A DNA stretch of 63,838 nt, counting the filler, from Craspedostauros australis (Eukaryota): the NCBI GenBank assembly GCA_030167865.1. It is 17 parts of 17 records of this genome, joined end to end, with 100 filler letters (N's around TTAATTAATTAA, not from the genome) between each part and the next. Parts side by side here need not be neighbours in the genome. Positions count along the whole stretch, not along the records: positions 5,166 to 9,753 come from JALAGF010004661.1; positions 9,854 to 12,335 come from JALAGF010004662.1; positions 12,436 to 20,409 come from JALAGF010004663.1; positions 20,510 to 25,565 come from JALAGF010004664.1; positions 25,666 to 32,023 come from JALAGF010004665.1; positions 32,124 to 34,024 come from JALAGF010004666.1; positions 34,125 to 35,982 come from JALAGF010004668.1; positions 36,083 to 38,922 come from JALAGF010004669.1; 9 more parts are not named here. One strand, given 5' to 3'. A model generated the notes under the pieces. That model saw only the letters and a list, made by a program, of their open reading frames with translations, had not been told where the DNA came from and did not search any database. Below are positions 1 to 63,838 of this stretch, one piece after another. The first letter of the stretch is position 1. Each line of letters begins with the position of its first letter. The translations under genes and the position numbers were made by a program.

Positions 1-280
1 GTCACTGTGCTTCATTGCACTATATATATAACCCATGGATTAAGCTTATTAGTGTGTGCCCAGCCTGCGCCGTAGACTTTTTTACGCCACCCGCTTTTAT
101 CTCGTGTAGGGCACGAGGCAGAACGGCTATCAAGTCAATATGTATGCACGCTCAGGGGATCACGACGGCCTCCACCTATCCTGCTCTCCACTCTTCGTGG
201 CTCTCCGGTAATATGTAAGGTGTATGTATTTGTGTACTCACACAGGGAAATCCAGGGACAGCCTCGTTCACGATGGCCAG

Positions 281-3200
281 CTACCGCCATCGGCGGAGCC
301 AAGTTCGGACTTCAACAGGAACTTTATTGCCTGGTATCTGCAGCACTCGGTGCACTTGTCCAAACCATATTGCGACCGTTCCCATATCTGTGACTCCTTT
401 GCCTGACAGCTGTAGTCGGGCCCACATAGCCGTGCTTGCCCCTCGTAGTTGCGCTGCGTCTTGCAGGGTCGAGCTGTAGTCTTGCACCACCTGCCTCAGG
501 TGAGCCTCTGGCCCCTCATCAGTGCAATGCATTGCCTGATTGCATTGGTGCCAATGCTCCCATGCCACCTTCCAGAGCTTGCGCATGATCCATGCTACCC
601 ACCTTGCTGTGGACAGCCTGCGACCGATTTGCGCGTAGTACTGCTCCTGTAACTCGGTCCATGACCCCACGATCACACCTGTGACCAGCCAATCCCATCC
701 TGCCTCCTGCTGATCGTCCATCAGCTTTGCCTTAGCTCAGTTTGCGCGTATGCGTCCAACAGGTCCCAGCCCTCTCAACACTTGCTTGACATTGCTCAAC
801 CGTACTTTCGCAATGGCAGGATGAGTTGGCATCTTCCACATCATGATCCTCAGCCGTTTCCGCTGCACTTTCCAAAATGCCATCGATTCCAGTGAGCAGC
901 AGACCCAGAGGTGGCCATGAGTTTCCATCTTGCTGCACCTGGGGCAGCTGTCACTCGTCCTTGCCTTCTACCAAACCATCTGCATTCCCACAGCCACCTC
1001 CTGTATTGTGAGCTCCATGGTGAGCACCCTCTGTGTATTGGTGAGCTTGCCTGCCACCTGTCGTTGCATGCTTTTGTTGGCATCACCACCGATCACCTTC
1101 ATGCCTCGCTCCCACCTGACCCTCGCCATGTCCGCCTCCACCACATCTCCAACGACACTGACATATGTGATGCTCGACCTGCGAACGCCTTGTCTTGCAA
1201 TGTGCCACGATCACGTCCCTGTGTTCTGGTGAGAGCTCCACGCATCGCCCTCTTCGAGCATTCGTCATCGCTGTACTGCAAGCCGATCCATAATGACATT
1301 CATACACTCCCACACATCAAGTTTGTCAGGCCTCTTGTGCTTGTCCTGATGCCCACACATGTGTTGTCCCACAAACGTTGTACTCAGCTGGCTTCGGCCC
1401 CTCATGGCAGCCACCATCATGTTGTGACCAGGACTCGCCAGATCCGGTTCATGTACCCACTCCAGCACCTTCAGGGCTTACAGGTTGTCACAGCTTCAGC
1501 GCACCCGTCCGCCTTGTATTCCAAACCTCTTCTCCATTTCCCAAACTGTCATCGGCGCACCGTAGATTCCCGCCAACTCCGCTCGCTGGGACGATGTCAG
1601 GTCCTCCCTCCGTGGAGCCTCAAAGGTTCCAAACACCGTCACCTCCAGAGTCTCATTAGTGGCCATCGCCCATGCCGCCATTTCCTTGCCATTTCTGGCA
1701 GACCTGTCACTTCTGCCGACTGCTGTCTCTTCTCATATACTCTGGACCATATCTCTTCAGTCGGCCTCGCATCTGATGTGTTTCACAGCCCATGACTTGG
1801 CCTTGCCAAGATCCTCCCAGACATTCTCCATCCCCTGGGTATCTGCCACCACGGTATCATCCCATTCGCCAACTGTCAGCATCAGTATGCCATCTCCTTG
1901 CTTGTAGCCATCCACAGGGCCCTTCTCCATTTCCCACCACTCCCGGCACTTGCCAAAACAGCTTCCTTCTTGACTTCATCGGAACCTCCCTCCCTCCATT
2001 CCATCCATCCCATCCATCCATTGCCATGGACCTGAAGCCTCCCAGTTTGCTCATTCTACCTCATGGAGGCCGCACTGCCTGCCCTGCTCCACTTGCCCAG
2101 CCGTAAACGATCCTGAAGCACGCTATTCCAACCCAGCATCTCCTTGAGCTTGGACCTCCATGTTGCCCAATACGCTTGCTTGAACTGCCCAACTGTAGGC
2201 ACGTTCACTTCACTGACTTCCACCATCGCTCCATCATCTTCAAGGACCGCCTTCAGAATGCCTGTTCCGTCCACCGTAACGATCTCAGACATCCAGAACA
2301 ACTTCATTGACCTTCGACACAGATTCACTTGTCGCATTTCCTCCCTGTTGTACAGCTCCGCAATGGCTTCCATTATCGGGCAATCACCCTGCCTCCTTGG
2401 TTGTATCAGATCCTCCACCATTCGCACTTCCAGCTGTGCTGCAGATGCTTATTTGGCCACACTTGCCCACCACGACTGTGGAACAACCATTGACTACTTG
2501 CTTCCTACCACCTGGAAGATTCGCATCATACCTGCACTTGTCGCCACGGCCTGGTAGGATGCTCGCAGGAGCCTCCACCATGCATCGCTTCATGACCAAC
2601 TTGATAGGCTTGCCGAGCGCCGTCCCTTTTTGACTGGTGTGCGTTGTGAACGAGTATGCATTTTTGTCGTCAAGCACCAGCAGTCAAAATGACGATCCTT
2701 CCACCACTTCGAGTCGTTTGATCTCGACATCCGGAAATTCGTCTGCCACCATCAACATCAATTCGATTTGGAGCACCACGTACTTCCCAGTCTCCTTGTC
2801 ATACTGCACCTGATGCACCTTGGCTTGCTCAGTCAGAGTAAACCAGTTCGCGCTGGTGGCTCCCACTTCCCACGTGCACCTCGCTGCCAGGGTGTTTACG
2901 ATCGCCTCTGCCCTCACCAGATGCTCTGGGAGCATGTATGCGTAGGCGATGTCGGTCTTGCCATTCTAGGGCACCTCCTTCTTGTCAACGTGGATAAACA
3001 CCGGCCTCTTTGTGATCAGATGCACCTGATTGGCAAGGTTCGATCTCAGTGGTTCCTTGGATCCGTCGTGTCCAGCTCATCAAGGTCTTCGACCCCTCTG
3101 ATTTGCACTTCCACCATCCTTCCCATTACCACTTTGTGTTTCCGTAGCATCTTCTTCATGGCTGCCACTTCATCTGGGCCCAACGTCATTGCCATTGGAT

Positions 3201-4947
3201 GGGGGATGAATCTGTTGCAGAGTTCTCCTGGCCCAATCTTGGAGATGTCATTGAACATCTCACAGAGGATTTTGGCGATTCTCACATGGAAGCGGATGTC
3301 AGCTTCAAGCCTGAGAGCTTGCCAAGGTTGCACCTTGAAACTCCTCCCCATAGCTTTATGAGCATCTTGCCATTCCTGGCTGATCATTCCGTCCGCCCTG
3401 ACTCTTCCCCCAACTTNNNNNNNNACTCCTGCAGCCTTCAGACGCTTGCTGATGATGGCGCATATAGCAGGTCCATTGGAAAAGTTCCCCATGTAGGTGA
3501 GCATTCCAATTTGCTTTGTGTACTCTGCTTCATCCAGCAGTCTCTTGTACAGAGTCTGTCCAGTCGACTGGTAGAAGAAACTCAGCTGCGATCCTGACTT
3601 TGACACAATGTCCTTTGGATCACATGTCATAGCAATACGCACTTGTGCCGCCACTGTTCAACCATTCAATGTTGCCTTCATCCTGCTCACGTACACCATC
3701 AGCTCCTTCTCAGTTGTTGGAAATTGGTTGGCTTTGCTGATCACCTCGGTGGTGTCTTGCACCTTCCACACCATGAGGAAGATCGTGTCGTCGTGATCCT
3801 TGAGCGCCTCTAGCCATTTTTAAGTGGCTTCAGATACCTCTTCACTGGATTGCTGCCTGATTTGACCAGTACTGTCATGTCAAATCTCTTCACTACCATG
3901 CCTTTCTTCAGCGTATGCGTGGTCTTGCTCTCCACGGATGCATNNNNNNNNNNNNNNNNNNNNNNNNNNGCACTGCTTGTGCTCCCTTCACTCTTGCATG
4001 ACTCCTCATCTTCGTCGGACTCCTCACTCTCACTACTTGCGTTGTGCTCCATCGCCTTTGCCAAACGCTGTCCCTCCACCTCTATCGCGGTTGGTGTGCT
4101 GGTCATGAATTTGATTTTCTCCTGCTTGACGTTTCTTGGTTGGACGATGTCGCTATCTCCTGTCTTTCCCTTCTTTCCGCTCCCTTCTGCGGTTGTACTC
4201 ATCATGCTGATTTTGGTTTCCCCCATTACCGCATCTTTGCCTTGGGGAACGAATGTGATGTCTGGGTACCGTGACCCCAACACATTCACAGCCGCTCTCC
4301 GCGCAATGGTGATCTCAGTCTTCCTCAGGAGCTCTCCTGAATTGGGAATCATCATGTCTTTCAGCATCATGTTTGGATCTGTCATGCTCAAGTCAGCAGC
4401 AAGTTGTTGAATCTGCTGTCGTCATTCGTCTGTTTTGGGCACTTGCACCACACCAAATTTTTCTTCCATCAATGACCATGCAGATGAACACCTGCACTTC
4501 CTGCACCGGGATAGTGTGTCCTGTTTTTGCAGTCGCCTTCCCGGTCCACCGTTATCGTTGATTCATCATCCCTTTCACCAGGATATGGATCGACCTACCT
4601 TCCTCTGCCATCACTTCACGGTAGGAGAACGAAACAGCTACCTTGTGGATTTCTCCTGGCGGAGATTTCCACATGCTTGTTGTTGTCTTACGCGCAATGG
4701 AGACTCCTGCCTCGTTTTCTCCTTCCACAAGTGTCAGCATCTTATCCCGTTTCTTGCTCCCAGCCTTCCTTGGCATGGTCTTGACAGCCCTTGTTTGTGA
4801 CTGTCCTCCTCCGCGTATGCCGTTGGCAGTCTCCATATGATTTACCATTGCTTTGCCTGCCATTGTTGCTGCTGTTGGCCTTGCTTCTGTATCTTTTCTA
4901 CGGTTGATACCCGTTGACGTCGGTGCTGTTTTGGTGTTTGCATTCAT
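281..4947 (-). mobile_element. Degenerate, internally deleted non-LTR (LINE-type, Ambal-like) retrotransposon
   Basis: Broken ORF1-like segments run from 4947 to about 2684. ORF2 3' motifs follow: post-RT 'D-CPIM...NLCR...SEIVTVDG' (2056-2427), RNase H 'SDRS...SSQRAELAGI...CDN...HMCGHQD...MNVIMDRLA' (about 1270-1710), zinc knuckle 'CPRCSKMETHGHLWVC' (about 900-945) and C-terminal 'QQEAGW...RW...LWKVAWEHWHQCN' (281-721). Many stops and frameshifts. Confidence 0.8.
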
Positions 4948-5065
4948 TTTGTAGAATACTATCTTTACATGTTTCTACTGTGTTTGTTTTCCTGGTCCCT
5001 GGTGTTATGCTTCATAACACAATACTGTATTATTATATGATACTATATGATATAATATTATGTTG

Positions 5066-5165
5066 NNNNNNNNNNNNNNNNNNNNNNNNNNNNNNNNNNN
5101 NNNNNNNNNTTAATTAATTAANNNNNNNNNNNNNNNNNNNNNNNNNNNNNNNNNNNNNNNNNNNN
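5066..5165. other. Artificial scaffold-concatenation linker (first of 16)
   Basis: N44-TTAATTAATTAA-N44, with stops in all six frames. The same linker starts at about 9754, 12336, 20410, 25566, 32024, 34025, 35983, 38923, 49481, 51592, 54035, 55832, 57871, 59320 and 60678. Confidence 0.98.
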
Positions 5166-5166
5166 A

Positions 5167-8100
5167 CGCATTCGTCTCCCCCTCAAGCAACTTCATAACC
5201 TGCACGTATGGGGCAGCCCAGTCTATGTCCTTAACAAAGCACTGGCCGATGGACGAAAGATACCTCGATGGGAACCAAGAGGAGAAAGATACGTGAACAT
5301 GGGTCTATCCACGAAGCATGCTTCAACCGTACCTTTGGTCCTATCACCACGGACAGGTTCAATCACACCTCAGTTCCATGTTGTGTTCGATGACTGGTTC
5401 GCAACGATTGCCACCGACTTGAAGCAACTTCCAAGTTATCAATCGGAAGAATGGACTCGCATGTTCGGTGATACCACCTTTCAATACCCATTCGACGACG
5501 ACGATGTGGAATCAATGGAGCAGGACGACACCTTCGCGTCAGACACGCGAGACCACAACCGGTTACAACGAAACGACTACCACACTCCACCACCGGCAAC
5601 CGAAACGCGAAACCATCAAACCGTTCATGAAAGAGCGCCACAGGTATTGGCGAAAGGGTCGCAACCACTGACACAACAGACCCCGGATCTCATGAGTGAC
5701 ACTCTCGCCTCTCCAATACCAGTCTCAGAGGGAGCCAACAGGCAAATGTCTTCGACAGAGGGAGCTGCTAATGAGCAACCGGAACCTGATCCTATTATAG
5801 AGTCACCGGACCAGCGAACACTTCAACCGCAATTGGATTCACCTCGCCGAGAGTCACCAATCTCGGGACCGGCAACTCCATTACCACCTTCAGATTCAAC
5901 ACCAACCATGCCTAAGCTCGAATCAACGCCAGCAAGACCTCGAAGCACAAGAAGTCGCAAACAACCAAAGCGATTCACGTATGCGCGCATGGGAGGAAAA
6001 GCCGCATGGTTAGACGACGAAGATACCGATGACTACTACTTCTGTCCCGCAGTGGCTAGCATGGAAGAAAACGAACAGGAAGCAACAACCAGGGAGCTAC
6101 ACCCTGATTCTGCATCAATCATCACATTCTCACAAGCTGTCGTCGATTGCTTGCACACAATCGAACCCCTCCAACGTGAAGGCAGTGACTCTCTCTCTAT
6201 CGACTTACACCAATTCAAGGTGGATGCTAACTATCTACTGCGCAGACTTCGACTCCGATTCAACACTTTGAATCCGCAACCAACAAACGTCGTCCTTCCA
6301 ACATTCGCGCCAAAGGCGACTGAAACAAGAGAAGATAACATCAACATGGCCGATTGGTGGCAGCCGGATCCAGACGACATGGTCGAAGAAGGACCAACGC
6401 CATTCCAAGACATCTACGAGGACTTCTACTCGGACATGGAGAGACACTTCGAAGTCGACCTTCACTGCGAGATTCGTTGCGACGACCTCAGGAGACAAGC
6501 GACTGACTACGCTGTCGGCCAATTCGTCAACAGACTGAGCACTTTCATTCAAACCGGCATCATGAACCCCAGCTTCGATGCCTTTGACTACATGTCATCG
6601 GCCAAACCAGAGCCATGGTCGTATCAGGATCCAGAATATTTGATGATGAAGGGTTTTCTTCCTCCCGAATCCAGAATCAGTGGAACCACTTTCTTCAAAA
6701 GAACTCGCTCCGTGTGGAACGCCATCTCTGAAAATCATCACTATCGTCTCGCATTCGAACTACTCCGTCGCCAAGTTACGACCATCCGTCCAGGGCCATG
6801 GCCACAGCCAAGTGAGTTCGAAGTTGAGAAGTTTGTCCAAGGGATGATTGAAGCCAACACGGCACCTCTGAAGGAGGCTCCAGCAACGCGAGCGTCCGGT
6901 CAAAGCGGATCCACACTTGAAGTCGATCCATCATCCATCCTCGACACAGCAACATGCATTCCAGAGCACGCGTGGGCTAACATCGAACAACATGCCTATG
7001 CTGTCTCGATCATCGAGCCACAACGAGACTCAACAAACTTCCCAACATACGTTGATGGACACATGATGAGCTACTTCGCAACAGGCGGCGATTTGGATAT
7101 CGCCGAACGCTCATCCGTGTACAAGGCATCCAGCAATGACCCTGACACCCTTTCTTTCGACGAAGCGATTCGCGACGACAACAAGAATGAGTGGATGCAA
7201 GCAGCCGAAAAGGAAATCAAAGCACTTACCGAAAAGGGAACATGGGAAGAGATTCAAAAGGCCGACGTCGTCAACGATCGAATCTTCCCAGGGACCTGGG
7301 TCTTCCGTCGCAAGCGCTTGCCGGATGGTACGATTAAGAAGTACAAGGGTCGCTGGTGTTGCCGTGGAGATCTCATGAATGAAGATGCATCCACCTACGC
7401 GCCAGTCGTTGCCTGGTCATCCGTTCGCATCTTCTTGAGCACATCCATCGTAATGGGTTGGACGACTACATCCATCGACTTCACGAATGCCTTCGTGCAG
7501 GCCTCCATCCACAAGCCTGTGCATCTTCACCTTCCTCGCGGCTTCAAGTCAAGCAAGGGGCCCAACACCTGTCTTCGACTTCGCAAAAGTCTCTACGGAT
7601 TGACGATCGCCCCGCGCCTGTGGTACGAGCACCTCATCCGAGCTCTAATCACAGTCGGCTTCACAGCCTGCGNNNNNNNNCAATGCTTGTTCATCAAGCG
7701 CAACATCATGATTGTTCTCTACGTTGACGATGCAGGAATCGCCTCCAAGACCAAAAAGGATGCAGACGATTTCATTGCATCAATGCGTGAACTCGGGTTC
7801 GAGCTAACCCAGGAAGGCAGCTTCACTGAATTCCTGGGGATTGAGCTCTGCCGTGACCCGAAGGCGGATACTGTGCATCTTCGACAACCAGGGTTAATCA
7901 AAAAGGTCCTTGAGACAACAAAGATGTCGAACTGCAATCCATGCCCGGTACCTACTACCCAACTCGCACTCGGACAGTGCAAGNNGGTACCTACTACCCA
8001 ACTCGCACTCGGACAGTGCAAGGATGAACCAGCCATGAACGAGAAATGGAACTACCGCTCTGTCGTCGGTATGTTGCTCTACCTCACAACGAACACTCGC

Positions 8101-8757
8101 CCCGATCTCGCCTTCGCAGTCTCCCAAGTCGCTCGCTTCGGACACGATCCCCGCCGATCACATGCCAAAGCGGTCAAGCGCATCATGCGCTATCTCAAGC
8201 ACACTGAAACCATGGGCACCATCGTCCGCCCTACAGGGCAACTCGATCTCAAGTGCTACGTGGACGCTGACTTCGCAGGCCTTTACCAACGTGAGGACTG
8301 CAAAGATCCAGTGTCGGTGAAATCACGCACGGGATATCTCATCACATTGGGTGGATGCCCTCTCATTTGGAAGTCGAAACTCCAAACTGAGATCGCGTTN
8401 TCCACGATGGAGTCCGAGTACGCCGCTCTCTCCCTGGCAATGCGAACATTGATTCCCATCCAACAACTCATTCGCCAAGTGATTAACAACGCCGGCACCG
8501 AAATGCCGCTGCACACCAACCTCCAATGCACTGTCTTCGAGGACAACCAAGCCTGCATTTCCCTCGCCACCAATCATCAGCCGACCGCACGCACCAAACA
8601 CTTCTTAACCAAGTGGCACTTCTTTTGGTACTGGGTCAAGGCAGGCTTCATTTGCATCCAGCACATCGCCACGCCGGAGCAGCTTGCAGACATCTTTACC
8701 AAGGGATTGTCCATTGCGGTCTTCGAATACTTGCGGCTTAAAATCATGGGTTGGTAA
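5167..8757 (+). CDS. pol: Ty1/copia Pol, 5'-truncated: integrase C-terminal part, long linker, reverse transcriptase, RNase H
   Basis: Open from the scaffold edge. Motifs: HVWGSPVYVL and HVVFDDWF (integrase C-terminus), WVFRRK..KYKGRW, LRKSLYGL, YVDD (RT), YVDADFAG, FEDNQA and QLADIFTKGL (RNase H). The order IN-RT-RH is the copia order. Confidence 0.95.
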   Translation, partial: RIRLPLKQLHNLHVWGSPVYVLNKALADGRKIPRWEPRGERYVNMGLSTKHASTVPLVLSPRTGSITPQFHVVFDDWFATIATDLKQLPSYQSEEWTRMFGDTTFQYPFDDDDVESMEQDDTFASDTRDHNRLQRNDYHTPPPATETRNHQTVHERAPQVLAKGSQPLTQQTPDLMSDTLASPIPVSEGANRQMSSTEGAANEQPEPDPIIESPDQRTLQPQLDSPRRESPISGPATPLPPSDSTPTMPKLESTPARPRSTRSRKQPKRFTYARMGGKAAWLDDEDTDDYYFCPAVASMEENEQEATTRELHPDSASIITFSQAVVDCLHTIEPLQREGSDSLSIDLHQFKVDANYLLRRLRLRFNTLNPQPTNVVLPTFAPKATETREDNINMADWWQPDPDDMVEEGPTPFQDIYEDFYSDMERHFEVDLHCEIRCDDLRRQATDYAVGQFVNRLSTFIQTGIMNPSFDAFDYMSSAKPEPWSYQDPEYLMMKGFLPPESRISGTTFFKRTRSVWNAISENHHYRLAFELLRRQVTTIRPGPWPQPSEFEVEKFVQGMIEANTAPLKEAPATRASGQSGSTLEVDPSSILDTATCIPEHAWANIEQHAYAVSIIEPQRDSTNFPTYVDGHMMSYFATGGDLDIAERSSVYKASSNDPDTLSFDEAIRDDNKNEWMQAAEKEIKALTEKGTWEEIQKADVVNDRIFPGTWVFRRKRLPDGTIKKYKGRWCCRGDLMNEDASTYAPVVAWSSVRIFLSTSIVMGWTTTSIDFTNAFVQASIHKPVHLHLPRGFKSSKGPNTCLRLRKSLYGLTIAPRLWYEHLIRALITVGFTACXXXQCLFIKRNIMIVLYVDDAGIASKTKKDADDFIASMRELGFELTQEGSFTEFLGIELCRDPKADTVHLRQPGLIKKVLETTKMSNCNPCPVPTTQLALGQCKXVPTTQLALGQCKDEPAMNEKWNYRSVVGMLLYLTTNTRPDLAFAVSQVARFGHDPRRSHAKAVKRIMRYLKHTETMGTIVRPTGQLDLKCYVDADFAGLYQREDCKDPVSVKSRTGYLITLGGCPLIWKSKLQTEIAXSTMESEYAALSLAMRTLIPIQQLIRQVINNAGTEMPLHTNLQCTVFEDNQACISLATNHQPTARTKHFLTKWHFFWYWVKAGFICIQHIATPEQLADIFTKGLSIAVFEYLRLKIMGW

Positions 8758-8825
8758 CAACCAACAAACAACAACGAAGGATGAAGTTTTCATCGATACC
8801 ACAACTCCAATCACGACCCAACACT

Positions 8826-8834
8826 GAGAGGGAG
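8826..8834 (+). other. Polypurine tract of copia family X
   Basis: GAGAGGGAG lies immediately upstream of the LTR start AGTTGAGATT. Confidence 0.8.
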
Positions 8835-9521
8835 AGTTGAGATTCAATNNNNNNNNNNNNNNNNNNNNNNNNNNNNNNNNNNNNNNNNNNNNNNNNNNNN
8901 NNNNNNNNNNNNNNNNNNNNNACTTGATCGACCACCAAATCTTTTCTCCTCCTTTCTCTCCTCCATTCACGAATCCATCATGACTCAAACCTGACCGACC
9001 TGACTCACACCCACTTGGGAACTATATGCTCTTCAGATCCTCCTTACAACAACATACCTCGATTCCATCATGCTGATGACCACCACACTACCACCGTGGT
9101 CCCAACATGCGTATCCAACTTGCTTCAACTCAAGCAATGGAATCCGAGAGCCAGCTCCAACCACAGCCACTGCTTCATGGTCGTCACTACCATGAGCCAT
9201 GATCTACACTGCAGTGTATCTACGTGTGTGGAGAGCAAGGCGCTGTAATAACCGTATACCCTGTAGCACTGAACCAAGTACATCAGTGCAGGGTCTCGCC
9301 AAGTTGTGTGACATCGTTTCTTCACCCTATTAACACCACAAGCTAACTCATAATANNNNNNNNNNNNNNNNNNNNNNNNNNNNNNNNNNNNNNNNNNNNN
9401 NNNNNNNNNNNNNNNNNNNNNNNNNNNNCTCTCTTGAACTGCATCACACGGCTATCCCGAAGCCGGCAGATTCACGAGGCATTCTCCACCGATTCGCGAC
9501 GCCTACGCCCGAATCCTAACT
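8835..9521 (+). repeat. 3' LTR of copia family X (AGTTGAGATT...AATCCTAACT)
   Basis: Follows pol and the PPT. Homologous to 36083-36429 and 41473-42070, and all three copies end at CCTAACT. Confidence 0.9.
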
Positions 9522-12500
9522 AAGACCAACAAAAAGGTTTCAAGGCTTCTCGCTACTTAGCGCTAGCGTCTCTCTTTGGAATCCACCAGAAACCACCAGC
9601 TGGCCACTGTGATGCTGTATTTCTCGTCGATCCGAAGCCCCATCAACGAAATCGTGTTCTGACACCGTCTGTTCGTCTTCACTTCGTGCGTGCCTACAAG
9701 GAGTCTACCTGAAACCCACAGCAGCCCATAACTTATCTAATATAATGATGATCNNNNNNNNNNNNNNNNNNNNNNNNNNNNNNNNNNNNNNNNNNNNTTA
9801 ATTAATTAANNNNNNNNNNNNNNNNNNNNNNNNNNNNNNNNNNNNNNNNNNNNTCTGATGTGGAGATGACCCATGATGTGGCGATGATGTCTTCTGTGTC
9901 GACGTCACTCATCACCGTTCCATGGCTCTGTCGATTCTACATTCCATTGATGATGCTTGAGGTCGTCGGGTGTGTTGTCATTTCAGGTTTAGTTGGGAAG
10001 TATATCAGGTCGAATTGGGCATCATATGTTTGCCGGGTGGTGGCCAGACCGAATCTCTGATGTTCTCTCTAGTGTGTCCCTCTTATGCCAAAAAGCATGT
10101 GTCGGAGTAAAGCATCGTTTCAGCACATACAAGGACAGACTAATCAGAAAACGAATCAGGTGAATAAAGCGTTGTGCTAATACCTTTCATGCTTTTGATG
10201 GGATGCGGTGCTCTCCGTCTGTTGCAACATGCACTGATGAGATCTGTACTGTATGCTGTGCTCTCTGCCCATCAGTTGCTTCCAGCCAGATGCTCTGCTA
10301 TTGACCATCTATTGAAACGGAGACGGTAGTTGGGTATAAGTTCGTATCTAATGCATTGTTTGACAGATTGTGTCTGTTTCGTGCTGCATCGCTCTGATGT
10401 CCTTTTCTCTGTGTTGCACCTTTCGTGCTCGTTTCTGTGGCTGTTGTGCTCGCTGCTGTTCGTGACTCATCCGAGCCCTCGTGACTGGTTTCGCTCCAAT
10501 ACCATCAGCCGAATATACAACTTCTGAAGACTACTGTGATGTTCATTCCACAGGCTCAATGTGCAGCCATCCACAAGGCTTTGAATGCACCAACTCACTG
10601 AGCATTGTCCTTGCCGCTGTGATGTCAGTGTTGTTGAGGTTGTTGTTGCCCTGATTCACAGCGCTTGCAGCTCGTTGTGCATTGCCAACTGCTTTTCACT
10701 GCCCTTTGCCCAGCGACATCATAGAGGATGAGAATTTGGCTCGCAGTGGGAGTGCAAGGAGATGCAGCTCCAGATCCACCATTGCCCTTCAACCATACTT
10801 GTATTCCTTGTGTGTCGGTACAAAGTGTTGACGATGGTTGCTGCATCCGCTGACGATGCTGCATAGGCGTTGGTGGAGTAGCTTGGTAGATTTCTCCGCT
10901 GGTGTGTTCATGAGATGGTGGTGTCTCATGGTCGTCGACGATGCTGTCGATACTGAACTACGTAGTGTCATTCTGCTAGGCACACACTGACCATATCTTC
11001 GGCGGCCGCAATGGAGTCGTTGTTGATGATCATGTTGACCTGTGGCCCTGGTTGACTTGCTGTGCTGGATGCAATTGCGTTGTTGTTCAGTTTCTATTGT
11101 TGACGGTGTCGGTGGGACGAATCTGTTGGTCCACCCAACGCCTCTCACCGAACGATGCGAGTGAATTTGTTGAGTTCGAATGCTTTGCGAGAACCAGCTA
11201 CTGTCTGTCCGTGCACCCACATACGTCGTGATGGTGAGACGAAGTGATTGGACACGGAATACTGATGATGACGTTTTACGAATGTCAATGACAAAATACG
11301 GGAGCCATCCGGAAATTTCAAATTTGAATTTCAAACGTTCACATTTTTCAGTAGTAGAAATTGCGTAGATCGTTGCCATGGAACACGAGTAACGTTAATG
11401 AGGTTGCGCGAGCCAATATTTAAAATGGACACTCTCGCTTTGGATTGATGGCGATTAAAGGGGTTCCACCATTGCTTCTTCTCCAGCTTACTCACTGCCA
11501 CCCAGAAGACCACATGTACTTCAATACTTCATAAATGATTTCCTTCAAAGACGTGGGACAGTTTGTTCGACATGGGTTGGATTGAACGACTGAGATCGAC
11601 CAAATGTGAACAAGAACATTCGCCACAGTACAACACGGCAATGCACGAGACTGAGGATGTCAACCCCATTCTCCATCGTTGCCTTGCTCTTTCAGAAGCT
11701 ATTATACTCGATTATCCCCTGTCCATTGGAAGTAATGCCTTCACCATCATAATCCTGTACGCAGTGAAACGAGAATGAGTGGGGGAAGAGCAGTTGGGGC
11801 AGCTGCACACGCTGACACTGCGGGTTGACCATGTTGTGAGCACCCAAGCAATGTCCGTCTGATCGTCTGTGCGGCAGTCGGCATCATGTTTTGCCTCCGA
11901 CCAACGAAAAACAGATTCTCGAACTCGTGAACAAACCAGCGAGAATAGAGGGCAAAAGAAGTCTGGTTGTGTCCGGCTTTGCCTCCCAGTGTCGGACTTT
12001 GGCAGGTCAAAAGGGGAAGTGAAACTGCCAACGTCAGCGCGGTTAAACGTAGTGTGACCACGAACGTAGATNNNNNNNNNNNNNNNNNNNNNNNNNNNNN
12101 NNNNNNNNNNNNNNNNNNNNNNNNNNNNNNNNNNNNNNNNNNNNNNNNNNNNNNNNNNNTTGAAGGTTGGAGAGGAAAACGAGATGGGCTGGTCATCACA
12201 CTGCTCTGCTGTTGGTTGTCGCTGTTCATGGTCTTGTACATTTGAAAAATCGCTCCACAATCCCCAGGCGATGAAACCACGATGCTTCATCGCTCTTGGC
12301 AGGTTTGAGAGCTGATTCTCCAATTGTTGGAGTGANNNNNNNNNNNNNNNNNNNNNNNNNNNNNNNNNNNNNNNNNNNNTTAATTAATTAANNNNNNNNN
12401 NNNNNNNNNNNNNNNNNNNNNNNNNNNNNNNNNNNGTACGTGCGATGAATCGGAAGGTGCAGAGTTGACAGGCTGTATACGTCTTGCGTGGCGTCCTGGA

Positions 12501-12797
12501 GCGCGTCGAAGCATTTCGTGTCGTCATGCGATGATGGCAGATCTGTGATTGTATCATCGCTGCGATCATCCCGAGTGTCTCACGTCTGATGCTCAATCCC
12601 GTCCTACCTGTATTCAATTCTTGGTGATGCCTCGTTGTTGACATTGACATCAACTGCTGCGCTTGGTGTCCAACACATACGCTCTACTCTGCGATATATT
12701 ATATAATACAATGCAACACGATGCTGGAATCCTACTATACCACACGTACCTGACCATGCCACTTGTATGCCGCACTGCGATACTTCTCCAATGACAG

Positions 12798-13653
12798 TGC
12801 TGCGGATGCTGCTGCGATTTCCGCAGAGCCGTCATCGTCGTCAGCATCCTTTCCCTTGTATTGGAGGTTATCGATGTGTACCTTGCCCTCGCACCTGATG
12901 ATGAGGCTGCTCCAGGGCAGGAAGAGATGGACAACGAAGAGGTCATAGTTTTCAACAAGGAAGTCAAGACGGCCTATCTCGCCATGGGCGTCATCGGTAT
13001 CATCATGGCTGGTGTGTCAATGTTCGGAGCCCTGCAATACAACGCCATTGCGGTAAGTAAATGTGTGCACTTGCTGCGGTTTGCGCCGGGTGCCCAGTCT
13101 TGGCGTTTGTTCTTTCGGTTTGGACCAGGCCCGGATGATCTTGCCGTCAGTACTGCCCATTGTCTGGCTTCCTTGATGTCATGCTTGTCGGCGCGGTCAC
13201 TCAAACATTCAGATCCAACATCAGCGCGCTCACAATCCACAAAAACTCTCCACAATCGTTTTCTTCATTCTTCCTCCCATGCAACTACGCACAACCCGGA
13301 TGGCGATACCGTCTGGTTGGTGACATACCAAACCACACCGCTCCACTCTGCTCTCTTCCACACACGACGTGGCTCGTTCGTGCGTTCAACAGGTTGGTAT
13401 CTCCGCTGCGTACTGGACTATCAACTACATCGTTGGTATCATCGTCACCGAGCAAGCGTTATCCGAAGTCGAAGACGAAACTGGAACCACCTTCAATGCG
13501 ACAAGCGGTTACGTCATCGATGCTGTCATTCTTGGGTTGTTCCTATACCCCAGCATCGGCTTCATCATGGAAGTCCGCAGTGGTGTCATGTCGCAACAGA
13601 CGTACCCCCGCGAGGGGTATTCCTGCTGCTGCACCCAAAACCGCCGCTACTAA
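12798..13653 (+). CDS. Intron-containing host gene (5'-partial) for a small multi-pass membrane protein with Cys-rich termini; exons 12798-13052 and 13393-13653
   Basis: A phase-0 intron GTAAGT(13053)...CAACAG(13392) joins 'CCGCCCDFRRAVIVV...FGALQYNAIA' to 'VGISAAYW...TYPREGYSCCC'. An upstream intron starts with GTACGT at the scaffold edge (12436) and ends at TGACAG (12797). About four hydrophobic segments. Confidence 0.8.
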
Positions 13654-13767
13654 GACCCAGGTCAGTGAGTGGACCTGCCGTTGGTAAAGTAGAGTGGCAC
13701 TTTTTCTTCGATTACAACAGAACTAAGCATACAAACCTGCTCAATATAGTCACCATAGCAACAGGAA

Positions 13768-14398
13768 TGTTAGAACGTAATCGTAGATGGGTGTGAAGGA
13801 TACCGCACCGAGAACGTAGAGTGATCAAGTCGTTGTTGTTGGTGAGGAGAGTGTTTGTTTACTGTATTATTCGTATGGTAGTAGGAATGCTGTCGAGCTC
13901 ACAAGATGGTTTCTTGAGAACTGTGAGCATGATAGAGGCATGACATGATCTCATGCAATTGCAGATGAAAATAACACGGAGACAACACGACAAATGTGCG
14001 TGTTACTGCGTGAAGATGAGGTGCAAAAGTCAATGAACAAAACACGGCGATAGCCCGTGTTGTAAATTACGTCTTCTCACGATGTTGCTAGTAGTACGAT
14101 CACACGATTGATCGTATTCACTTGAGAAGGTCAGGGCAAGATTCGCACGTGTCACACCCAAGATCCAAGACTGTCCTGATTGGGCAGATTGGCTCATCTT
14201 GGCAAGAAATCAATTTCCACGACATTTTTGGATCTGTGATTGAGGGAAAACGATTCTTGCGACGCGAAATGCGACACAAATCTGACACAACGGATTTTCG
14301 ACCAAAATTTCCGTTCGGAACGGAAAAGGTAAGAAAAGTGGATATTTCTGATTGGTCGACGGGTGTCGCTATTGTTAGAGATTTAGCGTGCGCTAATA
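13768..14398. mobile_element. Solo LTR of family Y (TGTTAG...CTAATA) with 5-bp TSD AGGAA
   Basis: AGGAA at 13763-13767 and 14399-14403. An inverted, near-identical copy lies at 17792-18423. Confidence 0.85.
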
Positions 14399-16043
14399 AG
14401 GAAAACTACCCAGAATCTCAAAGTCCATAGTTTAGGTTTTATGGACCCGTCAATGTGCTCATTTTGGGACTACTCCTAAACTTCAGCGATAGACACCCGA
14501 CAAGTTCGATCCAAAATAACGTGTTCGTGTTCTTGGTTTTGGCGAATTTGTTCACATTTTGAATTAATTAGTCCTTATTTTGTTNNNNNNNNNNNNNNNN
14601 NNNNNNNNNTCTCATCCTCGTCCGAATCGCATCCCTCACTTCTTCCGGGACCATCTCTTCGTTCTCCGCGTGCCTCCTGGTGGTGTTGGCCTCGCACCAC
14701 ATTCTATTCTCTCGCTCCTCTTCTTCCATCTCTTCCTCTTCTTCACTCTGCTGCTGCTCTGCTGGCTTCGTACCTGATGGTTCCGCGACAGTTGCGGCTG
14801 TTGCAGGCGGCGATGGTGATGGTGGTGACGATGGTGATGTCGATGCCATTTTGGTGTTGTTGTTGGTCGCACTTGGTGCCGCGGTTGTTTTCTTCGCTGC
14901 GCGCTGTGCGTTGTTGTATGCTGCGGTAAGGTACGATTTCACGCGCATTGGACTTGCGTGCAACTGGATGAACCAGTCGGTCTCTGTTCCCTCCAGCTCC
15001 ATCAATCGGCGGTGCGCTTCGTGTTCTGTTGGTCGATTTTTCGGGTCCTTTTTGGCGGCCGTGCTCATTTCATCCAATTTCTGCAGTACGTACCGTGGTA
15101 GCTCCGCGTTGGTGCGCGTTGTTTTCACTGCCCAGCCCTTCACCGTGAGTCGAGGGATTTCTGCTTCCGCGGTCTGATCTTTCAATTCCGCAGTGTGGTT
15201 GTGTGGTAGCTCTCCTTGCCCTATCTCCAATGCGTCGCGAAACACAAGCGCTTTGCTCTCCACCGCGGTAGCACCCCACTTTCGCGTCTTCTTCTTGGGT
15301 GATTCTGCTGTGAACGGTTCCTTTTCTGACGTGTGCGTCGCGATGGTGCGGACGCCCAGCTGGTTAATTTCCCAGTCTTCCCATTCAGCACATGGGACGA
15401 GAACGTCGTCTGTGACACCGGATGCCACCACCAAATTGGCCTCGTTGTTTCCGAACTTCACCTCGTGCGTTTGGCGTACCTTTTGCCCTTTCGCACAGAA
15501 GCGCTTCTTGGGCATGCCAGGGAAACTCGTGACGCGCCCTTCGAGGCATTCTGCATCCACCAATACTGTGGTCGTTCCCGCGATGTTGCCAGCTTCCAAG
15601 GTGTCAAAAAGTTGGTGTTCCGTTTTGATGTCATTGCCCTCCAGCACGTAGGCTCGCAATACAACGGTGATGTACGCAAAGTGGGTGTCGAGGCGGCCTT
15701 TACCTGTTTGGGCTTCGGTGTAGATCCAGGCTGCAATCTTGGGGACATTTCGCGTTCCAAGGTTCTTGTTGAGCACCAATGTGATCAACGGGATGTGCTC
15801 GTGGCTCGCAAAACAAGACGCGTTATCGGATTGGATGACAATTTCGGTGACCGATGGAAGAATTTTTCTCACCTGTTGTTGCACAATTTCGAGCAGCCCG
15901 CCAACTTGTAGGGTGTCTTGTGTTGGCCTCCCCTTTACGATGATATTGATGAAGCGATAAGTGAAAATGTCATTGTGACACATGATCACCATTGCACCCA
16001 ACAGAGACATGCCCTTCTTGCCCCAGTATTCTTGTTGAGCTTC

Positions 16044-16609
16044 TGTCGGAATGTGTGTACTCGGATGTGTATGCATCAGTCACACTTGCTTGCCGCCATC
16101 TAGACTATTCGGTGGCGGAATCACGACACAAAACTATGACGTCACAAGGATACCATCGCTGTACCATGAGGATACCGCGATACTACGATAGCAGGATACC
16201 GCGATACCAGCGGATACCACAGTATCCATCACACGTGACGTCATATCGAGACCTTAACTACCAGGTCTACAGGAATGAAATATGTTGTGAATATTCCATC
16301 AGATTCGATCAATCGTCAGGTTCAACAAAACCTGAGAACGGAACAACGACGAGACAACGAGAGAGAAACGACAACGTTGACGATCAGGTCAACATCAACG
16401 AGCAACATGAGAGAAATGTGCATGGAGGTGCAAGAGGATTGCACCAAGCAATGAGAGCAAGGAAGAGATGGATCAAGAGAGCATCTTGATCATCTCATTC
16501 TCCATGCTCGCTCATCAACAATCAATAGCAACAACAGTAACAGTAACAGAAACACTTTGAGAAAGAGTGTTGACTACTACCGATTCTCCGTGCGCGGAGC
16601 CTTCCAACA
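16044..16609. mobile_element. Solo LTR of family Z (TGTCGGAA...TTCCAACA) with 6-bp TSD AGCTTC
   Basis: AGCTTC at 16038-16043 and 16610-16615. Terminal inverted repeat matches at 7 of 8 bases. The insertion splits the transposase at G-E-A|Q-Q. Confidence 0.85.
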
Positions 16610-17791
16610 AGCTTCGCCTTGGCCAGTTGGAAGAATTTTCTGCTTGTGGTCGAGCACCACATGTGCACGATCCTCTCTGTTGATGATATTTTTGAGGTAC
16701 TGCTCAATTTGTCCAAATTGAACCTTGCTGCGCACTTTGTGTGCCATGTACCACAGTATTTCGTTGTTGAACCCCGGTGCGGCGTTGAGCATTGACTCCA
16801 ATTCTGTCGCATGTTCCGCAAGGTGATCCTCCATAAGCATCGTGACGAAAGGGACATATTGGTCGTCCACAAAACGCATTGACCCTGCACAACGGTTGCA
16901 TACTCCAGTGTGTTGTTTGTCTGTGGTGGCGCGAGGCTGTTCATCATTGTCAGTGGCATTGTCATTGGCAGCAGTCTCTGTCGCACGAGTGATGTCAGGG
17001 ATATCAATTGCGATGGTTGGAGCATCATTGGTGTCTGAAGGGATGTTGTTTGTTCGAGTGATCTTCTTCCTGAGCTTGTGCTTGTTCGTACGTGTTCTGG
17101 TTGGTTGGGATCGTTTGGTTGTTTTCTTCTTCTCTTCATTGGGCATGAGCGCAAATTGAGCTGAGTGCAGTGGGTCATCACACTCCATCTGCATGTGAGA
17201 GGCAGTGAATTCCCATTTAACAAAGACAACAAGAAGCTCCAACGAGTACAAAAGGGACTTTGCTGTGCGCAGCTGCTGGGAAATCGCGTCATTCTCGTCC
17301 TCGGCACCGTTTGTTGCAGGATACTTAGCCTTCAAAAGTGTGACGAGGCGCGAGATCGTGCGTTTGAGAGTTAGCATCGCCAGCAAGAAGTGACTTTCGA
17401 AGGAAGACAGCCCTGTGTTCACTTTGCCACGTCGTGTTAGTAGCTTCGTCATCTCTTTGAATGCTGGTTCGCCAACCGGGTTGAAAGTGGTAGTCTTGTA
17501 CATTTGGAATAGCGCGTTAATACTTTTGCCTCCACGATCGAAGACTGGAACGTTCTCAAATACGACTCCTTTCCATTCCACTTCGTGGCACAAGCCAGCC
17601 TTATACGTGGTCGTAGTGCAGAGAAAAGACACCACACCAGACAAAGCACACGCAGTCACACGGTATTGAAGAACTTTGGGAGGAATGGTTTCCCCGTCGC
17701 TCAGCATGTCGTGGTAACGATGCAATGTGTTATGTTGGCTTTTAGTGACACTTAATCGATTACTATGTACACGCACGCGTTGGTCCTCCGG

Positions 17792-18423
17792 TATTAGCGC
17801 AACGCTAAATCTCTAACAATAGCGACACCCGTCGACCAATCAGAAATCTCCACATTTCTTACCTTTTCCGTTCCGAACGGAAATTTTGGTCGAAAATCCG
17901 TTGTGTCAAATTTGTGTCGCATTTCGCGTCGCAGAATCGTTTTCCCGTCAAACACAGTTCCAAAATGTCGTGGAAATTGATTTCTTGCCAAGATGAGCCA
18001 ATCTGCCCAATCAGGACAGTCTTGGATCTTGGGTGTGACACGTGCGAATCTTACCAAGACCTTCTCAAGTGAATACGATCAATCGTGTGATCGTACTACT
18101 AGCAACATCGTGAGAAGACGTAATTCACAACACGGGGTATCGCGGTGTTTTGTTCATTGACCTTTTGCACCTCATCTTCACGCAGTAACACGCACATTTG
18201 TCGTGTTGTCTCCGTGTTAATTTNNNNNNNNNNNNNNNNNNNNNNNNNNNNNNNNNNNNNNNNNNNNNNNNNNNNNNNNNNNNNNNNNNNNNNNNNNNNN
18301 NNNNNNNNNNNNNNNNNNNNNNNNNACAGTAAACAAACACTCTCCTCACCAACAACAACGACTTGATCACTCTACGTTCTCGGTGCGGTATCCTTCACAC
18401 CCATCTACGATTACGTTCTAACA
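17792..18423. mobile_element. Solo LTR of family Y in the opposite orientation, with 5-bp TSD TCCGG
   Basis: TCCGG at 17787-17791 and 18424-18428. The insertion splits the transposase at L-P|E-D-Q-R-V. Confidence 0.88.
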
Positions 18424-19413
18424 TCCGGCAATCCATTGACGTATCGAGTGAGAATGTCCGTGCATGCTTTTGGAGATGCAGACTCCGCGAGAACAGCTCT
18501 CGCACAGAGGTGCATCAGTTTGCTCCCTCCAACACATATGCGGTACAGATTTGGTGCAAGCGTCAGTGGTGGCAGTGGTTGCCCACCTCGGACAAATTGC
18601 ACCACCTCATGCATCTGGCGAGTTGGTGTCGCTTCTTTTGGGAGCAACACACCCCAAAGCTCAGAAGCAATTGGCGCCCACAGCCATTTGACGTTGCACC
18701 AGACTTGCTTGTTGTGTTTTCCACCCAGTGCGAATCCTGTCTTCGGCATGGAGTCGAACACTTTCGGAGATAGGCCAGACTTAACCAAACCTGCGACGCG
18801 GACCAACGCATCACGACGCCATCCTCTCGCCGTTTTCTGGATGATTCTGTTGCAGCCTGTTCGTTTCTTCCTGCGATCACGGCCATCCACGTAGTCGTCG
18901 TCGCTGTCAACATCAACTTGCTCGGAAGCGCCTCCAGCGACAGCGTTTGCGTGTCGTGCAGTGCTTGCGCGGGTAGTTGGTCTGGCAGGAGACTCAACAG
19001 GAGGTGGCACATTCACACTGATGTCTACCACTGTGATAGCACCGACACCTTGTCCAACCGTACGCAGTGTGACCGTTGGTGTATCAAAGATGACACCAGC
19101 CGCACTGGACAGGCGCACGTCAACACGCAGGTTAGCGGCATCGACATGCGCCAAAGTTGGAACAAGGTTGCTGTCCACCAGAAGCATCGGCTTCACCTCG
19201 ATCGTGTGAGTGATGTCAGTGGGCTTCCGCAATCCAGTAGACAGCTTGTCAGGCAACAGCTGCTCACGAGTAGGTGCCAAGTTGCCCTCCGAATCAAAAG
19301 GAGAATCGAGAGGGGCAGCACAGGAACGAGGCTTCTTACGAGGAGATGGGGTTTCGCCCTTGATTGTTGCTTTGGCGGGGATGGAGGACATGGTGTTGAT
19401 GGTAGCAAAGGAG

Positions 19414-19414
19414 G

Positions 19415-19447
<33 letters not shown>
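19414..19447. repeat. (GATT)n microsatellite just upstream of the transposase start
   Basis: Tandem GATT units read directly. Confidence 0.9.
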
Positions 19448-20247
19448 CGATGAATGGCACTGTAGAACGCTGAATGAAAGCGGGTGGAGGAGGTGATGCC
19501 GAAGGAGGTGTTGGATGCAGCAGCGAGAACAACAACTGCCAATGTCACTAGTGCTCTCACTACTCATACTACAACCGCAGCACAACAGGTACAATGGGCA
19601 TCGCATCGGCGGAGGCACCTTTGGAATGAAGCAAAAAGTGTGACGGTTTTTGTGTCTGCGTGGCGACGATGCGTGCGTGCGCATGTGACGATGTGTGTGA
19701 TGTCCACAAGCGGAAAATGTCAATCGATTCCGGAGCAGCTAACGGTGTATATGAGCCTGATCAGTGAGTCGACCAATCGTTTGAAATGGACATTCTAACT
19801 TTTCATCTGCGATATCCAAACCAAGCACATCTTCGTATTCCTTATAATCTCATTATAAATAATTAACCGATCGATTTTTGATGTATATCCTGTTTTAAAT
19901 TTTATGGATCGATCTATATGTTCATTCTAGTCGCGTGGATCCAACAGCACAAAACCCGTTGTTTTTCGCCGAAGGTTCTATGCTGTTCCCATGTATTTAT
20001 CGTGAGGTGATCAGTCACGGACTTGCTTCCGAAGGTCTCAGTCGTTTGGTACGCGTTAATTACACGTTAGCATGTGGTGCATGATTCCACATTCTGCTCG
20101 TCACAAAACACATGACACAAAACACGTCACACAAAACACATCATCTCCATCATTTCGCAAAATCGCGCCACACTTTGGCTCCATTCACAACTTTCCTCGC
20201 CGATGCCCTGCACACTCGCCCTTTCGCTCCATGCCCGTTCTTGTCAG

Positions 20248-20320
20248 AGTAGTAGTGGCAGTAGTAGTGGCAGTAGTAGTGGCAGTAGCAGTAGCAGTAG
20301 TTGTTGTTGTTGTTGTTGTT
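20248..20320. repeat. Compound GTA/GTG/GCA and (GTT)n microsatellite
   Basis: Tandem trinucleotide units read directly. Confidence 0.9.
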
Positions 20321-20644
20321 GCTTTCTGGTTTGCCTTTCATCGGATGCTCTCCTTGCTCACTTCGTCTCAGACCAGTGCACACCATCGCATCCACCTAGC
20401 AAACAACACNNNNNNNNNNNNNNNNNNNNNNNNNNNNNNNNNNNNNNNNNNNNTTAATTAATTAANNNNNNNNNNNNNNNNNNNNNNNNNNNNNNNNNNN
20501 NNNNNNNNNATCGTCACATTTTGGTTGCATTCGGGATGTACCTGCTGCATGCCCCACATGTGGACACCACAGGGCGCTCATCCCACCAGTCATAGGCAGA
20601 GCCCATGACCGACCACCCATGGGTACTGTCGCGCAGCGCCGAGG

Positions 20645-23600
20645 TCAGAAGAGGACCCGTTGTGCTTGTTCTTTTCGTCTCGGTCCTTGTTGTTGTTTCG
20701 TGAGCATGTCGGACAGATTGGTATCCGATGGTTCATGTTGGACCACCAGGATGCCCGCGGCGATGCTTTCTCGGACGAAATGGTATGCGATGGCATTGGC
20801 TTTCTTCCGCAATTGTGATTCTGGTAGTGAGGAATTGTATACCACACTCTGATTGTCGACCCGTACGTCCGCCGGGCCATCCAGTGGAATGCCCATCATG
20901 CGAAGCTTGTATCTCATGCCGATGATGATTTCGGTTGCGACCTTGAGTGCTGTGAACTCGCTGCCGAATGTGGATGTCTCAATGCTGTTCTGTTTCTTGC
21001 TGTACCACAGTATCGGTGATGTATTCAAGAATAAAAGCACACCAGTGCGTGAACGTCGCGTGACGCGGTCACCTGCATGATCAGCATCAACAAAACATGT
21101 CATTTGAACCTCCTTCCCGCGCGGCGATGGCATGTCAGCAGGCAATTGCTCATGAGCATCAGGGTAGAAATCGTTCCAGTTGGGTTGCATCACAGGCGGT
21201 TTGTCAATGTATGCATCGTCAAAAACAAGGCGAGAACGATCGTGAGATTTGAGGTATGCGAACATATGAAAGAGAGCATGCAAGTGACCAATTCGTGGCG
21301 CAACACAGTACGATGCCATCATTGAGGTCTCGCAGCAAATGTCGATTCGTCCAAGCTCCACAGTCCAACGCAGTATACCAATGAGTTGCTGGTAGAATGT
21401 CATTTGTTCGGAGTCACACAATTGTGATCCATCCAATTCCGGTCGGTACTTGTTCGGTAGGACGCTGGGTGCTTTCGTCTTGAGCCTCAGATTGTGGTCG
21501 GTGAGATATTTGGTGACAATCTTGAGAGCGGACTTGATGTATTCTTGTGAGCCCATGCTCCATTTGGGGCGTGACGGATCGGCAGTGAGGTGAAATTGTG
21601 AGATGGTCGATCCAAGATATGTTGTAGGCGGGCCAATGGAACTCGGTTTGAGGAAAAAGTGTGAGTCAATCGCATCAAGGATGCGTCGTGGTTGTTTGGA
21701 TACAGCGAGAATGTCGTCGGTGTACACGAGCACGTATTCGTAATATTCTGACCCATCGCTCGCAACTGCAGGCTTCATCCAGACGTCGCTGTCGGCACGA
21801 CAGGATGTGAATCCCAACGAATCGCGCAGTGTCTCTGCTAAGTGTGCTCTCCATGCTGCTCCACTCGACTTCAATCCGTATAGGGCCCGACAAATGATTG
21901 CGATCTTCCCCTGGTCGGATCCAAACTCGGGACCGCATCGTGTGTATATGCGTTCTCGACATGGAGCATTGAGATATGCATTCTGAACATCTGCGGCAAG
22001 AATGTCCAGGTCATTGAGTGCGGCGATCAAGAACGCAATGCGTACGCTTTCGCGTGACACCACACTTGCGTATGTGATTGTTGCAGGTGCTTCCGTCATG
22101 TGTCCCCCAGCGACAAGTCGCGCCTTTCTTGTGAGGTCCACCTTGACGGCGAATATCATGTGGCATTCCATGTATTGGTAGCCCACAGGGTCGGGAGTGT
22201 CCAGTTCCTTGATATCAAACGCTGGTCGCACGGCCTTCATTTCTTTCGCAATAGCTTGTCGCCACAGATCCGTGCCTGTAGCCGCGTCGATTGCGAGTGC
22301 GTGGCGCACTGACGTAGGGAGCTCCACGCCGAACATCTCATTCTTTCGGACGTGTCGCCGCTTCGTTGCCATGATGATGCGTTGTCGTTTGCGTAGGGTG
22401 TGTGGTACCCACCACTTGAATGCGGGTTCGTTGACGAGCTTGTTGTCTGCAGCGTATTCGGCAACGCGTACGGGGTCGGCTTCTTTTGCGTCGCGTAGGT
22501 GGATCCAGGATGTGGACCCGTCCTTCCATCGGATGCAGAGCTTCCAGCCTTTTGTGGATTTGGAATGGGGAGAAGGAGAAGAAACAGAGGGCAAGCGTTT
22601 GTGGTCGATGATTTCATCCATCAGCATAGTTGTATATCCGTCGTCGTCAATGCGCGCGTAGATGTTCTCTGCGATTTGATTGGCGCTGAACACCTCGTGG
22701 TGTCCATCAATGAATTCGACTTCGTATTGGGCGGTGTCAAGCATAGGATTCGGATGAGAGCGGCCGATGAGGTTGCCTTCTGTGTCTCGTTTGCGTTGTT
22801 TGACTGTTCCATGTTGCATTTCGTCCCCTGTCGGCAGAATGACCTTGGTTGCAATGTATTTGTCGAAGGTGGCACTATCGACATCGTCTGGCTCCACGAT
22901 TGGTTCCAGTGGTTCGGTGTTCTGTAGGATGGCGATGTCTGCTGTAGTATCGTCAACGTCGTCGCCGTCGTCGTCAATTGTGATGCCCTCCATTCGTTGC
23001 TTCCATTTGGATCGAAGTGTGTCCATGAATTCATTGCATTTGTGTGTGATGACGTCGCTGTGTGTATCGTCGTGAGAGAGAGGCAAAACAGAGGATTTGG
23101 AGACAACAACGCCATTGGCAGTGAGGATGTACGAGCACATTGCATCACCAACAGAACGACTTGGTCCAAGGTATCGACCAAGCTGCTTGACGTTCATGGA
23201 TGCGTCTTGAATGTTGATATACCACACAAAGTCAAACCAGCCGAATTCAGCAATGTGAGAGATGTCAGCAGTGTCACCGGACAAGATGGTGGCCGGTGTC
23301 TCGCCGTGAAGATCATGAATGGCGAGTGCAGTGTGACTGCGTATCTCGGCACAGTACTCGAAGCAGTAGTCCCACAAATACTCTGGTGTATCGGTCGAGG
23401 TCATCAGCCGTCGATAGTGGCGCCGAAGCTCACGAATGGTTGCTTCTGCTTTGTTCTGATTGTGGATGTATGCTTCGATCGGTCGGATGGAAACTTGTGC
23501 TTTGTATAGTTTGCGACGGAATTCGCCAGCGACGAGCTCCTTGGCGTTATCAGGAATGATGGTGTGTGGGATGCCATGATCACGAAACAGTTCGTCGAGT

Positions 23601-24547
23601 GTGCGATGTGCTTCCTTACGTTCCGCCATTGGGTACACCCGGACCCAGTGAAACGGTGTACAGTAGATCATGGCGCATTTGTTGCCACGAATCGACTTGG
23701 TCTTCGCGTGCATGGTGTCGGCATAGAGTTGGGTGTTAAGTCGACGGTATCGTAGTTGCATGGCATATGGGTTGAGACGACGTGTGCCTGATGAATGTCG
23801 GAAGTCACGAATGGCCAGTTGTGTTGTTGCGTCAAGGGTACGTGATGCAGCTTCTGTCCCAATGCGCCAGCGTTGTGCGAGGATGTCGGGTGTGGTAGTC
23901 CCCTTTCGATTGGATGTGTGTGTGCCATGGATGTTGAGGGACGATATGGTTCGTTGTGATGAAAGAGACGCTCGGATGGCGTCTTCGTCGTCCCCTGACG
24001 ACCACTGGGATGGGTCCCATGTGGCCTCTTGTGTCATCATGACATGGATGCAGTCGCGATCGGATTGGATTTCTTGTTGTGTTGGCTTCCTCATGGGGAA
24101 GTAAGATACAGTGCCTTGCAATCGTAGAGGAATGTATAGGTCGTCGTCGGATGAGACCATAGAGTGGTCTTCCGGTTTCCGTTCGTGCTCTTTGATCATG
24201 AGCAGAGGAACATCATTCACGACTATACCCGCAGCCCTCATTTGATTGGGGCACAACAAAGGATGTTCAAGACGAGGAAAGTAGATCGATTGTGGAAAGA
24301 AAAGGATGAATGTTTGATATGTAATTGGATCATCGTATGCTATCGCAGCTGTGACGATTGGTGCATTATCGATGGACCCAAGTGAGTCGATAAAAGGGGT
24401 TGCAGTGACGGTTTGATCGGTCTGATGCACGATGTACGCAGTGTCACCAAAACAACAAGTATCCGCGTGTGAGTCGAGCTCTGCCCGTGGAGTATCAGAT
24501 GGCAGAGACATGCTGACGGACGTGAGCCGCCGAGTGCGACTTTGTGG
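20645..24547 (-). CDS. pol: CoDi-type Ty1/copia Pol: protease, integrase, chromodomain-like module, RT, RNase H
   Basis: ELDSHADTCC (protease); LYADTM...IIPDNA...QNKAEATIRE (integrase DDE); IIDHK...GWKLCIRWKDGSTSW (chromo-like); RKARLVAGGH, RALYGLKSSG and YTDD (RT); FVDADHAGD and VDNQSV (RNase H). Intact, and in frame with gag after a single TGA. Confidence 0.95.
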   Translation of the reverse strand, partial: PQSRTRRLTSVSMSLPSDTPRAELDSHADTCCFGDTAYIVHQTDQTVTATPFIDSLGSIDNAPIVTAAIAYDDPITYQTFILFFPQSIYFPRLEHPLLCPNQMRAAGIVVNDVPLLMIKEHERKPEDHSMVSSDDDLYIPLRLQGTVSYFPMRKPTQQEIQSDRDCIHVMMTQEATWDPSQWSSGDDEDAIRASLSSQRTISSLNIHGTHTSNRKGTTTPDILAQRWRIGTEAASRTLDATTQLAIRDFRHSSGTRRLNPYAMQLRYRRLNTQLYADTMHAKTKSIRGNKCAMIYCTPFHWVRVYPMAERKEAHRTLDELFRDHGIPHTIIPDNAKELVAGEFRRKLYKAQVSIRPIEAYIHNQNKAEATIRELRRHYRRLMTSTDTPEYLWDYCFEYCAEIRSHTALAIHDLHGETPATILSGDTADISHIAEFGWFDFVWYINIQDASMNVKQLGRYLGPSRSVGDAMCSYILTANGVVVSKSSVLPLSHDDTHSDVITHKCNEFMDTLRSKWKQRMEGITIDDDGDDVDDTTADIAILQNTEPLEPIVEPDDVDSATFDKYIATKVILPTGDEMQHGTVKQRKRDTEGNLIGRSHPNPMLDTAQYEVEFIDGHHEVFSANQIAENIYARIDDDGYTTMLMDEIIDHKRLPSVSSPSPHSKSTKGWKLCIRWKDGSTSWIHLRDAKEADPVRVAEYAADNKLVNEPAFKWWVPHTLRKRQRIIMATKRRHVRKNEMFGVELPTSVRHALAIDAATGTDLWRQAIAKEMKAVRPAFDIKELDTPDPVGYQYMECHMIFAVKVDLTRKARLVAGGHMTEAPATITYASVVSRESVRIAFLIAALNDLDILAADVQNAYLNAPCRERIYTRCGPEFGSDQGKIAIICRALYGLKSSGAAWRAHLAETLRDSLGFTSCRADSDVWMKPAVASDGSEYYEYVLVYTDDILAVSKQPRRILDAIDSHFFLKPSSIGPPTTYLGSTISQFHLTADPSRPKWSMGSQEYIKSALKIVTKYLTDHNLRLKTKAPSVLPNKYRPELDGSQLCDSEQMTFYQQLIGILRWTVELGRIDICCETSMMASYCVAPRIGHLHALFHMFAYLKSHDRSRLVFDDAYIDKPPVMQPNWNDFYPDAHEQLPADMPSPRGKEVQMTCFVDADHAGDRVTRRSRTGVLLFLNTSPILWYSKKQNSIETSTFGSEFTALKVATEIIIGMRYKLRMMGIPLDGPADVRVDNQSVVYNSSLPESQLRKKANAIAYHFVRESIAAGILVVQHEPSDTNLSDMLTKQQQGPRRKEQAQRVLF

Positions 24548-25565
24548 TCAGGAACGTCCTTGTTGGTTGCGACGAGTAGCCATGCTGCCGATTCCAGCCT
24601 GATTGTTGGTGCCAGACGGACTACCGCCTTGGTGAGTAGCATCAGTTGGCCCGTAATGGCCAGCCGTCTCTTCATGCGGACGTTTGGATGGCGTGCTCCT
24701 GCCCACCGACATGACCCCACGGCGTTTGTCTCGTTCAGCACGCATCTCAAGCGCCTTGCTCTTCTGTGCGGATGACATGACCGACCATTCGTCGGGTGAG
24801 TAGTGGCGATCAGTGATGACCATGTTCGGGTCGTATTTCTTGGGTTTGCCTTGACCTCCGCGACCACCCTTGCTTGGTGTTCCGTTGCGATTGCCACGAC
24901 CGCCTTTACCACGGTCCATCGATCCAATAGAGCGTCTGGGTGATGCGATTTGCTTGTGGTCAATGACTTCGCTCAGGACATTGATAGCTCCGGGCAAGTC
25001 TTCACGAAGAGCTTCGTTGATCTTGATGGCAACACATGCACTGTCAAGACGAGAGTCACGGATACCATCGAGGAAGTGGCGCACTTTCGCCGCGTTCACA
25101 AGTGGTTCACCGCATCGTGCCATGTCTTCGAATGCGCCTTTCATGATCTGTGCGTATCGTTCAAAAGTGAATTGACGNGATTTGCCATCATAGAAGCTCG
25201 TTGCAATTGTCTTGGATGCTGCTGCCTTGGTACGAGCCTGAAACGAGTCACCATGGTAATGCTCCTTGAGTGCGATGAACGCTGCACGACCATTGCGTGC
25301 GCGCTCGAAGCCTTGGACCCAAGCCCATGCGGGTCCGCCGTGAGTGACATGGCGAACAACCTGCCACACTTTCGCGTTGTCAGCATCGTAGCGGATGTCT
25401 TCATGGATTGCACGATCGATCAGCTCCTCCTTCATGGTAGGTACACCAAACCCATCATTGATGGCCGGTGTGCGGTCTTCAGGTTTGCGTGAATCCTCAC
25501 GGATCACATAGGAAAGTGGAGTGTCGAGTGCACCATGTGTGTTCTCCAAGTAGTTCTGAATGTCT
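24548..25565 (-). CDS. gag: Gag of the same CoDi-type element (5'-truncated at the scaffold edge)
   Basis: PLSYVIRE...DNAKVW...NGRAAFIALKEHYHG...KVRHFLDGI plus a Gly/Arg-rich tail, directly upstream of pol. Confidence 0.88.
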
Positions 25566-25665
25566 NNNNNNNNNNNNNNNNNNNNNNNNNNNNNNNNNNN
25601 NNNNNNNNNTTAATTAATTAANNNNNNNNNNNNNNNNNNNNNNNNNNNNNNNNNNNNNNNNNNNN

Positions 25666-28600
25666 TTCGCGATGCCAGCTCCGTACACGAGCAGTCCTTG
25701 CACTTCAGCAATGGCCACCAAGATGCGGAACTCCGTGAGGTCAGGAGTAACAGCGTATGTGTGACCAAATATGGGCACATTGCCTCCCCAGGTGGACCTG
25801 TCACAAATGGCACAAGCTTTTTACAGTTGCTCCCATGTGTCTTTACGACGCCAAACCAAACCCAGTTGAAGACTGCCGTGCCTGGCCGTGCCTCAATGGG
25901 CTCGCAGAACATGCCTTGGTGATGACATTGCTCCATTTTCTTGAGTTTGACTTGTTGCTCCTCATCTCAATCATCGCGCTGGAGCAGTTTGCGCCAGGTG
26001 AGCTTCGGAGCAGCCTCCACTTGACATGCAGTTGGTGAGATGTGATCAAGGATGGAGCCGATATGCCCAAGTTGGTCAAAGTACATTTGTGGAACACCGT
26101 GCTGTGTGAGGGAGTTGCGAATATTGTTGAATACAAAGACCGTGTCGCTCGCATCCAGTATAGCCTGGGTGAGATCCGGCAGCGAGCGGATATCATGGTC
26201 ACCAATGACCAGCAAGTAGACACTCTTGAGCCAGGATCTCCACCGCAGAATGCGCGCTGCAGTCGAACCCGGCTTGCATTGTGTGAGACACAGACGCCCT
26301 CAGAGCTCCTCAGGCACAAATTCCAACCCTGCAGTTGGAATGCTGTCAGAGAGGTGGATGTGCTCATGGAATACCCTTTGGTAGGGATCCACAGTCCTGC
26401 GCACAATGTAGGCACTGTCAACACCGTCAACAGAGCATGCTGCTGCAGCTGCATGGAGCATGTCATTGTCATGCGTACTGTAGTTGGCGCACTCGATAGG
26501 AAGGCGTATGACCATCTGTCTTGGCTTTCTCAGCACCTGAACCATGCATGCCGTTGCCATCGTGAGACAGTTGAAACCCAAGGGTGAGCAGAAGTTGTAG
26601 TCCTGGCAGACGTTCATGGACAGAGAAGTGGGCCTCATCGAAGATCAGGTTGCCAGCGGTCTTGATACGCCCCGGATCCAAGTTGAAATATTCCTGGAGC
26701 GAGGGTGTGGCAGTATGACCAACAAAGATGCTGTTGTAGGTGTGGATGTCCAGCTTTGCGGCAGGATGGCCAGGCTTGCACACAACCACTCTGGAACCAA
26801 GACTTGCAGGTGGCTCAGGTTGGGCTTGACGTCATGCGGAAGCTGGTATGGAGTGGTGTTAATGATGGAGTGCCAAAGCCTATTCTTGACATACGCTGCA
26901 TGTGCAAGGGCACGAACCTGGAACTTGGGATGCAGGCCTGAGGAGTACATCAGTGATCTGGCCATCACACCAAAGGTGCAGTTGAGTCCCTCAACCTTGC
27001 CATTCATCCAAGCGCATCTGGCCCCAGTGGGTTCGAGAGTGTATCCTGCAGACCGGACGACCTCCTGGAAGGCACTCGATCATGCAAGCTTGCCACCAGT
27101 GTCAACCCTCACCGCCTTGCAACCATCCTTGCAGCCAAACTCACAAAGCAGGTTGGAAAATATGTCCACAGGTGGGGATCTGGTCTTGGTAGGGGAACAC
27201 CTAAGTGTACCGAGTGCACGCATCAGTGACAAGAAAGTACAAGTGTACCCTTCAAGAGGCTGGACCACCTGTTCGACTTGGCAGAGTTGCGCGACGACTC
27301 CTGTCCGTACTGAGGATCGGACGACCACATGAAGCCGTAGTCAGCATGGAATCTTGCGCCAGTGGAGGGAACAGGGCTGCCATCTTGAGGTCCTTGAGGA
27401 TCTGTCTGACACTGGGCTTGGCTGCATGTAGCACAATGCCGCATTGGATGTGCACAGTGGCAAGGAGGCCTGGAATACCAGAACTGTGCATATGGAGCCA
27501 CTTCATGTGCGACATACCAGCGCAGCCCAGGCACATATGCCAGAGCTCTGCGCTGAGTGCAGGCGGTGCACGCTGGACAGCGAACGCAGCCAGCTTGACA
27601 TCACCATTGGTATTGAAGAAGTAGAGTCCATTGCAACGACACATGGGCACATCAATGGAACAGCTGCGGCCATGGAAGGAGAGAACAGCCCCTGATGGAC
27701 CGCCATGGAGCACATAGCACACAAAGTCATTGTCCTGCTGGCGAACAATGGCCTGCAACAAGACAAAGTCTCAGCCAGATCAGGGCAGAGCATGGTGTTG
27801 GCCTAAATCACTCCACCACACAAGCTGGGAATGGTGAGAGTGCTTTCTCTCTGGCATACCATACAGGTCGCATTGGCATTGGCTGCAGCCAGTGGGACAA
27901 AATTGGTGTACCACTGATAGTCTTGGAGGATAGACCAGTCAGGCGCAGCACTGACGTTTGCGCAAGGATAGCATTCCCCCCACATTGTCTATAGGGTTCC
28001 ATGCATGCACTGTACTTCCAGAAGATGGGGCAAGTGAACAGCACAAGTGTGGGCAACTACAAAGGTGGCCAGCTTCGACAGAGTGATCTCTGGAGGGACA
28101 GACTGTGTGAGTGAGGGCACTTCATCAAGTGAATGTACTGCCTGTGTCCTGCTAGTGCATGGTGATAAAATATGCCGTTCGTCAAGAATTGTGCCCGATC
28201 CTGACCAGCGGGCCAAAATTGTGTTTAAGGGCATCCTGAATCGCATCAGACAAGATGAGATCAGAGAAGTCGCTGTCACCATGGTTCCTGAAGTGCTGTA
28301 GAGCATGAGCAGTTGCCTATGACCTGTTGCAACCAAAGTGGGTGCAATAGCTTTTGTGAATCTTGTTGGCCTCGTCAGGATGCACTTGCACAAAGTGCAT
28401 GAGATGGGTGGTGCGCCCAAAGGCTTTGCACATACATGCTTTGTATCCCATGTAGCAGCATGCTTCACAGAAGGAATCCAGATTGGGCTTGTAGAAGGTA
28501 TTGTGCCGCCTTCGCGACGCACTGTTGTCCTGTTGGTCACCTCGTCTGCCACAACTACTGCAGGTTTGAGTGCAGTGGGCCTTGAGTGAAACAGCACCGC

Positions 28601-30060
28601 CAGGGGGATCTAGAATTTCTTGGGCAAGCTGCTCGACATGCAGATTGAAAGGCAGTGCCTTGGGCGATGTCACAGTGCGCAGCATGGTGTGGTGATGCTC
28701 CAGCATGTACCCATGCTCATGCAGACCCTCGAGAGAGATAGGACTCAGGTTGAGGTTGGAGACAGAGCGGTGGAAGACGAGTCCCTTAATGTGCGGGAAG
28801 CCAAGCAGCTTCATAGCAAAACTCAACAGAGCCTTCAAAGGCCAGCTTAGAGTTCACATGCTGCTGCGCAGTGTCGAAAGCATTGGTGAGCACTTTGTGG
28901 AGGAGCATGTACGCAGAGAGCTGGTGTTGTAGGACATCAAAAACTGCTAGCATACTTGAGCCGGATAGTGGGATGGTCAGGATTGATGATTCCCTTGCCC
29001 TGGAGCTTGTCTAACAGCTTGCAGCTNNTGGAGAAGACACAAGAGCCATGGACGTTCCTGGGAATCACTGCTGTGCTGGGGTACAACAAATCCAATGAGC
29101 AAAAGTGGACATCCACCAATATCACAGCAGCATGGAGCTGCACGTACCACAAGAAGACTTGGTCAAGTGTATCATCCGCAAGCTTGATCTGCTGTCAATC
29201 CCGCACCTGCGATGCACCGAAACAGAGCAAATCGAGGGCATCACCAAATGGTGTAGCAATTGTGCCAACAGAGGGCAGGGGTGGAGTTCGTCACTGTGTA
29301 GGAAACACCAGACCCAGCAATGTAGCTGAACTCAAATGGATCTTGGGAAGGAATGGTGTCCTCACCAGGGACAGAAAATACTGTTTTCATGGAGAAAGCG
29401 CAGGGGGCATGGCATCGGCATGTTTGGCACAGCCACTGTTGGAAGCCTCATCAACAGGGGCGTCATCATTGGCAGGAGCCGTGGAAACCTGGCATCCCTG
29501 TCAGTGGTGGTGTCAACTGCATCAAACATGGGAACTGATGGTGGTGCAGTGCGCATTGGTGGAGTGATGTTGTAGACATGTGGAACAGTGATGGATTGGT
29601 ACAAAAAATGTGGAACTTGCAGGCCTGGAAGTTGGTGACCAATTCGTCATTGTTGCTGCTGTCTCCACAAGTGTTAAACCACAATCAAACTTCCCACATG
29701 CCATGGCTGTGGACAAGACTGCCACCCCAATGCACCAAATGGGCATGGAAGAAGGCATCATCACCGTTGAGTAAATTGTAGAATTCATGGTTGGTGGTGG
29801 TCTTGTTATCGTCCCACATGAGGGGAAACCACGTCCAACTGAGCTGCTCAGAGATGAGGCAGGCATCAACAAGAGCATGGCACTCCATGCTATCATTGTT
29901 GGAAGCCATGATGAATGGAAGAAGGAAGCAAGAACAGAGAGTATGGGGCAAAGAGGTTGAGGGAAGATATTGTGAATGCAACAGAATGTGATGTCCCAGA
30001 ATACTTAGGAAGAGAGGAAGTAATGAAAGACTCGTGTGACACGTGAAAAGGCCATAACCT
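25666..30060 (-). mobile_element. Heavily decayed Ty1/copia element with gag, protease, pre-integrase and integrase remnants
   Basis: The gag remnant 'FYKPNLDSFCEACC' is homologous to the 32252-33931 gag. Other remnants: 'ANVSAAPD' (protease-like), 'AELWHMCLG' (GAG-pre-integrase), 'VRVDTGGKLA', 'NGKVE' and 'GIFVGH/FDEAHFS'-like integrase motifs. Many stops and strong TG/CA enrichment. Confidence 0.85.
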
Positions 30061-30692
30061 TTCAATATTGTGTGAGTGTGGTGTGTATGACTTGGTACTA
30101 TTGGCGGATTTAGAGTATCGGAGATGTGATGATCTCTGTGGCAGCCAGTGTGCCTCCATCAGCGTCTGTCATCATACGGAAGTCCGCATGCCAACAAGCG
30201 AGTTTGCAAAAGTTGAACACAACAAAGCCAACTAAAAATACGCAAAAATACGCTAACTTCGACCAATTCGCACTGTCAGAATCTGCATTTTGGCATACTT
30301 CTGCCGCCTGCATCATCCAAAACAAGAAAAATATATGAATATGATCGCTTTCGAACGCCTGATGTGACGTCACGATACAGAATTGCGGGAAGACATCCAC
30401 GAACAGAAGAGAGGGGACAGAACGCATCGATGATAAAAACCTGTCGTAGTGACACACAGGATGGTATCGCATTCTTCTGTCGTGGTACCTGGCACCGTCA
30501 GAGACGAGAAACGACCACACGAGTGTCGAAGGAAGGAAGAGTCACTAAAAACAAGCAATTTGGTTACCGCTCCCCCCACTTTTGATGACGTCGTTGGTGT
30601 CTCAACACATGTCGCAAAAAAGATAAGTTGCAATCATTTCGGAACGGAGGAATACATGGAATACCAAAGAGCAGAGAGAAAGGATTCACATC

Positions 30693-32021
30693 ATGATGAA
30701 AGATGTGAACAATAATACGAGTACATCTGACAATGATGGTCACGATGGCGATGTTCATGACCATGTTCATGACATCCAGCAGTCGCTGCAATCATTGATG
30801 GTGTCAGCCACACCACCATCCGCATCATCCGTGCCATCCGTGCCATCCACGTCTGCACTTTCCCATCACAGTGGTACGACTACCACGACAACTCAGAGTA
30901 CGCCCGCCACTGCACAATCGGCAACTGCAACGACGACGACGACGACAAAGACACCACCGCACCTCCCTATCTCCATCATCCTGCAGCACATCCTCCCTTA
31001 CCTCAATCGCTGCACGCTCAACGCCGTCTGCCAATCCAGCAAGGAGATACATGAGGCCATCTTCGTCCAACGCAACCGCAATCGCTGCATTCCGCCATGG
31101 CCGCAAAAGTGGAACTGGGATATCAAACCTGCGCCAACGCCACCCGACATCAAGGCCGTTCACTTTCTGTGTCGCAACAGGTACCTCCTCGTCGTGCAAG
31201 GCGCAAAGATACGTTGCTTCGATGTCTACGATGGCAACTGCTGGTGCATCATCGATGATGCGCCCAAGGCCACCATCGAGACCGTCATCACGCACGACGA
31301 TCAGTGGTTGGCCTACTCCTGCACGCACGATCCCGGTCCCGCCACGATCCACCTCATGGGCTTCCAACGCCCCTTGACGCGCACGTACCGCACCATCGAT
31401 GAGACGACGACGTTCGGCATGGACATGGCGCGCGATGCGCAATGGATCGTCTCGTGCGGATATCGCGGATCCATCCACTTTCATGGTGGCGACGATGCGG
31501 CACCGCTGCATACGATCGAACCCACGCAAGCAAGTCTCTGCGCCATTCAGTTTGTGGACGGCGACAACCGCATCGTGGCGGCCGGCGATACCGGCATCAT
31601 CTATCACTGGCAGATCGAATGTGACGATCAGCGCAACATCGTGGCCACCACGTTGCTGCACGCGTGGGAGACGGGGGAAGACTACATCAATTACTTGTGC
31701 GTGGATGGATCTCGTCTGTGGGCGGCGGGGACATCTGTCTCGTGTTGGGATGACGAGGAATGCGTCTACGTGTGGGACGACGATGAGGAGTGCTTCTGCA
31801 TTGCGCGGGTGGGGCAGTGCTTGGCCGTGGGCGATGCGGAGTCCACCATCATGGTGTATCATCCCGATACAGGTGCGAGCTATCTGCTGCGGAATTATTC
31901 GGAAGAACCCAAGGCGCTTGCGGTTGCGAGAGGGATCATGGCCGTTGGATTTGGAGATGGGACGTTGCATCTGCATGAGCTTCAATTCAGGGACGGTCAA
32001 TGGGTCGTCGATGTGGACTGA
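30693..32021 (+). CDS. F-box-like plus WD40-repeat protein
   Basis: 442-aa intact ORF. A low-complexity N-terminus is followed by the F-box-like 'LPISIILQHILPYLNRCTLNAVCQSSKEIHE' and WD40-like blades (IVSCGYRGSIHF, IVAAGDTGIIYHW, LAVGDAESTIMVY, MAVGFGDGTLHL). Confidence 0.75.
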   Translation: MMKDVNNNTSTSDNDGHDGDVHDHVHDIQQSLQSLMVSATPPSASSVPSVPSTSALSHHSGTTTTTTQSTPATAQSATATTTTTTKTPPHLPISIILQHILPYLNRCTLNAVCQSSKEIHEAIFVQRNRNRCIPPWPQKWNWDIKPAPTPPDIKAVHFLCRNRYLLVVQGAKIRCFDVYDGNCWCIIDDAPKATIETVITHDDQWLAYSCTHDPGPATIHLMGFQRPLTRTYRTIDETTTFGMDMARDAQWIVSCGYRGSIHFHGGDDAAPLHTIEPTQASLCAIQFVDGDNRIVAAGDTGIIYHWQIECDDQRNIVATTLLHAWETGEDYINYLCVDGSRLWAAGTSVSCWDDEECVYVWDDDEECFCIARVGQCLAVGDAESTIMVYHPDTGASYLLRNYSEEPKALAVARGIMAVGFGDGTLHLHELQFRDGQWVVDVD

Positions 32022-32251
32022 TGNNNNNNNNNNNNNNNNNNNNNNNNNNNNNNNNNNNNNNNNNNNNTTAATTAATTAANNNNNNNNNNNNNNNNNNNNN
32101 NNNNNNNNNNNNNNNNNNNNNNNATCCACATAAACTTCGTCACCCTCTCTGCAATAGGAAATACCCATCCAGGCGCAGCTCCTCGTTCCTCTCTTCGCTC
32201 CTCGCTTCGATCGCTTTCCGCGTTCTCTCTTTTCTTTTTTTCGTTGACATC

Positions 32252-33931
32252 ATGGCTGACACCACTGAACAAGTCGATCACTTAAAGGTCACTCGTGCCC
32301 TTTTTGACCGATTCAACTGGCAATGGCTCGATGATTTCTCGAAACAGACACGGGTCAACACTGACGGTGAATTCTACGATTTCCTTGACGCCCCCGATGC
32401 TTACTTCGACCAGCTCTTTGATGCTTGGAAGCAGGGGTCATCCACCAGGCGCTTCGGGATGCAGCGGCTCCGCGCCTACGCCTTGGCGCATCCAGACTAC
32501 GACGCATGGTTTCCCACTCTCACGCGCAGCGACATTCGCAAGTTCGCTACCCCCGTTCCCAAGGACCCCGCTTTGCCTCCGGATACTGCGGGCGCTGCTG
32601 ACGGCAAGCCTACTGCGCGCACGGGCGCGAGCGAAGATGTCGCTGAACACCCTGGCCCTACGGGTGACACTCCCAGCGTGGAGACCCCACGTGTTGATCA
32701 GGGTATTGCCCCTACTCGCGACTTCCAGGCTGGCACTGGTACCACCGACAGTCCGTTCCAGGTTGGCGAGGACGGCGCGGAGGCCGCTGACTACATCACC
32801 GATTCAGGCCTTTCCTACTCCATGGCAAAGAACAACCCCGCTGTGCTCCAGCACTTTCACTACGTTGCTGTGCAGTCGCCCATCGAGCCTGACCGTGATT
32901 CGCTCGGCTTCTGGCAGCGCTGGGAGGTCAAGCTTGAGGTGGACGATCCCACCAGCGTCCTCAAGTGGTACACGCAGCTCCAGAGTGAGGCTGCCAACGT
33001 TGAGGCGCACATCTGCCCTCTCTCGGCTTTCAACCCCGCCTGCTCGGTCATTCCGAAAGGCGCTTCGAGAGCGCAAGTCTTCCGCACTGGTCGGTTGCTT
33101 GAGCAGAAGCTACAGCAATCCAGTGTGCTCGACCTGGGTCATCCATCCCTCAGCATGTTCTACGCTGGGAGCTTCGGGATCTTGCCTCATCGGCTCTCGT
33201 CCTTCGTGTTCTTACACCAGCTCCTGTCGGATGCGTACATGCGGGTCAAGAACGCTGTGAGCCAAGCGCCAGTGTACGGCGACTTCAACGACGTTGTCCA
33301 GTACGCCAACGCTCTCCTCGAGTTCCAACAGACAGAGGGAGTTGTACACCAGCGTGTGGTCACTGACGTGGAACTCACTCGTCGGTTCCTTGAAGGGCTC
33401 CGCTCGCAAGGCGTGCCTGTCGAGCACCACCTGACGTCTCTTGAACTGGTGCCTGGCGCTCGTCGAGTTCCACCTCATCTCCACGTGTCGACTTTGGCTC
33501 GCACCATCCGTGGGGACCCCACTGCGCCTGTCAAGCCTGTTGGGCATCGCGCGCAGACTCGGTCCTTCACGCGTGACAACCGCGGTGGCGGCCGTCGTGA
33601 GGAGCGCAAGAAGTCGGCTTTCTACCAGCCAGACAAGGACGCGTTCTGCGAGGCCTGCCGCCGGCCAGGGCACCGTTCTGGGACATGCTTGCCATGGGCG
33701 CGCGACCTCGCGTTCGCTGAGCTTCGCGAGGAGAAGCCTGACCTGGCCAAGAAGGTCCTGGCGGCGTACAAGGAGGCCTACTCCCGTGACCGTTCGCGCA
33801 CGGTTGCACGGGCCGTCAAGATGGTGCGTGAGGAATACGGCTCTGACGGCACCAGCGACGGTGATGGCGAGGCTTTCGACCGCACGGCCCAAATTCTCTT
33901 CCAGGATTTTGTGCTTGCCGGCCAGGAGTAG
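32252..33931 (+). CDS. gag: LTR-retrotransposon Gag with a CCHC zinc knuckle
   Basis: 559-aa ORF with CEACRRPGHRSGTC (CX2CX4HX4C). Homologous to the gag remnant of the decayed copia at about 28300-29300. A candidate slippery site lies just before the stop. Confidence 0.8.
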   Translation: MADTTEQVDHLKVTRALFDRFNWQWLDDFSKQTRVNTDGEFYDFLDAPDAYFDQLFDAWKQGSSTRRFGMQRLRAYALAHPDYDAWFPTLTRSDIRKFATPVPKDPALPPDTAGAADGKPTARTGASEDVAEHPGPTGDTPSVETPRVDQGIAPTRDFQAGTGTTDSPFQVGEDGAEAADYITDSGLSYSMAKNNPAVLQHFHYVAVQSPIEPDRDSLGFWQRWEVKLEVDDPTSVLKWYTQLQSEAANVEAHICPLSAFNPACSVIPKGASRAQVFRTGRLLEQKLQQSSVLDLGHPSLSMFYAGSFGILPHRLSSFVFLHQLLSDAYMRVKNAVSQAPVYGDFNDVVQYANALLEFQQTEGVVHQRVVTDVELTRRFLEGLRSQGVPVEHHLTSLELVPGARRVPPHLHVSTLARTIRGDPTAPVKPVGHRAQTRSFTRDNRGGGRREERKKSAFYQPDKDAFCEACRRPGHRSGTCLPWARDLAFAELREEKPDLAKKVLAAYKEAYSRDRSRTVARAVKMVREEYGSDGTSDGDGEAFDRTAQILFQDFVLAGQE

Positions 33932-34257
33932 ACCAACTCTCTGGTGAGCGGTACAAGGCCCCTGGTCATGATCGCGGGATGCATACAGGCACGCCTCTTG
34001 GCGATGCATCTCCGCTCGACGCTGNNNNNNNNNNNNNNNNNNNNNNNNNNNNNNNNNNNNNNNNNNNNTTAATTAATTAANNNNNNNNNNNNNNNNNNNN
34101 NNNNNNNNNNNNNNNNNNNNNNNNCCCAATCCGCAGACCAACAGCTCACGAGCTCACCCAAGCCGCGCACATCACGATTTGCGACAGGCACCGACGCCTC
34201 AGGCGATCGCACACACATGTCGACTTCGACAAAGTATTCCAGCATCTCCCACCACAA

Positions 34258-35982
34258 GTGGTGGCGAAGACCAAGGAAGCATCCACCCAGCTGGCCGACA
34301 CACCCATCGAGGCCGAGTCAAGACTCATCCCGAGGCAGTATCGAGCACAGCGAGCAGGTGCGCTGCAGCCACACCGAATCAAGGGAAGGGTGGACACAGA
34401 TCCATTTTTCTCCACGGTCCCATCCATCCGACAATACCGATGCATCCAACTCTTCACGCACAGCGATTCCAAGTTCATCTGGGCCAAACCGCTCCGCAGA
34501 GAGGCGATGGCGCCAGGGGCGCTGACGGAGTTCATTGTGCAGGTCGGGGCACCGGATCTACTCATCTCGGACAACTCACAGGTTCAGGCTGGGAAGGCAT
34601 GGAAGGCCATCACAACGCGCTACATGATCAAGCACTCCTTCACTGCTCCAATGAACCAGAACCAGAACCACGCAGAGCGAGCCATCGGGAACATCAAGCG
34701 ACACGCGTATCAGATGCTCTGGGCCGCGACTGCGCCACTCACATTTTGGTGTCACGCAGTGCAGCACGCTATCGACGTATGGAACTACACGGCCAAAGAA
34801 AGCATTCAGTGGCGCACTCCAATCGAGATGTTGCGAGGCAACACACCGGACATCTCCATGTTCCGATTCACGTTCTTTCAGCCAGTCTGGTATTTCGAGC
34901 CGATGACGAAGTTTCCGCACCACCCATTCAAGCCGGGGCATTTCTTGGGGATTGCATGGGACCATGGGGACCCTTTCACCTATCACATTTGGTCGCCGAA
35001 AGGCGAAGACGTAACCAAGGGCACGTCCCTGGTGCGCAACATCGTGAAACCACGAATCGCGGAAGACGCAAATGCGCCGCAAATTACCGACGAGGAAGTG
35101 CAACGAATTGCACGCCTCGATCTGATCCACTATCAAACCAATGGCGAATCGGGGCAGCGGGCGCGCACCAAGACTATGCCGGCGCAGCTTGCTCGACAGG
35201 TCCGAGAGGCCATCGACGCAATTGCCGTGCGGTCAGGGGCGGCAGCTCGAATCCCTGAAGCAGGACCACCGGAGGTCAGGGGCGTCGCGGTGAATGAAAA
35301 CAGCACTCCCAATGAAGACCGGTGGTTCGGTCAGCCGAATGTCATCGCAGACGACGATGACGACCGCGACAGCGGGCCCACGGGCGCAATATCCGACGAC
35401 GACGGGGACGATGATCGCTCCACTGGCAACATCTCGAACGAATCCGATGATGACGAACCGGTGAGGATCCCAGATCCACCCAAGCAGCGGATTCAGGGGC
35501 GTATCGGCACTCTGGCTGAGCGCGAGCATGACGAAATGTTCCAGAATCAGATCGCCAAGGACGAAACGAACGATCCAGCCATCACATCTGTCGCAGGCCA
35601 TTCATTCAGAGACGGACATCTTCATCTCAACGTGAAATGGGACAACGACGAGACGCAATGGTTCAGATACGACATCCTGAGGGCAGACCATCCCGAGATC
35701 GTAGCGAGATACATCATCGCAAACGAACCGAAACGGCATGACAGACACAATCGGCAGTCGACAACAATGCTGAAATGGGCAAAGCACGCCGTGCGNGCGA
35801 TCCGACGACGCATGAAACGCATCGAGCGCACGCACCAATTCACAATTGACGACGACGATAACATCTCCATTCTGAGGCGCATACGGCCAGGGAAGAAGAA
35901 ACCAAAGAAGGACTTCTTCGCCACCGTGTTTCAGTACGGAGTGGAAGTGCCGCGCAACATGAAGCACGCACTCCAACTCGAC
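34258..35982 (+). CDS. pol: CoDi-type copia Pol fragment: integrase core plus chromodomain-like module
   Basis: TDPFFS...LISDNS...QNQNHAERAIG (DDE core); chromo-like 'ITSVAGHSFRDGHLHLNVKWDNDETQW'; 'FQYGVEVPRNMKHALQLD' of the kind that precedes RT. Truncated by the scaffold edges. Confidence 0.9.
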
Positions 35983-36082
35983 NNNNNNNNNNNNNNNNNN
36001 NNNNNNNNNNNNNNNNNNNNNNNNNNTTAATTAATTAANNNNNNNNNNNNNNNNNNNNNNNNNNNNNNNNNNNNNNNNNNNN

Positions 36083-36429
36083 GCTTCATGACCGTCACCA
36101 CTGATTGCCATGACCTACACTGCAGTGTAACTACATGTGCGGAGAGCAAGATACTGTATTGATTGTCTATTCTGTTGCACTGAATCAAGTGCATCAGTGC
36201 AGGGTCTCGCCAAGTTGTGTGGCATCGTTTCTTCACCCTACTAACACCAACAAGCTAACTCATAATAACAGACAAGGATTAGCTACAAAGCACTCTACTA
36301 CTCATCGTTACAGTTATAACTCTTCAACCAGTACACCTCTCTTGAACTGCATCACACAGCTATCCCGAAGCCAGCAGATTCACAAGGCATTCTCCACCGA
36401 TTCGCGACGTCAACGCCCGAATCCTAACT
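36083..36429 (+). repeat. 5' LTR (partial) of copia family X
   Basis: Homologous to 9172-9521 and ends at AATCCTAACT. Followed by the PBS and gag. Confidence 0.9.
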
Positions 36430-36446
36430 GGTAGCTGCGAGTGGTT
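36429..36446 (+). other. Primer-binding site, probably for initiator tRNA-Met
   Basis: TGGTAGCTGCGAGTGGTT is complementary to a tRNA 3' end ...AACCACUCGCAGCUACCA. This implies an A1:U72 pair, a hallmark of eukaryotic initiator tRNA. Confidence 0.75.
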
Positions 36447-36858
36447 GCCAAATACTCTCTTATCAACTCCACCGAGCATCTTCCTCTGCCAACCGATCGC
36501 AAGAGTCTCTCTGAGACGAAGCCAAAAAGGCATAGCTCGCAAATCGAGCCTCCATCAAAGGACCACGTCCTCATCGCATGTATCTGATTTGAAATCAGAA
36601 CCCCAAAGCTCGAACACCGAGGCACTCAAGAGGACAAAAGTCCCAGCTGAAGGTAAGCGACCCAAGGTCGAACTTCAGTAGCCTCTGCTAAAGCAAGCTA
36701 TAACCGCACTCGCCGACCGAGTACGAGCCTCTCCAAGCCTGCATCGAACTTCAGTGCACACCTTCCCAACAAAGTGAAGCCGAGCAAGAGCAAGAGAAGG
36801 CAAACAGATCGATCCCCTTGAAGTCCAAAGACCACTCAAGAAGTCCCCGTCATCCATC

Positions 36859-38922
36859 ATGGCGGAAGAGACAACCCCTGCCACGCTGGAAGTGCTGCAA
36901 GCGCAGCTCGAAGCGATCACGGTCGAGAACGCTCGCCTCACACAGGCGACGTTGGCGGCCGAAGCCGCTGCAAAAGCAGCAAACGCGGCTATAGCCACTG
37001 CCCAAGCAGCGGCGACAGCCACCACGACCCCAAGCCGTCCCGGTCTCGAGCGCAGCCGTTCTGCTGGCGACACACGAACCCGGACGGACCAGTCCTTCCT
37101 CAACGACAGCATCTTCGACATGGAAACTCCCATGCCCAAGAAGAGCAGAAAGTCAGAAGAGGACAGCGAAGACGACGACCACGACCTCTCTGGGAAACCA
37201 ACCGTTCCAATCATGGGAGGTATCCTCAAGCAAGGACGCAACTGGGTACCCTGGACCGCAGGCGCACCAAACGGACATTGGACCGGCCTCCAAGACGAGT
37301 CACACACCAGGTGGACCAACTCTCAACAACAGAGAATCCTCCATAACGGTGCTGACTCCACCAACCAGTCCAAGCGGGAGCAAGGACTCACCGACAAGTT
37401 CAAGAAGGGAGGGAACATCCAGCAGTTCATCCGCCTGGTGCGAAACCACATGGCCAGAACCGGACTCCTCACCATGGCGTACATCGCTGACGCCAACGCA
37501 GAGTCAGGGATGACTTGCGTCCTGGACTCACCAGCCGCCTTCACTCTTGAAGATGCCACCAAGCACTTCGACGAGTTCCATCTGAAGTGGGATCACTACG
37601 ACGTCCAGAACAACGAGACAGCCTCAGCGTTCTTCCGTGACAGTCTTGATCCAGTTCTCGAAGACCAACTCATGAACCGAATTGAGCCGAAGTTCCACGA
37701 TAACTTCATCACTCTCTTCGTTGAGTTCATGAACAGCAACTCGGCCAATTCCTTGGATGAACAAGACGCCCTCGCAGCCAAGATCCGCGAAGTCAACTGC
37801 AGACGTTTTCCAAACGAGAACGTTGGTCTCATGGCAGTCCACCTTCGTGCTCTTTGCAAGCGCCTCGACGACGCCGGTCGCTTCGACCTTCGTCTCCTCC
37901 GAACGATCCTCGATGCCTTCCTGCAGGCTGGAGGACAGATCCGGTCTGGTGAACAGTACCGACGTCCTCTCTATGTGATGAAGGATAGCCTTGAGGAAAT
38001 CCTCATGCGTCTCCCCGTCTTCACGTACGAGTACGCTCGCCCCCAGCTTGCCGCAAAAGACCTCACATGGATGGCAATCTGCAACAAGGCCGAGTTGTCG
38101 TACGAAAACGAAGTGCGCGGAAATCGCTGGCATGCCATCAGGCGTACCAGAGATAGCAACGTGCCCAAGTACTCGTACGCCAACAACGTCGTCCAGAATC
38201 CAAGCGCCAACGTTCTCGAGCAACACAAGGGTTTCTCCAAGAACGATGGAAAGAGAAACAACCTCAAGAAGCCCAAGGAACGCGACGCCAAACGCAACGC
38301 CGGTCAGGGCTGGTCGTCCAAAGCTCCCAAGCCCGGTGAGCCACAGCGCAAGCTTGTCAACGACAAGACTTTTATGTGGTGCGCCAAGTGCCGCCGCTGG
38401 CGTCTCTCGCACAACACCGAGAGTCACCAAGACAACTTCAAGTTCAAGGCGAAGTCTAAAAGCAAGCAAAGCCCCAAACAGGACAACCTCTCCATTGACA
38501 TGGCTGCGTGGACATGCTTCACAGCCGCCTCCAGTCAAGACGAAGACACCTGGTGGTCCCTCGTCTGGAACCTCTTCACCTCCTTCAACTACTTCGGTAG
38601 CATCGTTGGAATGGTTCTCCTCTTCGCCTCACTCCAAGTTATCACTATCGGAGTAGAGTATGGGTGGTACATCGCGGCAGCTAATGCCTGGATGCTAATC
38701 GCCGTAACTCTACTACTCCTCCACACAAGCGTCCCACGAAGACCCGACTCAATCAACTCTGCTGACCTAGTCTACAACAAGGCACGAGTCAAAGAACGAT
38801 ACAAGCAAGTTCACAAACGCCCAACACACTTCAATGGAGCTGTGAAACGCAGTCTCTACGATCTCGTGATGGAAAGTCTCGACCCAGATGGACCCAAACC
38901 CGTGAACGTGTCGAAAGGAAAC
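36859..38922 (+). CDS. gag: Gag(-Pol) of copia family X, 3'-truncated, with a Cys/His knuckle and a hydrophobic segment
   Basis: Long ORF downstream of the LTR and PBS. Contains the knuckle WCAKCRRWRLSHNTESH followed by two hydrophobic stretches (about 38551-38721). Confidence 0.85.
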
Positions 38923-39678
38923 NNNNNNNNNNNNNNNNNNNNNNNNNNNNNNNNNNNNNNNNNNNNTTAATTAATTAANNNNNNNNNNNNNNNNNNNNNN
39001 NNNNNNNNNNNNNNNNNNNNNNACGTGATTCATTATTTTTGATTCGACTCGATTTTGAGAGTATAGTCGAGTGAGTCTTGATACACGATTGAGATTCAGT
39101 CACTACAGTCATCGAACATGACGTAGGCACTGACATCATCGTATGACGTCAGTGGATCGGTCATTATGATCCTCGGAATCGAGATTATATCTTAGTCATG
39201 GTATGCTGACCTGTCTAGCCTAGCCGAATGCATCATCGAGCACGTGGCAGCAACATTTAGGATCCAGAACAACATCGTCAGGGGTGATGCATGCACCCCA
39301 CCGACGTAGACGGATCAATCCATATGTGATCAAACAGAGATCAAGACCAGACAAGATCAGNNNNNNNNNNNNNNNNNNNNNNGGTGGAGATAACACGAGA
39401 TATCGTGTAGATCAACATGCCATCTTGGGCAATGTTTTAGAAAAGACTGCGAGAGAAACCACGAGGTAATCGAGCAGCACGATAGCAACCGTGCAATAGG
39501 CACCATCTTTAGAATGATGAGATCATCATCTCATAATCCAAACTCAATCATCAATTGAACACAACCTATTAGAACAACAACAACCACCAAACATCTCCAA
39601 CTCCACCTGACGGATTGATCACCCTGGCGGCGTAGTAAGTGCAGTGTTTGGTGCCCTTTTCCTGTGTGTAATTGCTGA

Positions 39679-41190
39679 TTATCACTTCCCGTCATGACCG
39701 ATCCCAAGATGTTGATGACAATGAAGATCTTACAGTACCTCGGATCTGTTGCCTTCCTGGCTGCCAGGGATGCGACGTTGCTACTCGCGGGATTTCGCCA
39801 GGTGACGTTGATGCTGAAGCATGGGCAGAGTGGCGAAGGTGCCTATGGGGCTCATGTGACGCGCTCGGTCGCATTACATATCATGAAAGATGTGAAATTC
39901 GCAAAACGGTTGCAAACACTCCCGGCAAGGATTCTCGCTGCGACGGACTCCAAATACGTGATGTGCCAGTTTTTCGCGTCAGATACAGGATTCCTGACTA
40001 CATGGTCTGAGCCTGTACATGTATGTTTGGCAGCCTATCAAAAAGGCCATCGAGCCGGGATGGAGGCAGGTGATTTGTCTCATGCATATCGGTGCTGGGG
40101 GATGTGCTTGCTGCATGGCTTCATGTGTGGGGTCCCGCTTGTGTCCTTGCACCGCACGGCGAAGATGTTCCTGGTCCAAGTCGAACATTACAACCTGAAG
40201 GAGATTTCCAGCTCGTATGGACAAGTCGCACGTTTCTTCGAGATCTTGCTGGGCATGTCGTCTTCTCGACTTCAAGGCGAAGTGATTCGGGAGCAATCAG
40301 GTGAACAATCAATCGGGCACTGGAAGGACCGGTCTGATGTCCCATCAGCCAAAGACATGAATCGTGAGCAACACATTCGTTGGGGTATATGATACTGGTG
40401 CTACGAGCAATTAACGATGTACTTCGGTGAATTGGAGCTGGGAAAGATCTGCATGGGGCCATCAAAAGCTAGCGCTGGGCTCGACCATACCTTTGCTCGG
40501 CAGACCGTGAGAGTGTTTCAAGGTGGGCTTACCATGTCCAGGATGGCGCAAAAGACAGACAACAAGAGAAAGCGGAGGAAGTACCACCGCAAGGCGGCAA
40601 ACTACACGGCAGAACTTCGTCGTCTGGTCGAGAGAAATGGCGGCAACAACCTCCATCGGTACCTCATCATGGAGGCAGACACGATGGCAGCTGGAGGGAA
40701 GCAATTCGAACAGAAGGTGAAGGCAGCGTACGACAAGGCCATTTCCTATTGCGCAAGATCGGGACATGTCAATGATGCAGCGCTGGCAAATGAGCTTGCC
40801 GCTGAGTACTTTCTGAACAAGCACACAGGCACACCGGCGCTGTCTGGGTCTTTGCGTCGCACAGCTTTGAGCGGTCCCTTACGAAGCTCTGATTTTGAGA
40901 GCACTGGTGTCCTGGACGATGACGAAGACTTCTACTGGCCACGGCAGTATCTGGGAAATGCCATCTCGTTGTACAACGAATGGGGAGCAAGGGCAAAGGT
41001 GGATCAGCTGCTGGAGAAGCATCCGAACTTTCTCGATCGAAGCATGCTGGAAGGTGGTGTTGGTGGGGAGAACGGGGAAGGTGGCGAGCGGCGACGGAAA
41101 CGAAGAACTGCCCGGCATACAGCAGATACGCGAATGTGCGTTGCCACAGCCCACAAGATCATGGCAGAGGTGAACTTTGATGCCTTGTAG
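39679..41190 (+). pseudogene. C-terminal helical part of a STAND/AAA-ATPase (sensor-kinase or adenylate-cyclase-associated type) protein, 5'-truncated, with one in-frame TGA
   Basis: Motifs 'LPVMTDP...GHRAGMEAGD...YDKAISYCARSGHVNDAALANELAAEYF...AISLYNEWGARAKVDQL'. ORFs 39694-40392 and 40417-41190 are in the same frame, separated by TGA at 40390-40392. Confidence 0.7.
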
Positions 41191-41472
41191 TTGCACGGAG
41201 TACGATAGATTGCAACAGAACTGGAATAGTAGAATGCGACTGATGAAAAATCGTCCATCGGGAATTGATCCACGCATGGCCGCCTATTGTCGTCCTGAGA
41301 ACCGAAAGATGGAGTAATTGCAGATGGGAATCGAGGGATGTACGAGTGTGATGCACATAGGTACCGGCTGGCACGAAAGGCGAAAAGTCAGGGCCTTGAC
41401 GATGCATTCGTACACGGACGTAGCATAAGCCGATTGGTGTATTATAATCTCCACTTCATCAACTATACGTGG

Positions 41473-42070
41473 AGTTGAGATTCAATAAGGGACAGACTAT
41501 TACCAGACACGGTATCAACCCCGATGGGAGAAATTCTTGTTTTGGCGCGAAATCCTCAGACTTGATCGACCACCAAATCTTTTCTCCTCCTTTCTCTCCT
41601 CCATTCACGAATTCATCATGACTCAAACATGACCGACCTGACTCACATCTCACCTTGGGAACTATCCAATCTGCTTCAACTCAAGCAATGGAATCCGAGA
41701 GTGAACTCCAGCCACAGCCATTGCTTCATGACTGTCACTATTGAGTGTCATGATCTACACTGCAGTGTGTCTACGTGTGAGGAGAGCAAGGAACTGAAAT
41801 AATTGCCTACCCTCAAGCACTGAACCAAGTACATCAGCGCAGGGTCCCATCAAGCTGTGTGACATTGTTTCTTTACCCTACCAACACTATAAGCTAACTC
41901 ATAATAAACAGACAAGGATTAGCTACAAAGCACTCATCTACTCATCGTTACAGTAACACATCTTCAATCCCGTACACCTCTCTTGAACTGCATCACATGG
42001 CTATCTCGAAGCCAGCAGATTCACGAGGCATCCTCCACCGATTCGCGTCGACTGAGCCCGAATCCTAACT
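41473..42070 (+). mobile_element. Solo LTR of copia family X
   Basis: AGTTGAGATT...AATCCTAACT, flanked by CGTGG and AGTGG (a 5-bp TSD with one mismatch). Confidence 0.9.
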
Positions 42071-42926
42071 AGTGGTGTGTTGTTGTGGTCATTCGAACAG
42101 ATTAATTTTGGTTTGGTTTGTTGAAGGAGTGTGTTGTTCTATGTGGAAAGGGGGCATTGTGGTTGACATGGTGTTGTGTCAGATCGTGTCTGATCAAATC
42201 GTTATGGTGTTGTGACTTGTTTGATTTGTTTTAGCTTTCTTCGCGGGACATGCTTGAGGAGATGCGGTAATATCTTTTCAAGCATTTTTATTCATGTCCA
42301 CAAGAACCTGTGTTCGTTTGCATTTGTCGACTAGAATCAACGGACCGCGGCTTCCGAAAGTGTTGGTCAGAACGATGGACAACAAAGAACGCTTGCTATC
42401 CAATAAAGTGTCAACGCAGCTGATGATGTTATGACCTCGAGCAACCTCAAGAAAACGCGTTGGGCGGCTTTTGCGTCGCACGGCCCTTGGACGACACAGC
42501 GATCACAACAAACAAGCCGGAACGCCGCAAAATTGCGCCTCCATGGTCATGTCCAGGGAGTCGAGGTAAACGAAGGCGTGCACAGAAATGGCCCGTACGA
42601 CAGACAGACAGAAAATAACACAAAATGCACATACAGTCCGCCACAAAGCAAGAAAGAAAGTAAGCAATTTTTGGGGCCAGCAATTTGTCTCCTACAATTA
42701 TGATGATGGGTGCAGAATGCGCCCACCACCATGCCTCTGCCCCTATTTATATTGTTTTCGTTTTTTGCTTTTTGTGTGGTTTTGTTGTTGTTGGTGTGGT
42801 TTGGTCGGTGTTGATATATCATTCATTCTTGATCTCTTGTTCATACCGCTGTTGCTTTGGTGCTGCCTTCAGCTGCTGTCTTATGTCTTCATTCGTTCCG
42901 ATGCTGTGCCATATGGTGCTGCCTTG

Positions 42927-43682
42927 TTACTTTGCTTCTGCTGCCGAATTCTGTTTGCTTCCCTGCGGCAAGGGCTTCTTGTTGTCCTTCAATGCGGTAG
43001 GATGCCGGCGCGTGCTGCTGCGTGTTACCACAGTTACTTTTGCAGCGGCTGTTGGTGTGTTGGAAGTGGCTGCACCATTCTTGCTCTTGTTGCTGTTTCC
43101 ACCATCATCCTTCCTGCTTGTGCTGGGAAGGACTTTTGCTGCTGGCTTCCTGTTGCTTCCAGATTGGGTGCTCTTCATGCTTCGGATACTCCTATTGCTT
43201 CTGCCACTTCTGTTGCTTCGCGATGTTGCACAGCTCCTTGCACTGGCAACGCTCATGTTGCCAGTGCTTGCGGTCCCATATCTTGCCTCCTTTCGTCCGT
43301 TGGCCTTATGATACCGGACGCTGACGGTGTCTGAGTGCATTCTGTGCGCTGCATTGCGTATGGCATCGCGGCTGATTGCATTCCTGTTCTTCCTAGTCAT
43401 GCTGCTCGTGCTGTGTCGACTGTGACTGGACTTTGCACTGGACACACTCAGATCATCACTGTAGGTGCGACGACTCCTGCTGGTCCGATGGCTGCGTTTG
43501 GAGCAGCGGCTGTATGCACTGCACACACTCTCCCGCGAGCCCTTCCTGCTGCAGTGCTTCGTTGATGCACTCCGGATTCTTCTGCATGAGCGGAACATTT
43601 CGTCATCGGCGCATGACGAGTGGATGCTTATCACATCCTCACAGTTTGTGGCGTCCACCCTTTCATCATGGTTCTTGTTCAT
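42927..43682 (-). CDS. Hypothetical Ser/Arg-rich basic low-complexity protein
   Basis: 251-aa ORF with an acidic N-terminus and repeated S-x-R/K-S motifs, preceded by CAA/CA-rich 5' UTR-like sequence. Confidence 0.45.
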   Translation of the reverse strand: MNKNHDERVDATNCEDVISIHSSCADDEMFRSCRRIRSASTKHCSRKGSRESVCSAYSRCSKRSHRTSRSRRTYSDDLSVSSAKSSHSRHSTSSMTRKNRNAISRDAIRNAAHRMHSDTVSVRYHKANGRKEARYGTASTGNMSVASARSCATSRSNRSGRSNRSIRSMKSTQSGSNRKPAAKVLPSTSRKDDGGNSNKSKNGAATSNTPTAAAKVTVVTRSSTRRHPTALKDNKKPLPQGSKQNSAAEAK

Positions 43683-43817
43683 TGTTGCAGTTCATTGGCG
43701 TTTGTGGTTTGCATGTTGTTGTGTGTGATGTGTGTGTTGTGGCAGATAGAGCCAAATCAATGTGCAAAGAGGAGGATGGTGTGAGAACATGAGCAATGCA
43801 TGCAACCAATATTCTGC

Positions 43818-45371
43818 TCAGTGTGTTCTTACCTTCTGATGTTGCACACTGCGACGTCGAGGTGGCGGCATGCCCCCTGTAGAGTTATCCAAGGAGTCCT
43901 CATCTGCGGAGCTGCCTGACTCCATCAGATCAACAATGCTCTCACCCGTTCTGTTGTTGTGGGGGTGACGTGGGCTCCCCACAGAACCTCGAGGAAGGAT
44001 TTGGCCCCCAGCTGGCCAGTTCCCAGCGCATGAGGAGTAAGTGGCTCGACTCATGGGTGCGGCTGGTACAGGGCGCATAGAATGCCCTTCAACCATGCGC
44101 ACGAGGAGCAGTGGGGCAGGGACTTCACCTTTTCCATTATTCAATGGGATGGTGGGGTTCACAAAAGTGCTTCCAAGCATGACGTTGTCGTTGGTGCCTT
44201 CAAGCCTTCCACTGACTTGGAATGGTAGGGTCTCCCGATGCACTCTCACAATCGTGAAATGGTGTGTTGAGACCATTGCCACCGCCGAACGGTATGCTGC
44301 ACGTCGTTCGGTCTGCAACTCAAACCCGAATAGGCGCACTCCGTCCGAGGCACCATTTCGATGGTCGATCATGGCATTGTCTTGGGATATGGTTGATCGT
44401 AGGTTGGAGTTTGCGGTAATGTGCACCTCCAGACACGTACCATCCTCCGACACCAGGCTTCGGATGTCCTCCTCAGAGGTTCCGGCTGGCAGCTCGAAAT
44501 CAATCCCGAGCACTCGATGTCCAGCACTGTTCTCGTACTGGTGACGAATGGCCGGCAGCACAATGGAGGCGTTTTGCGCCACCCATTCCTTCACCGAAGG
44601 GAGAACCCTTGCTTGTTTTGGAATCATGAATTGACAGTTTCTGTCTGCTGCTGTTGCTGCTGCTACCGCCTCTGCCTCCGTTCTTGGTGGCGATGGGCTC
44701 CATCCCGTGGTTGGGAGAGCAGGCGGCTGGGATGAACTAGCAAGCGGAGTATTTCCGTGAGACATTCCCTGTGGCCAGGCATATGCCGATGGCGATAGCT
44801 GGCGCGGTGGTGCAGGCTGCAACAAAACACCAGGGAATGTTGGGGAGGGCGTCGCCGTGTTCACGGAATTGGCATCGTGTGGCGACGTTGTTGCTGCTGT
44901 TGGTCCCCCATGACCATGATTCGCGGAATCTGTGTTGTTCGATGATGCAGTGTTGAGGAACACAGATGGCGACATCGATGGATTCGCTCGCGAGGCAGGG
45001 GACACATGATGCCGATTTTCAACATACGTTGTGATATCGGGAGCAGCGAAAGGGTTGGTGCGGCCTGAAAGGAAGTGAGTGGACATTAGAGTGGCAATAC
45101 AGAAGCAATGTTCTGATTCAAAATGGCGAGCAACACAGACATCATTGAGGACCAGTGTTGCGCATCATGACGTACCAAGCTCCATTGCGATCTGACGTTG
45201 AAGGTTGCGGTAGTTCCTTGCAAACTGCGCCTCAATGAACACGTGGAGAAAGCTGTTCTGTTCCCACACCACAGCTGGGGGGAGGGAAGATGGTATCTCA
45301 CCGGAGATCAGCATCCCTCGCAGCTGTTGGACCTCTGGGGCATTGCGCGACCACACTTTCCTTGCCGACAT
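43818..45371 (-). CDS. Two-exon gene (45371-45176 and 45064-43818; 480 aa): N-terminal small helical domain plus HSP20/alpha-crystallin-like domain
   Basis: A phase-1 intron GTACGT(45175)...CTAAT...CCTTTCAG(45065) joins the two ORFs in frame. 'GIDFELPAGTSEEDIRSLVSEDGTCLEVH...RETLPFQV' resembles ACD beta-strands. Confidence 0.65.
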
Positions 45372-46318
45372 GGTCGTGCGTGGGTTGATTGTGCTGATAC
45401 GATGGTGATTGCTGGTGTAGCTGCGCCTGGAACTGTGGTTGTGGTGGTAGTTCCAATTGGAGTGGTGCAAGGGTTGGAAGGTCTTGTTGTATGACCACGA
45501 CAACATTCAAGCAGCTGTGATGTGACTTTGGAGTGATGCGATCATCCTTCATGTCATGGTTTGCGTTGTTGTCAACGCGTTCATCAACGACGTCGGCATC
45601 GACCTCGTGGTCTCTGTCTGCTTCAACCTGTCTCCAACGTGATCGCCCACACGCTCATCAACCCGCACATCCGCGGGAAGAGCATCAGATCAGAAAGCTG
45701 CCGAGCGGTTCAACACGTCGTCGTTGCAGACAGAGAGGAGGGAAGATCGAACCAGCAACTACTTCTCAAGCGCCACGTCGTCAGCAGGTGCACATCAGGC
45801 CTGCCTGGTGCAAAAGGCAGACAATCGGGGCACATACGAAATTCTCGATGTCAGATACGTACGTTCGTACGTATGGCATGATAGGTACAGAGAAAAAGGA
45901 TCACAGAACAAGTGCAACACAACGGATGTAACAATAATGCCATGCTTTCTTCAATGTAGTCGTGCTTTGCATTTGGCGAAAACAACGCAAAAAGAGAATT
46001 ACATTCGTCAGTTTGTCTACCTCCATGACTTATAGTCGTGCCCAATGTCAGGGACTAAGTCACTGACATCAAACTCTGGAACATGGTAGTCGCGTCTTCT
46101 CCCATTTGGGGCGGCATGCACGTTCGCATCTAGAAACAGGCAGTGCACTGCTTCGTTTCAATGACGTCGACGTTCCCAATGGTATCGTTACCTTCTATGT
46201 TGGTGATACCACCCACGATAGTGCAGCAAACGCAACACACAGCCCACTATCTCCCTATCAAGTTCTCATGCGAAAACCTCCGTCGGTGACATCACTCGTC
46301 GCCAACAATGTGAAGACG

Positions 46319-47587
46319 TCATCTGCCTGCATCAAGCGACTCCACGCGTCGACTCACCGCTGTCATGCCAACTACTCTGACTCTACATCGCAAGTGCGTC
46401 GCGGAGTCGATGTGGGGACACCTTCGCAGTAGGTGGCCAGCACCTGCGCACCGCATAAACGTCGCCAGCTGCATGCGCATGAGAGCACCCTTGGGGACTT
46501 TTGCGCAAGGAACGCAGGTTTGATGTCTTATTGTAGACTTGCCACAGGAGGCTAGTTCTTTACAATGCTTGTCATGGAGCTCTCCTCGTCGGTGTAGCTG
46601 TGTTGAAGTCATGAATTTAGGTTCCCTACATTCTTCTCTTGTACAGGTGCACACAACCCCATCGAAGCTGCCATGATTGGTGTCGCAACACGGCTACATA
46701 GTCAGAGCGCAAATTGCACAAAAACGACTATTGTATTCACAAAATGCGCATTTTCCTGCGTTGGGGAGTGCGACATTGCGACAACGGCGCACAACCGATC
46801 GCACGCAGGCGCCTGAACTGTCCTTTGTTGTCATCATTCCATCTGTGCGCCGTAGTGTGTCTGCATGGGCGTTGATGGGGTAGTGGGATGTCATCATTGA
46901 GGGTCTCCACTTCTGCATTGTGGGAGACACGCAGGCGCCATGTAACATATGTGTCACGGTGAGACCGACGTGGCAACAGACAGACAGAGAGCGAGAGAGA
47001 GAGAGAGGGAGGGAGAACATGCAACGTCGCCATGCAAACCATGTCAGTGTGACAAATAAGTGCGTGGTGTCCCTCCCTCTGGCGTTTCGGCAGTTGGTTG
47101 GTTGATTTCGCCGTTTGCTCCCTTCAAGACAGCACGACCTGTCCCAAAAGGCGTGTCGGTCTACGTATACCCGCGATTGCGGCACCATCTGTTCGTCTTT
47201 CGCTAAATTCTCAACAAACAAAGCACCACGTCGTTGCCTGATGTGCGGTGCTGCATGCCACCAAGACACCCAGCGCCCTCCTTCATACAACTCCAATGAA
47301 GTGCCGGAATAGAATGCCGGAGGTACGGTGTTATTCGTGAATGCTGCCACACCACGTGGCGGTAGTTGTGCAGAACATACCACAACATCAATATCTTTCG
47401 AACAGTCAAGGATGTCAACATTGACGTCCTTGAGATATGCCCCTCTAGTGTATGCACTGTTCCATGCAACCTGCAATGCCAAACTTCTGGTGGGTTGTGC
47501 TTGATGAGTGGGATGGTGGATGAAGTCGTATGCAGGCTCCCTGGGGTTATGCGGTTTTTGAAAAAGCATGACGTGTTGGTATGGCAT
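46319..47587 (-). pseudogene. Putative Tudor/Agenet-like plus Cys/His-rich protein with one in-frame TAG and a probable intron
   Basis: 'FYSGTSLELYEGGRWVSWWHAA...GALFVE...VPQSRV' (47168-47314). A pyrimidine-rich stretch ends in a TGCAG acceptor at 46913. The downstream exon has CAFC, CAIC, CTC..C, HC..C and CVPC. ORFs 46694-47587 and 46319-46654 share a frame. Confidence 0.4.
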
Positions 47588-48025
47588 AGACCAGGTCTTC
47601 TTCCTTCAACTCCACCAATGGAACAGGCTACTTCAACTCTGCACTTTGCTCTGTGCTGGTGTGCTACGTCGACCTCTCCGCAAGGAATAGTGTGTATTGA
47701 AATAGGCACATGGAAACCTGTTGTTATGCCAAGCCAAGCGGCCGTTACGTTCAAGCCTACCTTGAAGATGATCCAAACGATACGAAGAAGTATGAAACGC
47801 CAACCCAGAGAGATGTCAGTGCCACGATGCTGACGTCTGACAGCATCGACAACGATTGTGTAGAGCGGAACTCAGCACGCAACCTCTCTGTGCATGAGGA
47901 ACAGTAGATGGGGCTGTGGATCTCGGTCTCTGCGCAACTCGCATGGTGGATGTGCCACCGTGAATCCGTGCAATAGTGCTCACACAAGACAACGGCAATT
48001 TCTTCTTTTCGCTTCTGATGATTGC

Positions 48026-49212
48026 ATGGCAACCAACAGCGTCATGTGCTCGGTCGAATACAATCGCGCTCTTCCAAGAGGTTACTTCGCAGTCACAGGT
48101 TTTTCTATGATTGGGTATTGCTATGAGTTACACGATATCCCTCATGTCAGCAAAGCTGTCCAAGGTCGTTTCAACGCCGTATTTGGAACGACTGGGGAAG
48201 TCTTGCATCTGCTGTGGAATGACATGTGGATGCATGGAATGATTCCACGAAGTATGCAACCAAAGCATTTCTTGTGGACAAGCGCTTTTCTCAAACAGTA
48301 TTCATCGGCATCTATCCTTGCGAGCTTGGCGAAATGCAGCACTAAGACATTTAGAGAGTGGGTGTGGAAGGTGCTCGAAACCATGGAGTATGCGAAGCCA
48401 CTGGTGGTAGGTATAGTGTGTACAGCATGACGAGAGTGAAACACGCAGCATGTGGCTCGTCCTTTCTTCGTTTTCTCACGTGTGGTCTCGTTCTGTCTCC
48501 GTTGCGCTATTCTCGCTCTTGTTGAGGCGTTCAATTTCACCACGCGAAGTTGCACTGGGGAAACCGATTCCGCAACGCATCCCCACAAGCTGTTGCTCTG
48601 GTGACAGTGGATGGAACCGACATGCGTATCAAGGAACCAAAACCATTCAACAAAGGGTGGTACTCACACAAATTTAAGGGGTCAGGTGTTCGCTACGAAA
48701 TCGCTGTTTCCATCTCCAGCGGTGAGATCGTGTGGGCAAATGGCCCGTTCCCCTGCGGCATGTTCAACGACCTTCAGATCTTCCGTTTTGGCCTCAAACA
48801 TCAACTTCGCGAAGGCGAAATGGTGGTGGCGGATGCTGGGTACAAGGCAGACAAACACGTCTGGGGACCAAGCTCGGTCACTGATGGTGTCTGCCGCGCA
48901 CGCCACGAAACCATCAATCGCCGCATCAAACATTGGAGATGCATGAAAGAGATTTGGACGCATGATCCAAACAAACACCACCTCGCATTCAACGCAGTTG
49001 CTTTGTTGACCCAGATTGAACTCTCGCATGGCTTTCCTGCATTTGATGTCGAAAGTGCGCTCGCAAACTCGTTGCACAAACGCCGGAAGAAATTCTGGGC
49101 GAGTGTGGTGAAGAATCCGAAATCGCTCAGAGCCCAGACATGGGTCCCGCATGCAGCACGGGTCGATCTCCTCGAAACAAAACACCAAAATGTCCCACCA
49201 AACAAAGCGTAA
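48026..49212 (+). CDS. PIF/Harbinger-superfamily (DDE_Tnp_4-type) transposase, two exons (48026-48406 and 48550-49212)
   Basis: HTH-like 'KHFLWTSAFLKQY...TFREWVW'; phase-0 intron GTAGGT...AAG; catalytic motifs VDGTD, WYSHKF, NDLQIF, ADAGY and RARHETINRRIK. Confidence 0.88.
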
Positions 49213-49580
49213 CAATAATACTCCCGCCGTTGTTTTCTCCGTTGTTCTCTAATTTTACGTCGCTGTTCTCAGTTCGCAAAGGGCATGTGTTGTTCTTGGA
49301 ATCATTGCTGAGGGAAACGAAAACGATGTGAGGAGATGGACTGTGCGCCGCAAATGCCGCAAGCCGTGATTTGAGGCGACAAAGCGAGTCGTGATCAACG
49401 CTCAGAATGGAAAAGGCGTAATAATGTGGAGGAATAGCAGCAATCGTTCCACTGTCAGCGATTGTGCCGAACGCCCGCCTNNNNNNNNNNNNNNNNNNNN
49501 NNNNNNNNNNNNNNNNNNNNNNNNTTAATTAATTAANNNNNNNNNNNNNNNNNNNNNNNNNNNNNNNNNNNNNNNNNNNN

Positions 49581-50620
49581 GACGCGCCGGTCGTGCCGTG
49601 CCTTCGCTTCCAGTATCTCGGAAAAGAATTCCTGACGCGTGGTGTCATCGTCAAACTCAACCTCGAGATCCAACCGCACTTGGTCTTGTACCCAATACAT
49701 GAGGGCGATGAGCAGGCGCCTCGTCGCTCTGGAGATATGGAAGGCATCTTGACCTCTGCGAGAGTACTGGTTGCAAGCGGTGTCGATGGCTTCCGCTGTC
49801 TCATGTTGCAACCCTTCGAGTCCAACGTTCTGCGGCACGAAGTCGTCGCGAACGATGTTGCGGTGGGGAATCGAGTCAAACCCCAACCAGGTGAAGANNN
49901 NNNNNNNNNNNNNNNNNNNNNNNNNNNNNNNNNNNNNNNNNNNNNNNNNNNNNNNNNNNNNNNNNNNNNNNNNNNNNNNNNNAGTCCGTTGAGCTCCCAA
50001 GTGACCTGACTTCTGCGAGCCGTCGCTCCTGCCGTCACTGGTTCCAAATCGCAGAGCGAAGCAACTGATAAACCGAATGATTCTGGCCTGCTTGCGTGCT
50101 CAGGATGCGAAGTGGAGCACTCTCAGGCACACAGATGACAGTCTTCTATTGCTTATCTGTTGTTGGTGTATTGCTGATACACTCCTTGTTGTGAACCAGA
50201 TTGTGACCGCATGCCATGAATCCAACAAAGACACATGCTCTGTTNGTTTTTTTCCCNTTGTGTTGTTTCAGCCACAAACACTCCGCCTCGGTTGCTTATG
50301 ACTGTACGGTCACAGAATCTTTGACCAATACGAGCTACGCGACTCGTTTGACCCTAAAACTTGCTCTCAATGGAACGTGACATCTGGAGAGCAGAAGGAC
50401 GCCCACTGACGTCAACGGGATGTCAACATGTCACCACGTCGACAGCTGTCTCCAAGTCAGGGCAGGAGGCGAAGATACAATGACCCATGAAGATCATGGA
50501 TACTGAAGGTGAACTTCAAATGGTAAGTACTCATGGAGTAGAAGCCAGTACTGAACGAACGGAGTGTCGAATGCGGAGCACGCATCGAACACGGAGTATC
50601 GTGTAGCATGAGCACATGAT

Positions 50621-50660
<40 letters not shown>

Positions 50661-50856
50661 CAGAGAGGATCTCGCGTGCCGACTCATAGTCGGAGACCGA
50701 ATCTACGAAACAGATTGAAGCGCCGAGAGCATCGGGCAAGAGAACGGCGTACACCGAGAGGATCGGAGTAGCCAACTAATGAAATAGCAAACGAACGACT
50801 ATCAACCAACACCATCTTCCACGATCGTAGGTTACCGTGAGCGGAACTTGCCAACA
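49581..50856 (-). mobile_element. 5' part of a CoDi-type LTR retrotransposon (LTR starting TGTTGGC at 50856, leader, gag N-terminus) inserted into a piggyBac-like transposase
   Basis: Gag-like 'LLIALMYWVQDQVRL' (49581-50047). piggyBac similarity stops abruptly at TGTTGG (50856). The 3' end of the LTR was not resolved. Confidence 0.6.
50623..50657. repeat. (GA)n microsatellite within the putative LTR
   Basis: Tandem GA units read directly. Confidence 0.9.
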
Positions 50857-51481
50857 TGTTGGTGTGGTTGAGAAGGGGCTGAACCTTGGCATACCATGAA
50901 CGATCCATTTGGATTGCTGGATGATAGTTGGAGGATGGTTTCCGTTGTGATAGTGTGGATGCTCTTGCATCCCTGCTTGGGCTCTGTGGGCTACCAGCAG
51001 CATGCTCCTCAGCTTCTGGTGGCAACCCTTCTGACACTCCTGATGCATTCCATTCCCAAGCTGGAACAAAGTCCATGGGGCTCATGTCATCCTCAGCTTC
51101 TGGTAGTTCAGCTGTAGTCTCCACCAACAATTCAGACACTTTGTCCAAGGTTGGCAATGCAGTGAGGTGCATATGCTTCCATACCATTTCATATCTTGCT
51201 CTGGACATGTATGTCATGAGTAGATGAGTTGGAACAGAGATCGAGGCAGCTCTCCAGTAGTCAATTTTTGCTGGAACTCAGAAGAATCCCATTTAGTAGT
51301 ACATGGCAAAGAAGATGTACAGCTCAGGGGCAGTGATGGCAGTTGCCATCAATTTGATGTTGCAAAGATGGCTGTTGGTGTGGAATTGGATCTTCTCCAG
51401 TAGTGAAACTGGAAAGAAGATTTCCAGGATAGTGTCAATGTTCATTTCTACATTGCGGATGGGCTGGACGTGCAGTTGCAT
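50857..51481 (-). pseudogene. Decayed piggyBac-like (DDE_Tnp_1_7) transposase, N-terminal part
   Basis: 'FFPVSLLEKIQFHTN...ITAPELYIFFAMYY*MG..PAKIDYW...MSRARYEMVWKHMHL...WYAKVQPLLNH' matches the PGBD-type pattern. Stops are present. Confidence 0.75.
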
Positions 51482-51791
51482 GCACTCACAGGTAGTGGCA
51501 CATACTTAAGTGCTGGCTTTGTCTCATGTTGATGTTATATGTGGTTCCCTGGATGATGTTGAGATGCAGATCCAGCCCCTTGGGGAGCAGANNNNNNNNN
51601 NNNNNNNNNNNNNNNNNNNNNNNNNNNNNNNNNNNTTAATTAATTAANNNNNNNNNNNNNNNNNNNNNNNNNNNNNNNNNNNNNNNNNNNNACTTCAGAT
51701 ATATGATCTACATGGCCAGACACCAACTACAATCCTGACTGGCGACACCACCGACATCTCACACATTTCAGAATTTGGGTGGTTCGACTTT

Positions 51792-54034
51792 GTGTGGTAC
51801 ATGAATCTCCAGGGAGCAAACATGAACACAAAACATCTTGGTCGCTACCTCGGTCCGTCGAAGGCCGTGGGTGAGGCGATGTGCTCGTACATTCTCACAT
51901 CTTCTGGCGCTGTTGTTTCTAAATCCTCTGTCATTCCTTTATCCGATGTCGACCTCAACAGTGAAGCAGTNAAACANCAACAATCCGACTTCATGTCCAA
52001 TCTACGAAANAAATGGAAAGATCGAATGGAAGGCATCAAGCCAGGGGACGACGGAGACGACGTCGACGACACAGCCGAAGACATTGCATTCCTGGAGCAG
52101 ACCACATCACTGGAACCTTTGATAGAGCCAGCTGACGCCGACGAAGACGCATATGATCGATATCTGTCCGCTCGAGTCAAGCTACCTGCGGGTGATGACA
52201 TCCAATTTGGTACTGTGAAGCGCCGAAAACGCGATGCGAGCGGGAAGCTGATTGGTCACTCACATTCAAATCCACTTCTTGACACNTCCATGTATGAGGT
52301 TGAATTTGTCGACGGGCACAGNGAAGTGTTCAATGCGAATCAGATCGCAGAAAATATTTACGCACGAACAGACGACGACGGATACACGACGCTCCTGATG
52401 GAGGACATCATTGACCACAAGCGACTTCCTACTGCAGCAACCGCTGATGACAAGACAGCTACGAAGACAACAAAGGGATGGAAGCTGTGTGTGTTATGGA
52501 AAGACGGATCTACATCATGGATTCATTTACGCGATGCCAAGGAGGCTGATCCTGTGAAGACAGCCGAATACGCAACCAACAACCAGCTCACCAATGAGCC
52601 TGCCTTTCGATGGTGGGTTCCATACACAATGAAGCGGCGCAACCGCATCCTGATGGCCAACCGCAAACAATACTTCCGACGAAATGAGAAATATGGTCTC
52701 GAACTACCGAAGAGCGTCCAACGTGCTCTTGCGATCGACGAGGAGACAGGAACCGACTTCTGGCGCAAAGCGTTAGAGAAAGAGATGAAGAACGTTCGAC
52801 CAGCTTTCGACATCAAGACCGAAGACACGAAGCCACCAGTCGGGCACACCTACATTGCATGTCACATGATCTTCGATATCAAAGTCGACCTCACACGGAA
52901 GGCGCGACTTGTGGCAGGCGGTCACATGACTGAAGCACCATCCAGCATAACATATGCCAGTGTGGTGACACGCGAAAGTGTGCGAATCGCATTCCTCTTG
53001 GCGGCGCTGAACGACCTCGATGTGCTTGCAGCAGATGTGATGAACGCATACCTCAACGCGCCATGCCGCGAACGCGTCTACACAACATGTGGACCTGAGT
53101 TCGGGGCAGACGCAGGCAAGGTAGCGATAATCTGTCGCGCACTCTATGGGCTCAAGTCAAGCGGCGCTGCCTGGAGGGCACACCTTGCAGAGACACTGCA
53201 GAACTCACTTGGATTCACCTCGTGTCGTGCAGACAGCGATGTTTGGATGAAGCCAGCAGTGACGAGCGATGGGTCTGAATATTACGAGTACATCCTCGTG
53301 TACACTGATGACATTCTGGCGATCTCCAAAGATCCCAGCGCGATACTCTCACACATTGGTTCTTACTTCTTTCTNAAACCCGCCTCGATCGGTCCACCAA
53401 CAACATACCTCGGCTCTACAATCGCTCCATTCCATCTCACAGCAGAACCGGAGCGGCCGAAGTGGAGTATGGGATCCCAGCGATACGTCCGAGAGGTCAC
53501 AAAGATGGCGCAGAAATGGCTTGAGGCCCGTGGCGGTAAATTCCGTACCAGCGCGAAAAGCGTAATACCAAACGGATACCGTCCAGAGCTTGACGCCACC
53601 GCCCTTTGTGATCCAGAGGAGATGAACTACTATCAACAGCTGATTGGGATCCTGAGGTGGATCGTCGAGTTGGGGCGGATCGACATATGCTGCGAGACAA
53701 GCATGATGTCTTCATACTGTGCTGCCCCCAGAACAGGGCATTTGCGTGTACTTTTCCATATGTTTGCCTATCTCAACTCACATGACCGATCACGTTTGGT
53801 GTTTGACGATGCATACGTCAAGAAGAACACCATTCCAACACCAGATTGGGCATCCTTCTACCCAGACGCACGCGAATTGATACCACATGATATGCCAAAA
53901 CCAAGAGGCAAAGAAGTGCAGATGACGTGTTTTGTTGATGCAGATCATGTAGGAGATCAATACACACGACGATCTCGAACAGGTGTTTTACTTTTCTTGA
54001 ATTCCTCACCCATCTTATGGTACAGCAAGAAGCA
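51792..54034 (+). CDS. pol: CoDi-type copia Pol fragment (integrase C-terminus, chromo-like module, RT, start of RNase H); close paralog of 20645-24547
   Basis: Colinear and highly similar to the 20645-24547 protein, for example GWKLCVLWKDGSTSWIHLRDAKEADPV, YTDD and FVDADH. Truncated at both scaffold edges. Confidence 0.95.
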
Positions 54035-55956
54035 NNNNNNNNNNNNNNNNNNNNNNNNNNNNNNNNNNNNNNNNNNNNTTAATTAATTAANNNNNNNNNN
54101 NNNNNNNNNNNNNNNNNNNNNNNNNNNNNNNNNNTATTGTGTGTTTGCTCTCGCTGATCCGTCTTCTACGTCACAGGGAACGTATTCCACGTCATGAAAA
54201 ACGAGTCACAACAGAGGAGACATCGTGTGACTCTTCCTCTGCAAGACAAGATGATGACTGCGCGCGGCAACAACAGAATGTGCCAGGCCAGGACAGCCAA
54301 CAACACTCCACGTTGACCAGTCTCACAATGGAAACCAGCAACATCCAATCGTCTTGGAATACGACGAAGCGCATTGACGAGCTGTCCGGCGCAGATGACA
54401 GTGCTTCGCCAATCACCACGACATCGTCTTCACCTTGGCTGCCAATCCTGTGAATGATGCATGCACAGCTCACCCAATCCACATTCTTGCCACTGTTACG
54501 GTTTCCATTTTTCTTCTCCTGTCTTGTGGTGCGCACATGATCAACGTGGTACGGTATGCATCTTGCGCAACCGTGCAGCACGATCCTCCTGCGAGAACGC
54601 TGAAGCGAGAAGGACGAAATCAACACATCCAAAAGTACCGATATGGATCATCTTCCTAATTTTGTCTTGGGTCTGAAACCTGCATCACATTTCCGAATTC
54701 TTTCGAGTAGTTTTCTTGGATCTTTCAAATCGAAGTGTGATTGACACAAAGGACTCAAAACTCGAACAACGATTGGATTGATTCAGCACACATGGTCTAA
54801 CAACAAGGGAACTCATGGTGAATACTAGCTGTGTGTCAATAGAGGTTGCAAGCTGATTGTACGAGATTGGCTGGTCATGACGCACATCAGGCACACAAGG
54901 AGAACAGCACAGCACAGCACAGTGCATCACCAGTCATTGACGCGCAGCACGGCGCAGCGCACCACAGAACGGCATGGACAACACAGGAGGATGGTCACAA
55001 GGTGCCTTGTACCATCCACTCTTTCCTTTGTGGGAAGGTCACAGTCATTCTACATTCTGTGTAAGCTATGACTACAAGCAGCAGAGAAACAGGAGGAACT
55101 CGTTTGAGATGTGCTGTGTTTCCTCTGTCGACTTTGTGAGGAGGATTTTATGCCTCCGCTGTGTCGTTGTGGAATGGATTCGCAATTCGGGACTCGCAAA
55201 GTGTTCTCATTGGTTGGCGCATTTGATAGATTTGTGGTTAATTTCCATGGCCCCCAACAGCAAAAACTGTTTGAGAACACCAAACACAACACAACAACAC
55301 GACAATGGAGAAACACAACAAAACTCCTCAAGCGCTGTCGAACGGCATCGACAGCACTGCCACAACCAGCGGTCCAGAGCAAGATCTGAGGGCATAGGCG
55401 GAACCGCCATGGAAAGTTTGGTGGATGAGCAAGAGCGGGATGTCATCTTGGCTTATTTGGGGCCGTGGCAGGCCCACGCGCACACGGCACGATTCGGAGG
55501 AAAATCTGCTCATTGGATATGGTCTCTGCCTGGAATGCACAGGCCATTCCAACGACCATGGATGGGCAAGACGTATCCAAGAGGATACGGTGAAGATGCA
55601 CACGAAGTTTNAGGGTCGGGGGTGGCCTGGAAGGTGCCCTCCGCAAGAAACAAGTGGNGGGCAAGAGTTTTTTGGCGGGTGGCGGCGGACACATCACGTG
55701 ACTTCGCTGGTGATGGGTGCCATTGAAAAGTCACCCATATCGCCAAGCCACCCATTCAAGATGTGTTAGAAATCAACTCAAGATGGCCATGGCGAAGTAT
55801 CCTGCGCAGATACGGTCTGGAAGAGGCTGCANNNNNNNNNNNNNNNNNNNNNNNNNNNNNNNNNNNNNNNNNNNNTTAATTAATTAANNNNNNNNNNNNN
55901 NNNNNNNNNNNNNNNNNNNNNNNNNNNNNNNGAAGTACGCGTTTGAAGAACTGACC

Positions 55957-57870
55957 ATGGCTATCAACCATGAAACTCCGGAAGGCAATGTTGCCTTCAT
56001 GGCTGTGCTGGGATGTAAGAGCGGTACCTACGAAGATGGTGATCCACGCAAGGCGTGGAAGGCGCTCGAGCGCATCTACGAGCAACGTACTGCTCCAGTG
56101 AAGGCGCAGTTGTTGGCTCAACTCAACGGAATGCGGTTGAAGAAGGGCGAGCGCCCTGATTCGTTCCTCACCGAGATGGAGGTGCTCCGCAACCGTTTAG
56201 GGAATGCTGGCGTGAAGATCGACGTCGAGCAATACAACATGCTTGTACTCAACGCTCTCGAGAGAGACTACGAGATGGACGTGAAGCTCATAGAGCTCAA
56301 GTTCGCAGGCAAAGAAGACAAGATGACAGTTGAAGACATCCGCGAGGCCGTGTGCCTCACCTACGACCGCCACCATACCAAACATGGTTCTAAGCGCGAA
56401 GGAGGCAACCATGGCAAGGAGGAGATGGCCTTGGCCGCAATCGGCGGGTTCAAGGGCAACTGTCGCAACTGTGGCGTCTACGGGCACAAGAAGGCGGACT
56501 GTCGCTCCCCTACAAAGAGCGGCAACGGCAAGCAAGGCGGTGGCGCCAAGAAGAACGGCAACCGCGGCAACGGCAACCGCAACAACGGTAACTTCAGTGC
56601 CGGAGGCTTCAACGGCAAGTGCAAGTTCTGTGGCAAGACAGGCCACAAGATCTTACAATGCTTCAAGTTGAAAGCAGCGATGAAGGACGCAGACTCAGCC
56701 AATGTGGCTACTGACGGGATGGACGGCATGGACGACGTCGCGCTGGTCACCGTCGATGATGTGATGATGTGTCACGAAATCGCAGAGGATGGGAAAATCG
56801 CGCGCAACATCGAAAATGTGAGCGAAACCAAAATTCTCACCAACCACGAAATCGTGACAACACACACCCACGACACGGAGAGCGGCATCGAAAACCTCAT
56901 GGAGGACATGGCTCTCATGGTCGTCGATGGAGACCTGGCCGCAGGATTCTACAACGGGACCAACAACAACAATGACGATGGATCGGTCGAGGTGGTTGGG
57001 ATTCGCAACCCGAACGACTACGGTTATTACGGACCACAAGTCGATGCAGATCGCATGATGAGTGACAACTTGTTCTCGTCTGATGAGAGCGAAGCTGACG
57101 AAACCGAAAGCAACGAGATCGCGATGCCCGGCATCGACCTCCACGCNACGNCCTCAGCAAGGCGACCAGAGCCNATNNACAACGTNCGCCCCATCCGCTC
57201 CTACTTGGACGGATTGATCGAGACCGCGTCTCGACGCGACAGAGACAACGCGTGGTGCCCACTGTGCCTAACCAAAGGGCCTTTGTTCTCGTGGTGTGTT
57301 GACTGCCCGTTCTGCCCGTTCTTGATCCTCATCCCAGGAGGACCAAAGGGAGACGTGCCTGTAACACCAGCCGAGAAGCTCCAACGCCGCCAAATCCTTG
57401 GAAGCGACAACCCTCCCTATGCGGTGAGATGCTCGCTGTCCAACGTGATGCCTGCGAANNNNNNNNNNNNNNNNNNNNNNNNNNNNNNNNNNNNNNNNNN
57501 NNNNNNNNNNNNNNNNNNNNNNNNNNNNNNNNNNNNNNNNNNNNNNNNNNNNNNNNNNNNNNNNNNNNNNNNNNNNNNNNNNNNNNNNNNNNNNNNNNNN
57601 NNNNNNNNNNNNNNNNNNNNNNTGCTTGAGGAGAATCGTCTCCCGCCACTCCCGAAGAACCTGATCTCGCGTATGAGCGCCATGGCCGCGGATCGCCTGC
57701 TCTGGATTCACCATCCATCGGACAACGGGGTGCGCGACGGACACATGTTCGACGAGTTGCCTATCTACGGGTACAACCATGCGCACGAACTAGCCATGGT
57801 GATCGGTGACATGTACGACGCCGGCGAACGCAAGAAGACCATCGCGCCAGATCGCCACGAGGCAAACACC
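55957..57870 (+). CDS. gag: Ty1/copia Gag with two CCHC zinc knuckles and a long downstream extension (truncated)
   Basis: 'GDPRKAWKALERIY...PDSFLTEMEVLRNRL' (copia gag-type); knuckles CRNCGVYGHKKADC and CKFCGKTGHKILQC. Confidence 0.88.
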
Positions 57871-57970
57871 NNNNNNNNNNNNNNNNNNNNNNNNNNNNNN
57901 NNNNNNNNNNNNNNTTAATTAATTAANNNNNNNNNNNNNNNNNNNNNNNNNNNNNNNNNNNNNNNNNNNN

Positions 57971-59319
57971 ACGACTCCAATGTCAGGGTGCGTTCGGAGG
58001 GACGAGGTGTTGGCGATGGTACGTTGGTGAGCGTTATCGTGAACGCGCCACCCCTGCCTGCTGCAGCTGATGTTGCACCACCTGCCGAGCCTGCCCCACC
58101 GGCGAGGCTCCCTCGTCACTGCAATGCTGTTGTTGCTGGTGTCTATGCAGACACCTCCAATGACAGCGACACCACCTACGACGACAACGACAGGGGTGAA
58201 CGAACGCGTGCCAGCAGGAACAGGAGAGGAGGTCAGTTCGGNNNNNNNNNNNNNNNNNNNNNNNNNNNNNNNNNNNNNNNNNNNNNNNNNNNNNNNNNNN
58301 NNNNNNNNNNNNNNNNNNNNNNNNNNNNNNNNNNNNNNNNNNNNNNNNNNNNNNNNNNNNNNNNNNNNNNNNNNNNNNNNNCAACATGGTGGAACTTGAC
58401 ACGCGTGTGGGTCACTGTGGCTACTGCGCTCTGGGGTGTCTTGCTCCCTCAGGAGGAGTTGCCAACTCGTCAGATTAAACAGGTGGTGGGGTTTGTCCGC
58501 GCTCGCGTGGACCTGCCGCCGCCTGCACTCGGTTCAAATCTGTACACCCTGTGTGTGAGGGGGGAAAAGACAATTGCTAACGTGGCGAAAGCCGTTCTCG
58601 CTGCATCTACTTCATGCAACAATGTCACTGCAATCCTGTCTCGTCATGTGGAAATCATGCCGGAGGAACAACGTATTCGTGTCGCACCAGCACGCGCCAC
58701 TAACACTAGGAGTCAACTAACAACGTTGCGACGCGCCTTCGACATATTCAGCNGTGGCGGAATCATTCCGCCCAAGGTTCTACAGTATCGTGTGCGTGCT
58801 TGCAACCTGTCTGGTGTGACGTCGTTTCTCATGACCACCACTACATACAAGGCAGGGTTGAGTCACACGGTACAGTTTGGAGGTGTCAAATTTGAAAATG
58901 TCCCCGTGTTCGATCGCGGAAGCACTACCATCGAACAACTATTCGGCATGTACTCATCCACGACCAACAACCCAGTGGGAATGCCCGCTTTCACCCTCAT
59001 CACCAACCTACTCACACGCAAAAGCAAGATCAAGACGGGCCTCTCTTCCTTCGAAAGCTANTTCTGGATGGCNACGGAGAAACTCAAACAGGCGATTTCG
59101 CGCCTAGTAGACCTACTGAAGGCTAAGTATGAAACAGACGGGGAGGAACAAAACGATGCCAATGACAAGAGCGACAACCACAACGACGAGCCAGATGACG
59201 TCATCGCGCCACATGTGCGCACAGCCGATTCCCTTTTGCATGCACTCGAACTGCTTGTTGTGTTCCTCAAATGGGAATTCACCGCCTCCCACATGCAGCT
59301 TCAGTGTGACGATCCCATG
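57971..59319 (+). CDS. N-terminal half of a second Sola3-like transposase (paralog of 14568-19391)
   Basis: Shares LWGVLLP, IPPKVLQYRV.AC.LSGV.SFL.TTTTYKAGL, FENVPVFDRG and LELLVVF.KWEFTASHMQ with the 14568-19391 protein. Confidence 0.85.
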
Positions 59320-59419
59320 NNNNNNNNNNNNNNNNNNNNNNNNNNNNNNNNNNNNNNNNNNNNTTAATTAATTAANNNNNNNNNNNNNNNNNNNNNNNNN
59401 NNNNNNNNNNNNNNNNNNN

Positions 59420-60677
59420 ATGGGAAAGAAGTTCATCGAAGCAACCTTCGGACACCCCATCATCGTCGACGCGTGGAACCGAAAGGAGAAGACCCACGAC
59501 GACAAAGTGGTGTGCCATGTCCACAAGACCACCTGGGACGCATTCACCGACCTCAAGCAGTACTTTGGGATCAGCATCGAGACTGCCATGGTTTTTGGCC
59601 TCTTTAAAACCAGCGCACTCGCGATCGAGAAGACACTCCCCGAACTACTGACCACCATCCACGAAGGGACCCCAACCATGGTCCCTGGAGCCATCATGAT
59701 CAACTTCACGGACCCGGACGACGTCGCAAGACACTTCGAGACAGGACTCCTCGTCTACCACATCGCCGAGTGGGTAGGATTTATCAAAGTCAACAGAGAC
59801 TCATCCCTCGACCAAACTCTCAATAGGATGTTCATCGACGCAGAAAGCACCGAGAAAACGATGATGGCCTTCGACCGATTCGAAAGACGCGGCAGGCGCA
59901 CGCACAATGGTGAGTGGCTAACTGCTGTCGTGGAGTACAAGACATNNCTNTCTAACCCCANNNCCANCAGCACCTCGACCAGATCTGAAACCTCAATCCT
60001 CAAGACAGGACGAGACAGCGACAGCCGCCCAGGAGGTACCCCCTCTGGGTTCTCATCCCTAGCCGATGGAGCCGCCCCGGAGCGCACCTCGGGCACCCTC
60101 CCTGACGAAACCCAACTCTCCATCATCGCTGAGCGTGGATCCACGACGACATCCCCAACAGCAACCGATGCCCATGGCGACAACCCAAACGCTGCAGGTA
60201 CCAGCCCCAGCAACGACAACGACCGGCACCCGGACACCAACGAAACTACCGGACCAGCCACCAAATGTGGACCCGATGGAAGGATCAGACTGTTCCCCAA
60301 CATTTACCCCNAGACCATCAGTGGGTACGACTGCAACCCATCGGACGCCAAGGCAGTAACCTTCGCCCCTGGGACGACCACCAAAGACCCAGGGGACACC
60401 ACCACACCTCGGATGACCAACCTGAAGAACAACAGCAACCATCCAGCAAGCAACCAAAGCTCGTGGGACCATCATGGTACCACGGGCAACCCACCACCTC
60501 ATGGTATGACCAGCTACCATAACCACGACGGACGTGAACCAACGATCCGAATCCCAACTGTCAACACAGCCACGAATCTTGGGACAGATCATCCGCGTCA
60601 CCAAGACCCTGGACCCTACGGAAACCATGGTCACACCAACGATGGACCTCATGGGTATCCACCCCGCATGGAGACCT
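59420..60677 (+). CDS. Unknown ORF spanning the whole scaffold, possibly the N-terminal region of a retroelement gag/ORF1
   Basis: Open across the entire scaffold. The N-terminal part looks globular and is followed by a Thr/Pro/His-rich tract. No motif recognised. Confidence 0.4.
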
Positions 60678-60805
60678 NNNNNNNNNNNNNNNNNNNNNNN
60701 NNNNNNNNNNNNNNNNNNNNNTTAATTAATTAANNNNNNNNNNNNNNNNNNNNNNNNNNNNNNNNNNNNNNNNNNNNCGTCACCTATCGCCGTGTCTTCG
60801 ACTGG

Positions 60806-61561
60806 ATGCTCAGCAGCATCAAGCAGGATCACTCCCGCAAAATCGACAAGGCGTTTGCGATGAGCCAATGGTCTGCCGACGGCGGAAAGGCTCAAGAACG
60901 GACCTGGCCCATCATTTGCGGCTGGGTCTGCCAGAGCTTGCCTCTTGCGCGCGATCCCAACAGGCGCAAGACGGTCACAGGGACGTACGTCTTCATGGAT
61001 GGTTCCATACATCTCTGGAATTCAGGCGGCTTTGCAACGCACATCCTCAACATGCATTCCCAACGCCACATCACGCAGCAGCTGATTTGCGATTTCATCC
61101 ATGATGCGCCCCATTCCTGTCGGTATCTGCAGGAGAAACAAGACAACGCACCAAGGAACGTTCGCAACATGCTGTGGTACAAGCACAACGACATTGTCTT
61201 CTCAGCCGCGGAGCGAGGCGTGATTCCTAAAAACAAGCAAGCCCGCCAATCAAGGATAAGCATTGCGAATCTACTGGCACTCTACCATGGTCACACACAC
61301 AACAATATGATGGCAGATCTGCCATTGGTTTGCTCTTCCGACGATCAACTGGAGCACTTTCTCAACATGTCGCTGAATATAGAACGCCAATCGATGCCTG
61401 ATTGGTACGCTTCTCCAGAGGGCGAATCGCTGCATCGATCAGCATTTCAACACACCGCGTATCGCAAACGTGAGTTTTGTGAAGTGGACTTGGACCGACT
61501 CTTCCAGAATGTCACATCCTGGAATGGTCTGTTGCGAAACCTCAATCGGACTTGGGATTGA
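60806..61561 (+). CDS. Hypothetical protein, 5'-partial
   Basis: At least 251 aa, open from the scaffold edge, with normal amino-acid composition. No recognised motif. Confidence 0.4.
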   Translation: MLSSIKQDHSRKIDKAFAMSQWSADGGKAQERTWPIICGWVCQSLPLARDPNRRKTVTGTYVFMDGSIHLWNSGGFATHILNMHSQRHITQQLICDFIHDAPHSCRYLQEKQDNAPRNVRNMLWYKHNDIVFSAAERGVIPKNKQARQSRISIANLLALYHGHTHNNMMADLPLVCSSDDQLEHFLNMSLNIERQSMPDWYASPEGESLHRSAFQHTAYRKREFCEVDLDRLFQNVTSWNGLLRNLNRTWD

Positions 61562-62210
61562 GGAGAGGCTGCAGAATCCTGCAATTATCATCCGCGTGCA
61601 ACGTCGCAACCAGCAATGATGGGCTTCTGCGCTTTTGTGGGTTCCGACATGCCATTGCATGTCAATAGAGTAGAGTACATACCCATGCATTGTATGTGAA
61701 TCAATTTGATGAACAAGGAAATGAGTTTCGTCGATCATATTGCACAGTATAGTGTTAGGATCTACGGAAGGTACCATGCTGTCGAGAGTAAGTACTCTGT
61801 TTATTCGCAGGTATGGGTTGGAAATGAGATGGCTCTCCTTTTCGAAATCACGACAATAGTACTGGTACAGTTGTGCGCAGATGCTCCACGGCCTCGACTC
61901 GAACTCGTAGACTTCATCTGATTGTATGTACATACGGACAGACTATTACAGTGTCGGACACAGATGTGAACTCGGGATTGTCGCACGACTGAGAACACAA
62001 TGGAATTCGATCGAAGAACACATCGAGAATTTCTCCGAAAATCGATCAGGGATGTCACAACTTGTGACAGAAACACAAAACCTCCTCCACAACGAAATCG
62101 TCTCACAAAATGCAGCAAACAACAACAAACAAGGCATCAACAAACAAGCAGCAGCACACAAGCAGCAGCACACAAACAATAACTCACAAACAACAACGAA
62201 GAACACGACA

Positions 62211-62365
62211 ATGATATTCTCACTTTCACCATTCGATACCTACGATGGCGAGCACGAGCCGTACTTTCGCCGCAGTCAGCCGCAACACTATACGACTATG
62301 AACGCCGATGAGATGTACAATCGGAGACACGCGGCCGCTGCTGCTCACAGAGAAGCGCAACGACG
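62211..62365 (+). pseudogene. 5' fragment of a host-like gene, truncated where it meets the opposite-strand pseudogene
   Basis: A CAA-rich 5' UTR is followed by ACAATG and 'MIFSLSPFDTY...AAAAAHREAQRR'. Beyond that the frame is simply antisense to the dehydrogenase. Confidence 0.4.
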
Positions 62366-63199
62366 ACCCTTGACAACCGTCAGCGCTTCTTCCGCCAGAA
62401 TGAGGAACGTTGCCACGAGCAGGGTTGCTCCGGCACCGCCTGAACCCGCCGTGAAGAACCCGAAATCGACATTGAGATCGGCCGGCTTGAGGTTCTTGTT
62501 TTGCTGCAGGACTTGCCGCACGAGCTGCTTGGCCATGAGACTGGAAACGCCTGGCCAGCATCAGGTGCTGATGATGCAAGGGACGTTGGATTCGATGGCC
62601 TTGGCATTGTACTTCGCCTTGGTGGCAGATTCTGTGCAGTAGTCATCGCAGACGTCGATGTAAGCAACGCTGTTGGACACGCAGGCCGCGATGACACCGT
62701 TGGGTGTCTTGACCTTGCCTTGGAAGCGACCGGCCGTGTGGACTCACATATCGTAGCTGCCCCGCTGCAGCACCGATGCGACGGATTGCTCCTCCTCGCG
62801 GTCCAGAGCCTGGAATTGCACATCGTCCACCGGCAGATTGGGGAAGCTGGTGCGCCAGCGTTGCTGCGCCGCGAGGAAGGAATCGATGCTGGTGCCACCC
62901 ACGGTGACCGCCGATCCTCGCTTCAGCAGCTGCGTCACGACGCTTCCGCCCACACGTCCTGATTCACCGACCACCAGGACATTCTTTCCGTCCAGCGCAT
63001 CAAATGAGATCTCTTGCTTGGCTGTCACGTGCAACGAAGGAAGTCTCCGAGCGGCGCAAGCACCAACATCCCCATGAGTCTCGTGACCTACTATCGAAGC
63101 TGACGAAGGCCATGAAGGCAATGAAGGAACGAACGCAATGCTTGTTGACAGACAGCAGGCGAACGCATAGCACGCGACGAGGCAATGCGATCTGACCAT
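62345..63199 (-). pseudogene. Plastid-targeted saccharopine-dehydrogenase-like NAD(P)-binding oxidoreductase, pseudogenised and 3'-truncated
   Basis: Signal peptide followed by 'STSIAFVP' (ASAFAP-like). Rossmann 'VLVVGESGRVG', then 'VHTAGRFQG', 'YIDVCDD', 'PGVSSLMA' and 'FFTAGSGGAGATLL'. In-frame TGA at 62746-62744 and 62563-62561. Confidence 0.85.
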
Positions 63200-63838
63200 C
63201 GTCGAGCAAGGGAGTTGCAATGTCATGTTTACTCTAGAGATGGGCACGTATCGTATTTGGGTATCGTGGGTCGAAGTTTGTGCAATGTGTATTGTCGTCT
63301 TCTCGAGGGGAAACTGAGCGAACGCAGATGGCGAACATTTCTGAGTCAAGGATACACACGCACGTGACAAAGTGGAGTCGCGAATCCTTCCTCACACTCG
63401 TACGACTCGTTTGAGTGACGGGACCTGGGAGTTGTCGGAAAAGGAGAACAGCTTACTTTTTATGTCGGAATTGGCAAGACTAGGTACTTGATTAGACATA
63501 AATATGTGATGTGCACCCATCATGGTACTTTGTTTGTTCCTACTACTATNGAGTACTTAGTTAGTNCTCTCCTTTGTGTTTCTGTTTCTGTTGTTTTCGT
63601 TGTTTTTTGGTGTTTGTTTTGGTTTTGTTCGTNCTGTTGTCGTTATTCTGTGTGATCTACTCTGGGGAGTAGCGCTCTCTGTCTGTGATGTCTGCCTGCT
63701 TTGCTGGTTCTCGTGTGATGTTCCTGTTGTTGACGCATTCACGCTGATGCGGTGTTGTTGTTGTTGTTGTTGACGCATCCAGGCTGATGCGGTGTACTGC
63801 GTTGCGCTGCACTTAGGCGTTCACAGTGTGCCCTGTTG

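Follow-up and report, generated by a model that had tools for sequence, protein, structure and literature searches.

The window (the whole stretch of DNA analysed, 63,838 nucleotides) carries parts of several insertions of one family of retrotransposons with long terminal repeats (LTRs), all on the plus strand. The 3' part of a gag-pol open reading frame (ORF) occupies positions 5167 to 8757 (stop codon at 8755 to 8757), and its translation comprises the C-terminal part of the integrase, a long linker, reverse transcriptase (RT), and RNase H, with an RVT_2 match in a Pfam search (E = 5e-37) and, over RT-RNase H, 50 to 57% identity to diatom-type copia proteins. A polypurine tract (PPT; GAGAGGGAG, positions 8826 to 8834) adjoins the 3' LTR (8835 to 9521), which is 687 bp long, contains two internal N gaps, and runs AGTT...AACT (AGTTGAGATT...AATCCTAACT). 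Another copy is represented by a 5' LTR remnant (36083 to 36429), whose start is lost in a scaffold gap and which ends in AACT, and by an 18-nt primer binding site (PBS; 36429 to 36446) that complements the host's initiator-type tRNA-Met at its 3' end, CCA included, and whose first T (the T of TGG) is the last base of the LTR. The tail of the PBS and the bases beyond it (TGGTT-GCCAAATAC, 36442 to 36455) resemble the half-tRNA PBS of relatives and are a possible relic of one, and a second tRNA-complementary box (CTTCCTCTGC, 36480 to 36489) is predicted to pair with the D-arm of the same tRNA-Met. The single gag-pol ORF has its gag region at 36859 to 38922; this region, which is interrupted by a scaffold gap and gave no Pfam match, belongs to the same family as the near-complete copies L240 and L242. 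Finally, a solo LTR of 598 bp (41473 to 42070), some 87 bp below the length of typical copies, again runs AGTT...AACT and lies between target site duplication (TSD) copies CGTGG (41468 to 41472) and AGTGG (42071 to 42075), which differ by one mismatch. The three LTR copies, each from its own contig in a scaffold joined by linkers, are 84 to 95% identical by segment and are different insertions. Because an A follows both host-flanked right ends, the window alone is weak evidence for the boundaries.

The window element is a single-ORF Ty1/copia retrotransposon. In L241, an ORF of 2424 aa has the order protease, integrase, RT, RNase H (DSGA at 824, integrase at 1025 to 1177 with its DDE residues present, YVDD at 2093, RNase H at 2260 to 2407; RVT_2 E = 2.6e-38). 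LTRs, PBS, PPT, and a TSD within the 4- to 6-bp range are likewise those of Ty1/copia elements; the TG...CA termini that are usual in this group, although not obligatory, are replaced by AGTT...AACT. Among the best 120 protein matches, all four that are named are diatom proteins, including those of Fragilaria crotonensis and Mayamaea pseudoterrestris, and these matches suggest that the host of the family is probably a diatom. An IMG/VR scan returned 70 pattern matches with no relative among them.

The AG...CT ends were confirmed across the whole genome. A subterminal LTR pattern has 181 matches in the genome and none in the control, and the 66-Mb assembly contains at least 181 LTR starts of the window family and 73 of a sister family. 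In an unbiased set of loci fetched by similarity, 18 of 21 LTR starts read AGTT (the others being one TGTT, one AATT, and one TGCT), and among 113 loci, part of which were fetched by a pattern that itself contains AGTT, host-flanked starts read AGTT in 60/62 cases and host-flanked ends AACT in 29/35. Solo-like LTRs, tested with long 3' anchors, have a perfect 5-bp TSD at AGTT...AACT in 11 of 24 cases (shuffled mean, 0.45; maximum, 5 in 20,000), and no other boundary pair within +/-3 yields more than one perfect 5-bp or 6-bp TSD. Two further copies have a TSD with one mismatch, one has a one-mismatch TSD after a one-base anchor offset, and a TSD is absent in 10 of the 24. The sister family agrees, with a perfect 5-bp TSD in 8 of 12 copies, only at AGTT...AACT. 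An LTR ending in AACTA with a 4-bp TSD was rejected, since AACT is followed by various bases and the tail of the 5-bp TSD accounts for the whole 4-bp score at that shift. The flanking bases at -6/+6 are G/C, which excludes a 7-bp TSD. Target-site preference is symmetric, with the same bias on the left and on the reverse-complemented right, namely G at -6 (P = 1e-2 and 1e-3, respectively) and A/T at -8 (P = 2e-9 and 6e-5).

The host tRNA-Met(CAT) genes (at G000 C414 and C3286) have A1:U72 and the T-loop GATCGAAA, features that we take to mark this tRNA as the initiator. The PBS of the window family is of the intact-tRNA type, an 18-nt complement of the host tRNA 3' end, and not the anticodon-arm complement of half-tRNA sites, which is seen in relatives and in L248. 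The T common to LTR and TGG recurs in 20 of 20 junctions read in this genome's clade (the fetch pattern contained that T), and the non-overlapping forms AAC[AT]TGG have no match in the genome. Of the 43 junctions listed, 37 have the D-arm box at a distance of 39 to 56 nt from where the PBS begins, and several of those without it are not clear elements. An earlier sequence-only reading of the window, which had proposed a copia family with AGTT...AACT LTRs, a 5-bp TSD, and a one-base PBS overlap, holds on these points, and the PBS match to a host tRNA-Met that it had asked for is present; TSDs at other boundaries, which would have spoken against it, number at most one per boundary pair within +/-3.

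Relatives from metagenomes extend these ends beyond this genome. Their starts were called by the pattern [AT][AG]T[CT] only, and 42 of the 54 called begin with AG; their ends, called without a TSD check or the hosts' tRNAs and from loci that include several near-duplicates, finish in T in 32 of 37 cases and in A in 5. Every one of the 37 primer sites that could be read belongs to the half-tRNA type, with GGTT-n-GCCCAA immediately following the LTR, and the end dinucleotides at these sister-clade junctions are CT (26), TT (4), CA (4), GT (2), and TA (1). Across the clade, AG..TT, AG..GT, AG..CA, AA..TT, and TA..TA elements occur, together with TG-starting members. Subterminal bases covary in the 12 relatives labelled at both ends (9 AGTC/GACT, 2 AGTT/AACT, and 1 mixed), and the PPT register ..GGGAG precedes AG- and TG-starting relatives alike. 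Intact-tRNA sites gave no convincing case among 79 sister-clade loci, and a first PBS scan of the metagenome loci for such sites found nothing relevant. The D-arm motif ACGCT, picked after viewing these sequences, is present in 24/37 relatives versus 2.5% of control windows, and the window-type box CTTCCnCTGC in 0/37. Seven of the 37 share 6 to 8 nt, beginning at CCAA, with the tail of the window PBS; that TGGTT-GCCAAATAC is a relic of a half-tRNA PBS is suggestive only.

IQ-TREE analysis of 30 hand-picked rows supports the AG clade at 100/98, the subclade of this genome at 100/100, and the sister clade at 100/98, with TG elements outside, and FastTree on 105 rows gives the same shape. The outgroup L248, a long branch, has a half-tRNA PBS with a 15-nt match to this host's anticodon arm; L251 has the D-arm box only, and no PBS was identified in the outgroup L200. 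A loose genome search for half-tRNA sites gave 15 matches versus 59 in the control, by a design that missed the site of L248, and was uninformative. Because the two subclades are sisters, the primer type of their ancestor is judged from a single outgroup whose PBS could be read, L248. AG...CT ends are clade-wide and probably older than the PBS overlap, because half-tRNA-type relatives mostly carry AG...T ends whose T is unpaired with the primer and varies. The overlap looks like a later add-on, not the cause of the ends, and was likely created by a later change of primer in this genome's subclade.

Our best explanation, which we consider probable, is an integrase-mobilised copia whose outer base pair was swapped in a clade with half-tRNA ancestors and whose primer was switched later. 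Plus-strand priming would use the PPT register that TG relatives also use, which would give the cDNA an initial A; its ends would be blunt, as in Ty1, and the integrase would join a 3'-T-OH and recognise the subterminal GTY/RAC, not the last base. The AG...CT ends would have arisen in ancestors that used the 5' half of tRNA-iMet as primer, the last LTR base being the first base copied, before this genome's subclade moved to the intact tRNA 3' end. As the old terminal T would now be the T of TGG, the right-hand T would have to derive from primer A76, either left by RNase H or exposed when a copied tRNA tail was trimmed, and it is reasonable to suppose that A76 is retained in this subclade. Rather more tentative is the route of the switch: the intact tRNA-iMet 3' end might have been captured at plus-strand transfer via TGGTT, inserting 13 nt before the old half-tRNA site, with A76 now templating the last base on the right of each new copy, for the copia integrase to join as 3'-T-OH. 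The switch possibly occurred because the host anticodon stem CCAGG/CCTGG no longer fit the old GCCCAA, and its viability would have depended on the T in which the clade already ended and on the integrase's tolerance of the outer base.

It is unlikely that the overlap itself created AG...CT, a scenario in which AACA lost its A beside TGG, A76 was kept, and the left end changed in turn, so that the element converged on the errantivirus mode, while half-tRNA priming in relatives came later or uses an A-tailed half-tRNA that pairs with the T as well. The T shared in every junction read here (pattern-fetched), the lack of non-overlapping forms, the T before GG in most relatives, and the last LTR A of L248, which could also pair with the tRNA, all fit this scenario, but the A before the same GG in five relatives argues that the base is not primer-fixed, and half-tRNA sites are present in the sister clade, with the same ends, and in the outgroup. 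The suggestion of the sequence-only reading that the ends arose with a retained tRNA terminal A is, on the same evidence, not supported as their origin. We give still less credence to a cDNA with extra PPT- or tRNA-derived bases that the integrase trims after ...ACT, which would mean ends that are not blunt and a specificity that has truly changed. The near-uniformity of AGTT/AACT in this genome would agree with trimming, as would the purine run, which goes on into the LTR (GAGAGGGAG-AG) so that the sequence does not reveal where RNase H cuts. Against trimming, PPT and PBS adjoin the LTR without a spacer, as they do in Ty1, whose ends are unprocessed; the varied terminal dinucleotides of the clade fit tolerance; and an integrase alignment (53 rows, few of them TG), inspected by eye, showed no residue diagnostic of AG versus TG in the two catalytic regions. 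Relaxed specificity therefore looks likelier than the altered specificity first proposed. That the real ends lie elsewhere, with A and T contributed by target-site preference, could appeal to the mismatched window TSD and the solo-like copies without one, but A and T also stand at the inward ends, which face the PPT and PBS, and the boundary-shift TSD test, the G/C at -6/+6, and the sister family refute this idea, to which we assign almost no probability.

TG...CA ends are nearly universal among LTRs, and no cis signal of LTR integrases is more conserved than the terminal CA-3'OH; our literature search found no copia with an AG start. A large and successful copia clade joining via T, whose members end in CT, TT, GT, CA, and TA, is a natural series in which to ask how integrase reads DNA ends and how RNase H sets them, and two primer types in one clade make primer switching testable. 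As the sequence-only reading anticipated for finders that require TG...CA, these elements would be missed or wrongly trimmed by programs limited to that motif or to lists of motifs beginning with T, and estimates of repeat content and insertion age in diatoms may therefore be wrong.

Ty1 and Drosophila copia end TG...CA, whereas both primer types occur here inside one AG...CT clade. In Ty1 the primer is an intact tRNA-iMet that also pairs outside the PBS, although its Box 2.1 pairing was not confirmed there (PMC3592414), and the window family also combines an intact tRNA-iMet PBS with predicted extra D-arm pairing. Half-tRNA-primed copias include Drosophila copia, Osser, and Bryco (PMC6317226), and our relatives and L248 fit half-tRNA-Met priming. 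Diatom Ty1/copia-like elements are known as CoDi (Maumus et al. 2009, PMC2806351; Filloramo et al. 2021, PMC8147415), and the window family resembles them in copia domain order and diatom-type relatives and, for CoDi2 as tabulated and compared by published description, in an LTR of ~690 bp and a 5-bp TSD. CoDi3.2, 4.2, and 4.3 have non-TG/CA ends, but the motifs in Tables S10 and S11 all begin with T (TGCA, TACA, TGTA, TATA, TTCG, TGAG, TGAT, and TGGA), and the absence of AG...CT from those tables sets the window family apart (PMC8147415). Plant non-TGCA copias have altered terminal dinucleotides, including 3' CT (TGCT, TACT), and their first T is called invariant (Ou and Jiang, 10.1101/137141; lotus, PMC9804982). 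Their first base thus differs from the A of the window family, and their ends are mostly not inverted, with LTRs of ~270 to 320 bp, versus a perfect 4-bp inverted repeat and 690-bp LTRs here.

In gypsy/17.6 elements the PBS overlaps the LTR by one base; no statement of a one-nucleotide overlap was found in the literature searched. Drosophila errantiviruses (gypsy, ZAM, and Idefix subgroups) have AGT/AnT LTR ends (PMC5408687, PMC3601003), which the window family shares, and the Zam-clade motif AGTTA...TAAYT nearly equals its AGTTG...TAACT, bearing out the resemblance to the Drosophila gypsy/17.6 group remarked on in the sequence-only reading. Errantiviruses are Ty3/gypsy elements with env and the order RT-RNase H-integrase, and the window family has neither a Ty3/gypsy RT nor an integrase after RNase H; because it is a copia with integrase before RT, the likeness of the ends is convergent.

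The family is a single-ORF Ty1/copia element. In L241, a near-complete copy of the sister family (a second AG...CT family in this genome), one ORF of 2424 aa encodes protease, integrase with its DDE residues, RT, and RNase H, arranged as is typical of copia, and two other loci (L240 and L242) join the gag half and the pol half from the window into one family. The best 120 homologues are 48 to 56% identical over RT-RH, and all four species-named proteins among them are diatom proteins, which makes a diatom the probable host; the element is probably CoDi-like. A long hydrophobic stretch (38520-38720) closes the gag region upstream of the protease. The window also holds two further, distant pol genes of copia type (RVT_2) in inverted orientation, 71 to 76% alike, at 20645-24547 (minus strand) and 51648-54086 (plus strand, with gag at 55888-57918), as well as long inverted repeats (13767-14389 and 17802-18424, 92 to 100% complementary, about 3.4 to 4.5 kb apart) that enclose ORFs with no Pfam match and are possibly a DNA transposon or an assembly artefact.

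The three LTR copies in the window, at 8835-9521 (behind the polypurine tract [PPT] GAGAGGGAG), 36083-36429 (whose last base is the T of TGG), and 41473-42070 (a solo LTR flanked by CGTGG/AGTGG), are different insertions on separate contigs; N runs and TTAATTAATTAA linkers at 5110-5121, 36028-36039, and 38968-38979 mark artificial joins. An A comes after both host-flanked ends, so the right boundary cannot be fixed from the window alone; AGTT...AACT is fixed because genome-wide starts, ends, and target site duplications (TSDs) agree. A subterminal LTR pattern had 181 genome matches, versus 0 for the control. AGTT opens 18 of 21 visible starts among 30 similarity-fetched loci and 60 of 62 host-flanked starts among 113 loci, part of which were fetched with an AGTT-containing pattern, and AACT closes 29 of 35 host-flanked ends in the latter set, whose anchors leave the last four bases free. 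Perfect 5-bp TSDs sit exactly outside these boundaries at 11 of 24 solo-like LTRs, versus at most one for each other boundary pair within three bases and a mean of 0.45 (maximum, 5) when flank pairing was shuffled; three more have one mismatch (one of them after correction of a one-base anchor offset), and the 10 with no TSD could stem from recombination among copies or from their collapse in the assembly. The sister family has such perfect TSDs in 8 of 12 cases (9 after a by-eye one-base offset). The AG...CT ends and 5-bp TSD proposed in the sequence-only reading thus hold across the genome, and the AG...CT family is real and well supported. Flank bias is mirrored on left and right (G at -6; A/T at -8, -11, and -12), as expected for a symmetric integrase cut centred on the TSD. 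The target preference around these LTRs is roughly W-W-N-N-W-T-G-[5 bp]-C-A-W-N-N-W-W, and A is avoided at the TSD base adjoining the LTR start.

A single search pattern recovered three tRNA-Met(CAT) genes in the genome, with A1:U72 and the T-loop GATCGAAA, which we take to be initiator marks. Their 3' 18 nt (including CCA) pair with 36429-36446, and the first T of this primer binding site (PBS) is the last LTR base. The primer match is real, and the one-base overlap noted in the sequence-only reading was borne out: non-overlapping LTR-PBS forms had 0 genome matches, and CA precedes TGG at 0 of 18 further junctions fetched with upstream bases left free. A second box, at 36480-36489 and conserved throughout the AG...CT families, pairs with the D-arm of this tRNA. 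Three G-C pairs in the anticodon stem are a mark of initiator tRNAs; the stem here is CCAGG/CCTGG (L110 and L112), lacking that trio, and two gene copies stand in tandem 195 bp apart (L110:1450-1521 and 1645-1716). Further families in the genome (L114, L115, L118, L120, L122, L125, and L255) have the same tRNA-iMet PBS, with a T in common with the LTR end (..ATCT, ..AACT, ..AATT, or ..CACT).

Among 79 related metagenome loci, the pol end is readable in 69, and an LTR start was called after the PPT in 54 of these (AG in 42, AA in 6, TG in 5, and TA in 1, counted manually with a pattern admitting only [AT][AG]T[CT] and with several loci near-duplicates). The PPT register is identical before AG and TG starts, including those of distant TG families of this genome, making position 1 a T-to-A swap. 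In 37 loci the LTR end (CT in 26, TT in 4, CA in 4, GT in 2, and TA in 1) adjoins GGTY-n-RCCCAA, the pattern of a site for the 5' half of tRNA-iMet. In three of the metagenome loci the LTR pair sequences part directly after ACT. A D-arm motif, picked after inspection, lies downstream in 24 of the 37 versus 2.5% of control windows; no convincing site for the 3' end of intact tRNA was found among the 79 loci. The PBS of errantiviruses overlaps the LTR end, and PBS overlap had been put forward as the origin of the AG...CT ends; this is probably wrong, as the relatives keep such ends before half-tRNA-type sites. Errantivirus identity itself is rejected, the element being Ty1/copia. Other apparent end types (AA..TT, AG..GT [L136 and L144], AG..CA, AG..TT, and TA..TA) occur in L132, L136, L143-L145, L147, L150, L155, L172, L185, and L201, every one with the same half-tRNA-type site downstream. 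One subclade (L143, L145, L149, and L151-L153) has 1.5 to 1.9 kb from pol stop to PPT, possibly an extra ORF or insertion.

We built trees from 30 chosen rows (IQ-TREE) and 105 rows (FastTree). The metagenome relatives and the AG...CT families of this genome form one clade (support, 100/98) across which AG...CT ends are spread, and the subclade from this genome splits off within it (100/100; both values from the 30 chosen rows); TG elements fall outside, and some TG- and TA-starting members are nested within. An intact-looking outgroup copia of the same genome (L248; contig C5725, minus strand, locus 968-7958) has TG...GA ends, 376-bp LTRs that are 99.5% identical, a perfect 5-bp TSD (ATGAT), and a half-tRNA PBS with a 15-nt match to the anticodon arm of the host tRNA-iMet.

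We consider it fairly likely that AG...CT ends were combined with ancestral half-tRNA priming and that a later switch to intact tRNA left the right-hand T to be derived from the tRNA terminal A (A76). The cDNA would be blunt, with the A that follows the PPT as its first base, and integrase would join the 3' T, reading mainly subterminal bases; these covary in the 12 relatives for which both ends were labelled (AGTC/GACT in 9, AGTT/AACT in 2, and mixed in 1), and no integrase residue separating AG from TG elements was seen by eye. Under half-tRNA priming the terminal LTR base would be merely the first base copied and free to vary, an expectation that the variation among relatives fits. Parsimony, applied to two sister subclades and a single outgroup with a read PBS, points to half-tRNA priming as ancestral, with the switch in the subclade from this genome. 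The old terminal T would then serve as the T of TGG, so its source would have to be A76, which either RNase H spares or trimming exposes; HIV-1 RNase H leaves the tRNA terminal A. TGGTT-GCCAAATAC after the new PBS resembles the old half-tRNA site, and 7 of 37 relatives share 6 to 8 nt from CCAA, a likeness that tentatively points to a microhomology-mediated capture of 13 nt at the switch, although we hold this to be rather doubtful.

Half-tRNA priming (PMC6317226) and extended tRNA pairing in Ty1 (PMC3592414) are both described. The first T of LTRs is stated to be invariant by Ou and Jiang (10.1101/137141) and by a lotus study (PMC9804982). Absence of TG/CA is noted for CoDi3.2, 4.2, and 4.3 by Maumus et al. 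2009 (PMC2806351), and these and the other motifs tabulated by Filloramo et al. 2021 (PMC8147415, Tables S10 and S11) all start with T, whereas the present family starts with A. The accessible text of PMC5445492, PMC2774666, 10.1101/2025.10.24.684338, PMC12992720, and PMC2790888 holds nothing on AG ends; an AG-starting copia was not found in the openly searchable literature and may be on record in Repbase, GyDB, or subscription papers. The family is an AG...CT variant of copia whose ends resemble, by convergence, the AGT/AnT ends reported for Drosophila errantiviruses (PMC5408687 and PMC3601003).

Follow-up and report, generated by a model that had tools for sequence, protein, structure and literature searches.

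A predicted membrane module between nucleocapsid and protease in the Gag-Pol of diatom Ty1/copia elements

Copia-type retrotransposons are treated as forming soluble, non-enveloped particles confined to the cell, and the membrane proteins known from them are separate env-like ORFs of unproven function. The ENV-like proteins of Sireviruses and the env-like ORFs of Athila/Calypso (PMC3414828, PMC2844528) are poorly conserved accessory regions that are known mainly by their transmembrane (TM) segments, are patchily lost and have no proven function. In insect Ty3/gypsy elements of the MDG1 group, sORF2/FAST-like genes encode separate, single-pass, N-out proteins of 63-107 aa that are often myristoylated (10.1101/2025.03.14.642691). 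Ty1 retrosomes nucleate at the ER via SRP, even though Ty1 Gag acts as a soluble, lumenal protein in which neither a signal nor a TM domain can be discerned (PMC3945221). Diatoms carry the CoDi Ty1/copia elements, with long gag-pol ORFs and the domain order PR-IN-RT-RH (PMC2806351, PMC2774666).

Here we analyse an element of the alga Craspedostauros australis that shares this domain order and ORF structure with the CoDi elements, has species-named relatives in diatom hosts and contains a predicted membrane module in its Gag-Pol. The element lies in a window of 63,838 nucleotides (the whole stretch of DNA analysed, from assembly GCA_030167865.1). On the RT tree, the two-ORF RQVDD-type families found alongside it in this genome, which we take to be CoDiI, branch apart from the module-bearing lineage. 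Like the Sirevirus and Athila accessory regions, the module is poorly conserved in sequence and recognisable mainly by its hydrophobic segments. However, as the sequence-only reading of this DNA had pointed out, env-like proteins are normally encoded after pol, whereas the module is in frame inside Gag-Pol and ~70-80 nt separate the pol stop from the 3' LTR. We therefore rejected a Sirevirus/Athila env-like ORF as its identity (PMC3414828, PMC2844528). The signal sequence and ectodomain of such a gene have no counterpart in the module, in which the loop between helices has ~4 aa (median 26 in relatives) and sequons occur in 7/71 relatives.

Like the sORF2/FAST-like proteins (10.1101/2025.03.14.642691), the module is a short, predicted membrane segment of an env-less LTR element that combines an amphipathic motif with a basic patch beside the membrane; it differs in having two helices embedded in a copia polyprotein. 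With two helices internal to a polyprotein and no free small ORF, it was rejected as a sORF2/FAST gene. That class is recognised by amphipathic motifs and a minimum of 3 K/R in the 15 residues that follow the TM segment; here an amphipathic helix is present and helix 2 is followed by 2 K/R in 15 residues and 7 in 30. Class II viroporins of the hairpin type are released from polyproteins, oligomerise and conduct ions. Bdelloid ORF3 (PMC5408684) was likewise considered and rejected as the identity of the module. Ty1, in which a copia-type Gag and its RNA are brought to the ER co-translationally, offers a model for what the predicted helices of the diatom module, absent from Ty1 Gag, could hard-wire (PMC3945221). 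Among titles and the beginnings of abstracts in openly accessible literature, we found no description of a membrane segment within a diatom copia Gag-Pol, and the word "transmembrane" has 0 occurrences in the available portions of PMC2806351, PMC2774666, PMC8147415, PMC7017206 and 10.1101/2025.10.24.684338. A membrane-type module inside a copia Gag-Pol is thus apparently undescribed so far.

The element and its Gag-Pol frame

The window consists of contigs joined by N runs with a TTAATTAATTAA spacer, and neighbourhood across the gaps is therefore no evidence of true adjacency. The following parts of the element family were located.

36083..36429, + strand: 5' LTR without its beginning, which falls in an assembly gap; the remaining 3' part ends in ...AACT (from repeat families D1, D2 and D4, the LTR end motif and comparison of copy ends)
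36429..36446, + strand: primer-binding site, 18 nt complementary to the 3' end of tRNA-Met(CAT)
36859..38922, + strand: first 688 codons of the Gag-Pol ORF, with an ATG at 36859 and no stop until the gap at 38923 (tblastn, 70% identity to a full-length sister polyprotein)
37372..38124, + strand: capsid (CA) domains, aa 172-422 (VIA-align and Foldseek, Drosophila Copia capsid 8vvw_A)
5167..9521, + strand: second contig with the 3' half (IN end, RT, RNase H) of a member of this family and its 3' LTR at 8835-9521; this may or may not be the copy that holds the ORF at 36859 (tblastn, 67% identity to P0001 aa 1237-2424; LTR motifs)
41473..42070, + strand: solo LTR of the family of the ORF at 36859, 598 bp, AGTT...AACT, with 5-bp flanks agreeing at 4/5 positions

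The LTR copies (8835-9521, 36083-36429, 41473-42070) agree with the earlier assignment of this ORF to a family with AG...CT ends: they run AGTT...AACT, not the usual TG...CA that is typical of, though not strictly defining for, copia elements. Similar ends have been reported for the unrelated Zam clade (PMC3601003). Another solo LTR, L096, is flanked by a perfect 5-bp target duplication. The primer-binding site overlaps the final LTR base, and three genomic tRNA-Met(CAT) genes match its 18 nt (ARAGORN tRNA-Met calls and a complementarity check). The pairing tRNA carries an A1-U72 pair and is presumably of the initiator type.

The CA domains matched the Drosophila Copia capsid best in VIA-align (8vvw_A, Z 9.1, 182/184 residues aligned, rmsd 5.7). 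This was the sole chain with Z of at least 8, followed by Ty1-derived, PEG10 and PNMA2 capsids; Foldseek also ranked 8vvw_A first, at a score that is not significant (E 0.46). The sister copy P0001 is a single frame of 2,424 codons with PR, GAG-pre-integrase and RVT_2 in copia order (Pol_BBD 823-902, under the cut-off; gag_pre-integrs 963-1032; RVT_2 1934-2172, E 2.6e-38). By its PR-IN-RT-RH order, capsid fold, LTRs and primer site the element belongs to Ty1/copia (Pseudoviridae), and it is atypical in its LTR ends and its knuckle. Locus L033 (P0001 aa ~1320-1900) and L021 have ~600 residues between the integrase SH3-like region and RT, which include a stretch that is acidic, conserved in part and without a Pfam match; these extra residues account for a polyprotein of 2,400 aa, whereas most relatives have ~2,050. 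Other families have left retroelement fragments at 20648-24547 (- strand), 34081-36027, 51648-54083 and 55888-57915, and those at 20648-24547 and 51648-54083 have weak RT matches to P0001 (24-25% identity).

Downstream of CA, the window copy has the following features.

38377..38427, + strand: CX2CX6HX4H (CCHH) zinc-knuckle-like motif, aa 507-523 (dN/dS 0.07 within the subfamily; present in 101 of the best 150 Gag relatives)
38482..38514, + strand: degenerate lineage motif xN(L/F)...DPS(A/V)W, a candidate Gag/module cleavage region (motif comparison)
38551..38592, + strand: predicted Trp-rich amphipathic helix (hydrophobic moment 0.35-0.41, and 0.40 for aa ~559-578; AlphaFold2 helix)
38593..38655, + strand: predicted membrane helix 1, aa 579-599 (KD 2.19; 0/504 residues charged in 24 aligned copies; 18/21 columns variable)
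38665..38724, + strand: predicted membrane helix 2, aa 603-622 (KD 1.88; 1/456 residues charged in aligned copies)
38737..38826, + strand: basic tail past helix 2 (7 K/R in the 30 residues downstream of the helix)

The knuckle and both hydrophobic stretches named in the sequence-only reading do lie in one stop-free frame. That reading had placed the helices directly after the knuckle, but the first membrane-grade window begins ~55 residues past it; two stretches of about 20 aa followed by basic residues were found as described, except that the first quoted stretch, of 35 residues, comprises the amphipathic helix and then helix 1. In the window protein the knuckle has no Pfam match and departs from the canonical CCHC typical of Gag. 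The window family keeps the CCHH knuckle alone; most relatives, and the distant same-genome family L079, also have a canonical CCHC upstream, and zf-CCHC was detected in 57/78 aligned relatives, mostly alongside the CCHH motif.

Kyte-Doolittle (KD) hydropathy in 19-residue windows peaks at 2.19 (aa 581-599) and 1.88 (aa 603-621), and windows above 1.2 are confined to aa 571-626 of the 688 aa. These TM calls come from simple hydropathy scales, and the insertion score used below is our own approximation with its own position weighting, not a published predictor. AlphaFold2, with a 78-row alignment, predicted a helix-turn-helix of helices 562-601 and 603-622 with block pLDDT of 78-87. VIA matches to the predicted hairpin were generic two-helix structures, all with Z < 7. 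Foldseek against the PDB and viral models returned no match at E <= 0.001, and Pfam has no family for the module, its matches being sub-threshold and to unrelated membrane families. A homo-oligomer prediction with four module copies and no alignment scored 0.00, which we do not count as evidence. Within the helix segment, T is enriched at codon position 2 only (0.45 vs 0.28), with no enrichment at position 3.

Conservation, distribution and loss of the module

To follow the module through its own genome we used a DNA search whose query included the helices (47 matches) and a protein search with Gag alone (94 matches), both lower bounds, and examined 51 loci. The helix pair was in frame in 47/49 knuckle matches, the remaining 2 representing one decayed distant family. 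Families at 25-48% Gag identity, added by the Gag-only search, carry it too. The protease motif was reached in 26 loci, with the same open frame throughout in 22 and a break between knuckle and PR in 4. In sister copies, the protease follows 250-390 residues past the knuckle in one Gag-Pol frame; in the window itself it is out of sight because the ORF enters the assembly gap at 38923. Loci L077 and L078 (with G000:C3278) belong to a distant member with 30% Gag identity, have identical scores on three contigs and stop after helix 1; they are apparently a decayed, duplicated copy.

Purifying selection acts on the hydrophobic helices. In a comparison of 17 close copies (136 pairs, not independent of each other), the helices had a dN/dS of 0.12. 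The Gag core stood at 0.23, the knuckle was lower than the helices at 0.07 and the basic tail reached 0.30; dS was similar in helices (0.19) and Gag core (0.22). Between subfamilies, dN/dS was 0.09-0.29 in three comparisons, undefined through saturation in one and 0.56 in the most distant, where dS exceeds 1. The helix block had 25 synonymous and 15 replacement variants, the replacements being mostly swaps of hydrophobic residues, and across 24 aligned copies 33/40 helix columns vary, yet 1/960 residues is charged. The segment is therefore conserved by both measures that the sequence-only reading had proposed, in-frame retention and dN/dS, and a one-off insertion is ruled out by the 47/49 in-frame copies, by this selection and by presence across the lineage.

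Relatives outside the genome came from a full HMMER scan and an RT-region search, after word-index homolog searches with the Gag-to-protease region had given no matches. Scanning 1.84 billion representatives with Gag gave 566 relatives, of which the best 150 were used. The CCHH knuckle was present in 101 of these and at least 130 residues beyond it in 62; a KD window of at least 1.6 followed the knuckle in 52/62, compared with 0/55 Gag-core and 0/22 protease control windows. A second set was selected by RT-RH similarity alone (best 120 of 1,649, 97 scorable; the 23 left out were N-terminally truncated or had an atypical knuckle, and those inspected keep at least part of the module). In 97/97 of these relatives the knuckle-protease linker had at least 195 residues (median ~327). 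A segment scoring below 2 on our approximate insertion scale was present in 83/97 linkers, 0/92 Gags and 28/97 of the much longer Pols, and the linker segment scored beneath every Gag segment in 92/92 proteins. At the strict insertion score, proteins had two helices in 40/99 cases, one in 45 and none in 14. Both helices pass in 38/71 relatives at a threshold of 2.5 and in 54/71 at 3.5, and these counts fall short of a lineage-wide hairpin.

Motifs and charge recur along with hydrophobicity. A DPS(A/V)W-like motif occurs in 87/97 relatives (loose pattern) and APxxW in helix 2 in 72/97; the invariant Trp of helix 2 in the C. australis family appears to be the counterpart of this APxxW. On average across the lineage there are 7.9 K/R per 30 residues after helix 2, compared with 1.4 before helix 1 and 1.4 in the loop. 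A profile built from 93 outside modules scored the window module at 27.4 bits, against -2.7 for its reversal and -14.5 for a host multi-pass protein, and recognised 7/7 own-genome modules tested (10-64 bits), with reversed decoys never above zero. The module is found across elements merely ~50% identical in RT. Of the best 120 relatives, the species-named ones were all diatoms (6/6; Fragilaria, Mayamaea, Cylindrotheca and Chaetoceros). ESM Atlas searches with Gag gave unnamed clusters, mostly Bacillariophyta where the taxon is known; the module of one relative gave no usable named match there, a result that says nothing on absence or novelty.

As judged from these alignments and scores, the predicted module of ~250-350 residues between nucleocapsid and protease is a trait of an old lineage of single-ORF diatom Ty1/copia elements, beyond one family. 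The layout, in one frame, is CA, knuckle, DPS(A/V)W, amphipathic helix, helix 1, variable uncharged loop, helix 2 with APxxW, Pro-rich and Arg-rich tail, PR, IN, RT and RH. Linkers of 520-1,150 aa occur in P0204, P0210, P0262, P0223, P0224, P0263 and P0124, with extra sequence inserted ahead of the helices, and P0242, P0248, P0267 and P0269 have a second knuckle-like motif within the basic tail, 73-112 residues upstream of the protease.

As a control we took 20 loci of other GAG-pre-integrase matches in the genome and kept 15 (4 had no recognisable pol and 1 was the window family). These 15, mostly two-ORF copia elements, had no segment below 2 in Gag or before integrase, and the 8 placed on the RT tree form a branch separate from the module-bearing lineage. 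At 32252-33931 the window also holds the Gag of another copia type, one with two ORFs. Its C-terminus is like those of L134, L135, L138 and L147; no membrane segment was found past the knuckle in these four loci.

Within the single-ORF, frame-intact relatives, 4/26 Gag-selected proteins having both knuckle and protease lack the whole module and have helix-free linkers of 58-108 residues. Because their frames remain intact, the module is not essential. The Gag tree requires 3 changes to accommodate these four, for which monophyly was rejected (p-AU 0.0004); at least two independent events are therefore required, most simply losses. The RT-RH tree alone gives no proof of loss, since grouping the module-bearing rows together against module-less P0083 plus outgroup was not rejected (p-AU 0.41) and the root may lie on a module-less member. 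The predicted module is thus old, usually retained and dispensable.

Possible processing and roles of the module

Motifs resembling protease cleavage sites flank the module. Using a pattern chosen after inspecting the sequences (small/aliphatic residue, N/H, hydrophobic), which is degenerate in the window genome's own family, we found matches past the knuckle in 56/95 relatives (shuffled mean 22), before PR in 45/95 (24) and at the PR/IN junction in 61/95 (31), and chance levels in two control windows. The motif resembles the Ty1 cleavage sites TARAH*NVSTS and VPTIN*NVHTS (PMC6952103). These results suggest that the module is released from the polyprotein by cleavage, which stays an inference because the pattern is post hoc and degenerate in the window family.

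The earlier suggestion of a membrane-anchored Gag or Gag-Pol holds to the extent that an in-frame, conserved and selected membrane-type module lies between Gag and PR. Because cleavage-like motifs flank the module in relatives, they suggest that the precursor, not mature Gag, is what is anchored. Our leading reading, to which we give an even chance, is that the hairpin tethers the Gag-Pol precursor to an ER-type membrane with both ends cytosolic, a topology required for capsid and enzymes to reach the RNA, and that the protease later frees it. During translation of Gag-Pol, helix 1 would direct the ribosome and the element's own RNA to an ER-type membrane. The two helices would then insert as a hairpin, either fully spanning or re-entrant, leaving Gag and Pol in the cytosol, and the basic tail would set orientation and bind lipid head groups or RNA. 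Tethering would concentrate precursor and RNA and nucleate the capsid on the membrane; finally, the element protease would cut at xN(L/M)-type sites on either side, so that capsid and enzymes come free and a small membrane protein stays in place. In the literature we found no precedent for a copia capsid built from membrane-bound precursors.

Alternatively, the module may be an envelope substitute built into Gag-Pol, a possibility we consider unlikely. The protease-released hairpin would wrap, export or fuse particles, either by having them bud into the ER/perinuclear space or vesicles or by acting as a small fusogen or pore protein. Elements could then move from one algal cell to another, for instance when gametes meet, and would occasionally revert to purely intracellular forms. 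Its behaviour is that of an env-like accessory, with fast sequence turnover, conserved physical properties and at least two independent clean losses, and the flanking cleavage-like motifs would fit its release. The p7, 6K and 2B proteins, which sit between the structural and enzymatic parts of RNA-virus polyproteins, provide an analogy. Amphipathic helix, TM segment and polybasic stretch are also the parts of the sORF2/FAST fusogens of env-less Drosophila elements (10.1101/2025.03.14.642691), and Drosophila Copia capsids travel between cells (PMC11835246). Against this stand the short loop with few sequons noted above, which leaves no ectodomain, and the lack of a separate ORF, of an N-terminal myristoylation motif and, in the window copy, of more than 2 K/R in the 15 residues after helix 2. 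Moreover, the hosts are silica-walled unicells, which leave few routes for transfer from cell to cell.

Distinctly unlikely, in our view, is a device for stoichiometry, in which the hydrophobic segment pauses the ribosome or marks downstream Pol for ER-associated degradation and so yields an excess of Gag from a single ORF. Plant copia elements use splicing-coupled termination (PMC8892269). A crude scan of 12 copies, aimed at splice donors, slippery sites and poly(A) signals, gave no strong signal conserved across subfamilies; counted from the knuckle, weak words resembling donors recur around codons -17 and +64 to +77. The module is restricted to the single-ORF lineage and absent from the 15 control loci, most of which are two-ORF copia elements of other families; this is consistent with such a device. 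However, single-ORF elements without the module exist, and a degron would need neither the conserved APxxW nor the later basic motifs.

We judge it very unlikely that the hydrophobic helices do not insert and instead serve the immature capsid as a spacer for packing or oligomerisation, or offer a binding site to a host chaperone. Several families are only moderately hydrophobic (KD 1.6-1.8), polar residues (Gln, Asn, Ser, Thr) occur within the helices, and the 14/99 proteins without a membrane-grade helix at the strict threshold point the same way. By contrast, three observations argue for a membrane: charged residues are almost absent from 40 columns that are mostly variable, the flanks are asymmetric in charge, and in 92/92 proteins the linker scores beneath any Gag segment. 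Finally, a neutral by-product, whether a captured one-off fragment or hydrophobicity arising from a pyrimidine-rich nucleotide signal or an overlapping frame, is extremely improbable: a 334-codon antisense open frame (37624-38628) does overlap the start of the segment, but the module spans elements ~50% identical in RT, and an origin in nucleotide bias or the antisense frame was rejected by the parity of dS between helices and Gag core and by a T bias at codon position 2 without one at position 3.

Tethering of the precursor stays our leading account of a new polyprotein layout, a predicted integral membrane module within Gag-Pol that a broad, varied lineage of diatom elements has retained and a few branches have cleanly deleted. 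Natural pairs of elements with and without the module provide a test of how retroelements use membranes in assembly and of whether env-less elements exit from unicellular algae. Because the chief transposons of the two model diatom genomes are LTR elements, some of them stress-responsive (PMC2806351), the role of the module bears on diatom genome evolution.
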